In this document: piece after piece, positions 1 through 64,000 of the stretch
Position numbering within the stretch: position 1 is the first letter of the stretch
Layout: every line of letters begins with the position of its first letter
Source of the DNA: a virus
DNA: 64,000 nt
Virus record (IMG/VR): IMGVR_UViG_3300037467_001806
Span: 1 to 64,000 of that record
Direction: 5' to 3' (one strand)
The notes under the pieces: model-generated
The model's input: the letters and a program-made list of their open reading frames with translations, nothing else
What the model was told of the DNA's origin: nothing
The model's database searches: none
Position numbers and translations under genes: made by a program

Positions 1-1
1 C

Positions 2-997
2 GGCATCGTGACGGTACCGTTGAACGACGCGGATTACACCCTGTCGGTCCAGTTCGGCAACGCTGATGAAGCGCGCAACGCGATGCTGGTCATTTCCGGC
101 GTGCTGTCGATTCAGCGCAATATCATCGTCCCGGCCGTATCCAAGTGGTACATCGTGCGCAACATCACGGCGGGCGGCTTCGGTATCCAGATCAAGACCC
201 CTTCCGGCAGCGGCGTGGTGATCGCCAACGGTGATGCAGCGATCGTGTTCTGTGATGGCTCCAACGTGGTGGCGGCAGGCTCTGGATCATCCAACGGTGG
301 TGTGACCCCGCAAAAGCTCTCCACCGCGGCCGCGATATGGGCGGTCAACGGTTCGTTTGGCGTCAACCGCAGCGAGGCGATGACGCCCAACTTCGGTCGT
401 ATCGCCGTGGATGGCACGGTGGGCTCCGAGTTCAACCTGTACTTCAAGGGTACCAAGGTTGCTTCGTGGGGCGCCGAGGTCGATGGTAACGGCACGGCCA
501 CGGGCGTGGTGATGAATGCCAGCGGCCTGCCCTTTGCCCTCCAGCAGAATGGCGTGGACGCCATGCAAATGGAGACCGATGGAACGGTGGACTTCGCCAA
601 GACGGTGACCGCTGCGGCCCTGGTCTCTACTGGCACCATCGTCGCCAACGGCAACATCAGCGCCTTTTCGGACGCGCGCTACAAGGAAAACTGGCAGCCG
701 CTGCGCGTCGGGTTTATCGATCGATTGACCAAGGTGCAGTACGGCACCTACAACTTCAAAGACACCAAGAAACGGTTTGCCGGCGTCTCCGCCCAGGACT
801 TGAAGAAGCTGCTGCCTGAAGCGATCGAATGCGACGAAGACGGAAAGCTGTCCGTCGCCTACGGCAATGCCGCCCTGGTGGCTGTTATCCAGTTGGCGCG
901 TGACTTCATCAAGCTGCGCGACTTCGGTGTGCAGATGGTGCATACCGCGCACGCTATGCAAGAGCGCATCGCCGCGCTCGAAGCCAAGGTGAAGTAA
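2..997 (+). CDS. tail fibre/spike protein, C-terminal part (5' end upstream of window) with intramolecular-chaperone (peptidase S74-like) autoprocessing domain
   Basis: Frame is open from nt 2. C-terminal ~110 aa carry FSDARYKENW..GTYNFKD..FAGVSAQDLKKLLPEAI..LSVAYGNAALVAVIQ, typical of self-cleaving fibre chaperone domains. Candidate cleavage Ser codon at nt 668. Confidence 0.8.
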   Translation, partial: GIVTVPLNDADYTLSVQFGNADEARNAMLVISGVLSIQRNIIVPAVSKWYIVRNITAGGFGIQIKTPSGSGVVIANGDAAIVFCDGSNVVAAGSGSSNGGVTPQKLSTAAAIWAVNGSFGVNRSEAMTPNFGRIAVDGTVGSEFNLYFKGTKVASWGAEVDGNGTATGVVMNASGLPFALQQNGVDAMQMETDGTVDFAKTVTAAALVSTGTIVANGNISAFSDARYKENWQPLRVGFIDRLTKVQYGTYNFKDTKKRFAGVSAQDLKKLLPEAIECDEDGKLSVAYGNAALVAVIQLARDFIKLRDFGVQMVHTAHAMQERIAALEAKVK

Positions 998-1518
998 TGG
1001 CCGTCGTTACCATCAACCCTACTGGACCCTTGTCGCTGCAGGATATTGCCTTGGCTGTTGGATATGGCAACAACCAGGTGATTACGCTCAACGACATCGA
1101 AATGCGGATGCTTGCACGTGGCCCGCGCGCGGGCGGCCCGGTTTCCATGGACAGCATGCATGGCGCTGTGCGCATCAGCCAGACGGGTGTGGCTGGCACT
1201 GCTACCGGCTTTGTTGGCTGGTCCAGTGGTGTTGCTGGTTCGCTGACTGGCAGTGTGGTCGTCAAAGGCGCCACGATGGTGGAAATAGGGCAGAGCAACA
1301 ACAACACCTGCACCTTTGCGCTGACCAACACGACCAATCCCGGTGCGACCTGGATACACGGCGTCACGGTAAAAAACAACAACGGCTCGGGCGCATTCGG
1401 TTATGCATCCGAAGCCAGCTACTTCTGGAACGCCAACACGCTGACTGCGGTGTGGGTGTGGAACGGGGGATGGAACATGACGTCTGGAACGGGGTTCACG
1501 GTCTACATCTATTACTGA
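997..1518 (+). CDS. hypothetical tail-associated protein
   Basis: ATG overlaps the fibre stop (TAATG). N-terminus has a duplicated motif (PLSLQDIALAVGY / ITLNDIEMRMLARG / PVSMDSMHG) and the rest is Gly/Thr/Asn-rich and beta-like. Confidence 0.5.
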   Translation: MAVVTINPTGPLSLQDIALAVGYGNNQVITLNDIEMRMLARGPRAGGPVSMDSMHGAVRISQTGVAGTATGFVGWSSGVAGSLTGSVVVKGATMVEIGQSNNNTCTFALTNTTNPGATWIHGVTVKNNNGSGAFGYASEASYFWNANTLTAVWVWNGGWNMTSGTGFTVYIYY

Positions 1519-1531
1519 AGGGGGAGTTGGA

Positions 1532-1846
1532 GTGAGCACGGAAAAAGAAAAAGCGTCACTTCCGATGGAGGATGGGCGCTACGAGTTCAACAAGCTGCGC
1601 AGCTCCATCGCCGATTTGAAACTCGACAACGAACGCATGAGCAGTCGCGTCACGCAAATGGAAAAAGAAATCAAGCTGCAAACGGAACGCGCTGAAAAGG
1701 CCGAAGCCGTGATGGAGCAGGTGCTGAAGAAGCTCACCGAGATCGAGACCAGCATCAAGATTGCCAACCTCCTGGCTAAGTTTGTGGCGTGGTGCTCTGG
1801 TTTGGTGTTGGGTATCGCTGGCATCTGGTATTCGCGCCATGGGTAA
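1532..1846 (+). CDS. tail-anchored coiled-coil membrane protein (lysis cassette member; holin/spanin-like role unproven)
   Basis: GTG start after GGGGGAG. Charged heptad-like N-terminal 70 aa, then a single C-terminal TM (LLAKFVAWCSGLVLGIAGIWY). Overlaps the endolysin start by 8 nt. Confidence 0.45.
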   Translation: MSTEKEKASLPMEDGRYEFNKLRSSIADLKLDNERMSSRVTQMEKEIKLQTERAEKAEAVMEQVLKKLTEIETSIKIANLLAKFVAWCSGLVLGIAGIWYSRHG

Positions 1847-2327
1847 GACAGTTGAATTTGACACCGCTTTCGACCGGGTGCTGGGCAACGAAGGCGGCTA
1901 TACATTCAATGAAAAAGACCCTGGCGGCGAAACCAAGTGGGGGATTTCCAAGCGCAGCTACCCGCACCTGAACATCAAGGAGCTGACGCGCGAAGATGCC
2001 AAGCGCATCTACTACGCTGACTTTTGGCGCAACTGCGGCGTAGGACTGCACGACTCTGTCGTGTACCAAGTGTTTGATGCCGCGGTCAATCACGGTATCG
2101 GCAACGCCATCCGCATGCTGCAGCGCGCGGCGAAGGTTGCGGATGACGGACATTGGGGGCCGGTGTCGGCCACGGCGTATGAAGCCATGGATGAATCGGA
2201 TGCGTTGATTCGGTTTCTCTCGCAACGATTGCGGTTCATGGCCAAGCTGACGACGTGGCTGGAGTTCGGCCGTGGGTGGGCGAATCGTATTGCGGATGAT
2301 CTCGATTATGCGGCACAGGATAACTAG
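1839..2327 (+). CDS. endolysin, glycoside hydrolase family 108-like N-terminal domain plus PG_binding_3-like C-terminal domain
   Basis: Internal ATG at 1839 (M27 of track ORF 1761..2327). Contains LGNEGGYTFNEKDPGGETKWGI and YYADFW, and a C-terminal FGRGWANR motif. Confidence 0.85.
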   Translation: MGKTVEFDTAFDRVLGNEGGYTFNEKDPGGETKWGISKRSYPHLNIKELTREDAKRIYYADFWRNCGVGLHDSVVYQVFDAAVNHGIGNAIRMLQRAAKVADDGHWGPVSATAYEAMDESDALIRFLSQRLRFMAKLTTWLEFGRGWANRIADDLDYAAQDN

Positions 2328-2472
2328 GTGTTTCGGTGAGGCGCTGTTCGGCCTCGTGATTGGCCTTGTAATGGGCCTGATGATCGTGCCCGAGCGGGCA
2401 CTGGGAGGTAAGAATGTGGGAGAAAATCAAAGCATTGCTCGACGTGCTGCGGGTTGGGCAGGTTGTAGCTAA
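2308..2472 (+). CDS. small single-TM protein (possible lysis accessory)
   Basis: ATG inside track ORF 2272..2472. Basic N-terminus RHRITR, then TM FGEALFGLVIGLVMGLMIV. Overlaps both neighbours and has no clear SD. Confidence 0.3.
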   Translation: MRHRITRCFGEALFGLVIGLVMGLMIVPERALGGKNVGENQSIARRAAGWAGCS

Positions 2473-2776
2473 CCCGCGCGCCTACAAGCGTGTTCAAGAC
2501 TACGGCAACGCTATCGGCGGTTTCATTTTGCTGGTGCTGGCCGCTGTCAAGGTGTGGGGGGTTGAGCTGCCCTTTCAGGTCGATGCGGATACGGCCGACC
2601 TCATTGGTGGTGGTGTTGCTGCTGTCATCCTCAACATCGTGCTCAACAATGCCACCAGCAAAACAGTGGGACTGCTCCCGCCCAAGCCCGTGCCCGAGCA
2701 ATCCGACCCCTACGAAGACGCAATGCAGTCCGAGGCTGGGACTGATCTTCGAGCAGGGCCGCCCGGAGAGCAGTAG
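2414..2776 (+). CDS. two-TM membrane protein, holin candidate
   Basis: Strong SD GGGAGGTAAGA-ATG. Two hydrophobic helices (GGFILLVLAAVKVWGV, LIGGGVAAVILNIVL) and an acidic/Pro-rich tail. Confidence 0.5.
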   Translation: MWEKIKALLDVLRVGQVVANPRAYKRVQDYGNAIGGFILLVLAAVKVWGVELPFQVDADTADLIGGGVAAVILNIVLNNATSKTVGLLPPKPVPEQSDPYEDAMQSEAGTDLRAGPPGEQ

Positions 2777-2852
2777 CCGGGTGAAAGAGTTCGTCGACTC
2801 GGTCGATGGAGTGGAAGTCAAACTTGTGTGCACTTATTAAAGGAGTTTCACC

Positions 2853-3122
2853 ATGCAGTTCCTTACCATCCTGAAGATTTTCCTGTCCTTGATCCCGCTG
2901 ATTTCCGAAGCGGTCAAGACCGTGGAAGCTGCCCTGCCCTTCAACGGCGTGGGCCAGCAGAAGCTGGAAATGGTGCGTCAGACCCTGGACGCCTCCTACA
3001 AAGCGGCCAGCGACATGACGGTGCCGTTCGAGGCGCTGTGGAATCTGGCGCAGCCGCTGATTACCAGCATGGTGGCGGTCTACAACGCTACCGGCGCTTT
3101 CCCGCGCAGCGACGCCAAGTAA
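2853..3122 (+). CDS. small membrane protein, holin-like
   Basis: SD AAAGGAG. N-terminal TM MQFLTILKIFLSLIPLISEAV, then an amphipathic region. Last gene before a terminator. Confidence 0.45.
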   Translation: MQFLTILKIFLSLIPLISEAVKTVEAALPFNGVGQQKLEMVRQTLDASYKAASDMTVPFEALWNLAQPLITSMVAVYNATGAFPRSDAK

Positions 3123-3131
3123 TTTTTTGGC

Positions 3132-3204
3132 AACGCCTTGCCTTGAGGTAGGTTTCCGGTGTAAAGTACCGGCACTTGCTGAGAGGCAAGGCGTTTCTTC
3201 TTTC
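3132..3204 (+). terminator. long-stem hairpin with T-rich tail
   Basis: Arms AACGCCTTGCC (3132-3142) and GGCAAGGCGTT (3185-3195) enclose an inner hairpin CCGGT..ACCGG (3156-3172), followed by TCTTCTTTC. Confidence 0.5.
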
Positions 3205-3218
3205 ACGACCTGATCGCC

Positions 3219-5051
3219 ATGCCTCTGCAACGCTTGAAATTTAAGCCTGGAATTGACCGCAGCAACACGAACTACGCCAATGAGGGCGGGTTCTTCGCCT
3301 GCGACAAAGTCCGTTTCCGCTCCGGTACCGCCCAAAAGATCGGCGGCTGGATCAGCTACATGGGGCAGACCGTCCTGGGTTCGGCGCGCGGCCTGTTCAA
3401 CTGGGTCACGCTGGACTCGACCAACATCCTGGCCATCGGCACCAACATCAAGTACTACGCCGAGCATGGCGGCTCCCTTTACGACATCACCCCCCTGCGT
3501 TCTTCGACGACGCTGACAAGCCCTTTCAGCACCACGATCGGTTCTACCACGGTGACCGTTACCCACGTGGGGCATGGCGCGGCCAACGGCGACTATGTGA
3601 CTTTTTCGTCTTCGACGCCGGCTGCCGGCATCGTCTTCGACGCAGAGTTCCAGATTACCTACGTGGATGCCGACCACTACACCATCCAGGGCAGCACGGC
3701 GGCAACAGCCACCACGACGGGCGGCGGCAGTCCGGTGGCGGCGTACCAAATCTCCATCGGCAAATCCATTTCGTCGGCCGGTCGCGGCTGGGGTGCTGGC
3801 TTTTGGGGGCGCGGCACGTGGGGCTCGCCGGCAACGCAATCGGTGCAATCGGTGGCGCTGCGCCTGTGGTCCCAGGAAGCCTTCGGCGAAGATCATCTGT
3901 TTTGCATCCGCAACGACCGCATCTACCTTTGGCGCTACAACAACGGCGTCGGGTTCGGCACGCGCGCCATCGCGCTGACTTCGGCAGCAGGTGCATCTGA
4001 TGTGCCGGTGGTGGCGACCAAGCTCCTGATGTCTACGGCCGACCGTCACCTGATCGCCTTCGGTACCAACAAGGTGGGCGACACGGCGCAAGACCCGCTC
4101 CTGATCCGCTGGGCTACGGCTGAGTCCTACACCAATTGGACGATTGACGCGCTGACGACTACGGCTGGTGAGTTGCGCTGCTCGTCGGGCAACTACATCG
4201 TGACGGCTGTGCGTTACGGCGCGCAGATTCTGGTCTTCACCGACAGCACCATTTTCGCTATGCAGTTCATCGGCTATCCGCTGGTGTTCGGCATGCTGCC
4301 GGTGGCCGACAACATATCCATCATTTCTCCCAACGCTGTCGTGGTAGCCGGCGCCAATACGTTCTGGATGGGCACTGACAAGTTCTACGTCTATAACGGC
4401 CAAGCGCAGACGTTGCCGTGCACCCTGGTGCGATATGTGTTCGACGACTTCAACACGCAGCAAGCGTCCCAGGTTTTCTCCGGGTCCAACGAGGCTTTCT
4501 CGGAAGTGTGGTGGTTCTACTGCTCGGGAAACAGCAGCACGATCGACCGCTACGTGGTCTACAACTATGCGGAGAACCTGTGGTATCCGGGCACGATGCA
4601 TCGCACCGCTTGGCTGGACTCGCATTTGAAGCAGTACCCGGTTGCTGCGTCCGACAGCAACCTGTATTACCACGAAGCTGGCTATGACGACGACCGTACC
4701 CAGCCGATCAATTCGTGGATTGAAACGTCCGACTTCGACCTGGCTGACGGCGAGAACTTCAGCTTCGTCAAGCGTGTGATCCCCGATGTGGAGTTCTCCG
4801 GTTCGACGGCCAACAACCCGAGCATCGTGCTCACCCTCACTCCGCGCAACAGCCCTGGCAGCGCGTATAAGGACGGTGACGCGACTTCTGTCGCGCGAAG
4901 CGTTAGCGTGCCCTACGACCAATTTACCGAGCGGCTGGATGTTCGCCTGCGCGGGCGCCAGATCAAGATGCGCATCGAAAGCACGGACCTTGGCGTGGCA
5001 TGGCAGTTGGGCGTGCCGCGGATCGAAATTCAACCGGATGGGAAAAAATAA
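3219..5051 (+). CDS. virion structural protein (putative tail/nozzle-associated), function unknown
   Basis: 610-aa ORF with GC3-rich codons at the head of a run of translationally coupled virion genes. No motif I can name. Confidence 0.5.
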   Translation: MPLQRLKFKPGIDRSNTNYANEGGFFACDKVRFRSGTAQKIGGWISYMGQTVLGSARGLFNWVTLDSTNILAIGTNIKYYAEHGGSLYDITPLRSSTTLTSPFSTTIGSTTVTVTHVGHGAANGDYVTFSSSTPAAGIVFDAEFQITYVDADHYTIQGSTAATATTTGGGSPVAAYQISIGKSISSAGRGWGAGFWGRGTWGSPATQSVQSVALRLWSQEAFGEDHLFCIRNDRIYLWRYNNGVGFGTRAIALTSAAGASDVPVVATKLLMSTADRHLIAFGTNKVGDTAQDPLLIRWATAESYTNWTIDALTTTAGELRCSSGNYIVTAVRYGAQILVFTDSTIFAMQFIGYPLVFGMLPVADNISIISPNAVVVAGANTFWMGTDKFYVYNGQAQTLPCTLVRYVFDDFNTQQASQVFSGSNEAFSEVWWFYCSGNSSTIDRYVVYNYAENLWYPGTMHRTAWLDSHLKQYPVAASDSNLYYHEAGYDDDRTQPINSWIETSDFDLADGENFSFVKRVIPDVEFSGSTANNPSIVLTLTPRNSPGSAYKDGDATSVARSVSVPYDQFTERLDVRLRGRQIKMRIESTDLGVAWQLGVPRIEIQPDGKK

Positions 5052-5287
5052 TGGCGCTCCCTGTGCAACCGATGTCCTTGCAGAACCCGCCGGCGCAGTA
5101 CGACATGCGCCATGTGATGGGGTTGATCCGCGAGTTGAACGCGCTGGTGCAACGCTTGAATGCTATTGGGCCTTTGCACGGCTCGACTTTGAATTTGTCC
5201 TTGTTGCCGACTAGCGCTGCTGGCTTGGCACCGGGTGACGTGTATGCAGACCCTGTGACCGGCGCACTGTCGGTTGTACTGCCGTAG
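5051..5287 (+). CDS. hypothetical virion-module protein
   Basis: ATG overlaps the upstream stop (TAATG) and corresponds to M18 of track ORF 5000..5287. Confidence 0.55.
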   Translation: MALPVQPMSLQNPPAQYDMRHVMGLIRELNALVQRLNAIGPLHGSTLNLSLLPTSAAGLAPGDVYADPVTGALSVVLP

Positions 5288-5296
5288 GAGAAGGAT

Positions 5297-6400
5297 ATGG
5301 GTGGCTTGTTTGATGGGATCGGCGATGTGCTGGGCGGGGTAGGTGATGCAGTGGGCGGCGTCGTCCAAGGCATTGCTGATAACCCCGGCCTGGCTCTGAC
5401 CGCAGCGACCTTGCCGTTTGGCGGCATCGGTGGCTTGGCCGGACTGGGTGATGCCGGCGCGATGGGAGGCCTGGGCAATTTTGGCCTGGATACTGCGCTG
5501 GGCGGTGCTGAGTTTGGCGCCGACTCCATCGCCGGTTTGGGCGCAGCCGGGGGGTTGGACAGCGCCATGATCGACCCGTCGTGGTTCGACCCAGGTGTGT
5601 GGTCCGAGACCCTGCCTGAAGCGTCGGCCAACGGCACCTTGTCCGCGCTGGGCAGCGCGTCCGGTGGCGGCGGTGGTTTGATGGATATCCTGCAGAACGG
5701 TATTTCCAAGGCCGGCCAGAAAATGTCGACCATGAGCCTGGGCGATCTGCTCAAGCTGGGCGGCCTGGGCGCAGGCGCCATCGCTGGTCTGTCGGGCCAC
5801 AACGGCATGCCCAAGTTCACCCCGTGGACGATGCCGCAGGCACCGGGCTTCCTGACGGCCAGCCGCTCTTTCGACCCCAGCACCAAGCAATTCGGGCAGG
5901 TGCAATATGCTCCGCGCGGTTACGCCGCGGGCGGTCTGGCCTCGATCGGAGGTGGCCGCCGCCCAAAGTATGTTAGCCCGCACGACAAGGCCGTCTCCGC
6001 GCTGCGCAGCCGTTATCGCAGCCGCAAGCAGGCCGAAGCCGATGCGGGCATCCCTGGCACCGTGGCCAACCAAGTGCTGCAAGGCCCGGGTGACCCGGTG
6101 CTGGATGATGCGTTCGCTTATGCCAGCCCCCAGCAGCAAAACTTCGCTGGCGGCGGCTTGGCCGTTGGCCCTGGTGATGGCATGAGCGACGACATCCCGG
6201 CTGTGATCGACGGCCAGCATCCCGCCGCGATCGCCACGGACGAATACATCGTGCCGGCTGATGTTGTGTCCCACATCGGCAACGGGTCGTCCAGCGCCGG
6301 CGGCAAGGCGCTCGACAGCATGGTCTCACGCATCCGGCAAGCGCGCACCGGGCGCTCGAAGCAAGCTCCGCGCATCAACCCTAACCAGTTCCTGAAATGA
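5297..6400 (+). CDS. Gly-rich internal virion/ejection-type protein
   Basis: SD GGAGAAGG. Extremely Gly/Ala/Leu-rich N-terminal half. C-terminus GDGMSDDIPAVIDGQHPAAIATDEYIVPADVVSHIGNG, plus YAAGG and FAGGG motifs. Confidence 0.55.
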   Translation: MGGLFDGIGDVLGGVGDAVGGVVQGIADNPGLALTAATLPFGGIGGLAGLGDAGAMGGLGNFGLDTALGGAEFGADSIAGLGAAGGLDSAMIDPSWFDPGVWSETLPEASANGTLSALGSASGGGGGLMDILQNGISKAGQKMSTMSLGDLLKLGGLGAGAIAGLSGHNGMPKFTPWTMPQAPGFLTASRSFDPSTKQFGQVQYAPRGYAAGGLASIGGGRRPKYVSPHDKAVSALRSRYRSRKQAEADAGIPGTVANQVLQGPGDPVLDDAFAYASPQQQNFAGGGLAVGPGDGMSDDIPAVIDGQHPAAIATDEYIVPADVVSHIGNGSSSAGGKALDSMVSRIRQARTGRSKQAPRINPNQFLK

Positions 6401-6834
6401 ACCTGCAAATCACAATAGTCCCGCACGGACACATCAACCAAGTACTGCCCAAAGTGATCGGCTACGTCCGCAAGATGGAGCCGTATTTGTACGGCCGCGC
6501 TGGCGTGGACAGCGTCATCAAGGCCATGCTCAACCCCGAAATCCAGACGTGGATCATCTACGACGAAGACGAGGTTGTGCACTTTTATGCCACCACGCAG
6601 ATCGCTGCTTTCCCGCTGGGGAAGAACCTGATGGTGCTCAATTGCGGCGGGCGTGACGGCGTCATGGATGAAATGGCGCCCCAAATGTTGCATGCGTTCG
6701 AGCAGTTCGCGCGCGGCAACGGATGTAAAGGAATCGACATTCAAGGTCGTCCTGGCTGGAAGAAGTGGTTTTCGCCGGCCGGCTTTGAAACCTCGTGGGC
6801 GCATTACTTCAAAGCGCTGGAAGATAAGGAGTAG
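6397..6834 (+). CDS. hypothetical protein, weak GNAT-like acetyltransferase resemblance
   Basis: ATGA coupling. C-terminal AFEQFARGNGCKGIDIQGRPGWKKWFSPAGFE resembles a GNAT core, but the Q/RxxGxG/A motif is imperfect. Confidence 0.4.
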   Translation: MNLQITIVPHGHINQVLPKVIGYVRKMEPYLYGRAGVDSVIKAMLNPEIQTWIIYDEDEVVHFYATTQIAAFPLGKNLMVLNCGGRDGVMDEMAPQMLHAFEQFARGNGCKGIDIQGRPGWKKWFSPAGFETSWAHYFKALEDKE

Positions 6835-6837
6835 GAA

Positions 6838-8223
6838 ATGGGAAGCGGCCTGAACCAAGTCGGCATGCAACAGCAGGCGACGAGCCAATACTACCAGCCG
6901 TTTTACGACGACATGGCTCAGCGCGCGCAAGCGCTGTCTACGCTGCCGTTCCAATCGTACGGCAGCGCACCGGGTTCCAACGGCTACACGCAGCAGGCCG
7001 CGCAAGGCTTCGCCGACTTCCAACCGGCGTGGCAGCTCGGTCGTGGCAGCGACATGCTCAACGACGCCTTCGGTGGCTTGTCCAGCCTGGGCAACTATTC
7101 GGCCGGCTCCATCTACAGCCCGTACAACGCGCAGGCTGTGCAGATGTTCAACAAGCCCAACGATGTGGGCATCTATAGCGCACCGAACCAACTGCAGATG
7201 TATGGCGCACCGTCGCCCTTGCAGATGTTTGCCGCGCCCGATAAGGTGGCCAACACGTACAACCCGGAGAGCTTCACCGCCGCGGGTACGTCCGAGAAGT
7301 ACATGGACCCCTACATGCAGGGGGTGGTGGATATCGCCAAGCGTGAAGCTGATCGTACGTTCGCCCAGCAACAGCAGCAGCGCGACGCCACGGCTGCGCA
7401 GCAAGGCGCGTTTGGCGGATCGCGCGCCGGGCTCGTGAATCAAGCTGCGCAGCGCGACCAGGATCAACTGCTCAACGACATCCAGACCAAGGGTCTGGAC
7501 AGCGCGTGGCAGCAAGCCATGGCGCAGTTCAACGCCGAGCAGCAGGCCAAGGCCACGGCCGCCGGCATGGGTCTGGACGCTTCCAAATTCAACTCTGGCC
7601 AGCAATTGCAATATGGCCTGGCAGGTTTGAACGCGCAGCAGTTCGACAAGAGCATGCAGCAGAAGTACGGCGAAGACTGGCTCGGTATGCAGCAGAACAA
7701 CATTGCCAACGCGATGAAGTACGGCGAAGACGTGCTGGGCAAGGACATCTTCAACACCAACACCGCCATGGATTATGGCAAGACCGGCCTGCAGAACTCG
7801 CAGTTCAACGAGCAGCAGCGCCAGCAAGAAGGTGCCATGCAGTTGCAAGCCATGATCTCGCAGGAAGCCGCCAAGCTGGGCGCCTACAACGCCAACGTGG
7901 GCCGTTACACCGGCATGGGCGGCATGGGCAGCGCCATGGGCAACATCGGCGCGACCGTCGGCAATCAGCAACTGTCCGCCCTGGGTGGTTTGGCCTCGGC
8001 TGGCAACAGCTTGTGGAACCAGGACTTCCAAGCCGATAACGCCAACTACAACCGTTTCATGCAGGCGCAGATGTGGCCCATGCAGCAGTTGCAGTTCGAG
8101 AAGGGCATCATGAGCGGCCTGCCGGGACCGACGTTGACTTCGACGCAGTACGGTGGCTTGGGCGCGAACCCGTATTCGCAGGGGCTGGGCAGCTTGATCG
8201 CCCTGGGTGGCATGCTGGGCTAA
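6838..8223 (+). CDS. Gln/Asn/Gly-rich internal virion protein
   Basis: SD AAGGAGTAGGAA. 461 aa with low-complexity Q/N/G/A composition and repeated QMY/QMF segments. Confidence 0.55.
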   Translation: MGSGLNQVGMQQQATSQYYQPFYDDMAQRAQALSTLPFQSYGSAPGSNGYTQQAAQGFADFQPAWQLGRGSDMLNDAFGGLSSLGNYSAGSIYSPYNAQAVQMFNKPNDVGIYSAPNQLQMYGAPSPLQMFAAPDKVANTYNPESFTAAGTSEKYMDPYMQGVVDIAKREADRTFAQQQQQRDATAAQQGAFGGSRAGLVNQAAQRDQDQLLNDIQTKGLDSAWQQAMAQFNAEQQAKATAAGMGLDASKFNSGQQLQYGLAGLNAQQFDKSMQQKYGEDWLGMQQNNIANAMKYGEDVLGKDIFNTNTAMDYGKTGLQNSQFNEQQRQQEGAMQLQAMISQEAAKLGAYNANVGRYTGMGGMGSAMGNIGATVGNQQLSALGGLASAGNSLWNQDFQADNANYNRFMQAQMWPMQQLQFEKGIMSGLPGPTLTSTQYGGLGANPYSQGLGSLIALGGMLG

Positions 8224-8232
8224 GGGGGTAAC

Positions 8233-9966
8233 GTGGAAAACTTGATTCAATTGCAGGCTCAGCTCCAGAAGGTGCCCGACCAATCGTTGCAGGGCTACTT
8301 GCACCAGCCGTCGCAGGCTGTGCCGCCGTTCATGGTGCTGATGGAAATGCAGCGCCGCGCCAAGACGCGCCAGCAAGCGCAAGCCCCGCAGCAGCCGGCC
8401 CCGCAAACCACCGTGGCGCAAGACCTCGAAGCACAGGATGGCGGCCTGGGTTCGCTCAATATGCAGGCGCCGCAAGGCTTCAAGGAAGGCGGCATCGTGG
8501 GCTACGCCGATGGCGGTAGCGTGGACGATGAAGACGTGGCTCCGATCGTGAAGATCGGCCGTTATCTGGAAGGCTTGATGCCGCAGCCCAGGTATGGCGA
8601 CATCCGTCAGCAACCGGGCATCGACGACATGATCGGCAACAGCCAGCGCAGCATGCTGGGCTTCATCAATGGCCTGGGCCGGCCGACCACGGCCACGCCG
8701 GGTTTCAACCCCAACGCCTCCAGCCCCGGGTTCGTGCCGCCTGCAGCGCTGGGCGGTATGTCCATGCCGCCTGATACGCCTGCTCCGATCGCCGACGCCG
8801 CCCAAGCCGTTGCCGGTGGTGGCATGGACCGCCTGTCCTTACTCAAACAGGAGTGGCAGAAGTACATGATGGCCGGCGACACGAAAAGCGCCGACGTCGT
8901 GCAGCGCGAAATCGACCGCCTGGAAAGCGGCCAGACCGGCGACACCCACTCCACCAGCGATGAACTCGGCGCGCGCGTGGCTGCGGCCGGCGCTGCCCCT
9001 GCTGTCGGCGGCCTGGCTTCTGTGCTGACCCGTGGCACCCCTGCGGCCGCGGCTGGCCCTGCGGGTGGCCTACAGCCCATGGCTGTGCCTGATGCCCCGG
9101 TGCGCCCCAACGCCCCTTCCAACTACAGCATGGACGATGTGCTGGCCGCCCAGCAGCGCATTGCTGCCAACTTGCCGGATATCTACGGCCGCGCCAACGA
9201 CATTGCCGAAGCACGCGCTGCCCGCGCAGCAGATCGCCGCCAGAATGCCGGCAAGGACTCGGCCCTGGAAATGGGTCTGTCCATGATGGCGTCCAAGAAC
9301 CCCAGCTTCACCGGCAGCATCGGCGAGGGCGGCTTGGCTGCGCTCAAGGCCCAGCGCGACAGCGAGCGGCTGGCTGACAAGGACATGGACACCGCAGACG
9401 ACGTTCGCATCAAGGTGTTGCAGGCCCAGCGCGCCGCGGCCCAGGGTGACATGCAGACGGCCGCAGCCATCATGAACACCATCCACGACAACGAGTCGCG
9501 TGACTATCAGACGCAGGCCAGCATGTACGGCGCTGACCAGCAGAACCGCGCCTCGATCTTCGGCCACAACGTGCAACTGCAAGCCGCCAACTCGCGCGCC
9601 GAGATTGCGCAGTTGGTAGCCGAAGGCCGCATGTCGCAGATGGAGGCCAACATGGCTCTGGCCGGCCTGCGCATGCAGAACGAAGCGATGAAGGGCGAGC
9701 TGGGCCAGCGCAAGCAGGACGAGACGGAGCGCCGCAACGTGCAGCAGTACTTCGACACCGAAGTGAACAACTACGTGCAGCGTGCGCAGCAGGGCATGGG
9801 CGGTGTGCAGAACATGAACAAGACGCCGGATCAGTTGCGCAACGAAGCCGAAGCCTATGTGCTGTCGCGCATGAGCCCGGAAGATCGCAACAAGATCAAC
9901 CGCCAGCAAGGTAACGCGCCCAGCGGCACGCTGAAGATCGGTCCCAACGGCCAGTGGGTCAAGTAA
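8233..9966 (+). CDS. internal virion protein with coiled-coil C-terminal half
   Basis: GTG start after AAGGGGG. FKEGGIVGYADGGSV motif, Ala/Pro-rich middle and a charged Q/R/A-rich helical C-terminus. Confidence 0.55.
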   Translation: MENLIQLQAQLQKVPDQSLQGYLHQPSQAVPPFMVLMEMQRRAKTRQQAQAPQQPAPQTTVAQDLEAQDGGLGSLNMQAPQGFKEGGIVGYADGGSVDDEDVAPIVKIGRYLEGLMPQPRYGDIRQQPGIDDMIGNSQRSMLGFINGLGRPTTATPGFNPNASSPGFVPPAALGGMSMPPDTPAPIADAAQAVAGGGMDRLSLLKQEWQKYMMAGDTKSADVVQREIDRLESGQTGDTHSTSDELGARVAAAGAAPAVGGLASVLTRGTPAAAAGPAGGLQPMAVPDAPVRPNAPSNYSMDDVLAAQQRIAANLPDIYGRANDIAEARAARAADRRQNAGKDSALEMGLSMMASKNPSFTGSIGEGGLAALKAQRDSERLADKDMDTADDVRIKVLQAQRAAAQGDMQTAAAIMNTIHDNESRDYQTQASMYGADQQNRASIFGHNVQLQAANSRAEIAQLVAEGRMSQMEANMALAGLRMQNEAMKGELGQRKQDETERRNVQQYFDTEVNNYVQRAQQGMGGVQNMNKTPDQLRNEAEAYVLSRMSPEDRNKINRQQGNAPSGTLKIGPNGQWVK

Positions 9967-12900
9967 ATGGCATATAACATCGAACTGCCGGACGGGCGCA
10001 GCGTAGAAGTCGACGACAGCGTCGATCAGGAGACTGCACGCCGTATGGTGATGCAGCGCTTCCCCGATCAATTCCCTGACACCAAAGGTTTCATGCCGGC
10101 CCTGAAGTCAGCGGGCCAGGGCGCGCTGGCCGATATCGACACCACCATGTCGCAGATTGCCAAGCAGTTCGGCAACGACAGCGCGGCTGACTTCTATACC
10201 CAGCGTTCCAAATCCAACCGGCAGGGCAGCGAGAGCAATTTCAACCCGACCTCGCTGGACGATATCGGCAACGCCTACAACGACCAGGGGCTGGGTCCGG
10301 CTGCGGGTAAAGGTTTTGATTGGCTCAAAGAGCAAGCAGGCTCCATGATCGGGCGGTATGGTCCGGCCTTGGCAGTGGGTGCGGTGCCGGGCGTGGGTCC
10401 GGCCTTGTCCCTTGGCGCGCTGACCGGCGAGGAATCCGGCGCCAACATCAAGCGCAAGCAGGATGTGTCCGGCCAAACCGATCTGTCCAGTGGTGACTTG
10501 GCCACCAGCTTGGGGCTGGGTCTGGTGCAAGGCGCGATCGACAAGTTCGGCTTCGGCAAGATGTTCTCCGGTGTAGCCGCACCTATGGCCGAGCGCGCCG
10601 CGGCTGACCTGGTGCCGCAGGTATTGAAAGGCGAGATTACCAAGGACGTCGCCATCAACAAGCTGGGCGGTCGCCTGCAGTATTTCCTGTCCGAGACGGG
10701 GGCCAACGCCGCCCTGGGCGCCGGCATGAACACGGCGATCGAAGGTACGCGCCGCCTGGCCGCTGGCCAGCCGCTGGTGGACGACGAAGCTTTAAAGGCC
10801 TACGGCGAAGGTGCCATTGGCGCCGCCGCCATGTCGCCGTTTTTTGGCCTGGGTGTTGGTGCGCGCGCCCGGCACGGTGCCGAGGGCCAGATTCGTGATG
10901 CAGCCAAGGCGTACGATGACCGGGTGCAGATGGCTGAGCGTGGCCAGACCAAGGGCTTCAACGACGAGCAGGCTGCAGCGGCCCGGTACGACCCGGAGAA
11001 CCCCAACAGCATAGACCAGCAGTTCTACGCAGCCCAGGACGCGCAGCGCGCCAAAGAACAGGCTGAACAATCCTCACGTGCAAGTGAGTTTTGGCGCCAG
11101 AACGACGCGCGCCAGCAGCAGTTCAACGACGAGCTGTCCCAGCGTATCCGTGCCGGCGTGCAGGACGAGATTGCATCGCGCGACGCCGCCCAGCGTAACC
11201 CGGACGCAGTCGCCGCCTTCACCGAGAACCAGCCTGATGTGCTGGGTGATTTCCGCCCCGATATGGAGAATCCCATATCGGAAGGCCGGCGCGCAACGGA
11301 TCAGCCGGTTGAGCCGCCCAACCCGATGGAGCAGCCCCTGCTGGCCGGCCTGGAGCCGGAGCAGGCCATGGACCGACGTGCCACCGACGCCCCGCCGCAA
11401 CCCGAGGTTTCCACGCCTGCCACGTTTGAAGGCGCGGTGTTCCCGCGCGCGGCGGCCATGAAGCGTATCGTCGGCCTGGACATGGGCGACCTGGACAACC
11501 TGCGCACTGTCAACGAAGAACTGCGCCGCTACCGTGACAACGTGCTGGCCACGGGCATGACGGAGAAGAACGCAGAGCAATACACGTCGATGATGAACCG
11601 CATCGACGAAATCCGTGACAACCTGAAGCAGCGCATTGCTCAACTGCGCAACAGCGATCAAGGGCAACCCAGCCTGAAACTGCCGCCCGGTGTGGCACTG
11701 GGCGAGCAGCGCAGCAGCTTCCTCAAAGCCGCTCCCGGTGAAGAACCCGTGCTCGGCATTAACGGGGTCAAAAATGAAAATGTTCCTGCTGGGTTTGGTC
11801 GGCGTGCTGGCCCTGATGTGCAAGCGCAAACCGGAGACGGAAATGGAGGAAGGCTACCTGCTGGTGGACGGGGACAACAAGGTGCGGCTGACGGACTCCC
11901 AGGTGAGCAGCCTGTGGGACTTCATGGTGCACCAGAGGGCGATCTGGCCAATGGACTGCCCAACAATAACGGAGAACCAAGCCAAGTTCCTGGTGGACTG
12001 GCTGTCGACAGTGTACGAGGAACGGTCCGGGGCAACCCTGCACTGAGCAGCCTGTCGCCTGATCGCTTGGCAGCCATCGAGCGCGCCCGCGCGGCCATGC
12101 AGGCTGAAGACGCACGCAAAGCGTCCATGATTACGGCTGACAAGACCAAGGCCAGCTTCTCGCCGGATGACTGGAATCAGGCGATCGCCGAGTACGAGAA
12201 ATCGAAGAAAGGCGAGAACCCGCAGGACTATGCACCGGGTGATGACTTCTATTCCGGTAAGGTGCAGAAGGACGCGCCGATCAGCGAAGACATGCAAGAT
12301 GTGGTGGCTTTCAACGGTGACCCGCTGGCGGCCATGGCACGGCTTGGCAAGGACACGCAGAATCCGCTGCTCAAGCAAGTCAGCGAAGTGGCGCTGGCCT
12401 ACCCGCATCTGGCGCCCAAGGCCGTCATGTTCGACAAGACGCTGCCGTCCGACAAGGCGGGTGCCTACGATCACGCGACCAATACTATCCATCTGGCCGA
12501 GCCCGCCAACGAGCGGGTGCTGGCGCATGAGTACATGCACGCCATGACCTCACGGGCGCTGGAGCCGGGGGCCAAACTCACGCCGGACCAGCGCAGCGCT
12601 GTGCAGAACTTGAACTCCAACTACAACACGGCCAAGTCGGTGGCCAGCCAGTATGGGCTGGAGGGACACAACGGCCTGACCAACGTCAAGGAGTTCGTGG
12701 CGGAGTCCTTTACCAACCCCGACTTCCAGAAGGCGCTGTCCAACATCCCGCTGCCCGGCAAACAAGCCACCAAGGGCGTCAACTCCCTGTGGGATCAATT
12801 CGTTCGTGCCGTGGGCAAGCTGATCGGCTGGAGCAAGGACCAGGACAATGTCCTGTCCAACACGCTGCACGAAACCAGCAAGCTGATTGCAGCCAGCAAG

Positions 12901-15600
12901 CACAACGTCATGGGCGAGGCGGCCCCGGATACTGCGCGCGACTATGCACCGGCATCCGGGCGCATCCCCTACGACCAGCCTGATGTGGCGGCCGCTGAGC
13001 ATAACAAAGGCCCGCTGGAAAAAATGGTGGAGGGCGCCGACAAGATCAAGGAAACGGCCAAGAACATCAACAGCATCCGTGACTTCAAGGATTGGTTCAG
13101 GGAAGCCAGCTACGTGGCCGAGCAGCGCCTGTTCGACTGGCGCCTGGGCGTGACGCGTCACCTGAACCGTGATGCGACCTATATCGACGCCGATGGCCTG
13201 CGTCGTGCCACCGCTACGGAGTTGCTGGCAGAAAGCGAGTATCGCTACAACATGGGACAGGACTCCCTGGTCACGGGCTATTTGGGCAAGAACAGCGAAG
13301 GTGCCTATCAGGTGCAGCGCGACGACAACGCCAACCTGAAGAAACTGCGTGAGTCGGTCATGGCCCTGCCCGATGAGCTGGGCGCGGACAAGCACAAGGT
13401 GCTGACCAATCTGATGGCCAACCTGTCCTACTACGAGCGTGAAGCCAAAGGTGCTGCCCGTGGCGACGAGGAATATGCCCGGCCGTCGCATGTGAACGAC
13501 GCCATGATGGCGCAGGCGCTGAACGACTACAAGACGATACCGGAAGTGAAGAAGGTCGTGGACATGATTCACGACATGAACATGCACGATATCGACTTCA
13601 TGGAGTCGACCAACCTGATTGGCAAAGACCTGGCCAACGAGTTCCGGCAGAACAAATTCTATATCCCGCTGGATCGCGTCATCGACCAGGAGAACCAGAC
13701 CACTGCATTCAAGCCCGCATCGGGCGGTTCGTTTTCCAAGACCGGGGATAAATTCAAGGGCAGCGAACGGCAGGTGCGTGATGTGCTGGACAGCTTGATC
13801 GAGCGCCGCATGCGCTTGGCCGACTCCGGCATCCGTAACGACGCCACCTTCCACACGATCGAAGAGCTGAAAGCCGACGGCCAGTATGGCATCAAGCAGA
13901 TGCCTGACCACACCAAGCCGGCACCGGACGGCTGGTACAAGGTCAAGGTGCTGGAAGAGGGGCGGCCGACTGCCTACCTGCTCAACGACAAGAACGCTTA
14001 CCTGTCCCTGCGCGGCCTGATGACCGACGCACCGGCTATGTTCCGGGCGTTGGAAAATGCCACGGCCGTGTTTCGCAACGCGATCGTCATCACGCCTGAC
14101 TTCGTCGTGCGCAATATGTTCAAGGACAATACCGAAGCGTGGATGGCGAACTTCACGCACAAGAACATCGCTTCCACCATGGCCGAGTCGTTCGGTCGTT
14201 TCGCGCGCGGTGTCAACAAGCAGGACAACTACGACGTCACCCATTACGGCCTGACCGGCAACCGCGAATTCACTTCGCAGATGCGTGAGTACGACAGCAT
14301 CATCAAGCAGTTCAACCGCTCGGGGAGCGCCAAGGACAAGGCCGCTGGCCTGGACACGTTCTTCTCCAAGCTGTGGGACAAGGCCAACCATATCTCCAGC
14401 GAAGCGGAAGTGGCCACGCGCCAGACGATTTTCAACGCGGCCAAGGAGCGCACCGGCAGCGAGACAGAAGCCATTGCTGCAGCCCGCAACCTGCTGGATT
14501 TCCGCCGTCGCGGCGACATGCAGGCCATCACGATCGCCAAGACCCTGATCCCGTTCTTCAACTCGAACCTGCAGGGCTTCTACAAGTACTACCGCATGAT
14601 TACGCACGGCGACACCACCGGCATGGCAGTCGACAACGCTGTGCGCGGGCTGGCCATCAAGGGCGCCTATATGGCGGCAGCGACCACGGCCTATGCCGCG
14701 GCAATGCAGGGCAACGAGGCCTACCAGCGCGCCAGTCAAAACGAGCGCGACAACTACTGGCTGGTCCCGCTGCCCGGCGGTAGCATGCTGCGCGTGCCAA
14801 TCCCGTACGAGGTGGGTGCAGCCTTCAAGACCCTGCCGGAAGTGATGTTCAACCGCGCCAGCGGGCTGTCGTCGAACCAGGAAACCAAGACCAGCTTGGT
14901 CAAGGCGTTCCAACGCACCTTCCCGCAACTGTCGCTGACCTACTGGATGCCGCAGTATCTGAAGCCGGCGCTGGAAGTGTCGATGAACCGCGACACCTTC
15001 TTCGATCGGCCGCTGGAGCGCGAAGAAGACCTGAAGAAAGAGCCGTGGGTACGCACCAACGACCAGACCACGCCGATGGATCGCGGCCTGGGCGCCATCA
15101 CCGGCCTGTCGCCCATCCAGGCCCAACACATCATCAAGGGCTATCTCGGTACCGTTGGCATGGCCCTGGCGTCGGCGTCGCAGATGGCCAGCCCGAGCGG
15201 CGCGTCTACCCCGACCAACCGCATGCCGGTGGCGGGTTCGTTCCTGACCGATCCGAACCGCTCACGCGACCTGGACAACTACTACGGCTACAAGGACACA
15301 CTGACCAAGGTCAAGACCACGGCAGACGCGCTCAAGAGCCGCGGCGATGTGCAGGGGCTGAAGGAGTATTTGAAAGGCGAGACCAACGGCAAGCCGAACA
15401 CCATGCTGTATCAGATGGCTGGCCAGCTCAACGGCGTCGACACGCAACTGCGCACGATCCGTCAGGCGATGCAGCAGATTGACTATGACAACAGCATGAA
15501 CGCGATCCAGAAGCGCCAGCGCAAGGATCAACTGCGCGCCATGCAGAACCAGATCGCCAAGCAGGTCTCACCGCAACTGCGGCGTTTGATGGAAGACTAG
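9967..15600 (+). CDS. giant (1877 aa) virion-associated multidomain protein with zincin-like HExxH motif (polyvalent-protein-like)
   Basis: Uninterrupted ORF starting right after the upstream TAA. HEYMH at 12526-12540, followed by NVKEFVAESFTNP (a candidate third-ligand Glu). Last gene of the late block. Confidence 0.65.
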   Translation: MAYNIELPDGRSVEVDDSVDQETARRMVMQRFPDQFPDTKGFMPALKSAGQGALADIDTTMSQIAKQFGNDSAADFYTQRSKSNRQGSESNFNPTSLDDIGNAYNDQGLGPAAGKGFDWLKEQAGSMIGRYGPALAVGAVPGVGPALSLGALTGEESGANIKRKQDVSGQTDLSSGDLATSLGLGLVQGAIDKFGFGKMFSGVAAPMAERAAADLVPQVLKGEITKDVAINKLGGRLQYFLSETGANAALGAGMNTAIEGTRRLAAGQPLVDDEALKAYGEGAIGAAAMSPFFGLGVGARARHGAEGQIRDAAKAYDDRVQMAERGQTKGFNDEQAAAARYDPENPNSIDQQFYAAQDAQRAKEQAEQSSRASEFWRQNDARQQQFNDELSQRIRAGVQDEIASRDAAQRNPDAVAAFTENQPDVLGDFRPDMENPISEGRRATDQPVEPPNPMEQPLLAGLEPEQAMDRRATDAPPQPEVSTPATFEGAVFPRAAAMKRIVGLDMGDLDNLRTVNEELRRYRDNVLATGMTEKNAEQYTSMMNRIDEIRDNLKQRIAQLRNSDQGQPSLKLPPGVALGEQRSSFLKAAPGEEPVLGINGVKNENVPAGFGRRAGPDVQAQTGDGNGGRLPAGGRGQQGAADGLPGEQPVGLHGAPEGDLANGLPNNNGEPSQVPGGLAVDSVRGTVRGNPALSSLSPDRLAAIERARAAMQAEDARKASMITADKTKASFSPDDWNQAIAEYEKSKKGENPQDYAPGDDFYSGKVQKDAPISEDMQDVVAFNGDPLAAMARLGKDTQNPLLKQVSEVALAYPHLAPKAVMFDKTLPSDKAGAYDHATNTIHLAEPANERVLAHEYMHAMTSRALEPGAKLTPDQRSAVQNLNSNYNTAKSVASQYGLEGHNGLTNVKEFVAESFTNPDFQKALSNIPLPGKQATKGVNSLWDQFVRAVGKLIGWSKDQDNVLSNTLHETSKLIAASKHNVMGEAAPDTARDYAPASGRIPYDQPDVAAAEHNKGPLEKMVEGADKIKETAKNINSIRDFKDWFREASYVAEQRLFDWRLGVTRHLNRDATYIDADGLRRATATELLAESEYRYNMGQDSLVTGYLGKNSEGAYQVQRDDNANLKKLRESVMALPDELGADKHKVLTNLMANLSYYEREAKGAARGDEEYARPSHVNDAMMAQALNDYKTIPEVKKVVDMIHDMNMHDIDFMESTNLIGKDLANEFRQNKFYIPLDRVIDQENQTTAFKPASGGSFSKTGDKFKGSERQVRDVLDSLIERRMRLADSGIRNDATFHTIEELKADGQYGIKQMPDHTKPAPDGWYKVKVLEEGRPTAYLLNDKNAYLSLRGLMTDAPAMFRALENATAVFRNAIVITPDFVVRNMFKDNTEAWMANFTHKNIASTMAESFGRFARGVNKQDNYDVTHYGLTGNREFTSQMREYDSIIKQFNRSGSAKDKAAGLDTFFSKLWDKANHISSEAEVATRQTIFNAAKERTGSETEAIAAARNLLDFRRRGDMQAITIAKTLIPFFNSNLQGFYKYYRMITHGDTTGMAVDNAVRGLAIKGAYMAAATTAYAAAMQGNEAYQRASQNERDNYWLVPLPGGSMLRVPIPYEVGAAFKTLPEVMFNRASGLSSNQETKTSLVKAFQRTFPQLSLTYWMPQYLKPALEVSMNRDTFFDRPLEREEDLKKEPWVRTNDQTTPMDRGLGAITGLSPIQAQHIIKGYLGTVGMALASASQMASPSGASTPTNRMPVAGSFLTDPNRSRDLDNYYGYKDTLTKVKTTADALKSRGDVQGLKEYLKGETNGKPNTMLYQMAGQLNGVDTQLRTIRQAMQQIDYDNSMNAIQKRQRKDQLRAMQNQIAKQVSPQLRRLMED
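11774..12046 (+). CDS. nested +1-frame ORF inside the giant gene; 90-aa protein with N-terminal signal/lipoprotein-like peptide
   Basis: MKMFLLGLVGVLALMC.. then a globular-looking sequence. Third-codon positions are mostly G/C in this frame, while the host frame switches to A/T-rich third positions (CCT, GCT, GGA, AAT) only over this interval. Confidence 0.55.
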   Translation: MKMFLLGLVGVLALMCKRKPETEMEEGYLLVDGDNKVRLTDSQVSSLWDFMVHQRAIWPMDCPTITENQAKFLVDWLSTVYEERSGATLH

Positions 15601-15604
15601 GGGC

Positions 15605-15666
15605 AAAAAAATCCCCGCGGGGAAGCCAGTGAAGTGAGGGAAGCTGGCTTCTGGATTCCGCGGGGA
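15605..15666. terminator. nested-hairpin terminator at the convergence of late (+) and early (-) blocks
   Basis: Outer stem TCCCCGCGG/CCGCGGGGA (15612-20 / 15658-66) and inner stem GAAGCCAG/CTGGCTTC. The A7 run at 15605-11 supplies a U-tract for the minus-strand transcript. Confidence 0.65.
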
Positions 15667-15712
15667 GCAGTTCATGCACCGGAGGATTGGCTTGAACTTT
15701 CGATAGTATAGC

Positions 15713-15886
15713 CTATTCTTTTGCCTTGCGCTGCACCGGCTGTTTGAGCGGGTGGCTGCTCAGCATCTTTTGAAGCTGAGCAATTTTTTCGTCCCGCTCC
15801 GCGCGCCAACGCGCCTCGCTCTCAGCCATGCGCTTCTCGATGATTTCCCTGCGCATGCGTTTTTGTTTTCGAAACCAATCCAGCAT
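15713..15886 (-). CDS. small charged coiled-coil protein (57 aa, below ORF-track cutoff)
   Basis: Hand translation gives MLDWFRKQKRMRREIIEKRMAESEARWRAERDEKIAQLQKMLSSHPLKQPVQRKAKE. SD GAGGTAAAGA-ATG. Overlaps the 3' end of the next ORF. Confidence 0.35.
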   Translation of the reverse strand: MLDWFRKQKRMRREIIEKRMAESEARWRAERDEKIAQLQKMLSSHPLKQPVQRKAKE

Positions 15887-16040
15887 TCTTTACCTCATAG
15901 TAAGTTTCACCAAGTAAAGCCAGCGCATCTTCTTTCGCGCCACCCCTAGCCTTGACCACATTTTCCACTGCATCAAACAGCTTACGCAAGGCTGCGTTTT
16001 GCTTTTTAAGTGCTGCTACATCGATCACTTCAATGTCCAT
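15822..16040 (-). CDS. hypothetical protein
   Basis: Internal ATG (MDIEVIDVAALKKQ..) preceded by AAGGAGGGAACCG. The track ORF 15822..16088 starts further upstream. Confidence 0.5.
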   Translation of the reverse strand: MDIEVIDVAALKKQNAALRKLFDAVENVVKARGGAKEDALALLGETYYEVKNAGLVSKTKTHAQGNHREAHG

Positions 16041-16275
16041 CGGTTCCCTCCTTGTGCTTGATAAAGTCCTGGGCCGCCTGCGCGGCACGATACCACGCCA
16101 CGCTCACAGTCCCGCGCTCTGCGCCTTCAGGCTGCCCTGGGCAATACGATAGCCACAACGCGATGCGTATTCGCTGCGGCAACCGCATCCAGTGCTTGGC
16201 GCAGCCCCATCGGCCCTTGGGCACTTGCTCCGCGCAGCCAGGCCAGCTACACGGGTGCTTCTTTTTGGCAGCCAT
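16030..16275 (-). CDS. small Cys-rich (zinc-binding?) protein
   Basis: CSWPGCAEQVPKGRWGCAKHWMRLP pattern; ATG start. Confidence 0.6.
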   Translation of the reverse strand: MAAKKKHPCSWPGCAEQVPKGRWGCAKHWMRLPQRIRIALWLSYCPGQPEGAERGTVSVAWYRAAQAAQDFIKHKEGTDGH

Positions 16276-16280
16276 AGGGA

Positions 16281-16643
16281 TCAGAACTTGGCGATGTCGA
16301 CGACCACCATGCGCAGATCACGGATACGTGCCGCCGGCAGCATTTCACCATCCTTGCTGGCCTTGTCTTTGGTAGCGGTGCGGACTTTGTTATGTTCGAC
16401 CAGGAGGTCGGCCATGGGCAGCTCGAAGAACAGTTCATTGTCCGTCAGGTCAGTCAGCTTTTCTTCGCCCATATACAAGATGCGTTTGTCCAGCGGCAGG
16501 CTTTCGTTGGTGTCGGCGATGATGACACGTGCGATGCGAGTGTTGCTCATTGTTTGTTTCTCCTGTTGCTGGGTCGGCGTCATTTGGCCGAGCAGCGGGT
16601 GGTTGATGTTGCTCATAGCGTTAACAGCCCTGATGTGCGACAT
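16281..16643 (-). CDS. hypothetical protein (start uncertain; alternative ATG at 16550 with strong SD AGGAGAAACAAACA)
   Basis: GC3-rich codons persist upstream to the ATG at 16643 (MSHIRAVNAMSN..). The track start at 16721 would overlap the primase gene. Confidence 0.55.
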   Translation of the reverse strand: MSHIRAVNAMSNINHPLLGQMTPTQQQEKQTMSNTRIARVIIADTNESLPLDKRILYMGEEKLTDLTDNELFFELPMADLLVEHNKVRTATKDKASKDGEMLPAARIRDLRMVVVDIAKF

Positions 16644-16671
16644 ACGCTCTTCAAAGGCTAAGTCTGTAGCG

Positions 16672-19614
16672 TTACTGCTGTACCCCATCGACTTTGTCAG
16701 GTGCGGCATTTCCTGATTCATGGTTTTCTCCTACTCCGTTTTGCATAACAACCTTGTAGACGCGAACGGCATTCATCAAACCTTTGTCGCCCTTGCCTAC
16801 CTCCTTACTTTCGTTGGCCACCAGCGCGATACGACCACGAGTGTCTTCCAATGGCATGCCGGAATTTGCCATGGCACGCATGAAACCGTCGATTGACAGC
16901 TTCTGATTGCTGCTCAGGTACTCGTTGAACGGACCACGACACAGCATAGCGATCACAGCACCGTTTTTATACACGTCGACGCGCCCGAGTGCCACACCGT
17001 GCGGCTTGCTCTGCATGACCGGATCGGCGTCCGCGCCGCCAACGTGGCTGTACACATACATGGAGTTGATGTTCTGTTGCACGTAGGCCGACAGCACTTG
17101 CTGGTTTTCTTCGTACGCCTGCGGCGACGTTTGCCGTGAGCGCAGCGACTTCACCAACTCCACCAACCACACGCGCATGTCTTCCATGTCGAAGTTAATC
17201 AACCCAGCTTCCCTGGCCAGCAAGCCGCCAACATAAGCTGCCGTGACAGCACCGGACCAGAAACGCTCTTGGTTGGTCATGTTGGTGTCGGCGTCGATCT
17301 TGATCCGTTCTTCATTGAGCATCGCGCGCACCACGTTCACGCCCTTGGCCATGACATGCTTGATGAAGATTTCACCGGCATGGCCATAGTTGTGCTTGAT
17401 GACATTGAATACTCGGTCGGCTTCCTCCTTCTCCAATACGTTGCGGTTCTCTTCTTCAAAGTGCACTTCCAGCAGGCGCATCAGCACGCCTTCGCCACCG
17501 CTTTGCATGGACGTGATGCGATCCACGAAGCTGGTGTTGGCCGTAATCGTCACGGCCGTGGCCCAGTTGGTATGGTTCACGCGCAGACGGTTTGTCTGTG
17601 CCTCCATCCGATCCTTGCCCTGGCCAGACGTAATCTGGTACAGGAAGTCCTGCAAGTCTTCCACCGGCACCCGCGTCATTTCGTCGTAACCGGCTGGAAT
17701 GTTCTTGTAGCAGCCCAGGGTATGCAGCCGGCTGGCCGCCGTGTCCTTGTGGCTGCGCATGGCGTCCGGTGAGCCCCAAATCGTGGCCTGCGTCTCCAAC
17801 ACCGTCGTCTTGCCGTGGCCAGAGCGCTCGCCGTACAGATTCACCACCATGCCCTTCAAATCGAGCAGCGGAATCAAGGGGCCAGCAAATCCCATCAGCA
17901 CACCAAAGCGGTGCGGGGCCAGCCGCTTATCTCGTGCATAGACATTCACTGTGTCGCGCCACGCATCCAGACTGCCTTTGCGCGTAAAACGATCGCAGAT
18001 CGACAGCAGTTCGTCGGACGGCTGGCTGTACTCCACTGTAATGGCACCGCCAGGGTGCCGCTTGATTTCGCGCTCGCCGATGACAAACGAATCGAACTCT
18101 GCGTTCGTCCAGCCGAACTGATGCTTGACCGGCACAGACGGTTTCTGGTCGCGCAAAAACCGATGGTACTCACTGACATACTGCATCAGGTTGGCGAAGC
18201 CGGTGGCCACATGCGGCGGGCGCACGCCCTTCTCGGGCAGCAGCTTCTTGAGCGCTTCACCAAACAGACCGCCCAGCGGCAGCATGAACTGCTTGACGCC
18301 ATCGTGCTTGCCGGTGTTCACGCAAAGCTCGATCAGGTAGTTGTCTCCATCCTTCAAATTAGCCACGGCATAAAAATCTTCATGGCACAACAAGGTGTCT
18401 TCTCCCTCGTCCTTGCCTTGCTTATAGATGCCGCCATGCTTGCCGCGGAAATACCCGTGCGGCAGTGGCGGAATCACATACTGGCGCGGCGCTTCGTCCA
18501 CGTTCTTGTTCTGTGCGATGACGATGTTGTCTTCGCCGACCGCCTTCTGCGTGACCATACCCAGCGACACGGGCGAATTGATCTTCTTGGCGTGCTTGCA
18601 GCCCTTGCAGGTGTCCTTATTCTCGCCGGTCTGGAAATAGGCGCAGTTATGCGGCGCCGGGATTTCGTTGGCTTTCTTCTCCGTCTCCGACGGACTGTAG
18701 GACTCGTGCAGCTCCGATATATCGTGGATCGCCTTGTCGCGGTCCTGTGCCTTGGCGGCAAAGCCCAGCAGATCACGCCACTCCGGTTCGCTGGCATGCT
18801 CCCGGTTGTTCCACATCCGTTTGATCTGCGCGCAGCCGTTGCCTTCCAGGGACAGGCGCAAGAGCTTGCTGAACACCAGCACCTTGTTGGGGTCGTTGCC
18901 CGCCAACTTCTTTGTGGCGTCATCCTCACTTTGTAAATGAGAAATGTCCTGGCCGGCGAACAGTTGCGGCGGCATCGCATTCGGCATGCGCGCATAGGCC
19001 GCGTCCACGATATCGCACAGCTCATCCAGCCCATAGGTGGCGATAGGCGTCAGCATCTGCACCAAGCGCGGGTTGGCCGGGTCTTTGTGGTTGTGCGTGC
19101 CCGGCAGACGCAGCACGCGCACGATATCCGCCGTGGTGCTGTGGTCGGCCTTGAGTCCATGGTGGATGGTCAGCGCCTTGAAGCGCTCCTGCATCGCCTT
19201 GGCATCAGCCGGTACCAGCGCCTCGTCCATGAACCAATAGCAGTGCAGACCACCACCGGACGACACCACGGTGGGCCTGGGCAGGCCGACTGTCTTGCAA
19301 AACGCGCGCAGGCTGGCGCCAGCATCCTGCTGGGATGCGAACTTGTTTTCTTCCGGCCCTACATCCAGGTCAAGTTTGAACAGCTTGACGGCATGTGCAT
19401 TGGCAGCTTCACGACTGTTGGCGGTGGCGAGTGTAGCGGTGCAGAAATAGCAGTTGTGTCCCTCACGATCTTTTTGTGCGGCGTAATTCTCCGCTTGTTC
19501 GTATGCTCCAGCCGGAAAAAACTTATTCCACCGGCGGTCGCCCTTCTGCACGAAGACGCAAATCACTCCATCGCTGTCCAGTGCAGCGGACAGCAACTCC
19601 CTCGCCGTGGTCAT
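16672..19614 (-). CDS. bifunctional DNA primase-polymerase (AEP) / SF3 (D5/P4-like) helicase
   Basis: AEP motifs KLDLDVG, SGGGLHCYW and RLPGTHNHK; Cys cluster CKGCKH; Walker A LYGERSGHGKTT. 980 aa. Confidence 0.85.
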   Translation of the reverse strand: MTTARELLSAALDSDGVICVFVQKGDRRWNKFFPAGAYEQAENYAAQKDREGHNCYFCTATLATANSREAANAHAVKLFKLDLDVGPEENKFASQQDAGASLRAFCKTVGLPRPTVVSSGGGLHCYWFMDEALVPADAKAMQERFKALTIHHGLKADHSTTADIVRVLRLPGTHNHKDPANPRLVQMLTPIATYGLDELCDIVDAAYARMPNAMPPQLFAGQDISHLQSEDDATKKLAGNDPNKVLVFSKLLRLSLEGNGCAQIKRMWNNREHASEPEWRDLLGFAAKAQDRDKAIHDISELHESYSPSETEKKANEIPAPHNCAYFQTGENKDTCKGCKHAKKINSPVSLGMVTQKAVGEDNIVIAQNKNVDEAPRQYVIPPLPHGYFRGKHGGIYKQGKDEGEDTLLCHEDFYAVANLKDGDNYLIELCVNTGKHDGVKQFMLPLGGLFGEALKKLLPEKGVRPPHVATGFANLMQYVSEYHRFLRDQKPSVPVKHQFGWTNAEFDSFVIGEREIKRHPGGAITVEYSQPSDELLSICDRFTRKGSLDAWRDTVNVYARDKRLAPHRFGVLMGFAGPLIPLLDLKGMVVNLYGERSGHGKTTVLETQATIWGSPDAMRSHKDTAASRLHTLGCYKNIPAGYDEMTRVPVEDLQDFLYQITSGQGKDRMEAQTNRLRVNHTNWATAVTITANTSFVDRITSMQSGGEGVLMRLLEVHFEEENRNVLEKEEADRVFNVIKHNYGHAGEIFIKHVMAKGVNVVRAMLNEERIKIDADTNMTNQERFWSGAVTAAYVGGLLAREAGLINFDMEDMRVWLVELVKSLRSRQTSPQAYEENQQVLSAYVQQNINSMYVYSHVGGADADPVMQSKPHGVALGRVDVYKNGAVIAMLCRGPFNEYLSSNQKLSIDGFMRAMANSGMPLEDTRGRIALVANESKEVGKGDKGLMNAVRVYKVVMQNGVGENHESGNAAPDKVDGVQQ

Positions 19615-19620
19615 GGCGCA

Positions 19621-19896
19621 TTACCCCGCCTTGCGGGCTGCGATTTTCGCTTTCTTCGTTTCGAGCTTGGCGATGAATTTGTCAGCCTTCTTGAGCTTGT
19701 CTTCGTCGGGTTGGAATTCGCCGGTCAGCCAGCCATACACGGACTGGCGCGACACACTGAAATAGCTGGCCACTTGCGCAACAGAGGTATCGGTTTCGAC
19801 GCACAGCGCGCCGATCTTGGCGATCGGGTTCTTGGGGTCGCGCTTGCTCTTGTCGAGCAGTTCCTGCGCAAAGGCGTAATTAAAACCAGTCATCAT
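19621..19896 (-). CDS. HTH DNA-binding protein
   Basis: VAQVASYFSVSRQSVYGWLTG helix-turn-helix, with a basic C-terminal tail. SD GGAG. Confidence 0.6.
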   Translation of the reverse strand: MMTGFNYAFAQELLDKSKRDPKNPIAKIGALCVETDTSVAQVASYFSVSRQSVYGWLTGEFQPDEDKLKKADKFIAKLETKKAKIAARKAG

Positions 19897-20086
19897 TGCT
19901 CCGTTTTCGTATTCGGGTGGCGGGCTTTACACCCGCCAGTCCAGCGTGTTACAGCACGCTGGATAGGTTGATTTGAGAGGACTTCAACCGAGTCACCCGC
20001 GTTTGAGAGGCTGCGGGCCGGGCCGCGGCTATGCCAAGAACCAGAGCCGCGCTGCGCCACGTTTGCACCCCTTGGCTGGGCGTAGG

Positions 20087-20221
20087 TTAGAGCGGTGTGC
20101 AGAGCAACAAGAAGACAACAAACACCAGGATCACGGCCAGCGGCGTATCGCCCGATATAGCGGCAAAGAACGCGCCACATGCCATAGCCAAAGAAAGTAG
20201 CACCAGGAGTTCTGTGTCCAT
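20087..20221 (-). CDS. 44-aa two-TM hydrophobic peptide (below track cutoff)
   Basis: Hand translation gives MDTELLVLLSLAMACGAFFAAISGDTPLAVILVFVVFLLLCTPL. The ATG lies 2 nt after the upstream TGA (TGATGATG). Confidence 0.4.
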   Translation of the reverse strand: MDTELLVLLSLAMACGAFFAAISGDTPLAVILVFVVFLLLCTPL

Positions 20222-20223
20222 CA

Positions 20224-21357
20224 TCAGGCCGGGTCGTCCCACTCTTCCAAAATGGAAGCCACGCCAGCAGGCTGTGGCGCCGGGTCCGCGTGCTGCTTCA
20301 CCACCACAGGCTCAACTACCTGGGCCGCTGCAGCGGCGGCTGCGGCTTTGGCAGCGCGCTTGGCAGCCAGCTTGCGTTCCAGTTCGGCTTCTTCCTCGTC
20401 TTCTTCCGACAGGGGCGTTTGAGCCACGACTTGAGCGTATTCCTTGGACGACATGTCGCTGTATTTCTTTTCCTGCGGTGCCGCCTGCGCAGCGGCGGGC
20501 TGCTCAGCCTTGGGCTTGGCGCGGGTACGCTTGGGGGCTTCTTCAGCCTTTTGCTGTACGGCTGCAGCCTGCTCGGGCGTGGTCTTTTCGGCGAAGATGC
20601 CGGCAGCGTTCTCGGCCGTTTTCTTGGTGTCGGTCTGGAACACGGTGAAGCGGATGGCTTCTTGCGCTTCTTGCGACTGGCCTTGCTCCTTGGCGCGCTC
20701 GTATTCTTCTTGCGTCAGCGGGCGCACCGGCCGGAAGGTAACCTTCGGCGTGGAACTGTTGGTGTCGAAACGCATTTCGGTCACCACGGCGTTGATCGGC
20801 AGCTTGTTCTGCACCAGGAGCTTGGCATACGCCTGCAGCGGCATCTTGCCATCGGCCTCGGGCTTGCCGAAGATCGACTGGGCCGGCAGTTGAAGCTGAT
20901 ACACGCCGCCCTTGGGATCGTTTTCCAGGGCCACGGCCAGCCGGCGCGCGTATTTGCAGGCGCGGCTCTCGCCGTTGTTGCCGGAGCCGGCGATGTTCTG
21001 CGGGCAGGTGGCGCAGGATGCAGATTGCTTCTGGTCTTCCGGCACGTTGGCATCCGGCGTTTTGTCATCGCTCGACCAGCAGGTAGGCGGCACCGACTGG
21101 CCGTCTTCATACGGGCCGTCGTAGTAGTTGCGCGATACGTCCGGGCTGGACGCCACGACCACCACGTTCATGGCACGGTCTTCATTGCGGCTGATTTCTT
21201 CACCACCGTTCATCAAACGCCACACGCTGCCCCGGATGGAGATTCGCATGCCGCCGCCGTTGCCGGCCAGCTTCTTGGTCGTGTCGTCAAGCTCTACGTT
21301 TTTCAGGTAGTCGGGGATAGCGACATTACCTTGGGTGAAAAGGGTTACTGCAGTCAT
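20224..21357 (-). CDS. putative ssDNA-binding protein with Cys cluster and acidic C-terminal tail
   Basis: SD GAGGAA. CWSSDD..CATCPQN..ACKYARRLAV, an Ala/Glu/Lys-rich linker and the terminal ILEEWDDPA, which resembles an SSB acidic tip. Sits in the replication module. Confidence 0.5.
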   Translation of the reverse strand: MTAVTLFTQGNVAIPDYLKNVELDDTTKKLAGNGGGMRISIRGSVWRLMNGGEEISRNEDRAMNVVVVASSPDVSRNYYDGPYEDGQSVPPTCWSSDDKTPDANVPEDQKQSASCATCPQNIAGSGNNGESRACKYARRLAVALENDPKGGVYQLQLPAQSIFGKPEADGKMPLQAYAKLLVQNKLPINAVVTEMRFDTNSSTPKVTFRPVRPLTQEEYERAKEQGQSQEAQEAIRFTVFQTDTKKTAENAAGIFAEKTTPEQAAAVQQKAEEAPKRTRAKPKAEQPAAAQAAPQEKKYSDMSSKEYAQVVAQTPLSEEDEEEAELERKLAAKRAAKAAAAAAAAQVVEPVVVKQHADPAPQPAGVASILEEWDDPA

Positions 21358-21359
21358 TT

Positions 21360-21794
21360 TTATTCCTCGCCGGGCTTGGAAGATTTACGGGTTACCCGAA
21401 CGCCAAAGCGACGATCGGCTTGAAGACCGGGTGGCACTACCCCCGGATGCTGCTCAAGGAAAGCCTTGGTGTTTTTCTGTGCCAAGCGATGCTCGTACAG
21501 GTCCAGGCTCCCTTCGTTCAAGTGCTCAACAACAAAGGACTTGAAATTGTCCCAGTCGCTGCACCAGAAATGTTCTTTGGTAATACGGGTGACACTGCCG
21601 TAATCGTTGGACATCGAGTTGTTGTCACCGAGCAGCGCCAGCAACTGGCCTTCGATGACTTTCATTTGTTCGTCGATGTGCTTGACCTTGGCTTCCGCCT
21701 CGGCATTGATTTCGGCTTTCTTGTCTCTCATCCGGATGTACACCTTGGTGAGAAACTTGGGGTCGTTAAAGCGACCGTCAGTTTGATCGGCCAT
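21360..21794 (-). CDS. hypothetical protein with N-terminal coiled coil
   Basis: ATG preceded by a leader element copy. 144 aa. First gene downstream of promoter P1. Confidence 0.7.
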   Translation of the reverse strand: MADQTDGRFNDPKFLTKVYIRMRDKKAEINAEAEAKVKHIDEQMKVIEGQLLALLGDNNSMSNDYGSVTRITKEHFWCSDWDNFKSFVVEHLNEGSLDLYEHRLAQKNTKAFLEQHPGVVPPGLQADRRFGVRVTRKSSKPGEE

Positions 21795-21798
21795 GCAA

Positions 21799-21817
21799 TC
21801 CTCACGTTAAAAGTTAG
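21799..21817 (-). repeat. conserved leader element copy L1
   Basis: Minus strand reads CTAACTTTTAACGTGAGGA, followed by TTGC-ATG. Confidence 0.7.
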
Positions 21818-21821
21818 GAAC

Positions 21822-21901
21822 GAGGTGGCTGGACTCGAACCAGAAACGGGTGCCGATCCTTTGGCACCCCCGAGCATACCCAGTGCTCAGTGCCCCACCC
21901 C
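21822..21901 (-). ncRNA. tRNA-like element (non-canonical; possible pseudo-tRNA or 5' leader structure)
   Basis: Minus strand has a 7-bp acceptor-like pairing GGGGTGG/CCACCTC, a D-arm-like GAGC-ACTGGGTAT-GCTC and the T-arm consensus GGTTCGAGTCC. The central stem is 7 bp with an 8-nt loop and there are extra nucleotides, so no canonical cloverleaf forms. Confidence 0.3.
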
Positions 21902-21909
21902 GAATTCTT

Positions 21910-21937
21910 ATTATACGCTGTTTCTTTACGTTGTCAA
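21910..21937 (-). promoter_or_regulatory. sigma70-type promoter P1
   Basis: Minus strand reads CTTGACAACGTAAAG..; TTGACA-16 nt-TATAAT. The predicted start falls about at the first base of the tRNA-like element. Confidence 0.65.
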
Positions 21938-23476
21938 GCCAACTTCGTCTTTGAACAGTTTCAACAACTCGTCCTGGGCCACAGCGCGCTTCCCCAGCAT
22001 GTGGTACACCCGCTTCTCGACCGGGCTGCCGCACAAGCTGACAATTGTCATGTCATGCACCTGTCCGGGCCGGTCCATACGCGCATTGGCTTGGTTCCAG
22101 ATTTCGAGCGAACTGACCGGCGTGAACCAGATCGTAGTCGACGCGCGTGTCAGTGTCAAGCCGTGTGCAGCAGTACGCGGTTGCATAATCAGCACCTTCA
22201 GAATATCGCTCTGCTGGAACAAGTTAATCATCAACTTGCGTTGGTCTTTTGACGTGTCGCCGTCAATGATGGCGCACTCGACACCATGCTTCTCCAAGAA
22301 CGCAGCGATCATCTTGATGCTGGCCTTGAAAGGTGCGAACACCAGCACCTTCTCGTCGCACTCGTGAATCACCGACAGCATTTCGTTCAGGCGCGAGGTC
22401 GCACGAAAGTCGATGACTTTGCCATCATCGCTATACACCGTACCGGCTGCGATCTGCAGCAGCTTGGACAACAGAACCCCTGCATTGGCCGCGGTGATTT
22501 TTTCGCCAGCCGCATACATGAGCATCTGCTTCTTCATGTCGTCGTAGTACTTCTTCTGCGTGGCGTCCATCGGCACTTCACGCATCTGATAAGTCAGCGG
22601 CGGCAGCTCGATACAGTCCTTCTTGGCGAAGCGAATCGCCGGTTGCAGCACAGAGAACACCTGCTGCTGAGCGTCGGGTTTGGGAACATAGGTGAAGTTG
22701 CTGATCTTGTGCATCACCTTGTCACGCCAGCCTGAAAAATACTTAGGCACGCGATCAGGGCACACCATCTTGGCCAAGCCGTAGGCTTGAAGCGGCGAGT
22801 TAGCCGCAGGCGTGCCGGTCAAGAGCCACAAGTTGGTGTTGGGCTTGATGAGGGATTGCAGCGCCTTGGAGCGGTCGGTGGTGGCGTTGCAGAACGCGCT
22901 GGCTTCGTCAACGATGATGAGGTCGAATTCGGCCCTGGCCAGCTCGATGCGTGAAGACTTCACGCAGTCGTGGTTGGCGATCACGAAGTCGGTGTTGGAT
23001 TCGATCAGCTTCTTGCGACGGGATGGGTCGCCTGTGGCCACGCACGCGGTGCGGTGGATGACAGTCTTATACAGGTCAGCCATCCAGGCAGTGTCAAGGA
23101 TGGACAGTGGCGCCAGGATCAGCGCTCGCCTAACCAGTTCCTGCTGCATGAGATAGTCGGCGGCCCACAGCACCGCACGGGTCTTGGCCGTGCCCATTTC
23201 GGACAGATTGAAACAGCGTTGGTGCAGCGTCATGAACTCCGCCATGGCGCGCTGGTGGGCCATGGGCGGCTCGCCGGGGAAGTGCGGGTAGTTGTATTTT
23301 TGGATGGGTGAGGGGACGCCCTTGAAACCCAGCTTGGTCAGCGTGCGTGCCGTGGCGATGTCCCACTTGCACAGCACTGTGCTGTCATCCACCGCCTTGG
23401 ATTTGCTGATGACAGAGGTCACCATGCCAGGGTTGCGCAGCTTGAGCAGCAACCCACGGTTGTCAACGATCTGCAC
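21926..23476 (-). CDS. SNF2/DEAD-like family helicase
   Basis: GTAKTRAVLWAA, ILAPLSILDTAW, the DEASAF (DEAH-type) box, and a C-terminal helicase domain (QPRTAAHGLTLT..). The start is GTG. Confidence 0.85.
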   Translation of the reverse strand: MQIVDNRGLLLKLRNPGMVTSVISKSKAVDDSTVLCKWDIATARTLTKLGFKGVPSPIQKYNYPHFPGEPPMAHQRAMAEFMTLHQRCFNLSEMGTAKTRAVLWAADYLMQQELVRRALILAPLSILDTAWMADLYKTVIHRTACVATGDPSRRKKLIESNTDFVIANHDCVKSSRIELARAEFDLIIVDEASAFCNATTDRSKALQSLIKPNTNLWLLTGTPAANSPLQAYGLAKMVCPDRVPKYFSGWRDKVMHKISNFTYVPKPDAQQQVFSVLQPAIRFAKKDCIELPPLTYQMREVPMDATQKKYYDDMKKQMLMYAAGEKITAANAGVLLSKLLQIAAGTVYSDDGKVIDFRATSRLNEMLSVIHECDEKVLVFAPFKASIKMIAAFLEKHGVECAIIDGDTSKDQRKLMINLFQQSDILKVLIMQPRTAAHGLTLTRASTTIWFTPVSSLEIWNQANARMDRPGQVHDMTIVSLCGSPVEKRVYHMLGKRAVAQDELLKLFKDEVGLTT

Positions 23477-23603
23477 GCGTTACCTCGAAGTATTTGAGTA
23501 CGCGTCTGATCGCGCGCATGGTGGTGCGCTTGTTCAGGTACTTGCGGTGTGGGACGCCTTTGCGCACGGTCGTCATCGCCCACCCGCGCCGCTGGCGTGT
23601 CAT
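23463..23603 (-). CDS. 46-aa highly basic peptide (below track cutoff)
   Basis: Hand translation gives MTRQRRGWAMTTVRKGVPHRKYLNKRTTMRAIRRVLKYFEVTRADR. ATGA coupling to the upstream gene; overlaps the SNF2 start by 14 nt. Confidence 0.4.
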   Translation of the reverse strand: MTRQRRGWAMTTVRKGVPHRKYLNKRTTMRAIRRVLKYFEVTRADR

Positions 23604-23857
23604 TTGATCGGTTTGTGATTGCTCTTGCGCTTGTAGGACAGGTTGGCGTGGGGCTCGACGACTTTGATGTTGCTCTTGGTGGTCTTGCCGCCGTTGGCCA
23701 GGGCTTTCACGTGTGCGACGTCTTTGCCCTTGCGGTCGATGCCTTCTGCATCAATCAGCTTGCGCGCTTCGTAGCGGTCGTGCCGGCGCTTCTTTTCGTA
23801 CGGCCGGTCAAGCTGCTGTTGATATTCTTTTTTGTAGTCGCGTACTTTCGGTGGCAT
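23600..23857 (-). CDS. small basic protein (weak HNH-like resemblance)
   Basis: Leader copy L2 sits immediately upstream. GKDVAHVKALANGGKTTKSNIKVVEPHAN is reminiscent of a minimal HNH motif. Confidence 0.6.
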   Translation of the reverse strand: MPPKVRDYKKEYQQQLDRPYEKKRRHDRYEARKLIDAEGIDRKGKDVAHVKALANGGKTTKSNIKVVEPHANLSYKRKSNHKPIK

Positions 23858-23861
23858 GAAG

Positions 23862-23879
23862 TCCTCACTTCAAAGTTAG
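23862..23879 (-). repeat. conserved leader element copy L2
   Basis: Minus strand reads CTAACTTTGAAGTGAGGA, followed by CTTC-ATG. Confidence 0.7.
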
Positions 23880-23957
23880 AAATGCCCCCGGCCTATATTC
23901 ACGCAGCGGGCCGGGTCAGGAGTTGGTCGTGCAGTTGCCGTTACCTGATGACGCTGT

Positions 23958-24083
23958 CTAGCAAACCAAGGGCGCCACGGGCCACGCCATCCACTTGACC
24001 ATCCACATGAGTGCCCACGAACCGATAATCAGGTAAGCGATCAAGCCCAGCGTCGTCAACGCGCCAAGGATCAAGTTTTTCAT
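23958..24083 (-). CDS. 41-aa hydrophobic membrane peptide (below track cutoff)
   Basis: Hand translation gives MKNLILGALTTLGLIAYLIIGSWALMWMVKWMAWPVAPLVC. ATGA overlap with the nuclease stop. Confidence 0.45.
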   Translation of the reverse strand: MKNLILGALTTLGLIAYLIIGSWALMWMVKWMAWPVAPLVC

Positions 24084-24754
24084 GCGTTCGTTTTCCCGTT
24101 GTGTTCGCAGCTCAGTACATCACACCATTTCTTGCACAGCCCGCTGGGGTTCGGCCCGAAGTTGTTGCGCTTTTTCGCTTCTTTGATGCGCTCGACTTCA
24201 TACATCCACCGCAACCACATCGCCTTCTCGTCTTTGCGCCAGAACGTCGCTGGTACGACACGATCAAGCATGAGGAACACCAGCCCGGTGGACACGACTT
24301 CAACCTCCGGATGCAGCTTGAAGATCATCAGCGCCATCAGTTCGTTCTGCTTGACTTCGGCGTACTTGAGGTTGCCCCCAGTCTTCCAGTCCAAGCAGCG
24401 CGCCTTGGCACCGTCAATCGTCATGAAGTCGGCCTTGCCACGGACAAAGTATTCCGGGCTGTAATAATCGCACGGTTGCATGTTGGAATCAAGAGCCATT
24501 TTCCGCTCGGCATACTTGACACCCGGCCAGCGCAGGACGGGCTCGATCTGCGGGATGAACTGCTTGAACTTGTCAGGTATAGGCGTCTGTTTTTTAATGA
24601 GATTTTCGATCGCCTCGTGCACCGCGTCACCAAATTTGGCTTCTTCGGACTGGACGTAGGGGATGTCTTTCAGTACATATTTATGCAGGTACTGACGCGG
24701 GCAGGTTTGGAAAGCTTTGACCTGGGAAAAGGTCCATTGAATTTCAGCGGGCAT
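24080..24754 (-). CDS. PD-(D/E)XK nuclease, Cas4/RecB-like with C-terminal Cys cluster
   Basis: ATG at 24754 after GGAGGACAACCCTC. QTCPRQYLHKY near the N-terminus, GKADFMTID..LDWKTG core, and C-terminal CKKWCDVLSCEH. Confidence 0.75.
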   Translation of the reverse strand: MPAEIQWTFSQVKAFQTCPRQYLHKYVLKDIPYVQSEEAKFGDAVHEAIENLIKKQTPIPDKFKQFIPQIEPVLRWPGVKYAERKMALDSNMQPCDYYSPEYFVRGKADFMTIDGAKARCLDWKTGGNLKYAEVKQNELMALMIFKLHPEVEVVSTGLVFLMLDRVVPATFWRKDEKAMWLRWMYEVERIKEAKKRNNFGPNPSGLCKKWCDVLSCEHNGKTNA

Positions 24755-24938
24755 GAGGGTTGTCCTCCAGCAAGCCAAGCACGAGGTTTCCGCCGCGGCC
24801 CATGGCCGTATTCACGCGCATGGCTGCCTTCGACAAGGCGTAAGCAGCGCCCATCAGGTAGATGCGGTACACCTCGGCACGTTCTTCTTCTGGATAGGTG
24901 TCTGCGTATGCCTGTGCAGCTTCTTCGATTTCACTCAT
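24744..24938 (-). CDS. hypothetical protein
   Basis: Internal ATG (MSEIEEAAQ..) after GGAAGGATAAAGTTG. 8-nt overlap with the upstream gene. Confidence 0.55.
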   Translation of the reverse strand: MSEIEEAAQAYADTYPEEERAEVYRIYLMGAAYALSKAAMRVNTAMGRGGNLVLGLLEDNPHAR

Positions 24939-25170
24939 CAACTTTATCCTTCCAGTAGTCACCCCACGGCCAACGCGGGCCGTCAGCGTCCGGCTCGGAT
25001 CGGGTCACGGCAGCCGAGCGAAGCATCAGCCAGTTGTAGATCGGGTAGGTAGCCTTGCCATAGAAATTCATCCACCAGCCATTCCATTTACCCCAGTCAG
25101 TTGGCTTGTTGATGTAATGACCTGCGTAGAACAGCACCCACGCCAACCAACGGCTCAATTCTGTTTTCAT
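24931..25170 (-). CDS. Trp-rich small protein, probably membrane-associated
   Basis: SD GGAG. LSRWLAWVLFYAGHY hydrophobic segment and many W residues. Confidence 0.6.
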   Translation of the reverse strand: MKTELSRWLAWVLFYAGHYINKPTDWGKWNGWWMNFYGKATYPIYNWLMLRSAAVTRSEPDADGPRWPWGDYWKDKVDE

Positions 25171-25370
25171 TCGTAGTCTCCATGCTTCTTGCCGCAGTAA
25201 TGTTCACCTACATCGTCTGTGGTGCGACCGCACGACAAACACACAGGCGTCGTCGCTTCATGCTTGATGGCGTTATCCTGCGCCCGGCGTTCCCCCTTCC
25301 AGAACACGCGCTTGTAATCCTTCAGGTGCTTCCACCATTGCGGTGAACCTGTGAGGGTTCCCTTCTTCAC
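25167..25370 (-). CDS. small Cys-containing protein (GTG start inferred)
   Basis: The upstream gene stops at 25372. A GTG at 25370 after GGTGG gives VKKGTLTGSPQWWKHL..CLSCGRTTDDVGEHYCGKKH. Confidence 0.45.
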   Translation of the reverse strand: MKKGTLTGSPQWWKHLKDYKRVFWKGERRAQDNAIKHEATTPVCLSCGRTTDDVGEHYCGKKHGDYE

Positions 25371-25371
25371 G

Positions 25372-25602
25372 TTAGCCACCTTTTGTCCTCCACTTCTCGT
25401 CAATGAAGTAGACCACGCGGTCACCCTGTTCGGCCCGCTCACCTAAGCCAATTATTAAGCAACAACCATTCACGTCGGCTCCAGCATCCAGTATTCGTAC
25501 ACAGTCGGCATATATTTCAGGCACCCCGTTCAAGGGGTCAGACATAATGCTGTATATGTCTGTGCGCAGCACAGAATTAGGGTAGACATAAATTTTCTTC
25601 AT
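25372..25602 (-). CDS. small protein, member of the L-x-A-[AG]...G-x-G paralogue family
   Basis: KIYVYP.. then CVRILDAGADVNGCCLIIGLGE. ATGA coupling. Confidence 0.6.
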   Translation of the reverse strand: MKKIYVYPNSVLRTDIYSIMSDPLNGVPEIYADCVRILDAGADVNGCCLIIGLGERAEQGDRVVYFIDEKWRTKGG

Positions 25603-26207
25603 GCTTTTTTCTTCGCCAGCAGGAACTCCCTGAATTTCTGCAGCTTCTCCTGGTCCTGCCTGTGCGCGTCGCGCTGGGCCGTGACTTCTGCCTTGATGCT
25701 GTCAATCTGAGCAAGCATGTCTTCCATTTCTTTAGCCAGGGTCCGCACGTAGGACTGCAACTTGTCCAGCTTGACCATGGTTTCGAACGACGGATCGGGA
25801 GGAAGCGCAGCGCGCTCGTCGCCCTTCACCGCGGGCTCCACCACCTTCAGATCAGCAAACGATTTGACAGGCTTGTTTTCCGGCAGGGCCACGACGACCG
25901 GCTTTGGCGCGGGTTCTGGTGCATGCATCTGCACGAAAATATCTGTGGCATCCAGCTCCGGTTCGCGGATCGGCACCTTGGCGTAGACGGCATGCTCTAC
26001 TTCTTTCACAAGGCCTGCTTCCGTGAGCGCCTTGAGGCATCCGTGCACCACGCGAAAGGCCATGGATACGCCCTTGTTCTCTAGTTCGGAAACGACGACA
26101 TGCACCGGCATTGAAGCGTCGTCGCCGCGCATGGCAGAGTAAACCTTCTTGGCTGATACGGTCTGTTCGTCGTATAGCTTTTCAAATTTCTTTTGTGTGA
26201 GAGCCAT
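25599..26207 (-). CDS. putative winged-helix DNA-binding protein with C-terminal coiled coil
   Basis: The N-terminal 90 aa look wHTH-like (VVSELENKGVSMAFRVVHGCLKALTEAGLVKEV). The C-terminus is heptad-like. Confidence 0.5.
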   Translation of the reverse strand: MALTQKKFEKLYDEQTVSAKKVYSAMRGDDASMPVHVVVSELENKGVSMAFRVVHGCLKALTEAGLVKEVEHAVYAKVPIREPELDATDIFVQMHAPEPAPKPVVVALPENKPVKSFADLKVVEPAVKGDERAALPPDPSFETMVKLDKLQSYVRTLAKEMEDMLAQIDSIKAEVTAQRDAHRQDQEKLQKFREFLLAKKKA

Positions 26208-26209
26208 GA

Positions 26210-26407
26210 TTACGGTTGAGTAAGTTCAACAAATTCTAAATAACCGTTCTTGTATCGACCTTGCTTCTTGGTCGTCGACACCGGGTCAACCAGCACTGTC
26301 ATTTCAGTAGCGTCCAGCACCTTTACCATCACCAGCTCGTTCTCTGCTGGGTAGCGTACATACCACCACTGGCCCTTTTCAATTGCTTCACCTGAGTCCG
26401 TTTGCAT
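26210..26407 (-). CDS. hypothetical small protein
   Basis: First ATG of track ORF 26210..26425, whose own start is TTG. Confidence 0.5.
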   Translation of the reverse strand: MQTDSGEAIEKGQWWYVRYPAENELVMVKVLDATEMTVLVDPVSTTKKQGRYKNGYLEFVELTQP

Positions 26408-26645
26408 AATCGACCGAATAAACAAGTACTGTTATCGAGCCGTCGCCGCCTTCGTACGGCCACTCTATAGGTGCTATATGACCCACGCCATCTATAGCCG
26501 CCCTGCCGTCCTGGTCCCTAGCCGCCAGCAAAATGCGCGCCTTGTTCTGCACCGGCTCGTAATACCATTCCAGCGGGCGACGTTTAGAACAGCCGGACGC
26601 GCCCACCACCGCTACATAAATCTGTTCGTCATTTTGCTGCGCCAT
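26388..26645 (-). CDS. small protein, paralogue family member
   Basis: ATG at 26645 (MAQQNDEQIYVAVVG..). Core ARILLAARDQDGRAAIDGVGHI. Confidence 0.6.
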   Translation of the reverse strand: MAQQNDEQIYVAVVGASGCSKRRPLEWYYEPVQNKARILLAARDQDGRAAIDGVGHIAPIEWPYEGGDGSITVLVYSVDYANGLR

Positions 26646-28605
26646 ATGTATCTCCAATACCAGCTTCAGCCGCCAGCGGCAGATCAGGCCACCACGACGG
26701 CGACGTTGAGAACACACGCACCGAGTCTTCCCTGCACTGCTCGGCCATGTCTTCGTCCACCACCAAGTCGGCCTCGTCATGACAGCTCAATGCTACGGCG
26801 CCAGGGTACATCTTGTCAAGGACAAGCGTCTGCTCCATGACGATGTTACGCGCCAAATGCTGGCAAATATTTTCGAACAGGTGCGCGCCGTGGATACGCG
26901 ACTTGTTCTGGCCCTGGCCGTATTCCCACTGCGTGTAGCCGGTGTTGGGGTCGATGAAGCTGTGCAGGTCCGGGTATTGCAGCCAGTGATTATTCGGCGT
27001 GATGAGCTGTTCAAGTGCGGTAAACAGATCGAGTTCGCTGAAAATGTAGGTGTCGGCCGTGCCCATGGCTTCGATGGCGCGATCGCACTGCTTCCAGATG
27101 CCTTCTTTGCCAGCGATGCGATGGAACCTAGTGCGCCAGATTTTAACGATGCGTTTGCACTCGTCTTCCGACAGGTCGGTCTTGCCGCCGGATAGAACAC
27201 GCGCCATATTCTGGAAGGACTTCCACGACGCGCCATACTGCAGGGACAGCATGGCCACCTTGCCGATGAAGCGCTCGTCTTCGTCAGCCTTGGTAATGGT
27301 GCGGCCGAACAGATCGGAGGCAAACCAGCAGTACAGGTCTTCCCTGTTGCGCAGCTTCTCGATGGTGTCCAACTCCCCCGCCAGCTTGTGTGCCACGCGC
27401 AGCTCGATGTTGGACGAGTCCACCACCACGATCTTCTTGCCTTTGGGCGCCTTGAGCGCCAGTCGCAGGCTGTTGTGCGGCTTGTCGGTGGGTTGGCCGG
27501 CCAGAGCGTGACCTTTGGGGTGGCGTGCCACACGCGGCATATTCTGCACGTTCATCTTCATGCCGCCCGACATGCGCCACGAGATAGCTGCGCCGCAGTA
27601 GTTGACCGGCATGGGTAGCTTGCCACCGCGGGCCTGGGCCACATTGATATAGGTTTGCAGGCGGGTCTCAAGCTGCGTGGACTTGGTTTCCAGCCGCACG
27701 GCCGCGGCCAGCGCAACGGTTTCATCTTCGTGCTCAAGCAGCGCTTCCATGCCCTTGTCGGTTTTGGCCAGGGCCGGGATCATGGTGTTGGGGCTGGTCT
27801 TGGAGGGCTTCATAGGCACATCCGCGCCCAAGGCTTGCAGCAACGTAGAGAACTTCATCTGCGACATGACCACGCTGCGCACCGCTTCTTCAGGCGTAGC
27901 GCTGGTGGTAGTGTCCACCAGCCCGCGCTCCTTGGAAACACCATAAAGCTCCAATAGCCGCTGCCTCTTCTCAGCCTGTACCCGCGTCAGGGTGGATCGA
28001 AGCAAGTCAACGTCAGCCTCGAACTTCTCTTCCACCGTCATGCGGGTGGCCAAGTCGATCAGCTTGAGTTCTTTCACCGACAAGCGCGGTGCCAGCGCGT
28101 AGAAGATGCCAGCGCAAAGCTCCGTGTCCTGTCGGTTGTACTCACGCATGGCAGCAATCTGCTCAGATGTGAAGTCGTTGAGCCTCTTGCCCTTGGTGTT
28201 GATCGTTTCAAGGTCGCCCTTCATGCCAAGGCCCAGGGCCGCCGACACCTTCTTCAGCGAGCCCCCCACCGACACGCCGTAGAACGGTCGGCTCATGGCC
28301 AGCGTGCAGCCCCACGCCTTGGGTTTGATACCGAAGCGCCATGCACTAATCAAGTGGTCGAATCCCGAACCGTTGTGCGCCACGATCATGGCGTCATCGA
28401 AGTCACCGTTGCGCTGGTGCTTTTCGAGCAGGGCGCGTATGCGGCCTTCGCCGAAGAACACATCGGTCGGGTATTTGTTCCACTTGATCGCTATCGACTG
28501 AATCTCCGTATCAGGATGCATCACGTAGGTGATGGGGTTCATCTTGGTCAGAGTATGGTCGACGCTCCAATACGTTTCATAGTCAATGAATACGACGTTT
28601 TTCAT
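26629..28605 (-). CDS. family A DNA polymerase with 3'-5' exonuclease domain
   Basis: Exo I FIDYETYW, Exo II AHNGSGFDHL; pol motif A VVVDSSNIELRV, motif B RFIGKVAMLSLQYGAS, motif C LSCHDEADLVV. Confidence 0.9.
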   Translation of the reverse strand: MKNVVFIDYETYWSVDHTLTKMNPITYVMHPDTEIQSIAIKWNKYPTDVFFGEGRIRALLEKHQRNGDFDDAMIVAHNGSGFDHLISAWRFGIKPKAWGCTLAMSRPFYGVSVGGSLKKVSAALGLGMKGDLETINTKGKRLNDFTSEQIAAMREYNRQDTELCAGIFYALAPRLSVKELKLIDLATRMTVEEKFEADVDLLRSTLTRVQAEKRQRLLELYGVSKERGLVDTTTSATPEEAVRSVVMSQMKFSTLLQALGADVPMKPSKTSPNTMIPALAKTDKGMEALLEHEDETVALAAAVRLETKSTQLETRLQTYINVAQARGGKLPMPVNYCGAAISWRMSGGMKMNVQNMPRVARHPKGHALAGQPTDKPHNSLRLALKAPKGKKIVVVDSSNIELRVAHKLAGELDTIEKLRNREDLYCWFASDLFGRTITKADEDERFIGKVAMLSLQYGASWKSFQNMARVLSGGKTDLSEDECKRIVKIWRTRFHRIAGKEGIWKQCDRAIEAMGTADTYIFSELDLFTALEQLITPNNHWLQYPDLHSFIDPNTGYTQWEYGQGQNKSRIHGAHLFENICQHLARNIVMEQTLVLDKMYPGAVALSCHDEADLVVDEDMAEQCREDSVRVFSTSPSWWPDLPLAAEAGIGDTYGAAK

Positions 28606-29102
28606 ATGTTTGGATTGTTGTGGGCGTGGCGGTTGAGATAGTCTTCGTAAGTGGTTGCCGCTAGGCTGCTGAACTTCTGGCCCTGAGCGGCTTGCATCGC
28701 TTGATTCTGCGCTGCCTGATTCATAGCGGCCTTAGCTGACTGCGACGCCGTGGTCGTACCGGCTCGCTTGACGGCGACATCTTTATTCAACATTTCTGCA
28801 TAGTCGCTATCTGACACAGCCATTTGTTGAACCAGCTTGGCATCACGCAAGCGCTTGGACGCGTCATACGCTGCACGACCCAGGATGCGGCGCACTTCCA
28901 AGGACTGGGTCTGCGACCATTGATCCAGCGCGCTCGTGCGACGATCATTGCGCCGCGTGTAATCATCCAGCGGATCGACTTCCGTCTCGGCCAAGAACTT
29001 CAAGGCCAGTTGCAGGTGTACCGGATAGTCCTTCTCACGCATGGGTGCGAAAGTCATCTTCAGCCAAAGGGCCAAGCTCTTTAATTTGTTTGCCAGCTTC
29101 AT
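28602..29102 (-). CDS. hypothetical protein (start uncertain: 29102, 29057 or 29042)
   Basis: The ORF continues past the VRR-NUC stop. An ATG at 29042 would give an 8-nt overlap. Confidence 0.5.
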   Translation of the reverse strand: MKLANKLKSLALWLKMTFAPMREKDYPVHLQLALKFLAETEVDPLDDYTRRNDRRTSALDQWSQTQSLEVRRILGRAAYDASKRLRDAKLVQQMAVSDSDYAEMLNKDVAVKRAGTTTASQSAKAAMNQAAQNQAMQAAQGQKFSSLAATTYEDYLNRHAHNNPNI

Positions 29103-29406
29103 GTATGGATACTCCAAGGAAGGAACAAAATTTACCAAGGCCGTATGCACGGTTGTCTTGGATACGCACTACAAACGAAAACCCACCAGCCGCTTCGATA
29201 CGTCGCAGGTGGTCCTTCTGTAACTCAGTCAGACCTGTGCCCGCTTTGACTTCGCAGCCGAACATGCGGCCGTTGGCTACACCCATGCGGTCGGGGGCGC
29301 CCGACTTACCAAACCCCGCCGTGGTAGGTGTGATGTAGTAGCAGCCCGCGGCTTTCAAGCACTTGTCTACCTTTGCTTTCGCCTTGGCTTCAGGTGTCGC
29401 TGCCAT
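29035..29406 (-). CDS. VRR-NUC domain nuclease
   Basis: GAPDRMGVANGRMFGCEVKAGTGLTELQKDHLRRIEAAGGFSFVV matches the PD..(D/E)xK VRR-NUC pattern. Confidence 0.8.
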   Translation of the reverse strand: MAATPEAKAKAKVDKCLKAAGCYYITPTTAGFGKSGAPDRMGVANGRMFGCEVKAGTGLTELQKDHLRRIEAAGGFSFVVRIQDNRAYGLGKFCSFLGVSIHEAGKQIKELGPLAEDDFRTHA

Positions 29407-30052
29407 CCCCGCCTCCCTCGCGCAAGGCGCGCAATCCAGATATGACGCTTTCGTAGTATTCGCGCTGTTTTTCGGCTAGTGATGGGCAGTCGTTTTTCGC
29501 CTCGTTCAAAGCCTCAAGTGCGCGGCTAATTGCCGCAATCTGTTCCTCCGTCAGCACCGGGCGGGGTGCGGAGCGGGCGGCTTGCATGCACGGCTCGCAA
29601 ATCACGACGCCGGGTAGCTCCATGTGCCTGATGCCGATTTTTCGGTCTTTGGTCGATTGCCCGCAGCAGAGGCAAGACGGCGGCAGCATCGGGCCAAGCG
29701 CATGCTTGCCGTAGAACTCGATCAGGTGCGGGAAGTCGTGTTTCATTCGCTCGATTCTGGCTTGCTCCCCCTGTTGCGCTGCGTGAGCGGCGGCTGTGGC
29801 CTTGGCGGCGGCTGTGGCGTCCGGCTTGACGGCTCCATATCCAGCGCTGAAGGGCGCTGGCTGGGCTTGGGATGCGGCAGCGGTGGCGCGACGGTTCCAC
29901 ATTTCGATGGACGCTTCCCACGTGGATGCGTAAGCGACTTCTATAAAGCAGCCATCGCATTTCACGTAGAAAGGCTTGCCGTCATCGGTGCAGCGCTCAT
30001 GCACTTGCGCGCGGCCATCGCAAAACGGGCAGTTCAACAGTTCGGCGCTCAT
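29390..30052 (-). CDS. Lar-like (restriction alleviation) zinc-ribbon domain fused to a C-terminal extension
   Basis: The N-terminal LLNCPFCDGRAQV..YVKCDGCFIEVAY..EASIEMWNRR is the Lar family pattern. It is followed by an Ala-rich linker and a second Cys cluster, CLCCGQ..ICEPC. Confidence 0.65.
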   Translation of the reverse strand: MSAELLNCPFCDGRAQVHERCTDDGKPFYVKCDGCFIEVAYASTWEASIEMWNRRATAAASQAQPAPFSAGYGAVKPDATAAAKATAAAHAAQQGEQARIERMKHDFPHLIEFYGKHALGPMLPPSCLCCGQSTKDRKIGIRHMELPGVVICEPCMQAARSAPRPVLTEEQIAAISRALEALNEAKNDCPSLAEKQREYYESVISGLRALREGGGDGSDT

Positions 30053-30369
30053 GCTTTTTCCTTCACCAGTTCATCAACTTTCTGCCGTAGTTTGGAGAGT
30101 CGAACAGCGCAATGGTGCTGCCGCAGGTAGTGGGCCAGCGCCCAACCTTGCTGTGTCAGTGTGACCCAGTGAGTTCGGGTGCCGGCTTCTTTCAGGAGGG
30201 AAGCCGGAATACGCCCGTGGTCTAGATAGCCGCCTGCTTTCAAGCTCTTGAGCGCCTGATGGTCGGCCGCATTCATGCGAATGCCTTCCATCAGCCCGGA
30301 ATGGTCAACCGCGCAGGTTTCGGCATAAAGGAGCAGGCTGCGCTCGTCTCGGGATAGGTTGTCGCTCAT
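30049..30369 (-). CDS. hypothetical protein, wHTH-like
   Basis: SD GGAGG; ATGA coupling on both sides. Confidence 0.6.
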   Translation of the reverse strand: MSDNLSRDERSLLLYAETCAVDHSGLMEGIRMNAADHQALKSLKAGGYLDHGRIPASLLKEAGTRTHWVTLTQQGWALAHYLRQHHCAVRLSKLRQKVDELVKEKA

Positions 30370-30878
30370 TTCCCTGCCTCCTTGGTGGCGATGGCGGCGT
30401 CATCTGGTTTGATATGGGATGCCACCCACTGCCGCACCGTCTGCCACCGCTCGAATTCAACAGTTTCATTCGGGACTCTGACAGTGGGGAAGCGGCTTTG
30501 CCAAGGCTGGAGCGGGCCATAAACCTCAACCTTCTCCCAGCGGTACTCGCTTACGTGGTCGTCGTTGACATACATGATTTCGCGCGCCATTTGCTCGGCA
30601 ATGCCGAACTTCGGCCCCAGCGATTCAGTGTCGTAGCTGTCGATGACTGCCAAGTTCATACCGCGCGCATGGCCGACAACGCCAAGTGCGCAGTACGATC
30701 CGTCTGCTTCCAGTTCGCCCGCCACCAAGCGCTTATCTGGCATGGCATCGAGCGCGGCTAGCAGTTCGCGCAACAGTGCTTGGCCGCGCCTGCCCCTTAT
30801 TGCCGACATGACCTGCGCGCGATACCGGCCCAGCCCAAGCACGTCATCGCAATCGTCGCTGTATCCGCTGCGGCTCAT
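30366..30878 (-). CDS. hypothetical protein
   Basis: SD GGAGAG. 170 aa with GSYCALGVVGHARG; no family I can name. Confidence 0.65.
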   Translation of the reverse strand: MSRSGYSDDCDDVLGLGRYRAQVMSAIRGRRGQALLRELLAALDAMPDKRLVAGELEADGSYCALGVVGHARGMNLAVIDSYDTESLGPKFGIAEQMAREIMYVNDDHVSEYRWEKVEVYGPLQPWQSRFPTVRVPNETVEFERWQTVRQWVASHIKPDDAAIATKEAGK

Positions 30879-31174
30879 GCCTGCTCTCCTTTCGCATCCT
30901 GCCCGCTCGGCTTGCCTGCGCTGGCGAGAGCGGCAGCAGCGCGAGCATCGCCGTAGGCGCGGAGTTGGTCGGCGGTGTAATACTCAAGTGACTGGGCCAG
31001 CCATGCGATCTTAGGCTCCGGCATCGGCACATCGCCATCCTGCGCGGGCGGCTGGGCGGCAAGGGCGTCGTATGCCTTGACGAACAACTGTAGCCAACGC
31101 TCCGGCATCCACTGCCCATAATTTGCATTGGCTTGCTGGGCGGCTTGATTGGCGATTTTCCAGTCAATTTTCAT
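30875..31174 (-). CDS. hypothetical protein
   Basis: SD GGAGG; ATGA coupling. Confidence 0.6.
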   Translation of the reverse strand: MKIDWKIANQAAQQANANYGQWMPERWLQLFVKAYDALAAQPPAQDGDVPMPEPKIAWLAQSLEYYTADQLRAYGDARAAAALASAGKPSGQDAKGEQA

Positions 31175-31451
31175 TTTGAGCCTCCACGAAAGCCCGCGCC
31201 ATGCGAACCGCTATGTCGTTTAGGATTGGCGTCCCGTCCATACGCTTCCACCACTTTGACTGTTCGACTCTGTATTGCTCGAACACCTGTGTTGCGACTG
31301 CGAGCGCGGAAGTGAAATCGAGTCTCGCTGCTGGTGCTGCCGCGCTGTCGCCCTCCTGGGGCGCGCTAGCTGAACAAATATGGGAGCCTGATGCGCCGCA
31401 CACTGGGCACGGAGAGTTGGCCATGTCAGGTGTTACGAGTATGTGATTCAT
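31164..31451 (-). CDS. hypothetical protein with CPVCG motif
   Basis: ATG after GGACGATAAAG; 95 aa. Confidence 0.6.
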   Translation of the reverse strand: MNHILVTPDMANSPCPVCGASGSHICSASAPQEGDSAAAPAARLDFTSALAVATQVFEQYRVEQSKWWKRMDGTPILNDIAVRMARAFVEAQNEN

Positions 31452-31644
31452 CTTTATCGTCCTTGTGCCTATGTTCGTGAACTAACAAGTACACCAGCGC
31501 CGGCAGGAACATCACCAGCATCATCAACCCCCACAATGCGGCGATCTGCATGATCGTCAGCGTGCCGTCTGCAAAGAACAGACACCACCCTTCGAAAATC
31601 ATGAAAATCCACAGCACCCAAAAAACGAAAAACCTGTTGCTCAT
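31426..31644 (-). CDS. two-TM small membrane protein
   Basis: FFVFWVLWIFMIFEGWCLFF and IAALWGLMMLVMFLPALVYLLV. SD GGTAGGAG. Confidence 0.6.
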   Translation of the reverse strand: MSNRFFVFWVLWIFMIFEGWCLFFADGTLTIMQIAALWGLMMLVMFLPALVYLLVHEHRHKDDKDESHTRNT

Positions 31645-31668
31645 GATGTGCTCCTACCTTCCATTGGA

Positions 31669-31686
31669 ATTCTCACTTCAAAGTTA
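31669..31686 (-). repeat. conserved leader element copy L3
   Basis: Minus strand reads CTAACTTTGAAGTGAGAA, followed by a 7-codon mini-ORF whose TGA overlaps the ATG of the next gene. Confidence 0.6.
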
Positions 31687-31690
31687 GTAA

Positions 31691-31984
31691 TTATTCGCCC
31701 AGGAGTTGGGCCATGCTGAACTCGATGCCGCTCTTGTACAAAGCCCGCGGGCGAAACTCAACGGCACGGTAGCGGGCAGGAGATTCGTCGTTGGCGTTGG
31801 CTCGTTCGATACGAGGTTCACGGCGACATGCCATGGATTTCAGGCTACGGCGAACCGTAGCCACGTCCGTTTGCTTGCTGTAAAAATTCAAGCGCTCGGT
31901 GACTTCTTCAGGACTCATGTTGCGCGCTTCGCGCAATAGCAATCGGTGAATCTGCTCTTGCAGATCAACATTAATAGTTTGCAT
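31691..31984 (-). CDS. hypothetical protein, possible wHTH
   Basis: 97-aa ORF; overlaps the upstream gene by 14 nt. Confidence 0.6.
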   Translation of the reverse strand: MQTINVDLQEQIHRLLLREARNMSPEEVTERLNFYSKQTDVATVRRSLKSMACRREPRIERANANDESPARYRAVEFRPRALYKSGIEFSMAQLLGE

Positions 31985-32399
31985 CGCGTTTTTTATCTCT
32001 AGTCATTTCGACCCAATACATCTGCGCCAGGCACTCTATCGTATTCAGGGGCACAGGGTGCTCCATGTCCACGTAAGAAAAAGAAATAACACTGTCACCC
32101 GCTTTGTCGCCGTCGTTTTCCTCCACCCAAAAGGTGATGCCGTCACGCATGCGACGACCGACCCCTTGGATATATGTGCCAGGGTCGGTCGCGCGCAGGA
32201 TACGCAGCCTTTCGAGTATGTTTTGCGGTAGTTCTTCGTCGCGCTCGTACTGCGAAAGGCCGTTAGTGCCAGTGACAAAAAGACTGTCTGGATGTTGAGT
32301 GATGCGGATCATGGGGCTGTGTGAACCTGTCTGTTCGTACTTTATTTTTTCAAATACTGCTGTATGGATCGGGCTCCATGGCCATTTGAGGACTTTCAT
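31971..32399 (-). CDS. hypothetical protein
   Basis: SD GAGGTAGTATGA-ATG; 142 aa. Confidence 0.6.
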   Translation of the reverse strand: MKVLKWPWSPIHTAVFEKIKYEQTGSHSPMIRITQHPDSLFVTGTNGLSQYERDEELPQNILERLRILRATDPGTYIQGVGRRMRDGITFWVEENDGDKAGDSVISFSYVDMEHPVPLNTIECLAQMYWVEMTRDKKRDANY

Positions 32400-32431
32400 T
32401 CATACTACCTCATGATCTTGACCTTGACAAG

Positions 32432-32611
32432 CTACTTGTCTCGCCACGTGCTGGTAGCCATATATACATTGACCAGCCCGGCTACCAAACACGCGGCGAA
32501 CCACATCTTCAACAGCCAGTGGGAGTCGCCCCCGAGCAAGGCGACGGCCAGGCACACCGACACAAGAAGGTTAAATACGCCAACGAGAAATAACAGTGTT
32601 TTGTCGCCCAC
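32432..32611 (-). CDS. 59-aa two-TM membrane peptide (below track cutoff; GTG start)
   Basis: Hand translation gives MGDKTLLFLVGVFNLLVSVCLAVALLGGDSHWLLKMWFAACLVAGLVNVYMATSTWRDK. SD GTGGAG, 5 nt after the upstream TAA. Confidence 0.45.
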   Translation of the reverse strand: MGDKTLLFLVGVFNLLVSVCLAVALLGGDSHWLLKMWFAACLVAGLVNVYMATSTWRDK

Positions 32612-32616
32612 GATTT

Positions 32617-33525
32617 TTACTCCACTATGGATGACAAGTCCGGAGGCAGGCTTGCCAAAATATCAGACACCCGCGCCCGCACATCCTCGCGCACCTTCTC
32701 GTTCTTGCGCAGTTCCTGCGCTTCTACGCCGGCCAGGGCTGCAGCCAGATCGCGCCGCGCCGACTCCATCTTGGGGTCGCCCGTCACATTCAACGCGCGC
32801 AGCATGGAAAGAAGCTCGTGTGCGTTCTCCAGCATGCTGTCCCTGAAGACGTTGGGCTTGCCGTCGTCCTTATAATCGAGCCGTTCCTTCATGTGCGTCA
32901 AGCACTCGTGCAGGCGGCCCCACATGGCAGCCATCGCCTCGGCGATGCGTTCGTTCAGCGCGCGCCCATACTGCTCAGCTAACTCTTGCTTCAGCCTGTT
33001 CTCGGCGTCCACCCGAAAATCACCAGCAGTCGGCACAGGGCACACGCGCCACTGCACATCGAACTTGGCGCGCACATGTGCCGCATCCGGGTACTCGTTG
33101 CGGTCGAACAGATTGCCCAGCTTGAATGCCATGGCGCGTACCGCCGTGCTGTAGTCGGTCAAGAAGCTATCGACCGCCGCTTCAAATTCACCCTTCATGT
33201 CGTTCATGGCGTCGGTGAACTCCATAAACTGCGCGATGGGCAGCAGCCGCATATCGCCCATCCACGGCAGCGTGTGCGCGTTGACGTAGTTGCGGATACG
33301 GTTTCCCGCCTTGCCGATTTCGGCAAACTTCGGGTTATCCACGAACAGCTTCTTCGTCACATGTGCCGCATCGCGCGCCTTGGCGTTGTTCTCTGCCACC
33401 ACCTTGTCAGTGACATCCCTTGCCGTCTTGCGTCCAGCCCACATGGATATATTCAGGTCGATCAGTACGGCCGAAGCCACCAAGCCGCCGACTTGCGGTT
33501 CGATTTCGATGCGTGACATTTTCAT
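32617..33525 (-). CDS. conserved phage/plasmid-type protein of unknown function (resembles DUF3150-type proteins from memory)
   Basis: SD GAGGATGAA. LIDLNISMWAGRKTARDVTDKV.. N-terminal pattern; 302 aa. Confidence 0.6.
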   Translation of the reverse strand: MKMSRIEIEPQVGGLVASAVLIDLNISMWAGRKTARDVTDKVVAENNAKARDAAHVTKKLFVDNPKFAEIGKAGNRIRNYVNAHTLPWMGDMRLLPIAQFMEFTDAMNDMKGEFEAAVDSFLTDYSTAVRAMAFKLGNLFDRNEYPDAAHVRAKFDVQWRVCPVPTAGDFRVDAENRLKQELAEQYGRALNERIAEAMAAMWGRLHECLTHMKERLDYKDDGKPNVFRDSMLENAHELLSMLRALNVTGDPKMESARRDLAAALAGVEAQELRKNEKVREDVRARVSDILASLPPDLSSIVE

Positions 33526-33722
33526 TTCATCCTCGTTTGGTTGTTGTTACCGTTAAAATCGTCAGCGTAAAATATATGCCGCTTCGGGTTGGCGCTACAT
33601 TCGAAGCGAGAAATATCAGCGTCGAACACTTCACTATCCTCGCCAACGAACAATTCACCATCGTTGCCAGTGACACGCTTGGCGGCTGCACTGCCGCAGT
33701 ACGGGCATCTGAGTTGAGTCAT
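33522..33722 (-). CDS. small zinc-ribbon protein
   Basis: CPYCGS near the N-terminus and a single later Cys (FECSAN). The leader AGTGAGGGTGAA-ATG is a degenerate copy of the element. Confidence 0.6.
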   Translation of the reverse strand: MTQLRCPYCGSAAAKRVTGNDGELFVGEDSEVFDADISRFECSANPKRHIFYADDFNGNNNQTRMK

Positions 33723-33748
33723 TTCACCCTCACTATAAAAGCAAACGC

Positions 33749-33904
33749 TCAGTTCACCTTACCCTTCAGGTAAGCCAAGCACAGCCGGTAAATCACTTGC
33801 GGCAAGGTCAGCTTCACACCCACCTCGGCGTTCATCAACTCCCGCACTTGTCGCAGCAGCTCAGCATTCTCTGGTGACAGCGCTACGCGCGTTTCGAAGT
33901 TCAT
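33749..33904 (-). CDS. ribbon-helix-helix (Arc/CopG-like) small DNA-binding protein
   Basis: Internal ATG with ATGA coupling. MNFETRVALSPENAELLRQVRELMNAEVGVKLTLPQVIYRLCLAYL fits a beta-alpha-alpha pattern. Confidence 0.55.
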   Translation of the reverse strand: MNFETRVALSPENAELLRQVRELMNAEVGVKLTLPQVIYRLCLAYLKGKVN

Positions 33905-34134
33905 TCCCTGTCCCCCGCGTAGTAAGTAATACCGAGAGCGTATTCGGTTGCGGTACCAAAGCCAGGAATGGTGCATGACAAGCCCCTGTCGTGGTTGGTC
34001 AACACTACATCCATGATCGCAACGAACTCCTGCTCCACAGAGTTCCAATGGTCTTCCGCAATGCAGTAGTCCCAAAGGTTGGTGCTTGGGTTGTAATAGC
34101 GCAGCTCCCGAAATTTAACCAGTTCCCTAGCCAT
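33901..34134 (-). CDS. small protein, divergent paralogue family member
   Basis: True ATG at 34134; the track start is the GTG inside the leader element. Core VAIMDVVLTNHDRGLSCTIPGFG. Confidence 0.55.
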   Translation of the reverse strand: MARELVKFRELRYYNPSTNLWDYCIAEDHWNSVEQEFVAIMDVVLTNHDRGLSCTIPGFGTATEYALGITYYAGDRE

Positions 34135-34139
34135 AGCAA

Positions 34140-34157
34140 TCCTCACTTCAAAGTTAG
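34140..34157 (-). repeat. conserved leader element copy L4
   Basis: Minus strand reads CTAACTTTGAAGTGAGGA (identical to L2), followed by TTGCT-ATG. Confidence 0.7.
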
Positions 34158-34159
34158 AT

Positions 34160-34399
34160 TTACTCGCGCACCCAAAACTTGAGCCAATACGCCGGCGCTT
34201 CGTTTGGGCCTTGTGATAGGCGGCTGCCTACACCATCAATAGTGACGGCACCATCGCCGCTGTAGGCTGCGTCGAGCATGGCGATCTTGGTCTTGTTCCC
34301 TTCGCTAAGCGCTATACAACGCCACGTGTCGATAGCATTGGGCTCGTAAAACTTTCCGTCAGCGCCTTTAACGATCAACTTATATACCGCTCTACCCAT
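34160..34399 (-). CDS. small protein, paralogue family member
   Basis: ATG at 34399 (ATGGGTAG overlap). Core KIAMLDAAYSGDGAVTIDGVGS. Confidence 0.6.
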   Translation of the reverse strand: MGRAVYKLIVKGADGKFYEPNAIDTWRCIALSEGNKTKIAMLDAAYSGDGAVTIDGVGSRLSQGPNEAPAYWLKFWVRE

Positions 34400-34691
34400 G
34401 GTCCTCTCTCCACTGCGGGTCAAGATAAAATGTATAGCCCGTCACTGTATTCTGCCCCTCCCACCGCGGCGCTATTTCACCAAGCCCCTTGACGCAGACA
34501 ATTTCACTGTCTTTTCCACGTGCAGCTAACAGCATAGTGACCTGCGGACGGAAACACGCCGGAACACTGCTCAAATCATCCAGCTCAAGCAGTACATCGC
34601 CGCCGACGTAAGTAATCGGAAGCCCGCTAATCGACTTAGCCCCCGACCACTCTGCGTTAATCCATACGCGGTACTTCTTTGGTTTGCGCAT
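34392..34691 (-). CDS. small protein, paralogue family member
   Basis: YRVWINAEWSG.. with core QVTMLLAARGKDSEIVCVKGLGE. The C-terminal FYLDPQW is shared with the next member. Confidence 0.6.
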   Translation of the reverse strand: MRKPKKYRVWINAEWSGAKSISGLPITYVGGDVLLELDDLSSVPACFRPQVTMLLAARGKDSEIVCVKGLGEIAPRWEGQNTVTGYTFYLDPQWREDHG

Positions 34692-34718
34692 CGCCAGCCC
34701 CCTAGTTAGTAGGTGGTT

Positions 34719-35009
34719 TCATGCGGGCTCTTCCCACTTCGGGTCAAGATAAATGCAAAAGCCATCGGGGACACCATGATGGTTACACGAGTAAAACGCA
34801 CAAACCTGGCCCACGCCGTCTATAACAACGTCTGCCCCTATCTCGCCGCCTGCCGCCGCCAGCAATAGCTGCACTTGCGCTGAGCACTGCGCAGGGATGT
34901 TTGCCATATCAGTGTCGATATAGTCAATGAAGCCACCCCAAGAGGCATAGCCGTAACCGATGTATGCGGACCGGATAGCCCCCGGTATGATGCGTACCGG
35001 GGTAGCCAT
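34719..35009 (-). CDS. small protein, paralogue family member
   Basis: TAATG coupling. Core QVQLLLAAAGGEIGADVVIDGVGQ, C-terminal IYLDPKW. Confidence 0.6.
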   Translation of the reverse strand: MATPVRIIPGAIRSAYIGYGYASWGGFIDYIDTDMANIPAQCSAQVQLLLAAAGGEIGADVVIDGVGQVCAFYSCNHHGVPDGFCIYLDPKWEEPA

Positions 35010-36250
35010 TACCAATCACTCAGTTCAAGGCGCAGGGTCTTGCCTTCCGGCGCCAAGTGCCGGCCCGAGGTCAGCGCCCACAAGGTAGGCACGCCCCAGC
35101 CGTTCTGCCCGCCCCAGGGACCGCAGATATCACCATCGGTCAAGATGACAGCCGCCTGCACCGTGTCACGCATACCGTAGATGTAGTCGGCCACCGGCGA
35201 CACCGTGGTGCCACCCCCGCCGCACTGCTCGAAATTGGTGGCGATTGTGTCCAGCTCGCTATACGGCACAACCTTTTCACTGACAATGCCAACGTCCCAC
35301 TGAATGATGCGCAGCTTGGACGGCTTCACCGTCTTGGCCAATGAAATCAGTTCGGAGAAGAAGCGTTCGCCGTACGACCAGCACGAGCCCGACACATCCA
35401 TGCAAAAGGCAAGCTCGCCCACCAGCTCATCTTCCAGCGACGGGAAGTACATGTCATACGACACCAACCGCTTGTACGGCTTCTTCCACGTGGCTTCCTC
35501 ACCGCCCACGCAGGTAGCCTGCACGAACTCAGCCAGCTCGCGCTTCCAGTCGATCTTGGGCGTGCTCAGTTCGGACAACACGCGGCTGTTGTTGCCGCCC
35601 ATTTTGCCGGCCAGGTATTGACCTTGGCGCAGCGCCCTGTCGATCTCACGCTTCAGGGCGCTGCGTTCTTCGTCGGTCATCGGCACCTCGTTGCCCTCGC
35701 CATCGAGCACATGCACATCCATCGGGCCATCGCCCACGATGACCTTGCCGCCCTGGCCGTTGGCGCCCACGCCGCGCTCTTCCTTGGTGCCGTGTTGTTT
35801 GCACAGATCGTCATAGACTTGCTTGACGCTCCAGCCGCGATACTTCTTGTCGCATAACGGGGGCGCGATGGCTGGCGGCTCGGTAATGCGGCTGTTCGAA
35901 GCCTCTTCGATTTCTTCGATGATGTTGTTCACCACGTGGTCGGCCGCGATGTTGGTCATCATCGGGTCTTCCTTGAAGAGCTTGTCCCACACCGTCATGT
36001 GCGACAAAGCGAAGTGCAGGATTTCGTGCAGGACGACGTACATGAACTGCTTTTCGTTCTGCTGCTCCATGAAGCTACGGCAGAAAAAACGGTTGCCCCG
36101 CACGTCCACCGCGGCAGTCGGACATACCGATGCATCCACCACCTTGCTCGTGCCCATCATGGCCACGCCGGAAAAGGCGCACCACTGCGGGTGCCGCATG
36201 AGCTTGTAGTGCGCCTGGGACAGACGCGTTTCGACAGTTTTCGAAGACAT
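35009..36250 (-). CDS. vWA-domain protein with N-terminal putative metallopeptidase-like region (DUF2201/CobT-like partner of AAA+ ATPase)
   Basis: HEILHFALSH (HExxH) near the N-terminus. The C-terminal half has a vWA/MIDAS-like FCMDVSGSC and a later ILTDGD. Confidence 0.75.
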   Translation of the reverse strand: MSSKTVETRLSQAHYKLMRHPQWCAFSGVAMMGTSKVVDASVCPTAAVDVRGNRFFCRSFMEQQNEKQFMYVVLHEILHFALSHMTVWDKLFKEDPMMTNIAADHVVNNIIEEIEEASNSRITEPPAIAPPLCDKKYRGWSVKQVYDDLCKQHGTKEERGVGANGQGGKVIVGDGPMDVHVLDGEGNEVPMTDEERSALKREIDRALRQGQYLAGKMGGNNSRVLSELSTPKIDWKRELAEFVQATCVGGEEATWKKPYKRLVSYDMYFPSLEDELVGELAFCMDVSGSCWSYGERFFSELISLAKTVKPSKLRIIQWDVGIVSEKVVPYSELDTIATNFEQCGGGGTTVSPVADYIYGMRDTVQAAVILTDGDICGPWGGQNGWGVPTLWALTSGRHLAPEGKTLRLELSDW

Positions 36251-36262
36251 GTGATTCTCCTG

Positions 36263-36781
36263 TTAGCCCAGCAAGTTACGGGCCTGTTCGATATCGGCTT
36301 CGGACATGCCTGACAAGTCCAAGCCTTCCAACGGATCAGGCTTAGCAGGCTCGGCCGGCCCAGCTACACGATCGTGCACCAGCATGACTTCCACATCGCC
36401 ATCCTTCCGGATGTGCGTGGTGACACTGCCGACGCCCCAGGTACGGTTCAGGTAGCCTGAAACCGCCTTCTGCACCGCCTGCGTGGGGTACTTGCCGCGC
36501 GGGACAACCCGCACATCGCCAGCCTGCTGCATGTCCTTGACGAACTCGAAGGTGTACGACGTAATGCCCTTGTGGACTTGCTTGTAGCCGACCATACGGC
36601 CGGAAGCAGAACGCGGCGCGGGCGGCGCCCATTCGCCGCGCTCGATCCCTTCGCCCACGATTTTGTATTCCACCTTGGCCAGCTTCAGCAACTGCTCTGC
36701 CTTGTCAATCAGTTTCAACTTCAACTCCGACGGGGTGGACGCGCCACCCGTCGGAGAAGTGAACAATGTGTTGGTACCCAT
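36263..36781 (-). CDS. hypothetical protein between the AAA+ and vWA genes
   Basis: SD GGAGGG; 172 aa. Confidence 0.65.
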   Translation of the reverse strand: MGTNTLFTSPTGGASTPSELKLKLIDKAEQLLKLAKVEYKIVGEGIERGEWAPPAPRSASGRMVGYKQVHKGITSYTFEFVKDMQQAGDVRVVPRGKYPTQAVQKAVSGYLNRTWGVGSVTTHIRKDGDVEVMLVHDRVAGPAEPAKPDPLEGLDLSGMSEADIEQARNLLG

Positions 36782-36810
36782 CGCTCAACCCTCCGATAAG
36801 AATTTAAAAA

Positions 36811-36827
36811 CCTAACTTGGAAGTTAG
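36811..36827 (-). repeat. leader element variant L5 (perfect palindrome, terminator-like)
   Basis: Minus strand reads CTAACTTCCAAGTTAGG followed by TTTTTAAA. The TAA stop of the AAA+ gene lies inside it. Confidence 0.5.
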
Positions 36828-37888
36828 ACTGTAAAGAAGTGGGACAGGTCTTTCACCTGCTTGACCATGGCCTTGTGGTGCGCAGCCCACGACGACTTGC
36901 TGGGCATGCACAGTATTTTGTTGATAAAGAGCGCCTGCAGTTCCTCGTTGAACTCTTTGCGCGTCACGTACTTCAAGACGTTTTCCAGGGTGTCCTTTTC
37001 CACCCGCATGATGAGGTTGTAGATCAGCAGGATGCGCGCCGTCACATCCTTGGGCACTTCGGCCTTTGCCGGGTCAGCCGTGATTGCCGAGATATGCGGC
37101 AGCTTGTCGTTCATCGCCACGAAAGCCAGCAAATCCGCAGCGGCGGCCGAGCCAACAGTGCCGACCAACGAAGCGTACAGCGTGTTCTCGCTGACCAGTT
37201 CCTTGCACTTCAACTGCGTGCTGACCTTTTCCAAGGAGCGCGGCGTGACGACCTTGTTGCGCGCGATTTTCGGGTGAAAGATGTACTTGTTCTCACCGTG
37301 GGGGTCGTCGTGGTACGACTTCAACACGTCCGGGTATTGATCCACAAACGCCATCACCGTGGGCTCGATGCTGTTCTCCGCGGCCCAGGCCAGCCATTCA
37401 TCCGGGGTCGGCTTGCGCATGTTGAACAGCACGAAACGATCGGTCTGGTGCGGCAGAATCTTGTCGCCCAGCCCTTCGTCGGGCATGTTGCCCGTAGCGA
37501 TGACGATGCTGTCCGGGTGCAGCTTGGTCGAACCCAAGCGCCGGTCTTCGATCACGGGCAGCAGCATGTTCTGCGCTTCGCGTGAGCCCTTGGTGAACTC
37601 ATCGATCACGAGCACGACAGGCCGGCTGGTATGCAGCTTGAAAACTTCGTTCGGGAAGTACTCGGTGCAGCGGCGCTCACGGTCAATCACCGGCATCGAA
37701 GTGTCGCCCAGGGACATATTGGCGCAATCGATGTAGGTGTAATCCATGTTCAGCTTGGCGCCAATCGTGCGGCCCACTGCGGTCTTGCCGATGCCCATTT
37801 CCCCACCGATCATCGCGGTCAACTTGGTGCCGTTGGCCACAATCCAGCTCACCATTTCGTCGTGATTCACGAAGAGTTTGTCGCTCAT
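36824..37888 (-). CDS. AAA+ ATPase, MoxR/CobS-like
   Basis: Walker A GGEMGIGKT, Walker B VLVIDEF, then REAQNMLLPVIEDRRL. Confidence 0.8.
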   Translation of the reverse strand: MSDKLFVNHDEMVSWIVANGTKLTAMIGGEMGIGKTAVGRTIGAKLNMDYTYIDCANMSLGDTSMPVIDRERRCTEYFPNEVFKLHTSRPVVLVIDEFTKGSREAQNMLLPVIEDRRLGSTKLHPDSIVIATGNMPDEGLGDKILPHQTDRFVLFNMRKPTPDEWLAWAAENSIEPTVMAFVDQYPDVLKSYHDDPHGENKYIFHPKIARNKVVTPRSLEKVSTQLKCKELVSENTLYASLVGTVGSAAAADLLAFVAMNDKLPHISAITADPAKAEVPKDVTARILLIYNLIMRVEKDTLENVLKYVTRKEFNEELQALFINKILCMPSKSSWAAHHKAMVKQVKDLSHFFTV

Positions 37889-37894
37889 TTTAAT

Positions 37895-37912
37895 TCCTCA
37901 CTTTCAAGTTAG
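37895..37912 (-). repeat. conserved leader element copy L6
   Basis: Minus strand reads CTAACTTGAAAGTGAGGA, followed by ATTAAA-ATG. Confidence 0.7.
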
Positions 37913-37961
37913 GTTATTGCTTAAACGCTGCGTTGGCCCTATGCCAATCACAGTAACTACA

Positions 37962-37990
37962 ATTATACAGGTGATACTTGTCGTTGTCAA
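37962..37990 (-). promoter_or_regulatory. sigma70-type promoter P3
   Basis: Minus strand reads TTGACAACGACAAG..; TTGACA-17 nt-TATAAT. Confidence 0.65.
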
Positions 37991-38004
37991 GTGTAAATAC
38001 TTTG

Positions 38005-38226
38005 TTACCCCCGCCTTGACAGTGGCATGAACTTCAACACTTCCGTTTCGGTCCCTCCTATGGTCCGGTACATGGCGTAAATATGTGAGTACTGCCAAGC
38101 CAACTCTTCGATCTGTGCAGGCGTCGCTTGTACCCAGCCTTCTGCGCTGCGCGGCAGGCGTTCTACCCGTCGTTCCATCTGCCGCATTTCACGCAGTAGT
38201 ATTGCCTTGGCTATCTTCTTCAACAT
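38005..38226 (-). CDS. hypothetical small protein
   Basis: ATG at 38226 after GGAGAGGAACC (MLKKIAKAILLREMRQMERR..). Confidence 0.5.
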   Translation of the reverse strand: MLKKIAKAILLREMRQMERRVERLPRSAEGWVQATPAQIEELAWQYSHIYAMYRTIGGTETEVLKFMPLSRRG

Positions 38227-38518
38227 GGTTCCTCTCCAGTGCATTTGAAACTCCTTCGTCCAGCGTTACCCCTTCTAAAAACGTTTCCATTATGTAGTAC
38301 TCCCTGTACCCCTCCCACTTCCGGATGCGCCCCATGCCCGGAATTTGGTAGTCGACAAGGGACCGGGGATATGATGCCCACATTTCGTGCAGTGCTTCGT
38401 CGAGGGTTGCATCCATCAAGAGCATGGCAATTGCTTCCCGCGCAGATGCCTCATACTTCGGCTTAAAATAAAAGCCGCTGTACCTGTTGTGCCAAATACA
38501 GTAAATGTCGGACATCAT
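38189..38518 (-). CDS. small protein, divergent paralogue family member
   Basis: ATGA coupling at 38518. Core AIAMLLMDATLDE....VDYQIPGMGR. Confidence 0.5.
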   Translation of the reverse strand: MMSDIYCIWHNRYSGFYFKPKYEASAREAIAMLLMDATLDEALHEMWASYPRSLVDYQIPGMGRIRKWEGYREYYIMETFLEGVTLDEGVSNALERNHVEEDSQGNTTA

Positions 38519-38859
38519 TCCTCCGGCACTACAATCGTGATGGCTGTCTGCGCCCAGCACGTAGACCCGGCGTGCTTATTGGCCTCTTCGATACTTTCGT
38601 GCGCGTGCGTCTCCCAAAAGCCGTCGATGTTCTTGTAGACGTTGATGTGCAGCGTCACGCGCGTCATGGCCTGCACAGCGTCAAACTGACCGTGGTTATG
38701 CCCGCCAACAGCGGTGCCGCTATCTGCATACCACTTGTAAAGCGTGTTGCCAGGTTCGATGTAGCCGTAGGCGAACTGACTGTCACGCGTTTGGTCCGGG
38801 CGCAGCACCAGCGTAATCGGGCTCCCGCCCTTGGTTCTCACTTTCTTGGTCCAGTCCAT
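38515..38859 (-). CDS. hypothetical protein
   Basis: 114-aa ORF with a single ATG; overlaps the 3' end of the upstream ORF by 77 nt. Confidence 0.55.
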   Translation of the reverse strand: MDWTKKVRTKGGSPITLVLRPDQTRDSQFAYGYIEPGNTLYKWYADSGTAVGGHNHGQFDAVQAMTRVTLHINVYKNIDGFWETHAHESIEEANKHAGSTCWAQTAITIVVPEE

Positions 38860-39112
38860 CTGCTTTCTCCATGATTGGTCCTAACAAGGCAACCACTACG
38901 TTTTCGTCAAACCGAACGGACAAATATTGACCGTGGTTCCATAATCTCCCCACCCCTGTAATACGAACAACAGGTGGGTACACTCCCTCGCCAGTGCCAT
39001 CCCATGCGGCCAACAGCATCGATACATAGGGTTTGGCATTGTCAGGCAGTTGCTCAAACGGGACGCCCCAAGGCCATTGTGAAATGCTCCAATTGGATAG
39101 GCGAATGTTCAT
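38783..39112 (-). CDS. small protein, paralogue family member
   Basis: Core YVSMLLAAWDGTGEGVYPPVVRITGVGR. The 3' end may be shorter than the ORF. Confidence 0.55.
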   Translation of the reverse strand: MNIRLSNWSISQWPWGVPFEQLPDNAKPYVSMLLAAWDGTGEGVYPPVVRITGVGRLWNHGQYLSVRFDENVVVALLGPIMEKADGLDQESENQGREPDYAGAAPGPNA

Positions 39113-39372
39113 AGGTCTGACTCCGGCTTACTCCTTACTGGCAGTGTCAAATATTCTTTGTTGGAGCCTATCCGACGGCACAGTGACCCCACGCCTTTGA
39201 TCGAACCGACTTCCCAAAACTCGGTGTACGGCCGCATAGCCGCGCGCAACAGTTCGATCTGAGTAGTGCATTCATATGGAGGCGTGTCTGTAGAGTCCAT
39301 ACCGTCCATGTCGTGGTACAGCCCGTCTTCCTCGTCCCATTTGTCGCTGATGTTGTACTTGATAGTACTCAT
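39109..39372 (-). CDS. small protein, paralogue family member
   Basis: Core QIELLRAAMRPYTEFWEVGSIKGVGS; ATGA coupling. Confidence 0.6.
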   Translation of the reverse strand: MSTIKYNISDKWDEEDGLYHDMDGMDSTDTPPYECTTQIELLRAAMRPYTEFWEVGSIKGVGSLCRRIGSNKEYLTLPVRSKPESDL

Positions 39373-39560
39373 AGCCCCAGCCCCGCCAAAAACGCAGCCT
39401 CTTCCTCGCTGCTGTCGTCCACACCCACGACGGTGAAGCTAACCAGTTCTTTTGGCATAGCCGTGTGCACGCCGAGCAGCAATGCGTGCACTTTCATTTC
39501 AGCCTGGCTATCGCTCGTGGCTTGAACATCCATCGTCACCAACACTTTCATCGTCTTCAT
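39369..39560 (-). CDS. hypothetical small acidic protein
   Basis: ATG at 39560 after AAGGAAAATC (MKTMKVLVTMDV..). Confidence 0.45.
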   Translation of the reverse strand: MKTMKVLVTMDVQATSDSQAEMKVHALLLGVHTAMPKELVSFTVVGVDDSSEEEAAFLAGLGL

Positions 39561-39825
39561 GATTTTCCTTATCCAGCCATTCTTGACTGATGTGGTAAGT
39601 AACTTCGGTGAGGAATTTATGCACGTGCATCGCCCCCACACCTTCTATTTCCGCACTTGCGACAAGCTTATCATTCCAAGGTTCTCCCTTGGCAGCGTTA
39701 AGCAAGTCCATGGCATCTTGTATGTGCGGCGTGATAGCACCATCTAATGGCGAACCGACGTCGTGCCCAAATGTGCCATCTACCCATCGCATCCATCGGC
39801 ACCCGATATAGACCTGCGCGCACAT
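39508..39825 (-). CDS. small protein, paralogue family member
   Basis: Leader copy L7 upstream. Core AMDLLNAAKGEPWNDKLVASAEIEGVGA. Confidence 0.55.
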   Translation of the reverse strand: MCAQVYIGCRWMRWVDGTFGHDVGSPLDGAITPHIQDAMDLLNAAKGEPWNDKLVASAEIEGVGAMHVHKFLTEVTYHISQEWLDKENHEDDESVGDDGCSSHER

Positions 39826-39829
39826 GACA

Positions 39830-39847
39830 TCCTCACTTTCACGTTAG
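39830..39847 (-). repeat. conserved leader element copy L7
   Basis: Minus strand reads CTAACGTGAAAGTGAGGA, followed by TGTC-ATG. The TAA of the upstream peptidase gene is the TAA inside CTAAC. Confidence 0.7.
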
Positions 39848-40959
39848 AAGTTACACACTTCATCGAACATGTCCGCCAACAGATCGTCGGCGTCGATGTA
39901 CTCCGACATGGCGGCCAGCCCGATGTACTTGTCACACAGATCAGGCGTGATCTTGTTGGCGTTTATGAGCCGCGTCGCCTGATCCGAGTCGTCCGGCATT
40001 ATAGCCTGCGCCATGGCAGTGACAAGTGACGATACGGAGCCTTCGATCGCCGAATCAAGGCAATCCAGCACGTAGTTCATGTCGTCATCGTCAAGACAAC
40101 CGCCCGTGGTCGACGTCTTCCAGCCACTTGGCATAGAGAACACTTCCACATCCTTCGGGTCACGCACGACCGGCAAGGCTTCCCAGTCAAGCGTTGCCGC
40201 GGCCTGCGCCAGCGTAACGTAGTGATGAAGGTTCAGCTTCTCACGGTCGGTATGCTCCTTGTCATACCCCACGCTGATGTTGGTGCACTCGGGGATGAAG
40301 TCGACGAACTCCGCCGTGTCGGTGTAAATCCCCGAGTCATCAGGTGAATACATGAACCACTCATCCTGCTTGTTGAGCGCACCAGCCAGCGCGTTAGCGA
40401 AACTGTCGGAACAGCAGCGCCCCCAGCCCTGATGGGAAATGATGCTGTCCATCGCACGCCGGTCAAACGCAATGGCCCGGTCAAACTGCAGCAGCAAGTC
40501 ACCATGCCGGTCCGCCAGATAGCGCGCACCGATGCCACCCTTCTCTTCACCCTGGGTGAAGATGTAGTAGCCACGCACCTCTGCGTGCAGCAGGTGCATG
40601 AGCATCGCCACGCCGGCGCCGTCATCAGCGCCAAGCACATCGCCGCAGGCTTCCCAGTGCGTGCGGGTCTTGCGAACGCGGTTATACCCTTCCAGCCGGT
40701 GCACAGTGTCCACATGGGCCACGAACAGGGTGCGGCTGCCTTCGCCGCGCGCGTCCACGTGCAGGTTGCCGACGGAATCGCGCCACGCCTTTTGACCAGT
40801 TCTTATTACCGCCGGCAGCATATCCATCAGCCACGACGTAAACTTGGCCGTGCTCTTGGTGCCATGCGGCCGCTTGGTCGACAAGGCGCGTTGCAATACC
40901 TTGTACAAGATACTGCTGGTGTGCAGGCGTGCGACAGGGGCGATATCAAACGTGCTCAT
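39844..40959 (-). CDS. zinc metallopeptidase-like protein (M28/M20/M42-type co-catalytic site pattern)
   Basis: FVAHVDTVH, LGADDGAGVAMLMH and FTQGEEKGGIGARY match the H-x-D / D / EE ligand order of aminopeptidase-type enzymes. Confidence 0.65.
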   Translation of the reverse strand: MSTFDIAPVARLHTSSILYKVLQRALSTKRPHGTKSTAKFTSWLMDMLPAVIRTGQKAWRDSVGNLHVDARGEGSRTLFVAHVDTVHRLEGYNRVRKTRTHWEACGDVLGADDGAGVAMLMHLLHAEVRGYYIFTQGEEKGGIGARYLADRHGDLLLQFDRAIAFDRRAMDSIISHQGWGRCCSDSFANALAGALNKQDEWFMYSPDDSGIYTDTAEFVDFIPECTNISVGYDKEHTDREKLNLHHYVTLAQAAATLDWEALPVVRDPKDVEVFSMPSGWKTSTTGGCLDDDDMNYVLDCLDSAIEGSVSSLVTAMAQAIMPDDSDQATRLINANKITPDLCDKYIGLAAMSEYIDADDLLADMFDEVCNF

Positions 40960-42331
40960 GGCGTTCTTCCTCGGTCAGTTGTTCAGGGTGCACGGTTTCC
41001 GAACCGATGAAGACGGGCTCGACAGTATCGCAGTGATGCGGGAGTCCAGTGCGCGAACACACCCACAGTCCAGGGTCGTCATCGTGATACCACCCAATGT
41101 TCTCAACATATGTGCAGTATCGGCGCAGCCGATACTCTTCATCAACGCAGCGCACCACACGATCGTCATCTTCCAGATACCACTCACCCTTAACGTATAC
41201 GCAATCGTCTTGACGCTGGTAGTCGCCATCCACATCACACACGATGTTGTTGTCGTAAAGGTAGTTTTCGTCATACGGCGTATCGTTTACAGTCACTACG
41301 TAATTTTCGTGGACGTAGTACATTTCACCCCCTCTGCCATATACATGGTGGTAATACTCATCGAAGCATTCTTCACAGGCAGAAGAAGAGTCGTGCCCCA
41401 CGCAATGCATGTCGCATTCATCGTAGTACACGCTGCAGCATTCGCACGCCATGCGGCCCCCGCGCGACGCGACGCCGTCGGTCACTTCAAAGTCATACTC
41501 ACCGCCGTAATCCACAACCAGCGTGCTGGCGTTAACTTCGGTCACCTGCCGGCACTCACCGTCTAGGTACGCCGCAAGCACGCGGTTGCCAACCTGATAG
41601 CGGCGCAGCCTGCGTCCTTCCCAGCTCTCGGCTTTCGTGTAGCCCCGTGCTTGCAGCCACGCTTCCAACTTCTCGTCGGAGTAGGAGTAGCCACCATCGT
41701 GGTCGCGCTTGAAACTGCGCACGAATATATCGACGTCGCCATCACTGTTTATCAATGCGCGGCCGTCGATACGCCCCTCGACCAGCCGCACAGCCACGCC
41801 CCACCCCAGCGCCGGGTCATACACGCAGTACGGGTGGCGCCGCACGTTGTCGTCGCACGTGACATATACGTCATAACTTGACATGCAGGAGTGCGGCCCC
41901 TCGTGCGCAGCCTGGACAAGCTCAGCCACATCGCGGCGTATTTCCATCCTGTCTTCGTGGATCGTATGCAGCGCCACCAAGTCGCGGATGGTGTGGTCAG
42001 TCATGCCCGAGAAATGCCGGCGCAGATACTTGCCAATGGTGGTGCGCGTCTGTTTGTTGCGCTCACCATCCTGCTCGTTACGGGTATAGGCCAGCATCCC
42101 TTTCACTTCAACAGAAGCATGCGGCCACTCCATGGCCAGCAGGGCAGCATCATCCGGCACAAAACCTTTGTTCATTGCGTCGTACACGGCACGATGAAAC
42201 GAATGCTCGTTCGTCGTGCGGGCGTACCACTCCCGGCTTGTAGCCATGGCACCAGCTACTTTGCACACACGCTGGTAGGGCGTGGCGTGCTCATTCACGT
42301 CAATTTCAACGGCTTTAAATTGGCTGTTCAT
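40946..42331 (-). CDS. hypothetical 461-aa protein with Cys/Asp/Tyr-rich C-terminal domain
   Basis: True ATG at 42331 after leader copy L8a; the track start is the GTG at 42379. C-terminus CECCSVYYDECDMHCVGHD..CEECFDEYYHH.. Confidence 0.65.
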   Translation of the reverse strand: MNSQFKAVEIDVNEHATPYQRVCKVAGAMATSREWYARTTNEHSFHRAVYDAMNKGFVPDDAALLAMEWPHASVEVKGMLAYTRNEQDGERNKQTRTTIGKYLRRHFSGMTDHTIRDLVALHTIHEDRMEIRRDVAELVQAAHEGPHSCMSSYDVYVTCDDNVRRHPYCVYDPALGWGVAVRLVEGRIDGRALINSDGDVDIFVRSFKRDHDGGYSYSDEKLEAWLQARGYTKAESWEGRRLRRYQVGNRVLAAYLDGECRQVTEVNASTLVVDYGGEYDFEVTDGVASRGGRMACECCSVYYDECDMHCVGHDSSSACEECFDEYYHHVYGRGGEMYYVHENYVVTVNDTPYDENYLYDNNIVCDVDGDYQRQDDCVYVKGEWYLEDDDRVVRCVDEEYRLRRYCTYVENIGWYHDDDPGLWVCSRTGLPHHCDTVEPVFIGSETVHPEQLTEEERHEHV

Positions 42332-42335
42332 AAAG

Positions 42336-42352
42336 TCCTCACTTTCAGTTGG
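42336..42352 (-). repeat. leader element copy L8a
   Basis: Minus strand reads CCAACTGAAAGTGAGGA, followed by CTTT-ATG. Confidence 0.6.
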
Positions 42353-42373
42353 CCAAAAAGGTACTGCTAAAAA

Positions 42374-42390
42374 TCTCACTTAGAAGTTAG
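42374..42390 (-). repeat. leader element copy L8b (inside the 3' end of the upstream gene)
   Basis: Minus strand reads CTAACTTCTAAGTGAGA. The upstream TGA stop is the TGA of AAGTGAG. Confidence 0.55.
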
Positions 42391-42687
42391 TTTCTCCATC
42401 TGCTCCCTTGGCAGTCGGTACGCTTGATGCGCGTATCTCAGGCCAGAGCTCATTAAGGTGGACGCCCCGTAGCCGGGTATATAGGCAGATAGCTTTCCCC
42501 CCTCACAATCGGCCTCCAGGGCGGCATCGAGCATCAGCATGCGCTCCCACACCACGATGGGTAGAGGTTGCCCATCGGTGTACCGTATTTCTAGAGAACC
42601 CAACCCCTTAACGGGGAACTTGGTAGGCGTGTCGTTGCGTTCTTCCGCGTCGACGTAGAAGACTGTCCATGAATCACAGAGCGGCAT
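42376..42687 (-). CDS. small protein, paralogue family member
   Basis: Core RMLMLDAALEADCEGGKLSAYIPGYGA. Confidence 0.55.
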   Translation of the reverse strand: MPLCDSWTVFYVDAEERNDTPTKFPVKGLGSLEIRYTDGQPLPIVVWERMLMLDAALEADCEGGKLSAYIPGYGASTLMSSGLRYAHQAYRLPREQMEKLTSK

Positions 42688-42688
42688 A

Positions 42689-42961
42689 TCAATCTCCCGC
42701 GTTTTTCGCCGGTACCCATAACTGTTCTTCGCGCAGGGTATCGTCGTCGTTGAAGTAGACGCGATACTCGCCCACCCCTTCTATGATGGCAACCGCACAG
42801 CCGCCATCATCGTCGTATCCATCCATCGCCGCGCGCAGGATGTTGACCGTGTCCACGTATCGCTTGGGCATGGTCTTGTAAAGGCACTTGGTAGTGTCAC
42901 GACTATACAAATACTCAATGCCTGACCATTCCGCGTTAGTGATTACCAAAAACTTAGCCAT
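42689..42961 (-). CDS. small protein, paralogue family member
   Basis: KFLVITNAEWSG.. with core TVNILRAAMDGYDDDGGCAVAIIEGVGE. Confidence 0.6.
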   Translation of the reverse strand: MAKFLVITNAEWSGIEYLYSRDTTKCLYKTMPKRYVDTVNILRAAMDGYDDDGGCAVAIIEGVGEYRVYFNDDDTLREEQLWVPAKNAGD

Positions 42962-43238
42962 CGCTCTTGCTCACCTCCGGTACCCACAACCAGCCCTGGA
43001 CCCAATTACCATAGGCGGCCTCGCTTATGATCGCGTCGCCGTCAATCTCAATTCCGACCGCCTCGTACAACTGCCTAGCGCGTTCGATCAGTGCTGCATC
43101 GGCCGGCGTAAAGTACGCGCCCTTAACGGCAGGATGCTCTTCAAGGATGCTCTTCACCAGCACACCGGCCACGTTCCTATCTTCTTCGGTCATCCTGACC
43201 GTGACACTGAGCTTCACCGTCACCACCTGCTCGTCCAT
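42954..43238 (-). CDS. hypothetical small protein
   Basis: Leader copy L9 upstream. First gene after the P2/terminator region. Confidence 0.6.
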   Translation of the reverse strand: MDEQVVTVKLSVTVRMTEEDRNVAGVLVKSILEEHPAVKGAYFTPADAALIERARQLYEAVGIEIDGDAIISEAAYGNWVQGWLWVPEVSKSDG

Positions 43239-43242
43239 AGAA

Positions 43243-43260
43243 TCCTCACTTTCACGTTAG
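43243..43260 (-). repeat. conserved leader element copy L9
   Basis: Minus strand reads CTAACGTGAAAGTGAGGA (identical to L7), followed by TTCT-ATG. Confidence 0.7.
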
Positions 43261-43272
43261 TTCGCCTGTAAA

Positions 43273-43286
43273 GAAGTACGTACTTC
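43273..43286. promoter_or_regulatory. perfect 14-bp palindrome (operator or second hairpin)
   Basis: GAAGTACGTACTTC, flanked by TTT on both sides, between the terminator and leader L9. Confidence 0.4.
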
Positions 43287-43293
43287 AAACCGC

Positions 43294-43319
43294 AAATAAA
43301 AAATCGGGACGCATCCCGA
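43294..43319 (-). terminator. intrinsic terminator immediately downstream of promoter P2
   Basis: Minus strand reads TCGGGA-TGCG-TCCCGA followed by TTTTTTATTT. Confidence 0.6.
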
Positions 43320-43331
43320 CTCAGAACCACC

Positions 43332-43360
43332 ATTGTACACCTGTAGCTTTACGTTGTCAA
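43332..43360 (-). promoter_or_regulatory. sigma70-type promoter P2
   Basis: Minus strand has CTTGACAACGTAAAG (the same 15-mer as P1); TTGACA-17 nt-TACAAT. Confidence 0.65.
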
Positions 43361-43369
43361 GTCACACCC

Positions 43370-43654
43370 TCACTCATCAATCTTGAAATCCACGTCCAGC
43401 CAGTACTTGATGAGTTCACTGTTGCCAGCGTAGTCGTGTTCCAATTGTTTGGCGCCTACATGGGGCAGTATCATGAACACGCCTTCGGCAAAGGTTCGCA
43501 TGGTTTCGCCGCCCCACGCCGCGTCAAGAAGGGTCATGATGGTTTGCTCGCGTTCGGACAGCCGCGTATGCTTTACTAGCACCCGCCAATCGGTGTCCAC
43601 CTTCATGCCGTAGGTGCGGCCATCAAAAAAACCGTCGCAGAATTTAATTTTCAT
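43370..43654 (-). CDS. small protein (weak paralogue family resemblance)
   Basis: TIMTLLDAAWGGETMRTFAEGV; 94 aa. Confidence 0.6.
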   Translation of the reverse strand: MKIKFCDGFFDGRTYGMKVDTDWRVLVKHTRLSEREQTIMTLLDAAWGGETMRTFAEGVFMILPHVGAKQLEHDYAGNSELIKYWLDVDFKIDE

Positions 43655-43883
43655 TTCGCTCGTCCTCGTCTATTTCCACGTATCGAATTTCTATCTCGCG
43701 CCTGAGCCCCATGGCATGCAGCAAGGGGTCAGGGATCGGTGTTTTCTCTTTGGCACACATGTTCAATAGCGCCGGGCTGTAACCCAGGCAGCGCGCTGCG
43801 GCTTTATACGAACCACCGCTTCGCTCGATCAGCCTCTTGAACCGGCGCAACAACTCATCCTTGTCGATGGTCTTAGTAGCCAT
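43644..43883 (-). CDS. HTH DNA-binding protein (Cro/CI-type-like)
   Basis: ATG at 43883 (MATKTIDKDELLRRF..). SYKAAARCLGYSPALLNMCAKEK is HTH-like. Confidence 0.6.
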   Translation of the reverse strand: MATKTIDKDELLRRFKRLIERSGGSYKAAARCLGYSPALLNMCAKEKTPIPDPLLHAMGLRREIEIRYVEIDEDERNEN

Positions 43884-44301
43884 CTTCGTCGTAGTCACCC
43901 AAGTCGTAGAAGATATAGCCGTAGTATGGGCCTCTGCGGCCAACGCCTTTGATGGACGAGTAGCCGTCGTCATCACATGCAGCGTCAAGCAGCAGCATTT
44001 CGACCCTGAAGCGCTTCGGATAACGCCGCCAGTAATACCTGTGCCGCTTCCCATCTTTGAGCACGGTAGATTTCAATTCAGGGCGGAGCAAGCACCACAA
44101 GGCATGGACCATAGCGGTCGCGCCCGCTCCAAACGCAATGCCCTTCAGTATCGCAAGCGCAACAGTAACTGCCGTGGAATTGTCCGGTGCGTCTTGGAAG
44201 TAGCGTGCCACTGCGTATAGCGCGACGGCGCCGCCTGCAAATAGGCCTTCGGGCGCGACTTCGTCCATGCGCCGCCAGGCGCGTTTTAACCAGTTCTTCA
44301 A
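43873..44301 (-). CDS. membrane protein with C-terminal paralogue-family domain (TTG start inferred; alternative ATG at 44268)
   Basis: Leader L10, then TTG at the usual spacing. Two hydrophobic segments, then EMLLLDAACDDDGYSSIKGVGR. Confidence 0.45.
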   Translation of the reverse strand: MKNWLKRAWRRMDEVAPEGLFAGGAVALYAVARYFQDAPDNSTAVTVALAILKGIAFGAGATAMVHALWCLLRPELKSTVLKDGKRHRYYWRRYPKRFRVEMLLLDAACDDDGYSSIKGVGRRGPYYGYIFYDLGDYDEDGY

Positions 44302-44306
44302 TTGAA

Positions 44307-44324
44307 TCCTCACTTACAAGTTAG
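44307..44324 (-). repeat. conserved leader element copy L10
   Basis: Minus strand reads CTAACTTGTAAGTGAGGA. The upstream TAA stop lies inside CTAAC. Confidence 0.7.
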
Positions 44325-44569
44325 GTTTGCTTGAGTGCGATAACCACGCTACGAATGACGATGCGCCGCAGCTTGGCATCTTGGTTGCACCATCGCACTG
44401 TGTCGTTATGCTGAAGTCGTTGGACGAGATAGATCACTTGCTGTCTGTGCGCAGACATGCTCAATACAGCGTCAGGTTTCCAGGAACAGATAGAGGGGTT
44501 TGCAGGGTCTTGCTGTGTAGCAACAGGGCAATCGGCGCAGTGGTGCGCGTGCTGCGGGCGTGACGGCAT
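44321..44569 (-). CDS. hypothetical small protein, first ORF downstream of promoter P6
   Basis: ATG at 44569 after GGAGACTT (MPSRPQHAHHCADCP..). Lower coding quality than its neighbours. Confidence 0.45.
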   Translation of the reverse strand: MPSRPQHAHHCADCPVATQQDPANPSICSWKPDAVLSMSAHRQQVIYLVQRLQHNDTVRWCNQDAKLRRIVIRSVVIALKQT

Positions 44570-44670
44570 AAGTCTCCAATCCTTCAATGCTTGTTGTTGG
44601 ATCAAATTCTTGTGTCGTTTGTAGGATTAGTTTGACCTCTGTTGTAGGAGGCTTGCCGACACTGCCTGTC

Positions 44671-44698
44671 ATATTAAGCGCGTGCATGTTTCTGTCAA
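44671..44698 (-). promoter_or_regulatory. sigma70-type promoter P6
   Basis: Minus strand has TTGACA-16 nt-TAATAT. Confidence 0.55.
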
Positions 44699-44705
44699 GC
44701 GTTAA

Positions 44706-44951
44706 TTACAGTTGCTCTGAGTCACGCTTTGCAAACGTAAACCATTCGCTGCCGTCACAGCATTGACGGAGATAAGTGCCCACACCTACGATCGACGCAA
44801 TTTCCCAATCGGGTGAGACGCCGGGCGCAGCCGCGGCGCGCAGCAGCTCTATGCTCGTGCTCCAGTCACCCGGTGGTTTAAACGGTGACATCGCGTCCCC
44901 AACGTAGTGGCCGTTTACCCACGTATCGCTCACCCTATAAAACGTCTTCAT
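44706..44951 (-). CDS. small protein, paralogue family member
   Basis: Core SIELLRAAAAPGVSPDWEIASIVGVGT; leader L11 upstream. Confidence 0.65.
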   Translation of the reverse strand: MKTFYRVSDTWVNGHYVGDAMSPFKPPGDWSTSIELLRAAAAPGVSPDWEIASIVGVGTYLRQCCDGSEWFTFAKRDSEQL

Positions 44952-44956
44952 TCACA

Positions 44957-44975
44957 TCCTCACTTTACAAGTTAG
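44957..44975 (-). repeat. conserved leader element copy L11
   Basis: Minus strand reads CTAACTTGTAAAGTGAGGA. The upstream stop TAA lies in the spacer. Confidence 0.7.
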
Positions 44976-45213
44976 TTTGTTCTTTACTCTGTAAATAAAA
45001 CGTCTCGTGCGTGGCTCTGAAGTAGGAGCCCACACCTTCAATGACGGCCAGCCCGCCCCACGAACCCTTTGGCTGCGCCGCCGCGCGCAGTATGTTCATG
45101 GCATCCTCGTATTCTGCTGGCGCCTCGTTTATGAACTTCATGCGTTCAGCAGGGACCGAGTAGTAGCCAAACTGTTTGTCATATACACACCCCAGATATA
45201 CATACAATTGCAT
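44965..45213 (-). CDS. small protein, paralogue family member
   Basis: LYVYLGCVY.. with core AMNILRAAAQPKGSWGGLAVIEGVGS. Confidence 0.65.
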   Translation of the reverse strand: MQLYVYLGCVYDKQFGYYSVPAERMKFINEAPAEYEDAMNILRAAAQPKGSWGGLAVIEGVGSYFRATHETFYLQSKEQTNL

Positions 45214-45248
45214 CGTGTCCTCTCACTTAACAATGTCAATTAACAACA

Positions 45249-45277
45249 ATTATACGCTTGTTGTTACTACTTGTCAA
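45249..45277 (-). promoter_or_regulatory. sigma70-type promoter P4 (tandem TTGACATTGACA)
   Basis: Minus strand has TTGACA-17 nt-TATAAT. A second TTGACA lies directly upstream (45278-45283). Short leader to the ATG at 45213. Confidence 0.6.
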
Positions 45278-45527
45278 TGTCAAGCGGTAGCCACACGAGT
45301 GTGCAGTTATGTACCACCAAGACCTGACCGTACCCAGCGATACACGCTACGCCGTCATCGTCCACGGCTGCAAGCAAGACCGGCAGGCGCTCATCCATCA
45401 CGGCCTTGATAGCATCAGGCAGGGCGCAGTAGTGCTGGCTATAAGATTTAAACCCTCCTTCGTATCGGTTCTTGTCCGGCAAATACTTTGCATCCTGGTA
45501 GACGATGACGGGTTTATGTGTAGCCAT
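45267..45527 (-). CDS. small protein, paralogue family member
   Basis: ATG at 45527, 1 nt after the upstream TGA. Core LPVLLAAVDDDGVACIAGYGQ. Confidence 0.55.
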   Translation of the reverse strand: MATHKPVIVYQDAKYLPDKNRYEGGFKSYSQHYCALPDAIKAVMDERLPVLLAAVDDDGVACIAGYGQVLVVHNCTLVWLPLDIDK

Positions 45528-45528
45528 A

Positions 45529-45912
45529 TCACACCTTCGCCCGCGAGTAGCGGTAGTAGTTATCAAGTTCAAGCTCTGATGTGGGGTAAGACACGATGAA
45601 GTTCGGGTCGTACTCAAGCTGCTTGGTTGCAGCGAAGTACTTCAGATTAGCTCTGTCTGTCACCACCACATAGGTCAGTTGCGGCCCGACGATATAGGCC
45701 ACGCACGCATTACGTTTCAAGTCACGCCCCGTCTTCAGCCTCCATACCTCATGGCTGGTCATCACTATGCGCTGCCGCCGCTTGCTCCATGCGTTTGACG
45801 GTGCGCCGTAGAAGAAACGTACGATGCCGCTGTTACTCGCGTCCATCACATCGCTACTGCCGAGCTGAATTATTTTCACAGGCTCTTTGCACTCCAGTAT
45901 TACAGCACTCAT
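45529..45912 (-). CDS. hypothetical protein
   Basis: ATGA coupling; 127 aa. Confidence 0.65.
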   Translation of the reverse strand: MSAVILECKEPVKIIQLGSSDVMDASNSGIVRFFYGAPSNAWSKRRQRIVMTSHEVWRLKTGRDLKRNACVAYIVGPQLTYVVVTDRANLKYFAATKQLEYDPNFIVSYPTSELELDNYYRYSRAKV

Positions 45913-46667
45913 TTGTTGTCCCCTTCATCCAGTGCGTCCCAACCCTTCGGTTTCTCACGTAGAAAGTTAGGATTGTTCTTCGGGTCGATGATCTTGGCGT
46001 TAGCGATCATCTGTCCCAGCCCCGCCAAGAACTTCTCGCGCTCTTCAGGTGTGCGCGCAGCCACTTGGTCGCGTGCGAGCGCCTTAGCTGCCACCCCTGG
46101 GTCCGCCTTGTCAATCGTGATGGCTACCTGCACAGCGGCCGAGTGCATCCAAGATCGGGAACGCTTGGCCTTGATTCCATCCAGCGTAACAGTGCGCATC
46201 AGCGCAGCACCCAAGGCGTGCAGGTAGCTGTCCTGTATTTCGGTGGTTCGCACTGTATGCTTCAAGCCGCCAGATGCATCTTGTGTGATGGCGCCTTTGC
46301 TGACATGGACTTCATAACGCGCCAGATGATGGCGCAGCGCAGTCAAGGCCTGAGCCGCGGTGATGGTGACGGAGGGATCGGGATGGCCCGGCAAGGGGAT
46401 GGCATGTGGATCAGATAGCAAGTCTTGTTCAAGTATGGTGGGCTTGAGTCGCGCCCTTGCATAACGTCCGATGCGTCCAGAATGGGCTTTTCGCAGGCAT
46501 CCGCACGATTTGGTATTGCCTGCACTGAGCGAATAGACAATATATTCCTTGGTTGTGCCGCACGAGCAGCGGGCCGCCCAGTAATGCGGTTTTACAGATG
46601 GATACAGAAGGGTGAGTTCGCCGAAGCGATCCCCAGCTTGGAATTTGGTTTGGTTTGTGCGTGGCAT
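45909..46667 (-). CDS. putative zinc-finger DNA-binding protein, first gene left of the AT-rich region
   Basis: N-terminal WAARCSCGTTKEYIVYSLSAGNTKSCGC (a CxC..CGC pattern seen in phage DNA-binding/HNH-associated modules). Confidence 0.6.
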   Translation of the reverse strand: MPRTNQTKFQAGDRFGELTLLYPSVKPHYWAARCSCGTTKEYIVYSLSAGNTKSCGCLRKAHSGRIGRYARARLKPTILEQDLLSDPHAIPLPGHPDPSVTITAAQALTALRHHLARYEVHVSKGAITQDASGGLKHTVRTTEIQDSYLHALGAALMRTVTLDGIKAKRSRSWMHSAAVQVAITIDKADPGVAAKALARDQVAARTPEEREKFLAGLGQMIANAKIIDPKNNPNFLREKPKGWDALDEGDNK

Positions 46668-46697
46668 GTCAGTTGTTCAACGGAAATAGGGCTTTGT

Positions 46698-46726
46698 ATA
46701 GTATATGTTTAGGTACTCGATGTCCA
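46698..46726 (-). promoter_or_regulatory. candidate promoter P7
   Basis: Minus strand has TGGACA-17 nt-TACTAT, about 25 nt upstream of the ATG at 46667. Confidence 0.35.
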
Positions 46727-46824
46727 CTATTTCGGAAATTGGCACGCGTATTGTCAACTGAGAGCTTGCTGCAAGTGATTGATGTGTAAGGCTTATTCGG
46801 AATGTGTTGTGTTATTTGATTATT

Positions 46825-46964
46825 GTAACGGGCTAAAAAAATTTGTGAGAGGGTATACGGACCCACACGATTAAAGCCCCATTAGCCTGTTACGAAATGT
46901 AATTTGACAACACTCCACAAAAATTCTCACGGGGGGGCTTTAATTTCTTATTTAGTCCCGTTAC
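46825..46964. repeat. nested imperfect inverted repeats in the AT-rich intergenic region
   Basis: Outer arms GTAACGGGCTAAA (46825-37) and TTTAGTCCCGTTAC (46951-64). Inner arms ATTAAAGCCCC (46870-80) and GGGGCTTTAAT (46934-44). Followed by a TATATATATAAATATA tract and TAG repeats. Confidence 0.55.
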
Positions 46965-47223
46965 ACTATATATATAAATATAGATTTAGTTAGTAGTAGT
47001 AGGTAAGTGCTTGATTTTTATAGGGATATGCATCCCATGCCTTGTAGCCGACGCACGTGCCAATCTCCTGAGACACAGCGTACGACCACACATACATTTA
47101 ATATGATTATCAATTAGGTATTACGTCGCGCGGAACTGGTTAATTTTCCTGGGGCGCATGCCGCCCGGCTTGACAGCGGCATGCATGACTTGTCTATGTG
47201 AAGATGCCCACGAAAACGCGGGC

Positions 47224-47251
47224 AATAAAAAAGCCCGGACTAGCCGGGCTT
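47224..47251 (-). terminator. intrinsic terminator ending the 48.3-47.3 kb leftward unit
   Basis: Minus strand reads AAGCCCGG-CTAGT-CCGGGCTT followed by TTTTTTATT. The plus-strand reading has a weaker GTTGTTG tail. Confidence 0.7.
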
Positions 47252-47269
47252 GTTGTTGTCATGCTGTGC

Positions 47270-47449
47270 CTACTTCCATTGCGTATGCTTGGGATTCACA
47301 GTGTCAAGAATACGCTTGTCGATGCGCACATTCTCCAGATGCCAGTCGCGCCACTGCGGATCGGTATTCGCCTTTTCCTCTTCGGCGTGCATGTCGCGCC
47401 GGATCGCGTCGACCATTGCCGTCTTTTCGTAGCCAAACAGACCGTTCAT
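47270..47449 (-). CDS. 59-aa hypothetical protein (below track cutoff)
   Basis: Hand translation gives MNGLFGYEKTAMVDAIRRDMHAEEEKANTDPQWRDWHLENVRIDKRILDTVNPKHTQWK. Leader L13 upstream and a terminator downstream. Confidence 0.5.
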   Translation of the reverse strand: MNGLFGYEKTAMVDAIRRDMHAEEEKANTDPQWRDWHLENVRIDKRILDTVNPKHTQWK

Positions 47450-47453
47450 GATT

Positions 47454-47472
47454 TCCTCACTTCCGAAGTTAG
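47454..47472 (-). repeat. conserved leader element copy L13
   Basis: Minus strand reads CTAACTTCGGAAGTGAGGA, followed by AATC-ATG. It is preceded by CTTGTCAACGTAAAC, which resembles the P1/P2 -35 box. Confidence 0.7.
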
Positions 47473-47509
47473 TTTACGTTGACAAGACGGGCTTGCGCCC
47501 GTCCGGCCA

Positions 47510-48268
47510 TTACTTGCATTTGGCTTTGCGCTGCGATTCAGCCTTGAAGACGTCCTGCGCTTCATCCAGCACGTCTTCGCACATGGCCAGCACGTTCAGG
47601 AACGGCGGTTCGACTTCACCCTTGACGTTTTCTTTCAGGTACTTTGACAAGAATGCAACAAGCGGCGCCACGCCTTTCAAGCTTTCGGTGTGGGCAGGCG
47701 CGTCAGATGCGCCCACAAGCGGTTTTTCGCCTTCGTCGCCACCCTCGCTTACCTGAGCGGCTTTTTTCGCTTGTGCGGCCGTTTTGGCGGCTTTGAGCGC
47801 GGCCGCTTTCAGGTTGCCGTACAGATCGAGCGGTTGCGCGCCGCGGCCGCGCACATATTCGCGGATGCGTGACAGATAGTTATCACGGGTACCCTTGGCG
47901 ATCTCTTCCAAGCCTGCGCCCATGCGCGGCGCATTGATGGCGTCGACAAAGATCGTCCACAGTTCGCCCGGGTTGGACTGCGACGGTGCCTTGAGCATGT
48001 CGCCCGTGGCGCAATCCTTGTCGCACGTCAGGCCAAGCTCGATCATGCGATCCAGCGCATTCTTGACAACAACAATCGTCTCTTCTTTGCCGATGACCTG
48101 ATCGACGTCACGCATGCCGATGGCTTCGCCGGTTTCGGCCATCAACACGCCAAGCTTGGCGGCGACTTCGTCAGCGCTGGCTTTGCTGCGCGACTTGGCG
48201 GACAGGGATTTGGTCAAGGACTGGACGGCGGAACCGATGACGGATTCGGATTTGACATTGGCTTTCAT
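47510..48268 (-). CDS. hypothetical 252-aa protein with Ala/Lys-rich central segment
   Basis: ATG at 48268 (MKANVKSESV..); the track ORF starts upstream at 48379. Contains KAAALKAAKTAAQAKKAAQ. Confidence 0.65.
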   Translation of the reverse strand: MKANVKSESVIGSAVQSLTKSLSAKSRSKASADEVAAKLGVLMAETGEAIGMRDVDQVIGKEETIVVVKNALDRMIELGLTCDKDCATGDMLKAPSQSNPGELWTIFVDAINAPRMGAGLEEIAKGTRDNYLSRIREYVRGRGAQPLDLYGNLKAAALKAAKTAAQAKKAAQVSEGGDEGEKPLVGASDAPAHTESLKGVAPLVAFLSKYLKENVKGEVEPPFLNVLAMCEDVLDEAQDVFKAESQRKAKCK

Positions 48269-48332
48269 GATGAACCTCACATAAAGAAGTTGATGGCTTA
48301 ACTCGCTTGGCTGGATTGCCTTGCGAGATTCC

Positions 48333-48361
48333 ATAGTAGCGCAATCACTTGTCATTGTCAA
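48333..48361 (-). promoter_or_regulatory. sigma70-type promoter P5
   Basis: Minus strand reads TTGACAATGACAAG..; TTGACA-17 nt-TACTAT. Confidence 0.55.
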
Positions 48362-48379
48362 GCTGGCAGGGCGCAGCAA

Positions 48380-48398
48380 CTAACGTGGCAAGTGAGGA
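48380..48398 (+). repeat. leader element copy on the plus strand (L15)
   Basis: Plus strand reads CTAACGTGGCAAGTGAGGA, divergent from P5. There is no ATG at the usual spacing. Confidence 0.5.
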
Positions 48399-48674
48399 CT
48401 TGTCACTGTGATGTGTGAGTGTGACGCGCGTGTGATGCTGGAAGATGTGACGCGGCGCGCGGCGAGTCGTGTGTGGCTGGCGAGACCCACCGGGGGGCAG
48501 GGGGCGACTTTGTGGGCGGGAGAGCCCAACCATCTTGAATACTATTCCGGCCGAACGAGCACCACCGAAAATATTTTTACGCTACAAAAAATCCATTCAA
48601 CTTTACAACGTCAAGCCCTAAAATTTTTTATACAATTTTCCAGGACTACTTGTAAAACAAGCAACACTCTGCCC

Positions 48675-48700
48675 AAAAAAACCCCGGCCGAAGCCGGGGG
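48675..48700 (-). terminator. orphan intrinsic terminator (minus orientation)
   Basis: Minus strand reads CCCCGGC-TTCG-GCCGGGG followed by T7. No minus-strand gene lies upstream of it. Confidence 0.6.
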
Positions 48701-48774
48701 AAAACAGGACGTCGCGGGCTTCGTTTCCCACAACACGCTCGCACGGGCGAGCCAGGGCATCCTACATCAAATAC

Positions 48775-48804
48775 TTGACACAGGGAAGTGCCTGTGTGCA
48801 TCAT
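48775..48804 (+). promoter_or_regulatory. candidate late-operon promoter with overlapping palindrome
   Basis: TTGACA-18 nt-CATCAT (weak -10). The inverted repeat ACACAGG-N6-CCTGTGT (48778-48797) spans the spacer. Confidence 0.3.
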
Positions 48805-48838
48805 CGCTCCCATTCCATTTCCCAGGCGAATTATTCCT

Positions 48839-49321
48839 ATGGAGCCATGCGTCTTTCGCATGCCGTTCCCTGCGGTATTCAAGGGCGAGAGCGAGTCCAG
48901 CTTGCTGGCCAACGCACGTGCCTTCTTCGCCTCGCCACAACCTCCGCTGCACCCTTCCGACCCCGCCTATATCGCCCAGCTCGTCCAGCGGGCTGTGGTT
49001 GACACCCTCAAGCGCTTCGACTTTGTCCCGTACGACAACCCCCAGCAGATACGCAATTTCGTGGCCAACAGCCTCTTGTCGGCTGCGGCGGAGTTCAAGA
49101 CCGAGAGCGCGCGGCTCAAGGCCTTGGACATGCTGGGAAAAATGAAAGACGTGGGCTTGTTCGAAGAGCGCAGCGTGCGCCTTGTTGAACACATGACCAC
49201 CGAAGAATTGCGTGAGCGCCTGTCCGAAAAGGCCAGGCGACTGCGCGAGAAAACCATCGACGCCCAAACAGTCGATTCAACCCCGGTCCGGCAGGACCAC
49301 ATACAGGAGAACCAAGAATGA
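48839..49321 (+). CDS. terS: terminase small subunit (start uncertain: 48839 or 48860)
   Basis: ARLKALDMLGKMKDVGLFEER resembles the conserved helix of Terminase_2-type small subunits. First gene of the late block. Confidence 0.6.
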   Translation: MEPCVFRMPFPAVFKGESESSLLANARAFFASPQPPLHPSDPAYIAQLVQRAVVDTLKRFDFVPYDNPQQIRNFVANSLLSAAAEFKTESARLKALDMLGKMKDVGLFEERSVRLVEHMTTEELRERLSEKARRLREKTIDAQTVDSTPVRQDHIQENQE

Positions 49322-49530
49322 ACAACACCCAGCAAGAACTTGCCAGCGTCGGCTCAAACAGCACTATCGAGCAGGAACGTGCCGACATGCTGCGCCGCGA
49401 TAACGAATACGCGCGCATGCAGTGCCTGGCTTATGCCACCGAGCTGCACAAGGGCGCCTATGACCACACCGTGGTCTTGAAAGCGGCCCGTGCCTACTAC
49501 GACTTCATCAAGAACACCAACCAACAATGA
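49318..49530 (+). CDS. hypothetical protein
   Basis: ATGA coupling; 70 aa. Confidence 0.6.
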
Positions 49531-49886
49531 ACAAACTCTTCTTGGCCCTGGCCCTCTCCACGGCCATCCTCACCGCCGGCTGCGGCGGACGTATCAACGA
49601 ATTCAACGGCGCCGATGGCGCACCGGGGGCGCAAGGCCCGGCTGGTCCGGCCGGCCCCCAGGGTCCGCAAGGCGCGCAAGGACCACAAGGTGATACCGGC
49701 GCAACTGGCCCTCAAGGTCCGCAAGGGCCGGCAGGCCAGGATGGCGCACCCGGTGCCCCGGGCCAGGACGGCAAGGATGGTAAGGACGCTCACCCTGTCC
49801 CGCCCGTGATTGTCGTCTGCCCTCCGGTGCCTGCGCATTTCGGCGGGCATGCCGGTGCCATGTGCTCAGGTGGCCACGACCACTAA
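49527..49886 (+). CDS. lipoprotein with collagen-like triple-helix repeats
   Basis: Signal peptide plus lipobox [19 protein letters not shown]. 20 consecutive G-X-Y triplets ([16 protein letters not shown]...GKDGKD, about nt 49608-49787). Cys/His/Pro-rich tail. Confidence 0.75.
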
Positions 49887-50061
49887 ACCCAAGTACCCAC
49901 AGCCCGTTCCCTCCTGGGCGCGGGCTGTGGGTGATTACAAACCTGGATACAACGAACTGATATGCCCGCACTGCCAGTTTCCCTACGCCGGACACGAGGA
50001 CTCCAAGTCCTGCGAGCGGTGCGCGCGCAAACGGTTCTTCCCTGAACCAAAGGTGCCTTAG
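49849..50061 (+). CDS. small zinc-ribbon protein (start uncertain; ATG 49849 or GTG 49870)
   Basis: CPHCQF..SCERC pairs. Overlaps the end of the collagen-like gene. Confidence 0.45.
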
Positions 50062-50066
50062 ACATC

Positions 50067-50294
50067 ATGGCTAAATTTCGCAAACGACCCGTCGTCATTG
50101 AAGCAGTGCGATGGATGAAGCCTGGCGACCACGCCAAGGTGGAATGCAAGTACCCCTTCCCGCCGCAGATCATGACGTTGGAAGGACCGATGTACGTCTC
50201 CCCAGGTGACTGGATCATCACGGGTGTGGCAGGCGAGCACTACCCGTGCAAGCCCGACATCTTCAACAAGACATACGAGTACGTGGGGGACTGA
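50067..50294 (+). CDS. conserved small phage protein of unknown function
   Basis: RPVVIEAVRW..VSPGDWIITGVAGEHYPCKPDIFNKTYE, a pattern I recall from many phages. Confidence 0.7.
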   Translation: MAKFRKRPVVIEAVRWMKPGDHAKVECKYPFPPQIMTLEGPMYVSPGDWIITGVAGEHYPCKPDIFNKTYEYVGD

Positions 50295-50449
50295 TGCTGA
50301 CTCCCTCCATCCTCGCCCTGCTCAGTGAACGCCCGCTGCATCCTTGGGCGCTGCGCCATGCCCACATCCACACCACCTACCCGCTGGGTTATGTCAAGAA
50401 CCTGACGTTCGGCTCGATCAACGCGAGGAAAAAGCGTCATGGCCGATAA
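50294..50449 (+). CDS. hypothetical 51-aa protein
   Basis: TGATG coupling; internal ATG of track ORF 50246..50449. Confidence 0.45.
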   Translation: MLTPSILALLSERPLHPWALRHAHIHTTYPLGYVKNLTFGSINARKKRHGR

Positions 50450-50894
50450 ACCCATCCCGGCGTTACTGCGTAAAGACGTCGTCGCTTCCCCGCTTCCCTT
50501 CAAGGAAGCCACCATGGCCGACCCGTTGCTCGGCTCCCTGCCTACCGCCCCTGCTTTGAATTTGCTGTCCCAGGATGAACGCTCCCGTCAGGAGTTTTTC
50601 TTGATGCAGCAAGAGGCCATGCGGCTCAAGCAGCAGACCGGCGTGGACTTCGCCGTGGGTAACGCCGTGTGCGAAGCATGTGGCAACGAGTTCGCAGCCG
50701 TGGCGCCGGCTTCCGAGTCGGTCTTTCCTTGTCCGCGTTGCCGCACTCACCGCGCGCGCTGGAAATTTAACTTCATCAAGCCGGGGCCGCACTGGGCCTG
50801 TGGCTGTGGAAGTGTCACGTTTCGTGTGGCGCAGACCGGGGTCTACTGCCCCCAGTGTGGCCAGGATCAGGAACTACCGGGGTTCGTGAAATGA
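50439..50894 (+). CDS. four-Cys-pair zinc-ribbon protein (paralogue of 51801..52079)
   Basis: CEACGNEF..FPCPRC..WACGCGS..FRV..GVYCPQCG. Confidence 0.65.
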   Translation: MADKPIPALLRKDVVASPLPFKEATMADPLLGSLPTAPALNLLSQDERSRQEFFLMQQEAMRLKQQTGVDFAVGNAVCEACGNEFAAVAPASESVFPCPRCRTHRARWKFNFIKPGPHWACGCGSVTFRVAQTGVYCPQCGQDQELPGFVK

Positions 50895-51121
50895 ACAAGG
50901 CGACTGAAACAAACATAGTGCTGTTCGACGACTTCAACAAGAACAGCTATATCTCGACACACTTCACGCCCACGAGCGTGCGTATCACGTGGCAGGACTG
51001 GGCCAACCACAACGCGGACCTGGTCGTATGGCCGGTGACGATCAACACGCTGGCTGACCGTCGCGCGCTGGACCTGGGGCGGCGGATCATGAAGTGGATC
51101 AGCGAGGGTAAGGTTGACTGA
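50891..51121 (+). CDS. hypothetical protein
   Basis: ATGA coupling; 76 aa. Confidence 0.6.
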   Translation: MNKATETNIVLFDDFNKNSYISTHFTPTSVRITWQDWANHNADLVVWPVTINTLADRRALDLGRRIMKWISEGKVD

Positions 51122-51122
51122 C

Positions 51123-51470
51123 ATGGACGCCAGACCTGACAACATCTACTTCTCATGGACCGGCGCTGTGCCGCAGAGCCCCTGGCAGCCGAGTTCGGCT
51201 TTTTTGCATTTCCTGAACACCGACCTGTGCGGCAACCACATGTGGGAGGAACGCAAGGCTGTTGGCTGGGCGTCCGACGCCATGGTCATGACCCAGGAGA
51301 AGAAGAAATCGGCCACTGCCCACGGCAAGGGCGTGACCAAGCGGCGCGCGCCCAAGGTGCTCACCGCGAATCAGCGCAAGTACCTGTCCGGACAGAAGTT
51401 CTCCAAGAAGGACTTCGCCGAAATGGACCTGGCTGTGTCCATGGTTAAAAAAGTGAAGGAGAAAGCATGA
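51123..51470 (+). CDS. hypothetical protein with basic C-terminus
   Basis: ATG 2 nt after the upstream stop. Confidence 0.6.
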   Translation: MDARPDNIYFSWTGAVPQSPWQPSSAFLHFLNTDLCGNHMWEERKAVGWASDAMVMTQEKKKSATAHGKGVTKRRAPKVLTANQRKYLSGQKFSKKDFAEMDLAVSMVKKVKEKA

Positions 51471-51628
51471 AGGCGCTCAAGCACGCCTACTACTGGCTTC
51501 TTGACACCGTCTACATGGTGCGCTACCGCACCACGAAATGGGAGTTGGAAGGCGTTGAGATCGACCCTGGGTACACCTCGCCCGGCGGCCGGCCTGCGCT
51601 CAATGGATGGAAACGAAAGGAAAAGTGA
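51467..51628 (+). CDS. 53-aa hypothetical protein (below track cutoff)
   Basis: Hand translation gives MKALKHAYYWLLDTVYMVRYRTTKWELEGVEIDPGYTSPGGRPALNGWKRKEK. ATGA coupling at both ends. Confidence 0.45.
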   Translation: MKALKHAYYWLLDTVYMVRYRTTKWELEGVEIDPGYTSPGGRPALNGWKRKEK

Positions 51629-51801
51629 TGAGCCTGAACATCAAGAAAGCAATAAAACGTCCGGGGGAGCTTCACCGTGATTTGAACGTGCCGCAAGGGC
51701 AGAAAATCCCGGCCAAGAAGCTGGAAGCGGCGGCTAAAAAACCCGGCAAGGTAGGTCAGCGCGCGCGATTCGCCGAGACGCTCAAAGGGTTCAAGAAGTA
51801 A
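51628..51801 (+). CDS. small basic protein
   Basis: MSLNIKKAIKRPGELHRDLNVPQGQKIPAKKLEAAAKKPGKVGQRARFAETLKGF. Starts at an internal ATG of track ORF 51607..51801, overlapping the upstream TGA. Confidence 0.55.
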   Translation: MSLNIKKAIKRPGELHRDLNVPQGQKIPAKKLEAAAKKPGKVGQRARFAETLKGFKK

Positions 51802-52079
51802 TGGGTGACGTCGTCCACCTGCAACGCCACGACGGCCCACACGCCGCCGGTGAAGCGGTCTGCTTGGCATGCCAGAACAAGTGGCAAGCGGGGGCGCCGT
51901 TTCCGGTTACGACGTTTCTGGAATGCCCCAAATGCAGTGCCATGAAGGGCGTGTACGTGAACTATTTTGCCCCGCCTGCCGAAACTGTCTGGACGTGTAA
52001 TTGCGAGGCGCAGTTGTTCTTCGTGACGAATAACGGCGTGTTCTGCCCTAACTGCGGCGTCAAGCAAAAGGGTTGGTGA
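51801..52079 (+). CDS. four-Cys-pair zinc-ribbon protein (paralogue of 50439..50894)
   Basis: CLACQNKW..LECPKC..WTCNCEA..FFV..GVFCPNCG. Confidence 0.65.
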   Translation: MGDVVHLQRHDGPHAAGEAVCLACQNKWQAGAPFPVTTFLECPKCSAMKGVYVNYFAPPAETVWTCNCEAQLFFVTNNGVFCPNCGVKQKGW

Positions 52080-53635
52080 TGACCCACGACCTGTCTCCTG
52101 ACGACATCGACTTCCTGATCGAGAACATCGACCGGCTGGACCCGGCCGAGCGCGATGAGGTGCAGAAGATGATCGACGCCCTGTCGGTGCGTGAGGAAAT
52201 GGTCGATGCGAGTTCCAAGTTTTTGTCGTTCATGCGAACGGTCGAGCCCAGCATGTTGCAGGGGCCGCAGCATCGGATCATTGGCAAGCTGTTCGATCGG
52301 ATAGTGGCTGGCGACTTGAAGCGCGTGATTATCAACATCGCGCCGCGGCATTCCAAGTCGACCATGTCGTCGTACTTGTTTCCGGCATTTTTCCTGGGCC
52401 GCTTCCCGAAAAAGAAAATCATCATGGCCTCGCACACGGGCGATCTGGCCGTGGACTTCGGCCGCAAGGTGCGTAACTTGGTGAACAGTCCGATCTACTC
52501 CAAGGTATTCCCCAATGTAACGCTGGCAGCCGACAGCAAGGCTGCTGGCCGGTGGAACACCAACGAAGGCGGCGAGTATTTCGCGCTTGGTGTGGGTGCT
52601 GCCATGGCCGGTCGCGGCGGTGACCTGGTGGTGATTGACGATCCGCACTCCGAGCAGGAAGCCAAGTCCGGAAATCCGGCTGTGTTCGATCAGGCGTACG
52701 AATGGTTCATGTCCGGTCCGCGGCAACGTCTGCAGCCGGGAGGCGCCATAGTCGTGCTGATGACGCGCTGGAACAAGCGTGATCTGACCGGGCGCATCTT
52801 GGAGCAGATGACGCAGAACCCGGACAGCGACCACTGGGAAGTGGTTGAGCTGCCGGCTATCTTGAACGAGGGTAGCGAAGACCCGGAAAAGCCGCCCAAG
52901 CCGTTGTGGCCTGAGTTCTGGAGTTTGAAAGAACTGCTGGCGGTGAAGAACTCGATCGACAACCGCTACTGGCAGGCGCAGTACATGCAGAACCCGGTGG
53001 CGGACGAAGGCGCCATCATCAAGCGTGAGTGGTGGCGCGCGTGGGAGAAGGACGAACCACCCCAGTGCGAGTTCATCATCGGCTCCCTGGACGCCGCGGC
53101 CGAAGCCAAGGAGCTGGCCGACTATACCTCGCTCACCGTGTGGGGTGTGTTTTACATCGACGACGAGAACGGCGAGAAGCAGGCCAACTTGATCCTGCTC
53201 GAATCCATCCGCAGGCGCATCGAGTTTCCTGAATTGAAGGACTTGGCCTACAAGCAGTACAAGCAATGGAACATGGACACGTTCATTGTCGAGAAAAAGT
53301 CCGCGGGCACCCAGCTCTACCAGGAAATGCGCAGGCGTGGCGTGCCTGTGTCTGAGTTTACACCGACAAGGGCTACCGGCGACAAGGCTGTGCGCTTGAA
53401 TGCGGTGGCCGACATCGTGCGCTCCGGCATGGTCTGGTACCCCGTGGGCCGGCGCTGGGCGCTTGACTTGATTGACGAGGTGGCAGGTTTTCCTGACTAC
53501 GGCTCGGACGACCGGGTGGATACCACATCCATGGCACTGGCGCGTTTTCGCAACGCCGGTTTTATTCGCCTGCCGTCTGACACTGACTTCGACGATGACG
53601 CACCGTCCTATCGTCGCGTTAAAAAATACTATTGA
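52079..53635 (+). CDS. terL: terminase large subunit
   Basis: ATG overlaps the upstream TGA; the track start is TTG at 52073. ATPase region INIAPRHSKST and LVVIDDPHSEQE. The C-terminal nuclease-like region has acidic motifs (GSLDAA, VEKKSAG, GSDDRVD). Confidence 0.85.
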   Translation: MTHDLSPDDIDFLIENIDRLDPAERDEVQKMIDALSVREEMVDASSKFLSFMRTVEPSMLQGPQHRIIGKLFDRIVAGDLKRVIINIAPRHSKSTMSSYLFPAFFLGRFPKKKIIMASHTGDLAVDFGRKVRNLVNSPIYSKVFPNVTLAADSKAAGRWNTNEGGEYFALGVGAAMAGRGGDLVVIDDPHSEQEAKSGNPAVFDQAYEWFMSGPRQRLQPGGAIVVLMTRWNKRDLTGRILEQMTQNPDSDHWEVVELPAILNEGSEDPEKPPKPLWPEFWSLKELLAVKNSIDNRYWQAQYMQNPVADEGAIIKREWWRAWEKDEPPQCEFIIGSLDAAAEAKELADYTSLTVWGVFYIDDENGEKQANLILLESIRRRIEFPELKDLAYKQYKQWNMDTFIVEKKSAGTQLYQEMRRRGVPVSEFTPTRATGDKAVRLNAVADIVRSGMVWYPVGRRWALDLIDEVAGFPDYGSDDRVDTTSMALARFRNAGFIRLPSDTDFDDDAPSYRRVKKYY

Positions 53636-53645
53636 AGGATAAAAC

Positions 53646-56411
53646 ATGGCCGTAGACAAAGCATTGAACCGCATGCCCAAGGGGCGCACCGAGCCTGCCT
53701 TGGAGATTGTGGTATCGGATTCGCCCACGCTGACCGAGAACGAAGACGGCAGCGTCGTGGTCGATCTGTCCGGCGGCAAGGACGAGAAGGAAGAAAATAA
53801 ATCGTCGGCGTCCTTCGATGCCAACTTGGCCGAAACCCTGGACCAGCAAGTCCTGGTGGCCCTGGCTGGTGAACTGCTCGCTGACATTGACAGCGACAGG
53901 ATGTCGCGGGCCGACTGGGAGAAGACGCTGACCGATGGCTTGAAGCTCCTGGGCCTGAAGATTGAGCAGCGCAGCGAGCCGTGGGAGAACGCCTGCGGTG
54001 TGGTGCACCCGGTATTGACCGAAGCCGTGGTTCGCTTTCAGTCGGAAATGATGAGCGAGACCTTTCCGGCTGCTGGCCCCGTCAAGTGCAAGGTGCTGGG
54101 CAAGGAGACGCAGCAAAAACGCGAAGCCAGCGACCGTGTGCGCGAGGACATGAACATCGAGCTGACCGATCGCATGCAGGAGTACCGCCGCGAGCATGAG
54201 CGTCTGCTGTGGAATCTGCCCATCGCCGGTACGGCCCTGAAGAAAATCTATTACGACCCGTCGCTTGGCCGCCAGTGCTCCATGTTCGTGGCCGCTGAAG
54301 ACTTCATCGTGGCCAATGGCACGACCGATCTGCGCACCTGCCCGCGTTATACGCAGGTGATGAAGCTCACGCCCAACGACTTGAACCGCGCCATCGCGGC
54401 CGGTCAGTACATCGACCCCGAACTGACCGAGCCGGCGGCTTCCTCGCCCGACCAAATCACCGAAGCCAAGCAAGAGTTGTCGGGCCAGACCGACAGCCAG
54501 GGCCGGCCGACGCACCATGAGCTGTACGAGTGCTGCGTGGAGACGCACATCGAAGGTGCCGATGAAGGCTTCGCGCCTTACATTGTCACGATCGAGAAGA
54601 GTACAGCCAAGGTGCTGTCCGTGCGCCGCAACTGGGCCGAAGACGACGAAACCCGGCAGAAGATTCAGTATTTCGTCGACTACCACTACGTGCCGGGCTT
54701 CGGCTTCTACAGCTTTGGCCTGATTCATTTGGTGGGCGGCTTCGCTGAAGGTGCGACGTCGATCCTGCGGCAGCTCGTGGACGCCGGCACGCTGTCCAAT
54801 CTCCCTGGCGGTTTCAAGGCCAAGGGCATGCGCGTGCGTAACGAGAACGAACCGATCGCTCCTGGCGAATGGCGCGACGTGGATGTGCCCAGCGGCATGT
54901 TGAAAGACAACCTGCTGCCGATGCCTTACAAGGAGCCCAGCGCTGTGCTGGCGCAGCTTCTGGAAATGATTGTCGACGAAGGCCGCAAGCTGGCTGCCGT
55001 GGCCGAAATGAAGATCGCCGACTTCGACAGCAACTCGCCGGTGGGCACCACCATGGCGCTGCTGGAGCGCACGCTGAAAGTCATGACGGCTATTCAGTCG
55101 CGCATCTACGACTCCATGAAGTACGAGTTCCGCTTGATTAAAGCGCTCGTCATGGAGCACGGCGACTCGTCCTACGAGTACGAGCCCGAAACCGGCACCG
55201 TGGACATGCGGCAGCAGGACTACACCAGCGTGGATATTTTGCCGGTGGCAGACCCGAACGCAGCAACGATGAGCCAGCGGATCGTGCAGTGGCAGGCGGT
55301 GATGCAACTGATTCAGATGGCGCCGCAGATTTACGACATGCCCCAGGTGCACGGCCGCATGCTCAACGTGCTCAACATTCAGGGCGCTGATGAGTTGATC
55401 CCGGCGCTGAAGGCACAGTCTGGTCCGCGCGACCCGGTGTCGGAGAACATGGCGTTGCTGCAGATGCAGCCGGTCAAAGCGTTCCCGATGCAGGACCACC
55501 AGTCGCACATCGCCGTGCATATGGCGGCCATGCAAGACCCGATGATCCAGCAGATGATAGGCCAGAGTCCGCAGGCCCAGTCGATCTCGGCGGCCGCCTA
55601 CGCGCACGTGGTGGAACACGTGGCCTTCGAATATCGCAATCAGATCGAGAAGAACCTGGGCACCCCACTGCCTCCGCCGGACCAACCGCTGCCACCGGAG
55701 ATCGAGTACCAACTGTCCGGGCTCGTCGCCGCCGCGGCGCAGAAACTGCTGGGCCAAAACCAAGCCTTCATGCAGCAGATGGCGCAGCAAGCAGCGGCAC
55801 AAGACCCGATCGCCCAGCAACAGATGATGGACACCCAGGTCAAGATGCGCGAAGTCGCGCGCAAGGAGAAAAAGGATCAGGCGGACGTCCAGATCGACGC
55901 GGCCAAGCTGGCGCTGGAGAAGGAAAAGGTCGAAGGCCAGAACATGCAGGCAGCCTTGCAGGAAATCCTCACCATGCTGCGCGAACAGAAGGGGCAGCAG
56001 CACGACGTTCGCATGCACGCCCTGGAAACGGCGGCAGATCAGCAGTCCGCTGTGCGCGACCATCAACTCACCAGCCAGCAGCAGGCGCAGCAACACGCCC
56101 AATCCATGCAGGCCGGCGCCATCGATCGTCAGCATCAGGTTGGCATGGCCGATCGTCAGCACCAACAGGGACTGCAGCAAAGCCAGATGCAGCATCAGCA
56201 GTCGATGCAGGCGACCCAGCAGTCGCAGCAGCACGACAAGACTATGAAGGCCGGCGACCAGGCCTTCCAAGAAGATCAATCGCTGCAGCAGCGCGCGCAC
56301 GACAGCAATACCAAGGCGGCTGACCGTGAGCACCAAGCCACGCTGGCTAAAGAAACCGCCAAGGTCAAGCCTGCGGCGGCGAAGAAACCGGCCAAGAAAG
56401 GAGCTAAGTGA
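53646..56411 (+). CDS. portal protein with long Gln-rich, Lys-tailed C-terminal extension
   Basis: 921-aa ORF directly after terL, with portal-like size and position. The last ~170 aa are Q/H/M-rich and end in KPAAAKKPAKKGAK. Confidence 0.75.
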   Translation: MAVDKALNRMPKGRTEPALEIVVSDSPTLTENEDGSVVVDLSGGKDEKEENKSSASFDANLAETLDQQVLVALAGELLADIDSDRMSRADWEKTLTDGLKLLGLKIEQRSEPWENACGVVHPVLTEAVVRFQSEMMSETFPAAGPVKCKVLGKETQQKREASDRVREDMNIELTDRMQEYRREHERLLWNLPIAGTALKKIYYDPSLGRQCSMFVAAEDFIVANGTTDLRTCPRYTQVMKLTPNDLNRAIAAGQYIDPELTEPAASSPDQITEAKQELSGQTDSQGRPTHHELYECCVETHIEGADEGFAPYIVTIEKSTAKVLSVRRNWAEDDETRQKIQYFVDYHYVPGFGFYSFGLIHLVGGFAEGATSILRQLVDAGTLSNLPGGFKAKGMRVRNENEPIAPGEWRDVDVPSGMLKDNLLPMPYKEPSAVLAQLLEMIVDEGRKLAAVAEMKIADFDSNSPVGTTMALLERTLKVMTAIQSRIYDSMKYEFRLIKALVMEHGDSSYEYEPETGTVDMRQQDYTSVDILPVADPNAATMSQRIVQWQAVMQLIQMAPQIYDMPQVHGRMLNVLNIQGADELIPALKAQSGPRDPVSENMALLQMQPVKAFPMQDHQSHIAVHMAAMQDPMIQQMIGQSPQAQSISAAAYAHVVEHVAFEYRNQIEKNLGTPLPPPDQPLPPEIEYQLSGLVAAAAQKLLGQNQAFMQQMAQQAAAQDPIAQQQMMDTQVKMREVARKEKKDQADVQIDAAKLALEKEKVEGQNMQAALQEILTMLREQKGQQHDVRMHALETAADQQSAVRDHQLTSQQQAQQHAQSMQAGAIDRQHQVGMADRQHQQGLQQSQMQHQQSMQATQQSQQHDKTMKAGDQAFQEDQSLQQRAHDSNTKAADREHQATLAKETAKVKPAAAKKPAKKGAK

Positions 56412-56620
56412 TGCTCAAGGACGAGGATGTACCGTTCAATCTCGACAAAGCAATGACGCAGTGGGTGAAGGACGAGGTGGCCACGCTTGACAATGCCATC
56501 CTCATCATCGGCTGCACGGATTTTGCCCAGTACAAGCATTTGACTGGACAAAGGCAAGGACTCCTGAAGGTGCAAGCGCGCCTGCAGGAGCTGTATGAAG
56601 AATGGAACAACAGAGGATAA
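56411..56620 (+). CDS. hypothetical head-module protein
   Basis: TGATG coupling to the portal gene. Confidence 0.6.
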   Translation: MLKDEDVPFNLDKAMTQWVKDEVATLDNAILIIGCTDFAQYKHLTGQRQGLLKVQARLQELYEEWNNRG

Positions 56621-56625
56621 ACCCC

Positions 56626-57096
56626 ATGAATGAGCAAGAACAACTATCTGCGCAAACGACGGAAGAAGTCTCCACCGCCAGCGCCACCGTCACCGAGCAC
56701 ACCGCCGTCGACATGCACGACAGCATGCCGATTGGCCCTGCCGGCGCTGTTGCGGCCGTGAGCGAGGTCCAGGCCGAAACGAAACTGATCGTGAAGGATG
56801 CTGGCGCACCGACTGAAATCCGTTATCGCCAAGTGGCAGACGGCAGCACGTCTGCCCCCAGTGCCGAAGATTTCGATACGCCGCTGGACCAGATCGCACC
56901 GGAAAACGTGTTCTTCCCGGTGCAGAACCCGGCCGGCGAAGAAGCCGCTGCGGAAGACGCCACTTACGCCATGCCGGTACCGTCGGGCGCCTTGGGCGCC
57001 ATGCTGGACCAGATTTACATGGCGGTGGAATACGCCGGCGATGAAGTGAAAGACAACGTGCGCGCTCTGGTGCGCCGCACGCGCGAAATGATCTAA
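56626..57096 (+). CDS. acidic head-module protein
   Basis: ATG after AGAGGATAAACCCC; Glu/Ala/Thr-rich. Confidence 0.6.
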   Translation: MNEQEQLSAQTTEEVSTASATVTEHTAVDMHDSMPIGPAGAVAAVSEVQAETKLIVKDAGAPTEIRYRQVADGSTSAPSAEDFDTPLDQIAPENVFFPVQNPAGEEAAAEDATYAMPVPSGALGAMLDQIYMAVEYAGDEVKDNVRALVRRTREMI

Positions 57097-57107
57097 GGAG
57101 AGAAGCA

Positions 57108-57548
57108 ATGAGTGACGAAGGTCGCGTCTTGAATTTCGGCGGCAGTGAATACGAGCTGCAGCCGGTCAAGGAACAAAAAGCACCGGAACGTGAGTTGACC
57201 GATCAGGAAATGGAGGACGCCATGCCCCATCCCTGCGGCTTCAAGCTGTTGATTGCGTTGCCGGACCAGGATGACACCTACACCGGCAGCATCATCATCA
57301 AGACCGATGAAACCAAGCGCAATGAGCAGGTGATGTCAGTGGTGGGCGCCGTGATCGACATGGGACCGGACGCCTACAAGGACGCCAGCCGCTTCCCCAG
57401 CGGCCCGTACTGCAAGGTGGGCGACTATGTGCTGATTGCACCCTACCAAGGCCAACGGTTTTACGTTGGCAAGCGCGAGTTTCGTCTGTTGAATGACGAC
57501 TCCATTCTGGGCGTGGTCACTGACCCGTCCCTCTACCGCCGTCTGTAA
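57108..57548 (+). CDS. GroES/Cpn10-like protein
   Basis: FKLLIAL..YTGSIIIKTDETKRNEQVMSVVGAVIDMG..CKVGDYVLIAPYQGQRFYVGKREFRLLNDDSILGVV parallels the GroES pattern (GGI.l..G.VvavG..vkvGD.V....y.g.......y.il.e.dIlavv). Confidence 0.6.
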   Translation: MSDEGRVLNFGGSEYELQPVKEQKAPERELTDQEMEDAMPHPCGFKLLIALPDQDDTYTGSIIIKTDETKRNEQVMSVVGAVIDMGPDAYKDASRFPSGPYCKVGDYVLIAPYQGQRFYVGKREFRLLNDDSILGVVTDPSLYRRL

Positions 57549-57559
57549 AGGAAAACGCC

Positions 57560-58576
57560 ATGGGCATTGAAAATCAAAACCAGGACGACGAAGTCGAAGT
57601 CAACCTGGAACAGCCGGGCAAGTTCGAGATCGAGGTTGTCGATGACACCCCGGCTGAAGATCGCAATCGCAAGCCGCTGGCGAAGGACGTGCTCGCCGAC
57701 GATGCCGACGCCGACGCTGAAGAATATAGCGAAAAAGTCAAGAAACGCATCAACGAGGTCAAGCGCGCCGTACACGACGAGCGCCGCGCGCGCGAAGCCG
57801 CGGAACGCCGGGCTACCGAGCTGGAACGGGTGGCGCAGGAGGCCATTCGCCGCAGTCAGCTCGTGCAGCGCCAATACACCTATGGCGAAGCGGCCTATGC
57901 GGACGACACCGTCAAGGCGGCCCAGGCGGCGGTAGCCGCGGCCAAGGCAGCGTACCGTCAGGCCTATGACGCGGGTGACCCTGACAAGGTGACGGATGCG
58001 GCTGAAAAACTGTCCGAAGCCAAGAACAAGGAAAGTCAGGCTTTGGCCTGGGCGGCGCAGGCCAAACAAAAAGTTCAACTTGGGGCTTTACAAACCAAAG
58101 AGCGTGGTGTAGATTCCGAGCAACACCTTCCTGCCACGCAACAGTCGACCCCCGCGGCCGACCCCCGCGCAGAGCAGTGGATGTCGGAAAACCCGTGGTG
58201 GAACACTGACCCGGAAATGACGGCAGCCGCATGGGGAGTGCACGAACGCCTTACGCGCGCCGGGGTTGACCCCCGCCGCGACGCCGAAAAGTATTACCAG
58301 GAAGTCGACGCTACGATGCGTCGCCGCTTTCCGGAATACGAGTGGGACGACACCGATTCTGCGGCCCCGCCGCGTAACAAGGACGGCACCTTCGCCCCAC
58401 GATCAAAATCCGCTACCGCGCCGGTTGCCCCTGTCAAGCGTGTCTCGACTGGGAACCCCAACCCGAACAAGGTAGTGCTGACCAAGACCCAAGTTGAAAC
58501 GGCCGAACGCCTCGGGGTAAGCCTTGAGGAATACGCGCGTGAATGGGTCAAATTGAACAAAGGAGCGCAATCATGA
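57560..58576 (+). CDS. scaffolding protein (putative)
   Basis: Highly charged, Ala/Glu/Arg-rich helical 338-aa protein located between the portal and capsid genes. Confidence 0.55.
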   Translation: MGIENQNQDDEVEVNLEQPGKFEIEVVDDTPAEDRNRKPLAKDVLADDADADAEEYSEKVKKRINEVKRAVHDERRAREAAERRATELERVAQEAIRRSQLVQRQYTYGEAAYADDTVKAAQAAVAAAKAAYRQAYDAGDPDKVTDAAEKLSEAKNKESQALAWAAQAKQKVQLGALQTKERGVDSEQHLPATQQSTPAADPRAEQWMSENPWWNTDPEMTAAAWGVHERLTRAGVDPRRDAEKYYQEVDATMRRRFPEYEWDDTDSAAPPRNKDGTFAPRSKSATAPVAPVKRVSTGNPNPNKVVLTKTQVETAERLGVSLEEYAREWVKLNKGAQS

Positions 58577-59037
58577 CGCAAGCCCAAAACCGCGATCCGC
58601 GGCCGCAACAAGGGGGGCGTCAAGAAGACGCTCGTGAAGAATTGACTTGGACCCCTCCGTCGCTTTTGCCGGAGCCGGAACAAGACCCGGATTACGTTTA
58701 TCGCTGGGTGCGTGTCTCCCTCCTGGGGGACGACGATCCGGTGAATGTCAGTGCCAAGCGCCGCGAAGGGTTTGAACCTGTCCCGGCAACGGAGCAGCCG
58801 CACATGACTGGCGTGAAGTCCGGCAAGTACAAGGATTTCATCGAAATTGGTGGGCTCCTGCTGTGCAAGGCGCCGCGTCGCATGATGGAGCAGCGCAAAG
58901 CGCACTTCGATCGCATGACGAAGCAACAGCAGCAGTCGGTCGACCAGAACTTGATGAAGGAACAGGATGCACGTATGCCCCTGTTCAAAGAATCGAAAAG
59001 CAAGACCACAACTGGAAATTTCGGCAAGGGCGAGTAA
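58573..59037 (+). CDS. hypothetical head-module protein
   Basis: ATGA coupling; internal ATG of track ORF 58543..59037. Confidence 0.6.
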   Translation: MTQAQNRDPRPQQGGRQEDAREELTWTPPSLLPEPEQDPDYVYRWVRVSLLGDDDPVNVSAKRREGFEPVPATEQPHMTGVKSGKYKDFIEIGGLLLCKAPRRMMEQRKAHFDRMTKQQQQSVDQNLMKEQDARMPLFKESKSKTTTGNFGKGE

Positions 59038-59068
59038 GCACCTGCCGGTGACTTACAAGGAGTAGGAA

Positions 59069-59668
59069 ATGGCACTGACTTCGGCACCGTACGGGCTCAA
59101 ACCCGTCAAGCTGATTGGCGGTCAACAGTTCGCGGGCCAAATCCGCGAAATCAAAATGACCACCAACAGCTCTGCTGGCATCTTCAATGGCGACCTCGTC
59201 AACATTGCAAGCGGCCAGCCTACGGCCGTGACCGCCACTCCGACTACCACCGCCAACAGCAATACCCCGGTTGGCGTGTGCGTCGGTGTGCGTTACACGC
59301 CTCCCGGCTTCGGCGAGCAGCATGCGCAGTACTTGCCGGCCAACGCCATCACCAATGGCTATCTCAACGTGTGGATCAAGGTGGTGGACGACCCGGATTG
59401 CTTGTTCCTGGTCCAAGCCGACGGCGCTGTTGCGCGTTCCAACATCGGCAAGAATGCCCCGCTGGGCAATTTCTCGGCGCAATCGACCACCACCGGCAAC
59501 AGCAAGATTCAGTTGGTGTCGGCCTCGATCGCAACCACCAACACCCTGGCTGTTCGCATCGTCGACATGCTGGAAAATGGCGCATCCACGGCCGGTGATA
59601 CTTATACCGACGTGTATGTGAAGTTCAATCAAGGCGTGCACGCGTATCAAAACGCGACTGGCGCTTAA
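59069..59668 (+). CDS. head decoration/cement-type protein (putative)
   Basis: SD AAGGAGTAGGAA. 199-aa Thr/Ala/Asn-rich, beta-type protein immediately upstream of the major capsid gene. Confidence 0.45.
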   Translation: MALTSAPYGLKPVKLIGGQQFAGQIREIKMTTNSSAGIFNGDLVNIASGQPTAVTATPTTTANSNTPVGVCVGVRYTPPGFGEQHAQYLPANAITNGYLNVWIKVVDDPDCLFLVQADGAVARSNIGKNAPLGNFSAQSTTTGNSKIQLVSASIATTNTLAVRIVDMLENGASTAGDTYTDVYVKFNQGVHAYQNATGA

Positions 59669-59683
59669 TAGGGAGCCTGAATC

Positions 59684-60595
59684 ATGGCAATTTCACGCGC
59701 ACAGGCTCTCAAGGAGCTGGTCCCCGGCCTGAACGCTCTGTTCGGCCTGGAGTACAAGAAGTACGGCGAAGAGCACAAGGAAATCTTCGATATCGAGAAG
59801 TCGGATCGCTCGTTCGAAGAAGAAACCAAGCTGTCTGGCTTCGGCATGGCCGGGACCAAGACTGAAGGCATGGCGATCGACTACGACAACGCGCAGGAAG
59901 CATGGACTGCGCGTTACACGCACGAGACCATCGCCCTGGGCTTCGCCCTGACCGAAGAAGCGATCGAAGACAACCTCTACGAGTCGCTGGCTTCCCGCTA
60001 CACCAAAGCGCTGGCCCGCTCGATGGCCTACACCAAGCAGGTGAAAGCAGCCTCCGTGCTGAACAACGCCTTCTCTTCGAGCTACCTGGGCGGCGACGGC
60101 AAGTCGCTGTGCGCCACTGACCACCCCACCGTGGCCGGCGGCACCAACGCCAACAAGCCTTCGACCGGCGTTGATCTGAACGAGACCGCGGTGGAAGCCG
60201 CTGTCATCCAGATCGCTGCCTGGACCGATGAGCGCGGCCTGCTGATCGCGGCCAAGCCGAAGAAGTTGATCCTGCCCCCGGCCCTGCAGTTCGTGGCCAC
60301 CCGCCTCTTGAAGACTGAAGGTCGCGTCGGTACCAACGACAACGACGTCAACGCCATCAAGAGCAACGGCGTGATCCCCGGCGGCTATGCCATCAACCAC
60401 TGGCTGACCGACACCAACGCCTGGTTCCTGACAACCGATGTGCCCAACGGCCTGAAGATGTTCCAACGCGTCGCGCTGAAGACCGGCATGGACGGCGACT
60501 TCGATACCGGCAACGTGCGGTACAAGTCCCGCGAGCGCTACAGCTTCGGCTGGTCCGACCCGCTGGCGATTTGGGGTTCGGCCGGTTCGACCTGA
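59684..60595 (+). CDS. major capsid protein (HK97-fold type)
   Basis: 303 aa, followed by a strong terminator. The composition and length fit major head subunits I recall (..AIDYDNAQEAWTARYTHETIALGFALTEEAIEDN..). Confidence 0.75.
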   Translation: MAISRAQALKELVPGLNALFGLEYKKYGEEHKEIFDIEKSDRSFEEETKLSGFGMAGTKTEGMAIDYDNAQEAWTARYTHETIALGFALTEEAIEDNLYESLASRYTKALARSMAYTKQVKAASVLNNAFSSSYLGGDGKSLCATDHPTVAGGTNANKPSTGVDLNETAVEAAVIQIAAWTDERGLLIAAKPKKLILPPALQFVATRLLKTEGRVGTNDNDVNAIKSNGVIPGGYAINHWLTDTNAWFLTTDVPNGLKMFQRVALKTGMDGDFDTGNVRYKSRERYSFGWSDPLAIWGSAGST

Positions 60596-60645
60596 TCCGT
60601 CAACTGTCTCTCCTGTTGGGTGATATTTGGGTCACGCCCACGGTT

Positions 60646-60674
60646 AGCCCCTGGTGATCCCAGGGGCTTTTTTC
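60646..60674 (+). terminator. intrinsic terminator after the capsid gene
   Basis: AGCCCCTGG-TGATC-CCAGGGGCT followed by TTTTTT. Confidence 0.75.
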
Positions 60675-60692
60675 TAAAGACAAAGGAATATC

Positions 60693-61148
60693 ATGGGATT
60701 CTTCTCTCACTTGGGCGGCGGCCTGCTCGGTACTGCGAAAAGCGGCTCCGGTGCCAACATGGGTGCAATCGTCGTCTCGCAAACGAATGCCATCGCCTTT
60801 GCGGCTGATGGCACTTCCACCCCCTTGTTCACTCTTCCGGCCGGCGCGCAGATTCACACCATGCATGTGGACGTGACTACTGCCTTCAATGCCGCCACCA
60901 CCAACACCATCAAGCTGGGCACGGCTTCTGGTGGCACGCAACTGATGACCGCCACCTCCGTCAGCTCGGCCGGTCGGCTGGCCACCACCAACATGTCGCT
61001 GTCTACCATGGCCAACGTGGGCACCAGCGACATCACGGTCTACGCCACGTACAACCAGACCGGCACTGCAGCCACGGCTGGCGCGGCGACCATTACGTTG
61101 CTCTACTCGGTGCGCAATGCGGATGGCTCCGTTGGCAACCTGCCGTAA
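60693..61148 (+). CDS. virion structural protein
   Basis: SD AAAGGAA; Thr/Ala/Gly-rich, beta-type 151-aa protein. Confidence 0.6.
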   Translation: MGFFSHLGGGLLGTAKSGSGANMGAIVVSQTNAIAFAADGTSTPLFTLPAGAQIHTMHVDVTTAFNAATTNTIKLGTASGGTQLMTATSVSSAGRLATTNMSLSTMANVGTSDITVYATYNQTGTAATAGAATITLLYSVRNADGSVGNLP

Positions 61149-61158
61149 TAGGTGATCC

Positions 61159-61434
61159 ATGGACACCGATGTTCGCTCAAAAAACCTGACGGCCACCGGC
61201 GCCATGGGCACGAACGGTCGTTGCCGTATCAAGGCGATTTATTTCGCCCCGACGGCAACGGCTGGGTCTGTGTCGATCAAGGACGGCGGTTCGTCCGGCA
61301 CCGAGATCATCAAGGTCGATACCAATTCGGGCAGCACGACGTACATGCTGCTCCCCAGCGCTGGCGTGTTGTCGCTCGGCGACCCCTATGTGACGCTGAC
61401 GACTACCACGTCGGTCACCATCTTCTACACCTGA
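61159..61434 (+). CDS. small virion structural protein
   Basis: 91 aa, same compositional style as the previous gene. Confidence 0.6.
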   Translation: MDTDVRSKNLTATGAMGTNGRCRIKAIYFAPTATAGSVSIKDGGSSGTEIIKVDTNSGSTTYMLLPSAGVLSLGDPYVTLTTTTSVTIFYT

Positions 61435-61444
61435 AGGAAGCATC

Positions 61445-61627
61445 ATGATGAAATCCCGCGGTATGGGCTGCGTCAAAATGGCAGCCGGTGGCAAAGTGAA
61501 ATCTCCGATGCCGCCGATGGCACCCGGCAAAGGTCCGAAAGCACCGAAACCGATGATGCCCAAAGCACCGGCACCCGGCGGCAAGGCGATGCCGTTCAAG
61601 AAGGGCGGCAAGGTGAAGGGCTGCTGA
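61445..61627 (+). CDS. Lys/Pro/Gly/Met-rich 60-aa basic peptide
   Basis: MMKSRGMGCVKMAAGGKVKSPMPPMAPGKGPKAPKPMMPKAPAPGGKAMPFKKGGKVKGC; repeated GGKVK. Confidence 0.55.
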   Translation: MMKSRGMGCVKMAAGGKVKSPMPPMAPGKGPKAPKPMMPKAPAPGGKAMPFKKGGKVKGC

Positions 61628-61628
61628 T

Positions 61629-62327
61629 ATGGGCGCTCTGGCCAACCTGGGCGGCATGCTGGGCGGGCTCGGCGGTTATGGAACCGCCGGCAAGCTCGGT
61701 TTCATGCCGTACTCCGACACCCAGCAGCAAGGGGTCGGCATGGGCGGCCTGTACGGGGGGCTTGGCCAAAACGGCTCCCCGCTCTCTTCGCTTTTCGATT
61801 ACGCCAATTCGCAAGGCGGCATGGGTGGCCAGCAGCCGGGGCAGATGTATGCCAACGGCACGCAAGGCTTTTCGTTCACGCCTTGGAGCAACGGTTCGAC
61901 TTCGACGGCCCAGTTTGTTGGCCAGATGCCGCAGCAACAGCAGCAGGCCCAGCAGCAAGTAGGTCCGTCTGGTGGCTGGGGCCAAGGCCCGTTCGACCCC
62001 AACAAGGTGCCCAACAACACCTGGACGATGGGCCAGGTGGCCGCCTACAACGCGCAGGTGGGTAACGGCACGCTCAACAGCGGTGTGGACTATTACCACC
62101 TTCCTACCCTGGACGAAGCCCGCGCGAGCTGGGAAAACGCCGGCAATGTAAGCCAGCAGCCAGCGCCGCTGCCGCAGCCGCCGCAATGGTCGCAGTCCGT
62201 ACCAGCGGCGGGCCAAGGCAATTCGTACGGCCTGGGCAGCCTGCCACGCGCACCTATCTTCGCCATGGGGTTCAACCCCATCGCACAACGTGACGCAGCC
62301 TATACCGCGTCCATGGGGGCAGAATGA
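61629..62327 (+). CDS. Gly/Gln-rich virion protein
   Basis: Low-complexity G/Q/M/N-rich 232-aa ORF. Confidence 0.6.
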   Translation: MGALANLGGMLGGLGGYGTAGKLGFMPYSDTQQQGVGMGGLYGGLGQNGSPLSSLFDYANSQGGMGGQQPGQMYANGTQGFSFTPWSNGSTSTAQFVGQMPQQQQQAQQQVGPSGGWGQGPFDPNKVPNNTWTMGQVAAYNAQVGNGTLNSGVDYYHLPTLDEARASWENAGNVSQQPAPLPQPPQWSQSVPAAGQGNSYGLGSLPRAPIFAMGFNPIAQRDAAYTASMGAE

Positions 62328-63019
62328 CCGCGTCAACCACGGCTTCCGTCAACTTCGACCTGTTTGATCTCGTCGAAGAAGCGTTCGAGCGCGCCACCGG
62401 CGGCAACCGGATGATGCAGACCGGCTACGACTACAAGACGGCCCGGCGCAGCTTGAATCTGCTGACCATGGAGTGGGCCAACCGCGGCATCAACATGTGG
62501 ACGCTGGATCAGGGCACGATCCCGCTGGTTGCAGGCCTGGCTGGTTATCAACTGCCGGCTGACACGATCGACATGCTCGACTTCGCGCTGCGCACCAACA
62601 GCGGGCTGACCAGCCAGACCGACGTGCCGTTGGTGCGCGTATCGGTCCCGCAGTACAACGCTCTGGTGAACAAGAACGCCACCGGCCGGCCGACGCAGGT
62701 GATGGTGCAGCGCATATCGCCCTATCCGGTGATGACCTTGTGGCCGGTCCCTGACAACGACAATTACGTCCTGGTGGGCTGGCGCTTGCGTCGCATCCAC
62801 GACGCGTCGGCGCCTGGCTCACAGACCATGGACGTGCCGTTTCGGTTTGTGCCGGCCCTGGTCGCCGGCTTGGCCTATTACATTTCCATGAAGGTGCCCG
62901 AAGGTACGCCCTACACGGCGAACCTCAAGGCGGACTACGACGAGTTGTTTGGCAACGCTTCCATGGAAGACCGGGATCGTTCCACGACCGTCATCGTGCC
63001 TAAGATTGGACGGGTATGA
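62324..63019 (+). CDS. putative head-tail adaptor/neck protein
   Basis: ATGA coupling; 231-aa globular protein. Position after the head genes suggests this role. Confidence 0.5.
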   Translation: MTASTTASVNFDLFDLVEEAFERATGGNRMMQTGYDYKTARRSLNLLTMEWANRGINMWTLDQGTIPLVAGLAGYQLPADTIDMLDFALRTNSGLTSQTDVPLVRVSVPQYNALVNKNATGRPTQVMVQRISPYPVMTLWPVPDNDNYVLVGWRLRRIHDASAPGSQTMDVPFRFVPALVAGLAYYISMKVPEGTPYTANLKADYDELFGNASMEDRDRSTTVIVPKIGRV

Positions 63020-63330
63020 GCATTTACGCGTCCGGCAAATATGCGAAGGGTTTGTGCGACCGCTGCGGCTTGACGTATAAGCTGCTGGAACTCAAACCCC
63101 TCGTTGTCGCGCGCAAGCAAACCGGGTGGCTGGTGTGCCCGTCGTGCTGGGAGCCGGACAATCCGCGCTGGTTTTCGCCTGCTATTTCTGGCGATGCCAT
63201 GACGCTCAGGACGCCGCGCCCGGACAACAAGAATGCGCCTGGGCTGGTGGCGATTACCTGGGGCTGGAATCCGGTGTGGTCGATTGAGGCCAAAGCGCAG
63301 GTTGGTACCGTGACGGTGGTGATCCAATGA
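63016..63330 (+). CDS. small zinc-ribbon virion-module protein
   Basis: CDRCG ... CPSCW pairs. Confidence 0.55.
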   Translation: MSIYASGKYAKGLCDRCGLTYKLLELKPLVVARKQTGWLVCPSCWEPDNPRWFSPAISGDAMTLRTPRPDNKNAPGLVAITWGWNPVWSIEAKAQVGTVTVVIQ

Positions 63331-63977
63331 CTTACGACGAAATCAAGCAGTACCTGCAGGATTACCTGGAAAACAGCGAGCCTACGTTCGTCGCCAATAT
63401 CCCTGTCTTCGTCAAGATGGTGGAAAACCGCGTCTACAACGAAGTGCAACTGCCGGCGCTGCGCAAGAACTCGGTTGGCTCCTGCGATGCGGGCAGCCGT
63501 TACCTGACCGTTCCGGTGGACTTCTTGTCGGTCTATTCGCTGGCCATGCTGGACAACACCACCGGCGAGTACACGTACTTGATGAACAAGGACGTGAACA
63601 TGGTGCGTGAGGTATATCCAAATCCGACGATACAGGGCCTGCCCAAGATGTACGGTCAATTCAACTCCACCACCTTGATTATCGGCCCCACGCCGGACAA
63701 GGCGTATGGGGTTGAGCTTCACTATTTCTATTACCCGGCGTCGATCGTCGATAGCGGCGGTGAGAGCTGGGTGTCCAAGAACTTTCCGAGTGTGATGCTT
63801 TACGGCGTCATCGCGGAGGGATATCGCTTCCTGAAAGGCGAAGCGCAGCAGCAGCAAATCTACGACGACCAGTATGCACAGGCACTCAACCTCCTGCGCA
63901 ACCTGGGCGAGAGCAAACAACGCGAAGACGCCTACAGCACCAATATGCGACGTCCTTCCACCACTGTTGGAGAGTGA
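63327..63977 (+). CDS. putative neck/head-completion protein
   Basis: ATGA coupling; 216 aa. A further ORF appears to begin at the GTG at 63980 and runs off the window. Confidence 0.5.
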   Translation: MTYDEIKQYLQDYLENSEPTFVANIPVFVKMVENRVYNEVQLPALRKNSVGSCDAGSRYLTVPVDFLSVYSLAMLDNTTGEYTYLMNKDVNMVREVYPNPTIQGLPKMYGQFNSTTLIIGPTPDKAYGVELHYFYYPASIVDSGGESWVSKNFPSVMLYGVIAEGYRFLKGEAQQQQIYDDQYAQALNLLRNLGESKQREDAYSTNMRRPSTTVGE

Positions 63978-64000
63978 GCGTGGCATTGACTCTCAAACGA

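Follow-up and report, generated by a model that had tools for sequence, protein, structure and literature searches.

The stretch of viral DNA analysed here (the window, 64,000 nt) carries a giant gene of ~5.6 kb that encloses, in its +1 frame and on the same strand, a second open reading frame encoding 90 amino acids. Sequence and ORF list confirm the initial annotation on this point: the nested ORF lies wholly within the giant one, the host frame stays open across it, and both translations quoted there are exact. The features of the locus are the following.

9967..15600, plus strand: host gene, encoding an 1877-aa giant virion or ejected "polyvalent" protein (ORF list).
11675..11677, plus strand: TGA stop in the nested frame, 5' of the nested ATG; the nested frame is open from 11678 (sequence).
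11759..11788, plus strand: AT-rich island at the nested start, including ATG-AAA (GC content).
11764..11767, plus strand: Shine-Dalgarno (SD)-like GGGG, 6 nt 5' of the nested ATG (anti-SD duplex, -5.7 kcal/mol).
11773..12045, plus strand: host-frame spacer, host aa 603-693, rich in Gly/Pro/Ala/Asn/Arg (translation).
11774..12046, plus strand: putative embedded gene for a 90-aa protein, frame +1 relative to 9967..15600, from ATG 11774 to TGA 12046, stop (TGA, 12044-12046) included (codon usage, homologue, per-frame conservation).
12526..12540, plus strand: HEYMH (HExxH) motif of the host protein at aa 854, within its zincin-like domain (sequence).
14716..15219, plus strand: LPD38 domain (PF18857), host protein aa 1584-1751 (Pfam).

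In the host protein an N-terminal domain is followed by a coiled coil, a linker, a zincin-like region with HExxH and, at the C-terminus, LPD38. This last domain scores 101.5 bits in Pfam (E = 8.3e-29), over the gathering cutoff of 27; a Pfam match to Tox-MPTase4 is sub-threshold (14.8 bits against 25), and host residues ~750-985 match internal virion proteins of podophages in tblastn. The linker containing the nested ORF had been placed just upstream of the HExxH module, but the HEYMH motif (nt 12526) begins ~480 nt 3' of the nested stop and is not immediately adjacent. With its hallmark LPD38 domain, its zincin-like HExxH region and its location in the virion module, the host gene resembles those of the polyvalent proteins of phages and conjugative elements, which are packaged and injected and are built as mosaics of fused modules (Iyer et al. 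2017, PMC5512222). An out-of-frame gene within a polyvalent-protein gene is not described in that paper, whose text contains neither "overlap" nor "linker".

GC content by host codon position changes abruptly at the nested ORF. Host GC3 falls from 0.70-0.87 to 0.27-0.43 over 11770-12040, GC at host codon position 1 (position 3 of the nested frame) climbs to 0.8-1.0 across the interval, and host GC3 recovers to 0.70-0.77 from ~12010-12100. The GC3 switch and its resumption near 12046, first noticed by eye, are thereby seen in per-position GC, and they recur in codon-likelihood profiles. With codon usage trained on 24 genes (11,092 codons), 9015 sliding 91-codon windows were scored; the shifted frame beat the annotated one in 89 of them, all overlapping the nested interval, and its advantage peaked at 11770 (+67.9 nats; background -102 +/- 26). 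The maximum-scoring segment spans 11782-12021. The codon change-points, read from the turns of the cumulative score at 11779 and ~12040, adjoin the nested ATG and stop. Of the six frames the nested one scores best in the interval (-3.79 log p per codon, compared with -4.54 for the host frame there and -3.67 for true coding sequence just 3' of it), as it also does in the metagenomic contig L003 described below, and its synonymous codon usage is genome-typical (-74.8 versus -72.8 +/- 5.9). Low complexity alone does not cause such a switch, because a natural Pro/Glu-rich linker of the same host protein (~11290-11440) retains a host GC3 of 0.83-0.87. The interval DNA is identical in two independent assemblies that span it (L004 and L005; Logan and JGI), and the codon signature is not an assembly artefact.

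The same frame-switch scan was negative in five other long genes of the window. It was negative too in four distant giant LPD38 homologues (L001, L007, L009 and L010), and we therefore rejected a nested segment as a general property of LPD38 giant genes. An antisense gene over the interval was rejected as well, as frames on the opposite strand have lower scores and, in L003, contain stops. The interval has no Rfam match, which led us to reject a structured RNA, and a search for an internal promoter or terminator at the nested locus found none.

When 1.84 billion proteins (1.84e9 representatives) were searched with phmmer, the nested protein had a sole match, P0042, a protein of 85 aa (E = 8.8e-4). 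This E-value is borderline taken alone, and orthologous DNA is expected to give some similarity in any frame. The alignment extends nearly end to end, from MK-F at the start to TLH-stop at the end. P0042 is encoded on L003 in the same relative +1 frame as the nested ORF of the window, directly 5' of a stretch homologous to the part of the host protein encoded beyond 12046 (the zinc-peptidase-like region). The contig ends 21 nt 5' of the nested start and covers the interval and the downstream host part, its host frame being open over all 573 contig codons. In the flanking host domain, which is ~50% identical, the two share the motifs ENPQDYAP..DFYSGK and HEY-HAMTSRALEPGAKL, and the HEYMH region is kept (HEYTHAMTSRALEPGAKL); nucleotide identity between window and L003 is 57-60%. 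The GC3 switch is the same, with host GC3 of 0.10-0.40 inside the nested ORF and 0.73-0.87 after it.

Frame-specific constraint was measured by aligning the window and L003 (n = 2 lineages) independently in each frame. Over the interval the conservation score was 115 for the nested frame (z 13.9), 28 for the host frame (z 2.4) and 34 for the third frame (z 1.4); over the downstream 90 codons it was 127 for the host frame (z 13.0) and 59 for the +1 frame (z 3.8). Among 34 identical nested residues, ten were kept through synonymous changes. By this measure the nested frame is as well conserved as a true gene, and the host frame looks no better than a reading in the wrong phase. Nei-Gojobori pN/pS values, saturated, only weakly directional and therefore uninformative, were 0.89 for the nested frame, 1.17 for the host frame and 0.57 for true coding sequence downstream. 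Protein-level purifying selection on the nested frame is indicated by the per-frame z values and by the codon signature in both relatives; the value of 0.89, from two sequences at saturation, adds little to this, and its excess over the downstream 0.57 suggests that the nested protein evolves fast. The relative thus bears out two proposals of the initial annotation, that coding in the interval resides primarily in the nested frame and that the giant protein reads it as a tolerated linker: L003 keeps the nested ORF intact, in the same frame and with the same switch, and its host frame is open, with amino acids conserved poorly, at the out-of-frame level.

Relatives beyond L003 were few. Neither the interval DNA nor either nested protein matched any of 50,697 GenBank phages; giant-protein fragments showed only distant similarity to these phages, confined to internal virion proteins and their zincin-like region. 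Three further collections (IMG/VR, JGI metagenome contigs and GTDB genomes) were scanned with the host segment, the window and L003 host alignment and the nested-protein alignment as queries, and this yielded only the distant zincin-domain relatives L001 and L002, both lacking a nested homologue. The nested protein had no match in a word-indexed protein search, nor did alignment A2 in a search of that kind at E<=1e-8, a threshold that was probably too strict.

Read in the host frame, the interval is a spacer of 91 residues, of which 22 are Gly and 10 Pro. Its A/T-ending codons and low complexity, noted from the outset, are certainly there, but they are hardly a separate property: the A/T-ending codons and the Gly/Pro/Ala/Arg richness are mostly an automatic by-product of the nested gene, arising because a GC3-rich gene is read one base early. 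The combined Gly and Pro excess in the window does go beyond the by-product level (p = 0.007). Openness of the host frame is also more than the nested gene would give, since synonymous resampling of the latter leaves it free of stops with a chance of 7.6% for the window and 3.9% for L003; both frames are open in both relatives and have been kept so beyond chance.

Dual openness, the codon signature, the start features and the conservation of nested protein and arrangement in a second lineage are firm observations, and we consider it quite probable that they reflect a genuine +1 gene embedded in the LPD38 giant gene, with one late mRNA decoded in two frames. Ribosomes starting at 9967 would read the interval in frame 0 as a flexible Gly/Pro/Ala-rich spacer of ~90 residues between the N-terminal third of the giant protein and the zincin-like HExxH domain. 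Other ribosomes would initiate internally at ATG 11774, with the GGGG 6 nt upstream and the AT-rich island, and produce the 90-aa protein. Selection would act on the nested amino-acid sequence, whereas the host frame would be selected only for openness and perhaps weakly for hydrophilicity; free sites would thereby have drifted towards the G/C-ending codons of the genome in the nested frame, leaving the host frame as a low-complexity linker with A/T-ending codons.

The nested start has several features of a translation start. L003 has its own SD-like element (GAAGGA, 7-8 nt 5' of the ATG, -5.5 kcal/mol), and an equally good SD-like site precedes just 7-10% of 247 internal ATGs. The island has a GC content of 0.37 over -15..+15, below 99.5% of sampled giant-gene positions (mean 0.62) and also under the mean of true gene starts (0.50), and the sequence AATGAAA at the nested start is common to the window and L003. 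Predicted mRNA structure, which speaks against a start, is no weaker there than background (-19.0 versus -16.5 +/- 4.6 kcal/mol). From the SD-like site, the island and the shared ATG-AAA we infer that the nested gene is translated by internal initiation and that both products are made.

A programmed +1 frameshift, or transcriptional slippage at the A-run, would bring ribosomes into the nested frame by another route, which we regard as unlikely. The shift would move from AAA (11770-72) to AAA (11771-73), aided by the GGGG two bases before it in the manner of prfB, and yield a truncated fusion of ~693 aa (the N-terminal 602 aa plus 90 nested residues), in which MKM would be no start. The sequence GGGG-TC-AAA-AAT at 11764-11775 lets tRNA-Lys re-pair in +1 and resembles the SD-spacer-shift-site layout of prfB; moreover, the nested frame of the window is open for 32 codons 5' of the ATG, and the codon change-point (11779-11782) coincides with the A-run. 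Conservation speaks differently. L003 lacks the A-run, its host codons at that point being GCA-AAT-GAA, and with GGGG-TC-AAA-A missing there the slippery codon and SD are not conserved as in a prfB-like site. The equivalent upstream stop in L003, a nested-frame TGA, lies only four codons before the ATG (CP*RIVQMKLF) and leaves 12 nt, without a slippery sequence. Given the upstream stops, the nested peptide could join the upstream giant protein only via a frameshift within a very narrow span. What is conserved is the ATG-AAA start, an SD-like element and the MK-F N-terminus. Five A's are also short for slippage.

We give still less credence to an out-of-frame remodelling, by which two compensating indels would have moved this part of the giant protein out of its former frame, now the nested one; the codon signature would then be a fossil, and no small protein would be made. 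The signature shows only which frame selection has shaped, a stop soon after the second change-point is expected at an out-of-frame stop density of ~3% per codon, and segment remodelling by compensated frameshifts is documented in bacterial pangenomes (PMC8788219). However, the arrangement is older than the split between the window and L003, whose flanking host domains are ~50% identical, and a fossil would decay, whereas the ORF is intact in both, with the same start, the same last three residues and a z of 13.9. Codon usage is still fully genome-typical in both relatives, and the nested start has SD and AT-island features.

Just as improbable, in our judgement, is that the giant ORF is not one protein and that a free-standing small gene lies between two joined genes, or that a stop is masked by a sequencing indel. 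On L003 the gene caller did call the small gene and begin the downstream gene at ATG 324, and fusion of modules is the rule among polyvalent proteins (PMC5512222). Yet neither relative has a host-frame stop, where chance predicts one in >90% of cases, and both assemblies spanning the interval are identical. Host-frame conservation resumes a few codons past the nested stop, before ATG 324 of L003, and the Mets are unaligned. Many distant homologues, furthermore, carry the N-terminal (aa 1 to ~490) and C-terminal (~830-1877) parts in one chain, and the giant ORF is ancestrally one polypeptide. Finally, a chance open frame in a Gly/Pro/Ala-rich linker is scarcely credible and already contradicted, even if GC-rich genomes are full of spurious ORFs and ~9% of 91-codon windows are open in +1, as the interval is unique among the 9015 windows, the normal linker of the same protein keeps its host GC3, L003 carries a homologous ORF with matching features, and a nucleotide identity of only 57-60% makes it unlikely that P0042 and L003 are a misassembly or contaminant of the same genome.

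The product of the proposed embedded gene would consist of a short hydrophobic N-terminal helix between Lys/Arg residues and an acidic domain of ~70 residues, the latter formed by two copies of a unit of a strand and an LT-x-x-Q...L helix, with a conserved C-terminal TLH. Three segments were located.

11780..11821, plus strand: N-terminal hydrophobic helix, nested aa 3-16, MFLLGLVGVLALMC (hydropathy, AF2).
11888..11929, plus strand: internal helix motif copy 1, L-T-[DN]-x-Q-[VA]-x-x-L, aa 39-52 (alignment).
11966..12007, plus strand: internal helix motif copy 2, aa 65-78 (alignment).

The hydrophobic helix is bracketed by K2 and K17-R18-K19, and AF2 places a helix at residues 4-16 or 6-14. Its hydrophobic character is common to both family members; its sequence is not. 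The Kyte-Doolittle maximum over 11 residues is 2.84 and the 19-residue value 1.22 (2.03 and 0.87 in P0042), against a bilayer-spanning criterion of ~19 residues above 1.6. With a core of 11-15 residues, short for a transmembrane helix, membrane insertion of the nested protein is not certain. The better-conserved part is the C-terminal domain. The L-T-[DN]-x-Q-[VA]-x-x-L motif occurs twice in each family member, a conserved Cys-Pro (aa 62-63) precedes copy 2, and AF2 predicts helices over both copies (41-53 and 67-85), at low confidence (pLDDT 66 and 48).

No match to the nested protein was found in Pfam, PHROGs, NCBIfam, PADLOC or PDB sequence profiles, and the best Foldseek rows for PDB and BFVD reached only E ~0.8, those for AcrIE3 and Skp1 being noise. 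The N-terminus had been called lipoprotein-like; it is hydrophobic, but its ALM-C is unfit for a lipobox and Cys16 is aligned with Tyr in P0042, and a lipoprotein or o-spanin was rejected on these grounds. A single-gene lysis protein was rejected because the phage has an endolysin (gene 1761-2327, phrog_315, E = 1.2e-47), and an RHH-type DNA binder, to which the strand-helix-helix pattern had pointed, because the domain is strongly acidic and has no profile match.

Fully embedded out-of-frame phage genes are known in few kinds, among them Rz1 and phiX174 E, and gene callers miss them. In phiX174, gene D encloses E, and A encloses K and B; such overprinted genes of the Microviridae are reviewed in PMC8227390. 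The nested protein resembles E in its length of ~90 aa, its N-terminal hydrophobic domain and its encoding wholly in a shifted frame of a morphogenetic gene. E, however, is the lysis protein of an endolysin-less phage and works through its N-terminal TMD, whereas the present phage encodes an endolysin and holin-like small membrane proteins, and the conserved part of the nested protein is the acidic C-terminal domain.

The likeness to Rz1 within Rz that had been proposed for the locus holds for the architecture and fails for the lipoprotein signal. The Rz and Rz1 genes of lambda are the "embedded" type of two-component spanin genes, and the lipobox follows [LVI][ASTVI][GAS]C (PMC6139136). Like Rz1, the nested ORF is small and lies wholly inside a longer late gene of the same strand, shifted to its +1 frame; it encodes an N-terminal hydrophobic segment, would presumably be translated by internal initiation on the same mRNA, and belongs to a class that gene callers routinely miss. 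Unlike Rz1, it has an ALM-C16 (Met at -1, Leu at -2) unfit for a lipobox and its product is not Pro-rich; its host encodes an 1877-aa LPD38 protein rather than an i-spanin of ~150 aa with an N-terminal TMD and periplasmic coiled coils; and it lies outside the lysis cassette, with the endolysin gene ~9.4 kb away. In Rz/Rz1 both frames carry functional sequence, while constraint at the nested locus is one-sided.

As in viral overprinting generally, the locus combines dual coding on one strand with one frame encoding an ordered protein and the other being disorder-prone. Codon usage separates the ancestral from the de novo frame in such overlaps (PMC3744397, PMC3494269). Genome-typical codon usage is found at this locus in the embedded frame and not in the host frame, contrary to what a young overprinted gene should show, so that the rule makes the embedded frame "ancestral" and the giant reading "novel", the reverse of the usual birth of a small gene inside an old one. 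It points either to the engulfment or acceptance of an older small gene by the linker of the giant ORF, or to a takeover of the constraint by the nested frame. The polarity is unusual, with typical codons and constraint in the small frame and only openness needed from the 1877-aa protein. The locus also offers a natural example for the origin of overlapping genes, by birth inside an old gene or by engulfment in a linker, and for the sequence freedom of inter-domain linkers in giant phage proteins. Also new are the protein family, with only P0042 as a relative, and the kind of host gene, that of a giant polyvalent or ejected virion protein.

As to function, we can offer only speculation. The product might, with some but rather low likelihood, be anchored at the inner membrane, its acidic domain facing the cytoplasm, and work with or against the giant protein, as a chaperone or as an immunity or exclusion factor. 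More doubtful still is a fuller version in which a small gene was engulfed by the linker, or inserted in frame into it, and encodes a membrane-tethered acidic partner that neutralises or guides the giant protein, either as an exclusion or immunity factor that counters the zincin-like effector ejected by incoming relatives or as a chaperone in the producing cell. If this were true, embedding would lock effector and partner together, and recombination could not separate them. Possible functional analogues are olg1/olg2 of Pseudomonas phage Fc02, overlapping superinfection-exclusion genes of which one encodes a 7.9-kDa exclusion factor (PMC9936078). They too are small phage proteins encoded in alternative frames of the same DNA, but they lie in a lysogeny-control region, outside any virion gene, and overlap from nearly the same start.

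For this phage lineage, annotation misses a gene, and engineering of the "linker" of the giant gene would silently destroy it; a simple frame-specific codon-likelihood scan can expose hidden genes of this type in GC-rich phage genomes. As regards the giant gene itself, its protein has in its 90% cluster only one C-terminal fragment, identical to the window, and a DNA fragment from a third sample (L006) matches the 3' end of the gene.

Read in the +1 frame of the 1877-aa giant gene that encloses it, the interval from the ATG at 11774 to the TGA at 12046 translates exactly into the 90-aa sequence quoted in the initial annotation. The window derives from a metagenome-assembled phage genome of ~75 kb; its G+C content is 58%, and real genes carry G or C at ~0.75-0.85 of third codon positions. 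In the host frame, GC3 dropped from 0.70-0.87 to 0.27-0.43 across 11770-12040 and then recovered, confirming the reported abrupt switch of codons and the return of GC3 after the nested stop; GC3 of the nested frame was 0.86. A codon-usage likelihood model trained on 24 genes was applied to 9015 windows of 91 codons, and the shifted frame beat the annotated frame in 89 of them, all overlapping the nested interval, with a peak of +67.9 nats versus a background of -102 ± 26. Around 11.5-12.3 kb the switch had its borders near the nested start and stop, the cumulative log-odds turning at 11779 and ~12021-12040, a few codons from each. The nested frame ranked first among the six frames (log-likelihood per codon of -3.79 versus -3.67 for nearby true coding sequence), and its synonymous codon choice was indistinguishable from the genome norm. 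The switch cannot be put down to low complexity, since normal GC3 is retained in a true Pro/Glu-rich linker at another site of the giant protein. The Logan (L004) and JGI (L005) assemblies agree at every base of the interval, and a third-sample fragment (L006) showed identity over 14587-15990. The nested-frame signal is genuine and well outside what chance would produce.

No close relatives were found in GenBank phages, IMG/VR, GTDB genomes or a JGI contig scan. Exhaustive searching of 1.84 billion representative proteins with phmmer gave a single match to the nested protein, P0042 (85 aa), aligned nearly end to end with an E-value (8.8e-4) that is borderline taken alone. Both proteins begin with MK-F plus a hydrophobic stretch, carry two 'LT-x-x-Q..L' helices and a Cys-Pro, and end in TLH before the stop. 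The P0042 gene was found on one contig from a different JGI sample (L003, 1721 nt), which starts 21 nt before the small gene; the comparative evidence spans two lineages. On this contig the small ORF (22-279) lies directly 5' of sequence sharing ~50% identity with the post-12046 part of the host protein and is +1 relative to the host frame, as in the window. The host frame is open across all 573 codons, small gene included, with a GC3 of 0.10-0.40 within the small gene and 0.73-0.87 immediately after. We regard this context as decisive.

Window and L003 were then compared with each reading frame aligned independently:

Interval, nested (+1) frame: score 115, z 13.9
Interval, host frame: score 28, z 2.4
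Interval, third frame: score 34, z 1.4
Next 90 codons, host frame: score 127, z 13.0
Next 90 codons, +1 frame: score 59, z 3.8

Conservation of the nested frame in the interval therefore matches that of the host frame in the flanks, and within the interval the host frame behaves like an out-of-frame reading. The insert is present in the homologous giant gene with the nested frame conserved, which, together with the six-frame likelihoods, bears out the claim that this is the primary coding frame. Saturated pN/pS estimates were 0.89 (nested), 1.17 (host) and 0.57 (true coding control). The host frame lacks stops in both relatives; when synonymous codons of the nested gene were resampled, it stayed open in 7.6% (window) and 3.9% (L003) of trials, and as openness in both is rare under resampling, read-through itself appears to be selected. 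The proposal of a gene within a gene, with the giant protein reading through, is upheld by the codon scan and by the L003 homologue in the same frame with the host frame open, and on these comparisons 11774-12046 appears to be a real, conserved, embedded out-of-frame gene in both lineages. The arrangement is of a known kind, here with an unusual one-sided constraint and a protein without a family match.

A GC3-rich gene read one base early yields codons starting with G or C, i.e. Gly, Ala, Val, Asp, Glu, Pro, Arg, Gln, Leu and His. The Gly/Pro-rich host reading described initially as a low-complexity linker is present, but it is largely an automatic by-product of the nested gene. Resampled nested genes gave a host frame with 28% Gly+Pro and 74% polar or small residues, compared to 36% (p 0.007) and 83% (p<0.001) observed in the window. 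In L003 the excess of polar or small residues was smaller (84% versus 79% resampled, p about 0.03) and that of Gly+Pro was not significant by the same resampling. The observed composition exceeds the resampled values, so a hydrophilic spacer may be under weak additional selection.

The nested gene starts with ATG-AAA in both window and L003, and is preceded in both by a rightly spaced SD-like element (-5.7 and -5.5 kcal/mol, respectively), of a strength that precedes no more than 7-10% of internal ATGs. The start lies in an AT-rich island (GC 0.37 over -15 to +15, below 99.5% of positions in the giant gene); the predicted stability of mRNA structure there was not weaker than background. The conserved start and SD-like element and the AT-rich island point to independent internal initiation. 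No promoter or terminator was predicted near the nested gene, suggesting that it shares the giant gene's late mRNA, on which initiation at ATG 11774 would give a separate small protein. Mechanistically, ribosomes might conceivably shift +1 at the A-run of the window (GGGG-TC-AAA-A) instead of starting internally: in the prfB +1 frameshift an SD-like element lies 2-3 nt before a codon able to re-pair in +1, a layout that 11764-11776 (GGGG-TC-AAA-AAT-G) resembles. However, the A-run is absent in L003, leaving this layout unconserved, and a nested-frame stop is found there four codons upstream of the ATG.

The giant ORF (9967-15600) carries a C-terminal LPD38 domain (Pfam E 8.3e-29), one of those defined among 'polyvalent proteins', which are packaged and injected by phages (PMC5512222). 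A HEYMH motif is located at residue 854, in a region resembling internal virion proteins of podophages. Distant homologues (23-30% identity) match both the N-terminal 300-490 and the C-terminal 700-1100 residues within one chain, share an opposite-strand DUF927 gene in synteny, and lack the frame-switch segment, including a gene with a GC3 of 0.87. These features make the giant gene ancestral and mark the embedded gene as new to the window/L003 lineage. The DUF927 gene (16672-19614, minus strand) is convergent with the giant gene and next after it (15600-19614); such genes encode ~960-1000 aa. This synteny is kept in three very distant relatives (L007, L009, L010), suggesting that a structural module adjoins a replication module alike across the group.

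Under the codon-usage rule for overlapping genes, in which the frame resembling the genome is ancestral (PMC3744397), the small frame would be 'older' than the host reading. A small gene that already existed could have entered a linker of the giant gene in frame, or been overrun by it; ~8-14% of such small genes leave the -1 frame open, and stop loss has been put forward as a comparable route to embedded spanins (PMC6139136). Another option is a gene born in the linker, constraint then passing entirely to it. No free-standing homologue was found in the databases searched, including the 1.84 billion proteins. An exact 12-nt direct repeat, TGAGCAGCCTGT, occurs at 11904-11915 and 12044-12055, the second copy including the nested stop codon; AGC-AGC-CTG gives Ser-Ser-Leu both times, through the nested frame in copy one and the host frame in copy two. 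By chance, ~0.01 repeats of this kind would arise in 600 nt, and this one might record how the segment came to be joined. A marginal codon-signature switch (LLR 12.8) was also seen in a 91-codon +1-frame ORF of L002 (5585-5860; Comamonas sp. MAG contig NZ_JAVXSJ010000033.1), immediately 5' of where another polyvalent-type protein has its zincin-like domain; this ORF does not resemble the nested family and probably arose by chance.

Residues 3-16 of the nested protein form a hydrophobic helix bracketed by K2 and KRK, strongly hydrophobic across 11-15 residues and short for a transmembrane span (19-residue Kyte-Doolittle of 1.22, and 0.87 in P0042). By the positive-inside rule, the basic residues after it would favour a cytoplasmic location of the C-terminal part. 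The C-terminal ~70 residues are acidic (net -7.9, and -3.9 in P0042), with a predicted hairpin-helix-(strand)-helix fold containing an internal repeat. The helix motif L-T-[DN]-x-Q-[VA]-x-x-L is duplicated (coded at 11888-11929 and 11966-12007), more clearly in P0042 (LTNEQVEKL / LTDEQAERL), with a host-frame echo (GLPGEQPVGL / GLPNNNGEPSQVPGGL). The lipoprotein-like N-terminus proposed earlier was not borne out: Cys16 is not conserved and the residues before it misfit a lipobox, unlike Rz1-type lipoproteins, an identity that was rejected. No family, defence-system or fold matches were obtained. As embedding enforces co-expression and co-inheritance, we suggest, with low confidence, that the product is an accessory factor expressed late whose function is linked to the giant ejected protein, either in chaperoning or in immunity/exclusion.

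The lysis genes are located away from the nested gene, in a probable cassette around the endolysin (1532-3122) in which no obvious lipobox spanin was seen. Genes of the window include:

8-997, tail fibre
1532-1846, 104-aa coiled-coil protein with C-terminal hydrophobic segment (lysis cassette)
1761-2327, endolysin, true start probably Met at residue 27
2414-2776, 120-aa protein with two hydrophobic segments (lysis cassette)
2853-3122, 89-aa protein with hydrophobic N-terminus (lysis cassette)
3219-5051, virion structural protein
52073-53635, terminase
53646-56411, portal
57108-57548, GroES-like co-chaperonin, between portal and head genes (phrog_3188, E 4.5e-12)
59684-60595, major head protein

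Most structural proteins had no close relatives in GenBank phages, and the 64-kb window contained no tRNA genes or Rfam families at gathering threshold. Very long antisense ORFs face real plus-strand genes at 12550-15129 (859 aa), 6118-8805 (895 aa) and 2643-5033 (796 aa), all on the minus strand; lacking any GC3 signature, they resemble the shadow ORFs that GC3-rich genes typically produce.

Follow-up and report, generated by a model that had tools for sequence, protein, structure and literature searches.

A lineage-wide near-palindrome at the early genes of an uncultured tailed phage, and its candidate role as a regulator site

What does a phage gain from placing one short sequence directly in front of one early gene after another? 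The question arises from a 64,000-nucleotide stretch of DNA (IMG/VR record IMGVR_UViG_3300037467_001806, positions 1 to 64,000; "the window") from an uncultured tailed phage of ~75 kb, whose early minus-strand gene block carries a repeat element. The consensus in the window, CTAACTT-N(2-3)-AAGTGAG(GA), is a near-palindrome of 16-18 bases present in 14-15 copies. A sequence-only reading had proposed such an element upstream of start codons, and this was borne out: the exact pattern CTAACTT-N(1-4)-AAGTGAGGA has six matches in the window, all on the minus strand, and none in 100 dinucleotide-preserving shuffles. A relaxed search, in which one mismatch was allowed per half, recovered every full copy listed by that reading and also found a degenerate copy at 45954, absent from its list; a repeat finder, run independently, returned the family as D2, D3, and D6. 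The listed entries at 42336 (CCAACTGAAAGTGAGGA), 45218, 48274, 33723, and 34700 proved to be partial only, and two copies had been called identical under the wrong numbers, the identical pair being 39830 and 43243. All window copies lie within the early block or its control region (Table 1).

Ten copies are clear ribosome-binding sites, with GAGGA 4-6 nt from the start codon; this placement fits a working Shine-Dalgarno sequence (SD), as had been suggested, and the conservation indeed reaches well past the SD. The copy at 31669 precedes no more than a short ORF, and the one at 48380 is unconvincing as a ribosome-binding site. Nearly all early genes in the window that are preceded by a real gap have the element or a degenerate copy, overlapping early genes have ordinary SDs instead, and late genes use AAGGAG without the element. 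Upstream stop codons do fall inside CTAAC (TAA of ORFs 36824-37888, 39844-40959, and 44321-44605) or AAGTGAG (TGA of 42376-42687), but only four of about 14 copies hold one, so that a general coupling of termination and re-initiation was overstated. The element is no sigma-70 promoter, in line with the earlier reading: strong TTGACA-N17-TATAAT promoters lie 40-140 nt upstream of it at variable distances, and the early promoters themselves do not overlap element sites. No conserved sequence 5' of the element was seen on comparing the window copies.

Table 1. Element copies and early promoters in the window (nt, nucleotides to the start codon; "listed" gives the coordinate of the sequence-only reading)
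Feature	Sequence	Position	Strand	Context
Copy	CTAACTTttaACGTGAGGA	21799..21817	-	4 nt to ATG 21794; 144-aa gene downstream of SNF2 helicase
Copy	CTAACTTtgAAGTGAGGA	23862..23879	-	4 nt to ATG 23857; 85-aa gene
Copy	CTAACTTtgAAGTGAGaat	31669..31687	-	nearest ATG 31664 is a short ORF only
72-aa gene		31644	-	20 nt 3' of copy 31669; own AGGAG
Copy	CTAACTTtgAAGTGAGGA	34140..34157	-	same sequence as 23862; 5 nt to ATG 34134; 77-aa gene
Perfect palindrome	CTAACTTccAAGTTAG, then GTTTTT	36812..36827 (listed 36811)	-	terminator-like class
Copy	CTAACTTgaAAGTGAGGA	37895..37912	-	6 nt to ATG 37888; MoxR-like AAA ATPase
Copy	CTAACGTgaAAGTGAGGA	39830..39847	-	4 nt to ATG 39825; holds TAA of ORF 39844-40959; partial additional 5' half (GTAACTT) just ahead
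Degenerate copy	CCAACTGaaAGTGAGGA	42336..42352	-	4 nt to ATG 42331; 461-aa gene
Copy	CTAACTTctAAGTGAG, then ATTTTT	42375..42390 (listed 42374)	-	holds TGA of ORF 42376-42687; no start codon of its own
Copy	CTAACGTgaAAGTGAGGA	43243..43260	-	same sequence as 39830; 4 nt to ATG 43238; ~65 nt downstream of promoter 43360-43332
Copy	CTAACTTgtAAGTGAGGA	44307..44324	-	5 nt to TTG 44301; holds TAA of ORF 44321-44605
Copy	CTAACTTgtaAAGTGAGGA	44957..44975	-	5 nt to ATG 44951; 81-aa gene
Degenerate copy	CTAACTTtctACGTGAG	45954..45970	-	in 3' end of HNH-like ORF 45909-46667; no start codon
Copy	CTAACTTcggAAGTGAGGA	47454..47472	-	4 nt to ATG 47449; 59-aa second early gene
Degenerate element	CAACTTctttatGTGAGG	48274..48291	-	precedes ATG 48268; 252-aa first early gene (conserved)
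Control-region copy	CTCACTTgccACGTTAG (read on early-gene strand)	48380..48398	+	18 nt upstream of -35, main early promoter
Main early sigma-70-type promoter	TTGACA-17-TACTAT	48333..48361	-	repeat families D5, D9
Similar promoters		45249-45277, 43332-43360, 39998-40025, 37962-37990	-	resemble the main early promoter

The element is common to the whole phage lineage and specific to its early genes. The same motif occurs in at least 13 other contigs from related phages, with protein identities to the window of 35-67%; the curated copies number 88. In eight genomes, 62 matches fall in 99.7 kb of early DNA versus one in 93.6 kb of late DNA. Of these 88, 62 are joined to a start codon, in most cases ATG, and about 30% lack one; fusion to the SD is found in seventy percent, even at large non-coding gaps (131 and 222 nt). 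Orthologous positions are kept even though flanking proteins are only 35-60% identical and the flanking intergenic sequence is unalignable. The copy at 21799, for example, has counterparts at the orthologues of its gene in phage B (37613) and phage C/L181 (10874), with proteins 35-52% identical; the L383 orthologue of the MoxR-like ATPase is also preceded by the element, and so is the second early gene in B, L383, L384, L385, L386, L387, and L388. Retention of a motif at orthologous positions amid unalignable flanks in 14 contigs points to purifying selection. Nine of the genomes examined have a copy upstream of the early-promoter -35 or in the control region, in arbitrary orientation; the equivalent of copy 48380 is mostly a perfect palindrome (B, E, L383, L385, L386, L387, and L388). 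In more distant relatives, other palindromes occupy positions of this kind, e.g., GTCTAATTAGAC, GTCCTAATTAGGAC, and CTAACAATTGTTAG.

The copies fall into two classes, imperfect ones fused to ribosome-binding sites and free-standing perfect palindromes: 12 of the 17 perfect palindromes, versus 14 of the 71 imperfect copies, are not fused to a ribosome-binding site (Fisher p=1.1e-4). The perfect ones sit ahead of T-runs, at the ends of units, or on the upstream side of the main early promoter. The earlier reading mentioned one perfect palindrome with T5 behind it, and the copy listed at 36811 is indeed of this kind; the TAA that ends the AAA-ATPase gene overlaps this copy (core -3.2 kcal/mol), and the gene after it (ATG 36781) has a separate GGAGG as SD. 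The arms vary jointly in some genomes (CTAACGT/ACGTGAG in L384, TTCACTT/AAGTGAA in L390). Between them, the spacer varies in sequence among copies and is nearly fixed in length within a genome (1 nt in L392, L393, and E; 2 nt in L383, L390, L391, and B; 3 nt in C and L385), as is typical of sites for dimeric proteins. Its length varies in B (2-4 nt), L387, and L388 and is mixed in the window (2 nt in nine copies, 3 nt in five), which is awkward for a rigid DNA-binding dimer.

Of the roles suggested earlier, a site for a trans-acting regulator remains the best reading. We give a probability of about one-half to the element being the shared recognition site of a lineage-specific regulator of early cistrons, with action at the DNA level slightly favored. 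What the sequences show is the element's occurrence and placement, its restriction to early genes, its conservation, its two classes, and the absence of a stable hairpin; the existence and nature of a trans factor, the nucleic acid it binds, and the sign of its regulation are inferences. No candidate emerged from about 40 early proteins: Pfam, PHROG, and NCBIfam gave nothing informative but one weak HTH (19621-19896), no homologue of RegA, RegB, or another nuclease was recognized among the roughly 40 proteins scanned, and the conserved first early protein has a predicted fold that is novel and all-helical, with no PDB match. Fusion to the SD even at large gaps is, moreover, a feature that a DNA roadblock does not require.

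The main rival explanation is, in our estimate, rather doubtful. The element would be an autonomous cis translation-initiation cassette, in which an A/U-rich "epsilon"-type enhancer (the 5' half) stands 4 nt before the SD (the 3' half) and works via the ribosome (S1 or rRNA contact) without a phage factor; it may be reused as the standard strong ribosome-binding site of gap-preceded early genes, and the weak complementarity of its halves might add translational coupling with an upstream stop codon. The likeness to the T7 gene 10 enhancer-plus-SD is close: TAACTT(T), then AAG, then a purine-rich SD, with 4 nt between 9-mer and SD core, A/U-rich within a GC-richer genome. Experiments have established the T7 9-mer as a translational enhancer (PMC8748333); it occurs exactly (TTAACTTTA) in L388 and L390, at the same distance to the SD core, and with 8/9 bases in L383, whose copies read CTAACTTTA-AAGT-GAGGA. 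If the element is a regulator site, this likeness must be coincidence. The prevalence of start-codon fusion, the stop codons inside four window copies, and a dominant form that is unfolded and keeps the SD open also favor the cassette. It leaves unexplained, however, the late structural genes without the element, the ~30% of copies without a start codon, the promoter-upstream copies, the joint arm changes in L384 and L390, and the unrelated palindromes of distant relatives. Experiments did not support the 16S pairing model for epsilon, and an alphaproteobacterium could do without the enhancer (PMC8748333). The T7 site is essentially single-copy, serves the major capsid (late) gene, and has no free-standing palindromic counterparts, whereas this lineage has 14-20 copies, at early genes only, for which an enhancer role is putative.

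The element could also be a recombination boundary, a portable junction of early cassettes shuffled between co-infecting phages and conserved by spread or homogenization more than by regulation. This is compatible with the other readings, and as an explanation in itself we consider it unlikely. The variable early regions of the window and phage B have no homologous genes, yet each holds 8-10 copies before unrelated small ORFs, and in both phages copies lie on either side of the stretch from the ATPase to the DUF2201 gene, a non-homologous replacement. Spacer length, and often spacer sequence too, is uniform per genome ("a" six times in L393, "ta" four times in L383, "ca" four times in L384), as copy-and-paste or gene conversion would allow. 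Against this, 16-18 bp is short for homologous recombination, a metagenome scan gave, among the matches listed, no close genome pair that could reveal breakpoints at the element, and the model does not account for the promoter-proximal copy, the fusion to the SD, or the retention of the element at orthologous places within the stable replication module. The T4-type promoter-early stem-loops (PeSLs), reportedly proposed by Arbiol and colleagues in 2010 to mediate cassette shuffling, are similar in being repeated regulatory motifs that flank unrelated small ORFs in a hyperplastic early region. PeSLs are longer and contain a promoter and a real stem-loop; the window motif contains neither a promoter nor, in its usual form, a stable stem.

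An RNA stem-loop, which a host or phage RNase might process or cleave, or which might act as a stabilizer or an SD-sequestering attenuator, seems improbable; the earlier reading's hairpin and RegB-like ideas belong here. The consensus is an inverted repeat whose loop varies in length as hairpin loops can, and some one-sided changes make U-G wobble pairs on the sense strand (L390, L385, and L388). Perfect copies fold at -5.5 to -12 kcal/mol, four of them before T-runs, and imperfect copies reach -2 to -6 kcal/mol at 20 C. The complementarity of the halves noted earlier (6/7 pairs) is real, but the dominant form lacks a stable hairpin, the core MFE at 37 C being 0.0 kcal/mol in 12 of the 13 minus-strand window copies. 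Pair 3 is most commonly an A-G mismatch (60/88 copies), and most other departures break pairs as well (G-A eight, U-C five, A-A three). Covariation of the arms, put forward as a check in related phages, was not significant among the curated copies (67 of 500 shuffles scored equally high), an Rfam search of the element gave no match, and perfect pairing is avoided precisely by the ribosome-binding-site copies. The stems are too short for RNase III; RegB cleavage requires GGAG, which the element lacks.

A promoter of a phage-directed transcription system, its initially transcribed part doubling as SD, has a T7 precedent (a conserved element ending in SD-like GGGAGA near start codons, several promoters lying 11-13 nt from them; T7 annotation) and the TAnnnT skeleton of a -10 hexamer in TAACTT, but is highly improbable: no RNA polymerase or sigma factor was recognized among the proteins scanned, nothing is conserved upstream, promoters are not characterized by dyad symmetry, the early region already has canonical sigma-70 promoters, and transcripts would begin inside or just before the SD.

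Among known systems, the element closely resembles the unexplained start-associated sequences (SAS) of some mycobacteriophages. Cluster K SAS, whose role and that of the accompanying ESAS was still unsolved in the 2025 literature, number 10 to 20 per genome, only in the non-structural half (PMC3203893; PMC12699233). Like the window element, they lie 3-7 nt before start codons, mostly ATG, include the SD, sometimes hold the upstream stop codon, and have unrelated small genes as partners; the ESAS form imperfect inverted repeats whose spacer varies and whose consensus is subcluster-specific. However, the SAS sequence is unrelated (GGGATAGGAGCCC) and non-palindromic, its inverted repeats being a separate 17-bp pair upstream, whereas in the window lineage the inverted repeat and the 16-18-nt element are one and the same, with the 3' arm serving as SD. 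Host phylum and phage lineage are unrelated, and the window lineage also has free-standing perfect palindromes and a promoter-proximal copy.

Multi-copy repressor sites offer a second parallel, among them the phiC31 conserved inverted repeats and the scattered P1 C1 operators. The "stoperators" of L5/Cluster A are of this type and lie inside phage operons (cited in PMC3203893). Shared features are the recurrence of a short conserved site many times over in short intergenic regions, a lineage-specific consensus, and one site at the early promoter with others inside operons. Stoperators differ in being asymmetric, present in both genome arms, and not fused to the SD; binding here is putative, and no repressor or lysogeny module was recognized in the window. 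At the RNA level, the operators of T4 RegA and the cleavage sites of RegB are a parallel in the class-specific control of many early mRNAs at ribosome-binding sites. RegA sites are poorly conserved A/U-rich stretches, however, and the window element is a sharp 16-nt dyad.

The regulator-site reading would make the element a start-associated cis-regulatory site of two overlapping parts: a dyad recognition sequence (half-site CT(A/C)AC(T/G)T, spacer of 1-4 nt, inverted half A(A/C)GT(G/T)AG) and an SD, for which the 3' half provides GUGAGGA. We favor operator- or stoperator-like binding to double-stranded DNA over RegA-like binding to mRNA at the ribosome-binding site (roughly 3:2). In ribosome-binding-site copies, the symmetry-breaking A (CTAAC versus CTCAC) would leave the SD unpaired in the mRNA and sometimes also supply a TAA stop; perfect palindromes would mark places that have no use for an SD and, when a T-run follows, may double as small terminator hairpins. 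With one further site ahead of the main early promoter, the putative regulator, probably phage-encoded, would tag the early cistrons that start after a non-coding gap and control them in concert, most plausibly shutting them off.

The repeated element that precedes early-gene starts, with the consensus CTAACTT-N(1-4)-AAGTGAGGA, is real, non-random, and conserved. Its exact pattern matches the window six times and shuffled sequence not at all; with one mismatch allowed per half, every full copy listed in the sequence-only reading was recovered, along with an additional copy at 45954. The finer points of that reading were also borne out: upstream stop codons lie inside several copies, the copy at 36812 is a palindrome followed by T5, and GAGGA stands 4-6 nt from the start codon. 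On a crude gene map, the element or a degenerate form of it precedes nearly every early gene whose start follows a real non-coding gap, and genes overlapping their upstream neighbor use ordinary Shine-Dalgarno (SD) sequences within coding sequence. Late genes, those after gaps included, use (A)AAGGAG as their SD, and none in the window is preceded by the element. SD strength was considered as an explanation and rejected: reasoned from the sequences, UGAGGA pairs with the 16S 3' end about as well as late AAGGAG. Two near-matches within coding sequence, each with two departures from consensus and without a start codon, in all likelihood arose by chance or are relics.

Pattern scans and protein-guided retrieval yielded 13 further contigs with the element: IMG/VR contigs B (3300012942_000044; 19 copies in 36 kb), C (3300014820_000008), and E (3300007790_000262), six (L383-L388) retrieved via the conserved first early gene, and four (L390-L393) via PolA. 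Their proteins are 35-67% identical to those of the window, and their variable early regions have no genes in common. We curated 88 copies from these 14 genomes. In the eight genomes with both halves covered, early DNA holds 62 matches in 99.7 kb, versus one in 93.6 kb of late DNA. The element is kept at orthologous positions despite unalignable intergenic surroundings, a pattern indicating that purifying selection acts on far more than the SD. As the sequence-only reading noted, conservation reaches well beyond the SD. Exact-pattern scans of IMG/VR returned, beyond three related contigs, only single chance-level matches, and among the matches listed in a metagenome scan there was phage B again and nothing further.

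TerL-based retrieval found the element absent from relatives with TerL 53-60% identical; the repeated 8-mers of those phages are clustered iterons and a different thing. In four TerL relatives (L059, L114, L076, L047), a single intergenic region holds a cluster of iterons (TGTTCCAA, AATTCCAA, TAGAACAA, ATACGTCA) that resembles an origin or operator array. In another, L087, several genes are preceded by a conserved leader of 35 nt, TAACAT(A/G)GTGCA-N6-TGCACGAAGTTAAC-N-AGGAG, and AACTTCGT iterons are present as well. Several more distant relatives (PolA 40-45% identical) carry perfect palindromes of their own just upstream of the SDs of many early genes; a CTAA...TTAG core is common to GTCTAATTAGAC, GTCCTAATTAGGAC, CTAACAATTGTTAG, and the window element, and TGACCA repeats flank the third of these.

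The 3' arm, AAGTGAG, is near-invariant (79/88 copies) and with the following GA makes up the SD. In the 5' arm, 47 copies read CTAACTT and 17 read CTCACTT, with lineage variants such as CTAACGT, CTAATTT, and TT(A/C)ACTT; an A-G mismatch occupies the third pair of the would-be stem in 60 of the 88. The halves had been read earlier as partly complementary, but on folding, 12 of the 13 cores from the window had an MFE of 0.0 kcal/mol, and perfect palindromes alone fold (-3 to -12 kcal/mol with flanks). Two-sided changes occur at three pairs, namely C-G to T-A (L390), C-G to A-T, T-A to G-C (L384), but one-sided arm changes mostly break pairs, and the covariation of the half-sites that comparison with relatives might have revealed scored no higher than shuffles (359/500 and 67/500). 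Neither Rfam nor a tRNA scan gave a match. Unfolded cores, covariation within the range of shuffles, and pair-breaking changes together show that the conserved feature is the dyad symmetry of the consensus, not a stable RNA hairpin. The spacer varies in sequence and is near-uniform in length per genome, at 1, 2, or 3 nt between genomes, with one spacing in at least 80% of copies in 11 of the 14; spacing in the window is mixed (2 nt in nine copies, 3 nt in five), and B spans 2-4 nt. In a few copies (L384 13952, L390 13674, L392 918), a diverged 3' arm is followed by a further AAGTGAGG that serves as the SD, so dyad and SD are separable requirements.

Copies fall into two positional classes. Fusion to a start codon is seen in 57 of 71 imperfect copies, and 12 of 17 perfect palindromes lack it (Fisher p=1.1e-4). 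Free-standing copies have three settings. Some lie in the divergent control region or ahead of the main early promoter, upstream of its -35 (nine genomes among those examined); some are followed at once by a T-run (36812 and 42375 in the window; B 18518 and 20914; L388 10703); and others mark the ends of units or lie in long non-coding stretches (B 43073, L393 21205, L384 11308). Gaps from control-region copy to -35 are 18, 19, 18, 13, and 29 nt, with several promoters unreliably placed, and helical phasing was dropped for that reason. An intrinsic terminator, which combines a G+C-rich stem with a U-tract, was rejected: T-runs follow just the two window copies named, element stems hold two G-C among seven pairs, and a terminator scan made no call. 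An antisense promoter or terminator was also discarded (C-U mismatch in the antisense hairpin, no consistent -10). Some resemblance to integron attC-like core sites (RYYYAAC/GTTRRRY) was noted; the element is far shorter than attC, and no integrase was seen.

The window represents most of a phage genome of ~75 kb, identical proteins being found on a 75,501-bp JGI contig, and its minus-strand early block is rich in small ORFans. Megablast of 8 kb of the window against INPHARED revealed no close cultured relative. The best TerL relatives, 45-50% identical, are Pelagibacter, cyanobacterial, and 'Gammaproteobacteria' siphophages, the best PolA relative is 32% identical at the protein level, and for both proteins the nearest matches come from uncultured aquatic or Pseudomonadota phages. 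Distant PolA relatives lie in MAGs of Pseudomonadota, Oxalobacteraceae, and Burkholderiaceae, one within a 4-Mb chromosome, which makes a betaproteobacterial host a reasonable guess and means that temperate relatives exist. Some relatives have an enlarged TerL (~850 aa, with Hom_end/LAGLIDADG matches), and PolA homologs P0019, P0040, P0042, P0068, and P0090 are enlarged as well (930-976 aa), which suggests inserted inteins or homing endonucleases. Given a family of near-consensus sigma-70 promoters with conserved flanks (ACTTGACAACG...TATAAT), early transcription appears to rely on unmodified host RNA polymerase.

A non-coding region of ~560-700 nt, conserved in position among relatives, follows the second early gene. 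Within it are simple repeats rich in AT (ctactactacta, tatatttatatatata) along with a GGAACTGGTTAGG-like box that is conserved; it may be an origin of replication or a locus for a non-coding RNA. In L383-L388, the control region comprises ~490 nt ahead of the first early gene; in relatives, a GC-rich conserved motif, cccccggacNggggtggggtc, follows a promoter-like box of AT-rich sequence, suggesting that a small non-coding RNA is transcribed there. Rfam gave no match for the control region. A plus-strand ORF of the window (48411-49145) had no homolog in any library searched and is probably not a gene.

Coordinates of features in the window and, where a contig is named, in related phages
Feature	Position	Strand or remark
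Late genes	48.4-64 kb and 1-15.6 kb	plus strand
TerL	52073-53635	plus strand, late
Putative portal protein	late block	921 aa
Putative tape-measure protein	late block	1877 aa
Early and replication genes	48.3 to 16.7 kb	minus strand; n~70
DUF927 primase-helicase, SNF2 helicase, PD-(D/E)XK nuclease, PolA, DUF2201/VWA protein, MoxR-like AAA ATPase		minus strand, early
First early gene	47510-48268	minus strand; 252 aa
Weak helix-turn-helix protein	19621-19896	minus strand; 91 aa
Sigma-70 promoters TTGACA-N17-TATAAT	48361, 45277, 43360, 40025, 37990	early region
Promoter family with conserved flanks	37955-37992, 43325-43362, 45242-45279, 48326-48363, 21918-21941	near-consensus sigma-70
Divergent control region	~48400-49300
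Strong terminator in control region	48699-48682	minus strand; CCCCGGCTTCGGCCGGGG+T7
Control-region copy of element	48380-48396	inverted orientation; 18 nt from -35
Element at orthologous positions	gene after SNF2 helicase	window, B, C
Element at orthologous positions	ATPase gene	window, L383
Element at orthologous positions	second early gene	eight genomes
Near-matches in coding sequence	11073-11088; 18925-18941	putative tape-measure gene; primase gene
Non-coding region after second early gene and its terminator	46670-47230 (terminator 47251-47231)	minus-strand reading
Equivalent non-coding regions	L383 11022-11772, L384 11163-11869, L385 11198-11808, L387 9270-9940, L388 10967-11703
Palindromes GTCTAATTAGAC, GTCCTAATTAGGAC, CTAACAATTGTTAG, TCCACG-N4-CGTGGA	L186 (1-7500), L188, L226, L049/L050	GTCTAATTAGAC: ten copies in 7.5 kb
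Conserved leader	L087 593-3944
Enlarged TerL	L387 3704-6262, L384 5788-8322

The sharply conserved sequence, its dyad symmetry, arms and spacing that are specific to lineages, strictly early-only use, and the promoter-proximal copy argue for sequence-specific recognition by something other than the anti-SD, and from these patterns we favor, at a probability of roughly 0.5, a site for a candidate trans-acting regulator. The element has some logic in common with stoperator-type multi-site repressor systems and with T4 RegA control, though it falls short of some of their defining features; its distribution, with one copy by the early promoter plus several inside operons, would fit a repressor. 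Such a regulator might act on DNA or on mRNA, at odds of about three to two for DNA. Toward DNA point the dyad itself, a spacer kept in length and free in sequence, perfect palindromes located outside ribosome-binding sites, a copy above the early promoter that is apparently untranscribed, downstream of a strong terminator, and ribosome-binding-site copies that resemble palindromes spoiled so that the SD stays unpaired. Toward mRNA point SD fusion in 70% of copies, large gaps included, mixed spacer lengths in the window, B, L387, and L388, and the constant A-G asymmetry.

When ~40 proteins were scanned for a trans factor with Pfam, PHROG, and NCBIfam, the sole signal was a weak helix-turn-helix in a 91-aa protein, and no repressor or integrase was recognized among the window proteins scanned. 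The 91-aa protein is encoded directly upstream of the DUF927 primase gene and is conserved in all relatives, including the L183 phage, in which the 22 kb examined held no copy of the element. One candidate for the trans factor is encoded by the first early gene, which every element-bearing relative retains, with the motif MLKAP...VDAINAPR...TRDNYLSRIR..PLDLFGN and preceded by a distinct ribosome-binding site (CACTTAC..GGAG); its AlphaFold model is all-helical (pLDDT 76), and PDB yielded no significant fold or sequence match.

The main rival, a real but lesser prospect, is an autonomous enhancer plus SD that needs no factor, like the 'epsilon' of T7 gene 10, which is proven to enhance translation though by a mechanism still under debate (PMC8748333). 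The epsilon 9-mer TTAACTTTA is present next to the SD at 9/9 bases in L388 and L390 and at 8/9 in L383 (CTAACTTTA), with CTAACTT(T) of the window at 6-7/9, and its distance of 4 nt to the SD core equals that in T7. An enhancer would account for copies fused to ribosome-binding sites, but it leaves unexplained the early-only distribution, the free-standing copies, and arm co-variation. A cassette-boundary role, also raised by the sequence-only reading, is improbable in its own right and compatible with either a regulator or an enhancer. RNA processing or a hairpin is harder still to credit, given the folding, covariation, and Rfam results; cleavage of the RegB type, once suggested, finds an SD (GUGAGGA) without GGAG and no RegB-like protein among those scanned. 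A promoter is the least credible reading of all, since a sigma-70 scan puts strong promoters elsewhere and nothing is conserved upstream of the element, in agreement with the earlier view that it is not simply a host promoter.

The closest described phenomenon is the start-associated sequences (SAS) of Cluster K mycobacteriophages, described in 2011 and with a function still unknown in 2025 (PMC3203893, PMC12699233). Both occur in ~10-20 copies per genome, in the non-structural half only, with the SD inside, 3-7 nt (SAS) or 4-6 nt (element) from mostly ATG starts, and with stop codons occasionally inside the motif; the subcluster-specific inverted repeats with variable spacers in SAS and ESAS are a further likeness. 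However, the element does not match the 13-bp asymmetric SAS consensus GGGATAGGAGCCC (at most two mismatches), and the sequences are unrelated, as are its phage lineage and host to the Cluster K actinobacteriophages. Unlike SAS, it is one short dyad with the 3' arm as SD, accompanied by free-standing palindromic copies. The element thus works in the manner of SAS while standing outside the SAS family.

Start-linked repeats are known from phage early regions, the Cluster K SAS being one example, none with a demonstrated mechanism, and the present case is cleaner: a sharp motif, arm and spacer variants, two positional classes, and strict restriction to early genes. With these natural variants, screening for the cognate factor by co-variation becomes feasible and simple reporter tests become informative, near-identity to the T7 gene 10 enhancer-plus-SD links the element to a widely used expression element, and the element is also a practical marker of early genes and of genuine start codons in this abundant uncultured phage group. 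More speculatively, and as a long shot, element and a putative protein may form a co-evolving 'early-cistron code' of a large uncultured lineage, in which the dyad would be read on DNA at the early promoter and unit boundaries and again at every early cassette's ribosome-binding site, with the conserved A-G asymmetry as a designed switch between open SD and hairpin. If true, such a code, once solved, would also explain Cluster K SAS and T7 'epsilon' as one class of start-linked phage control elements.
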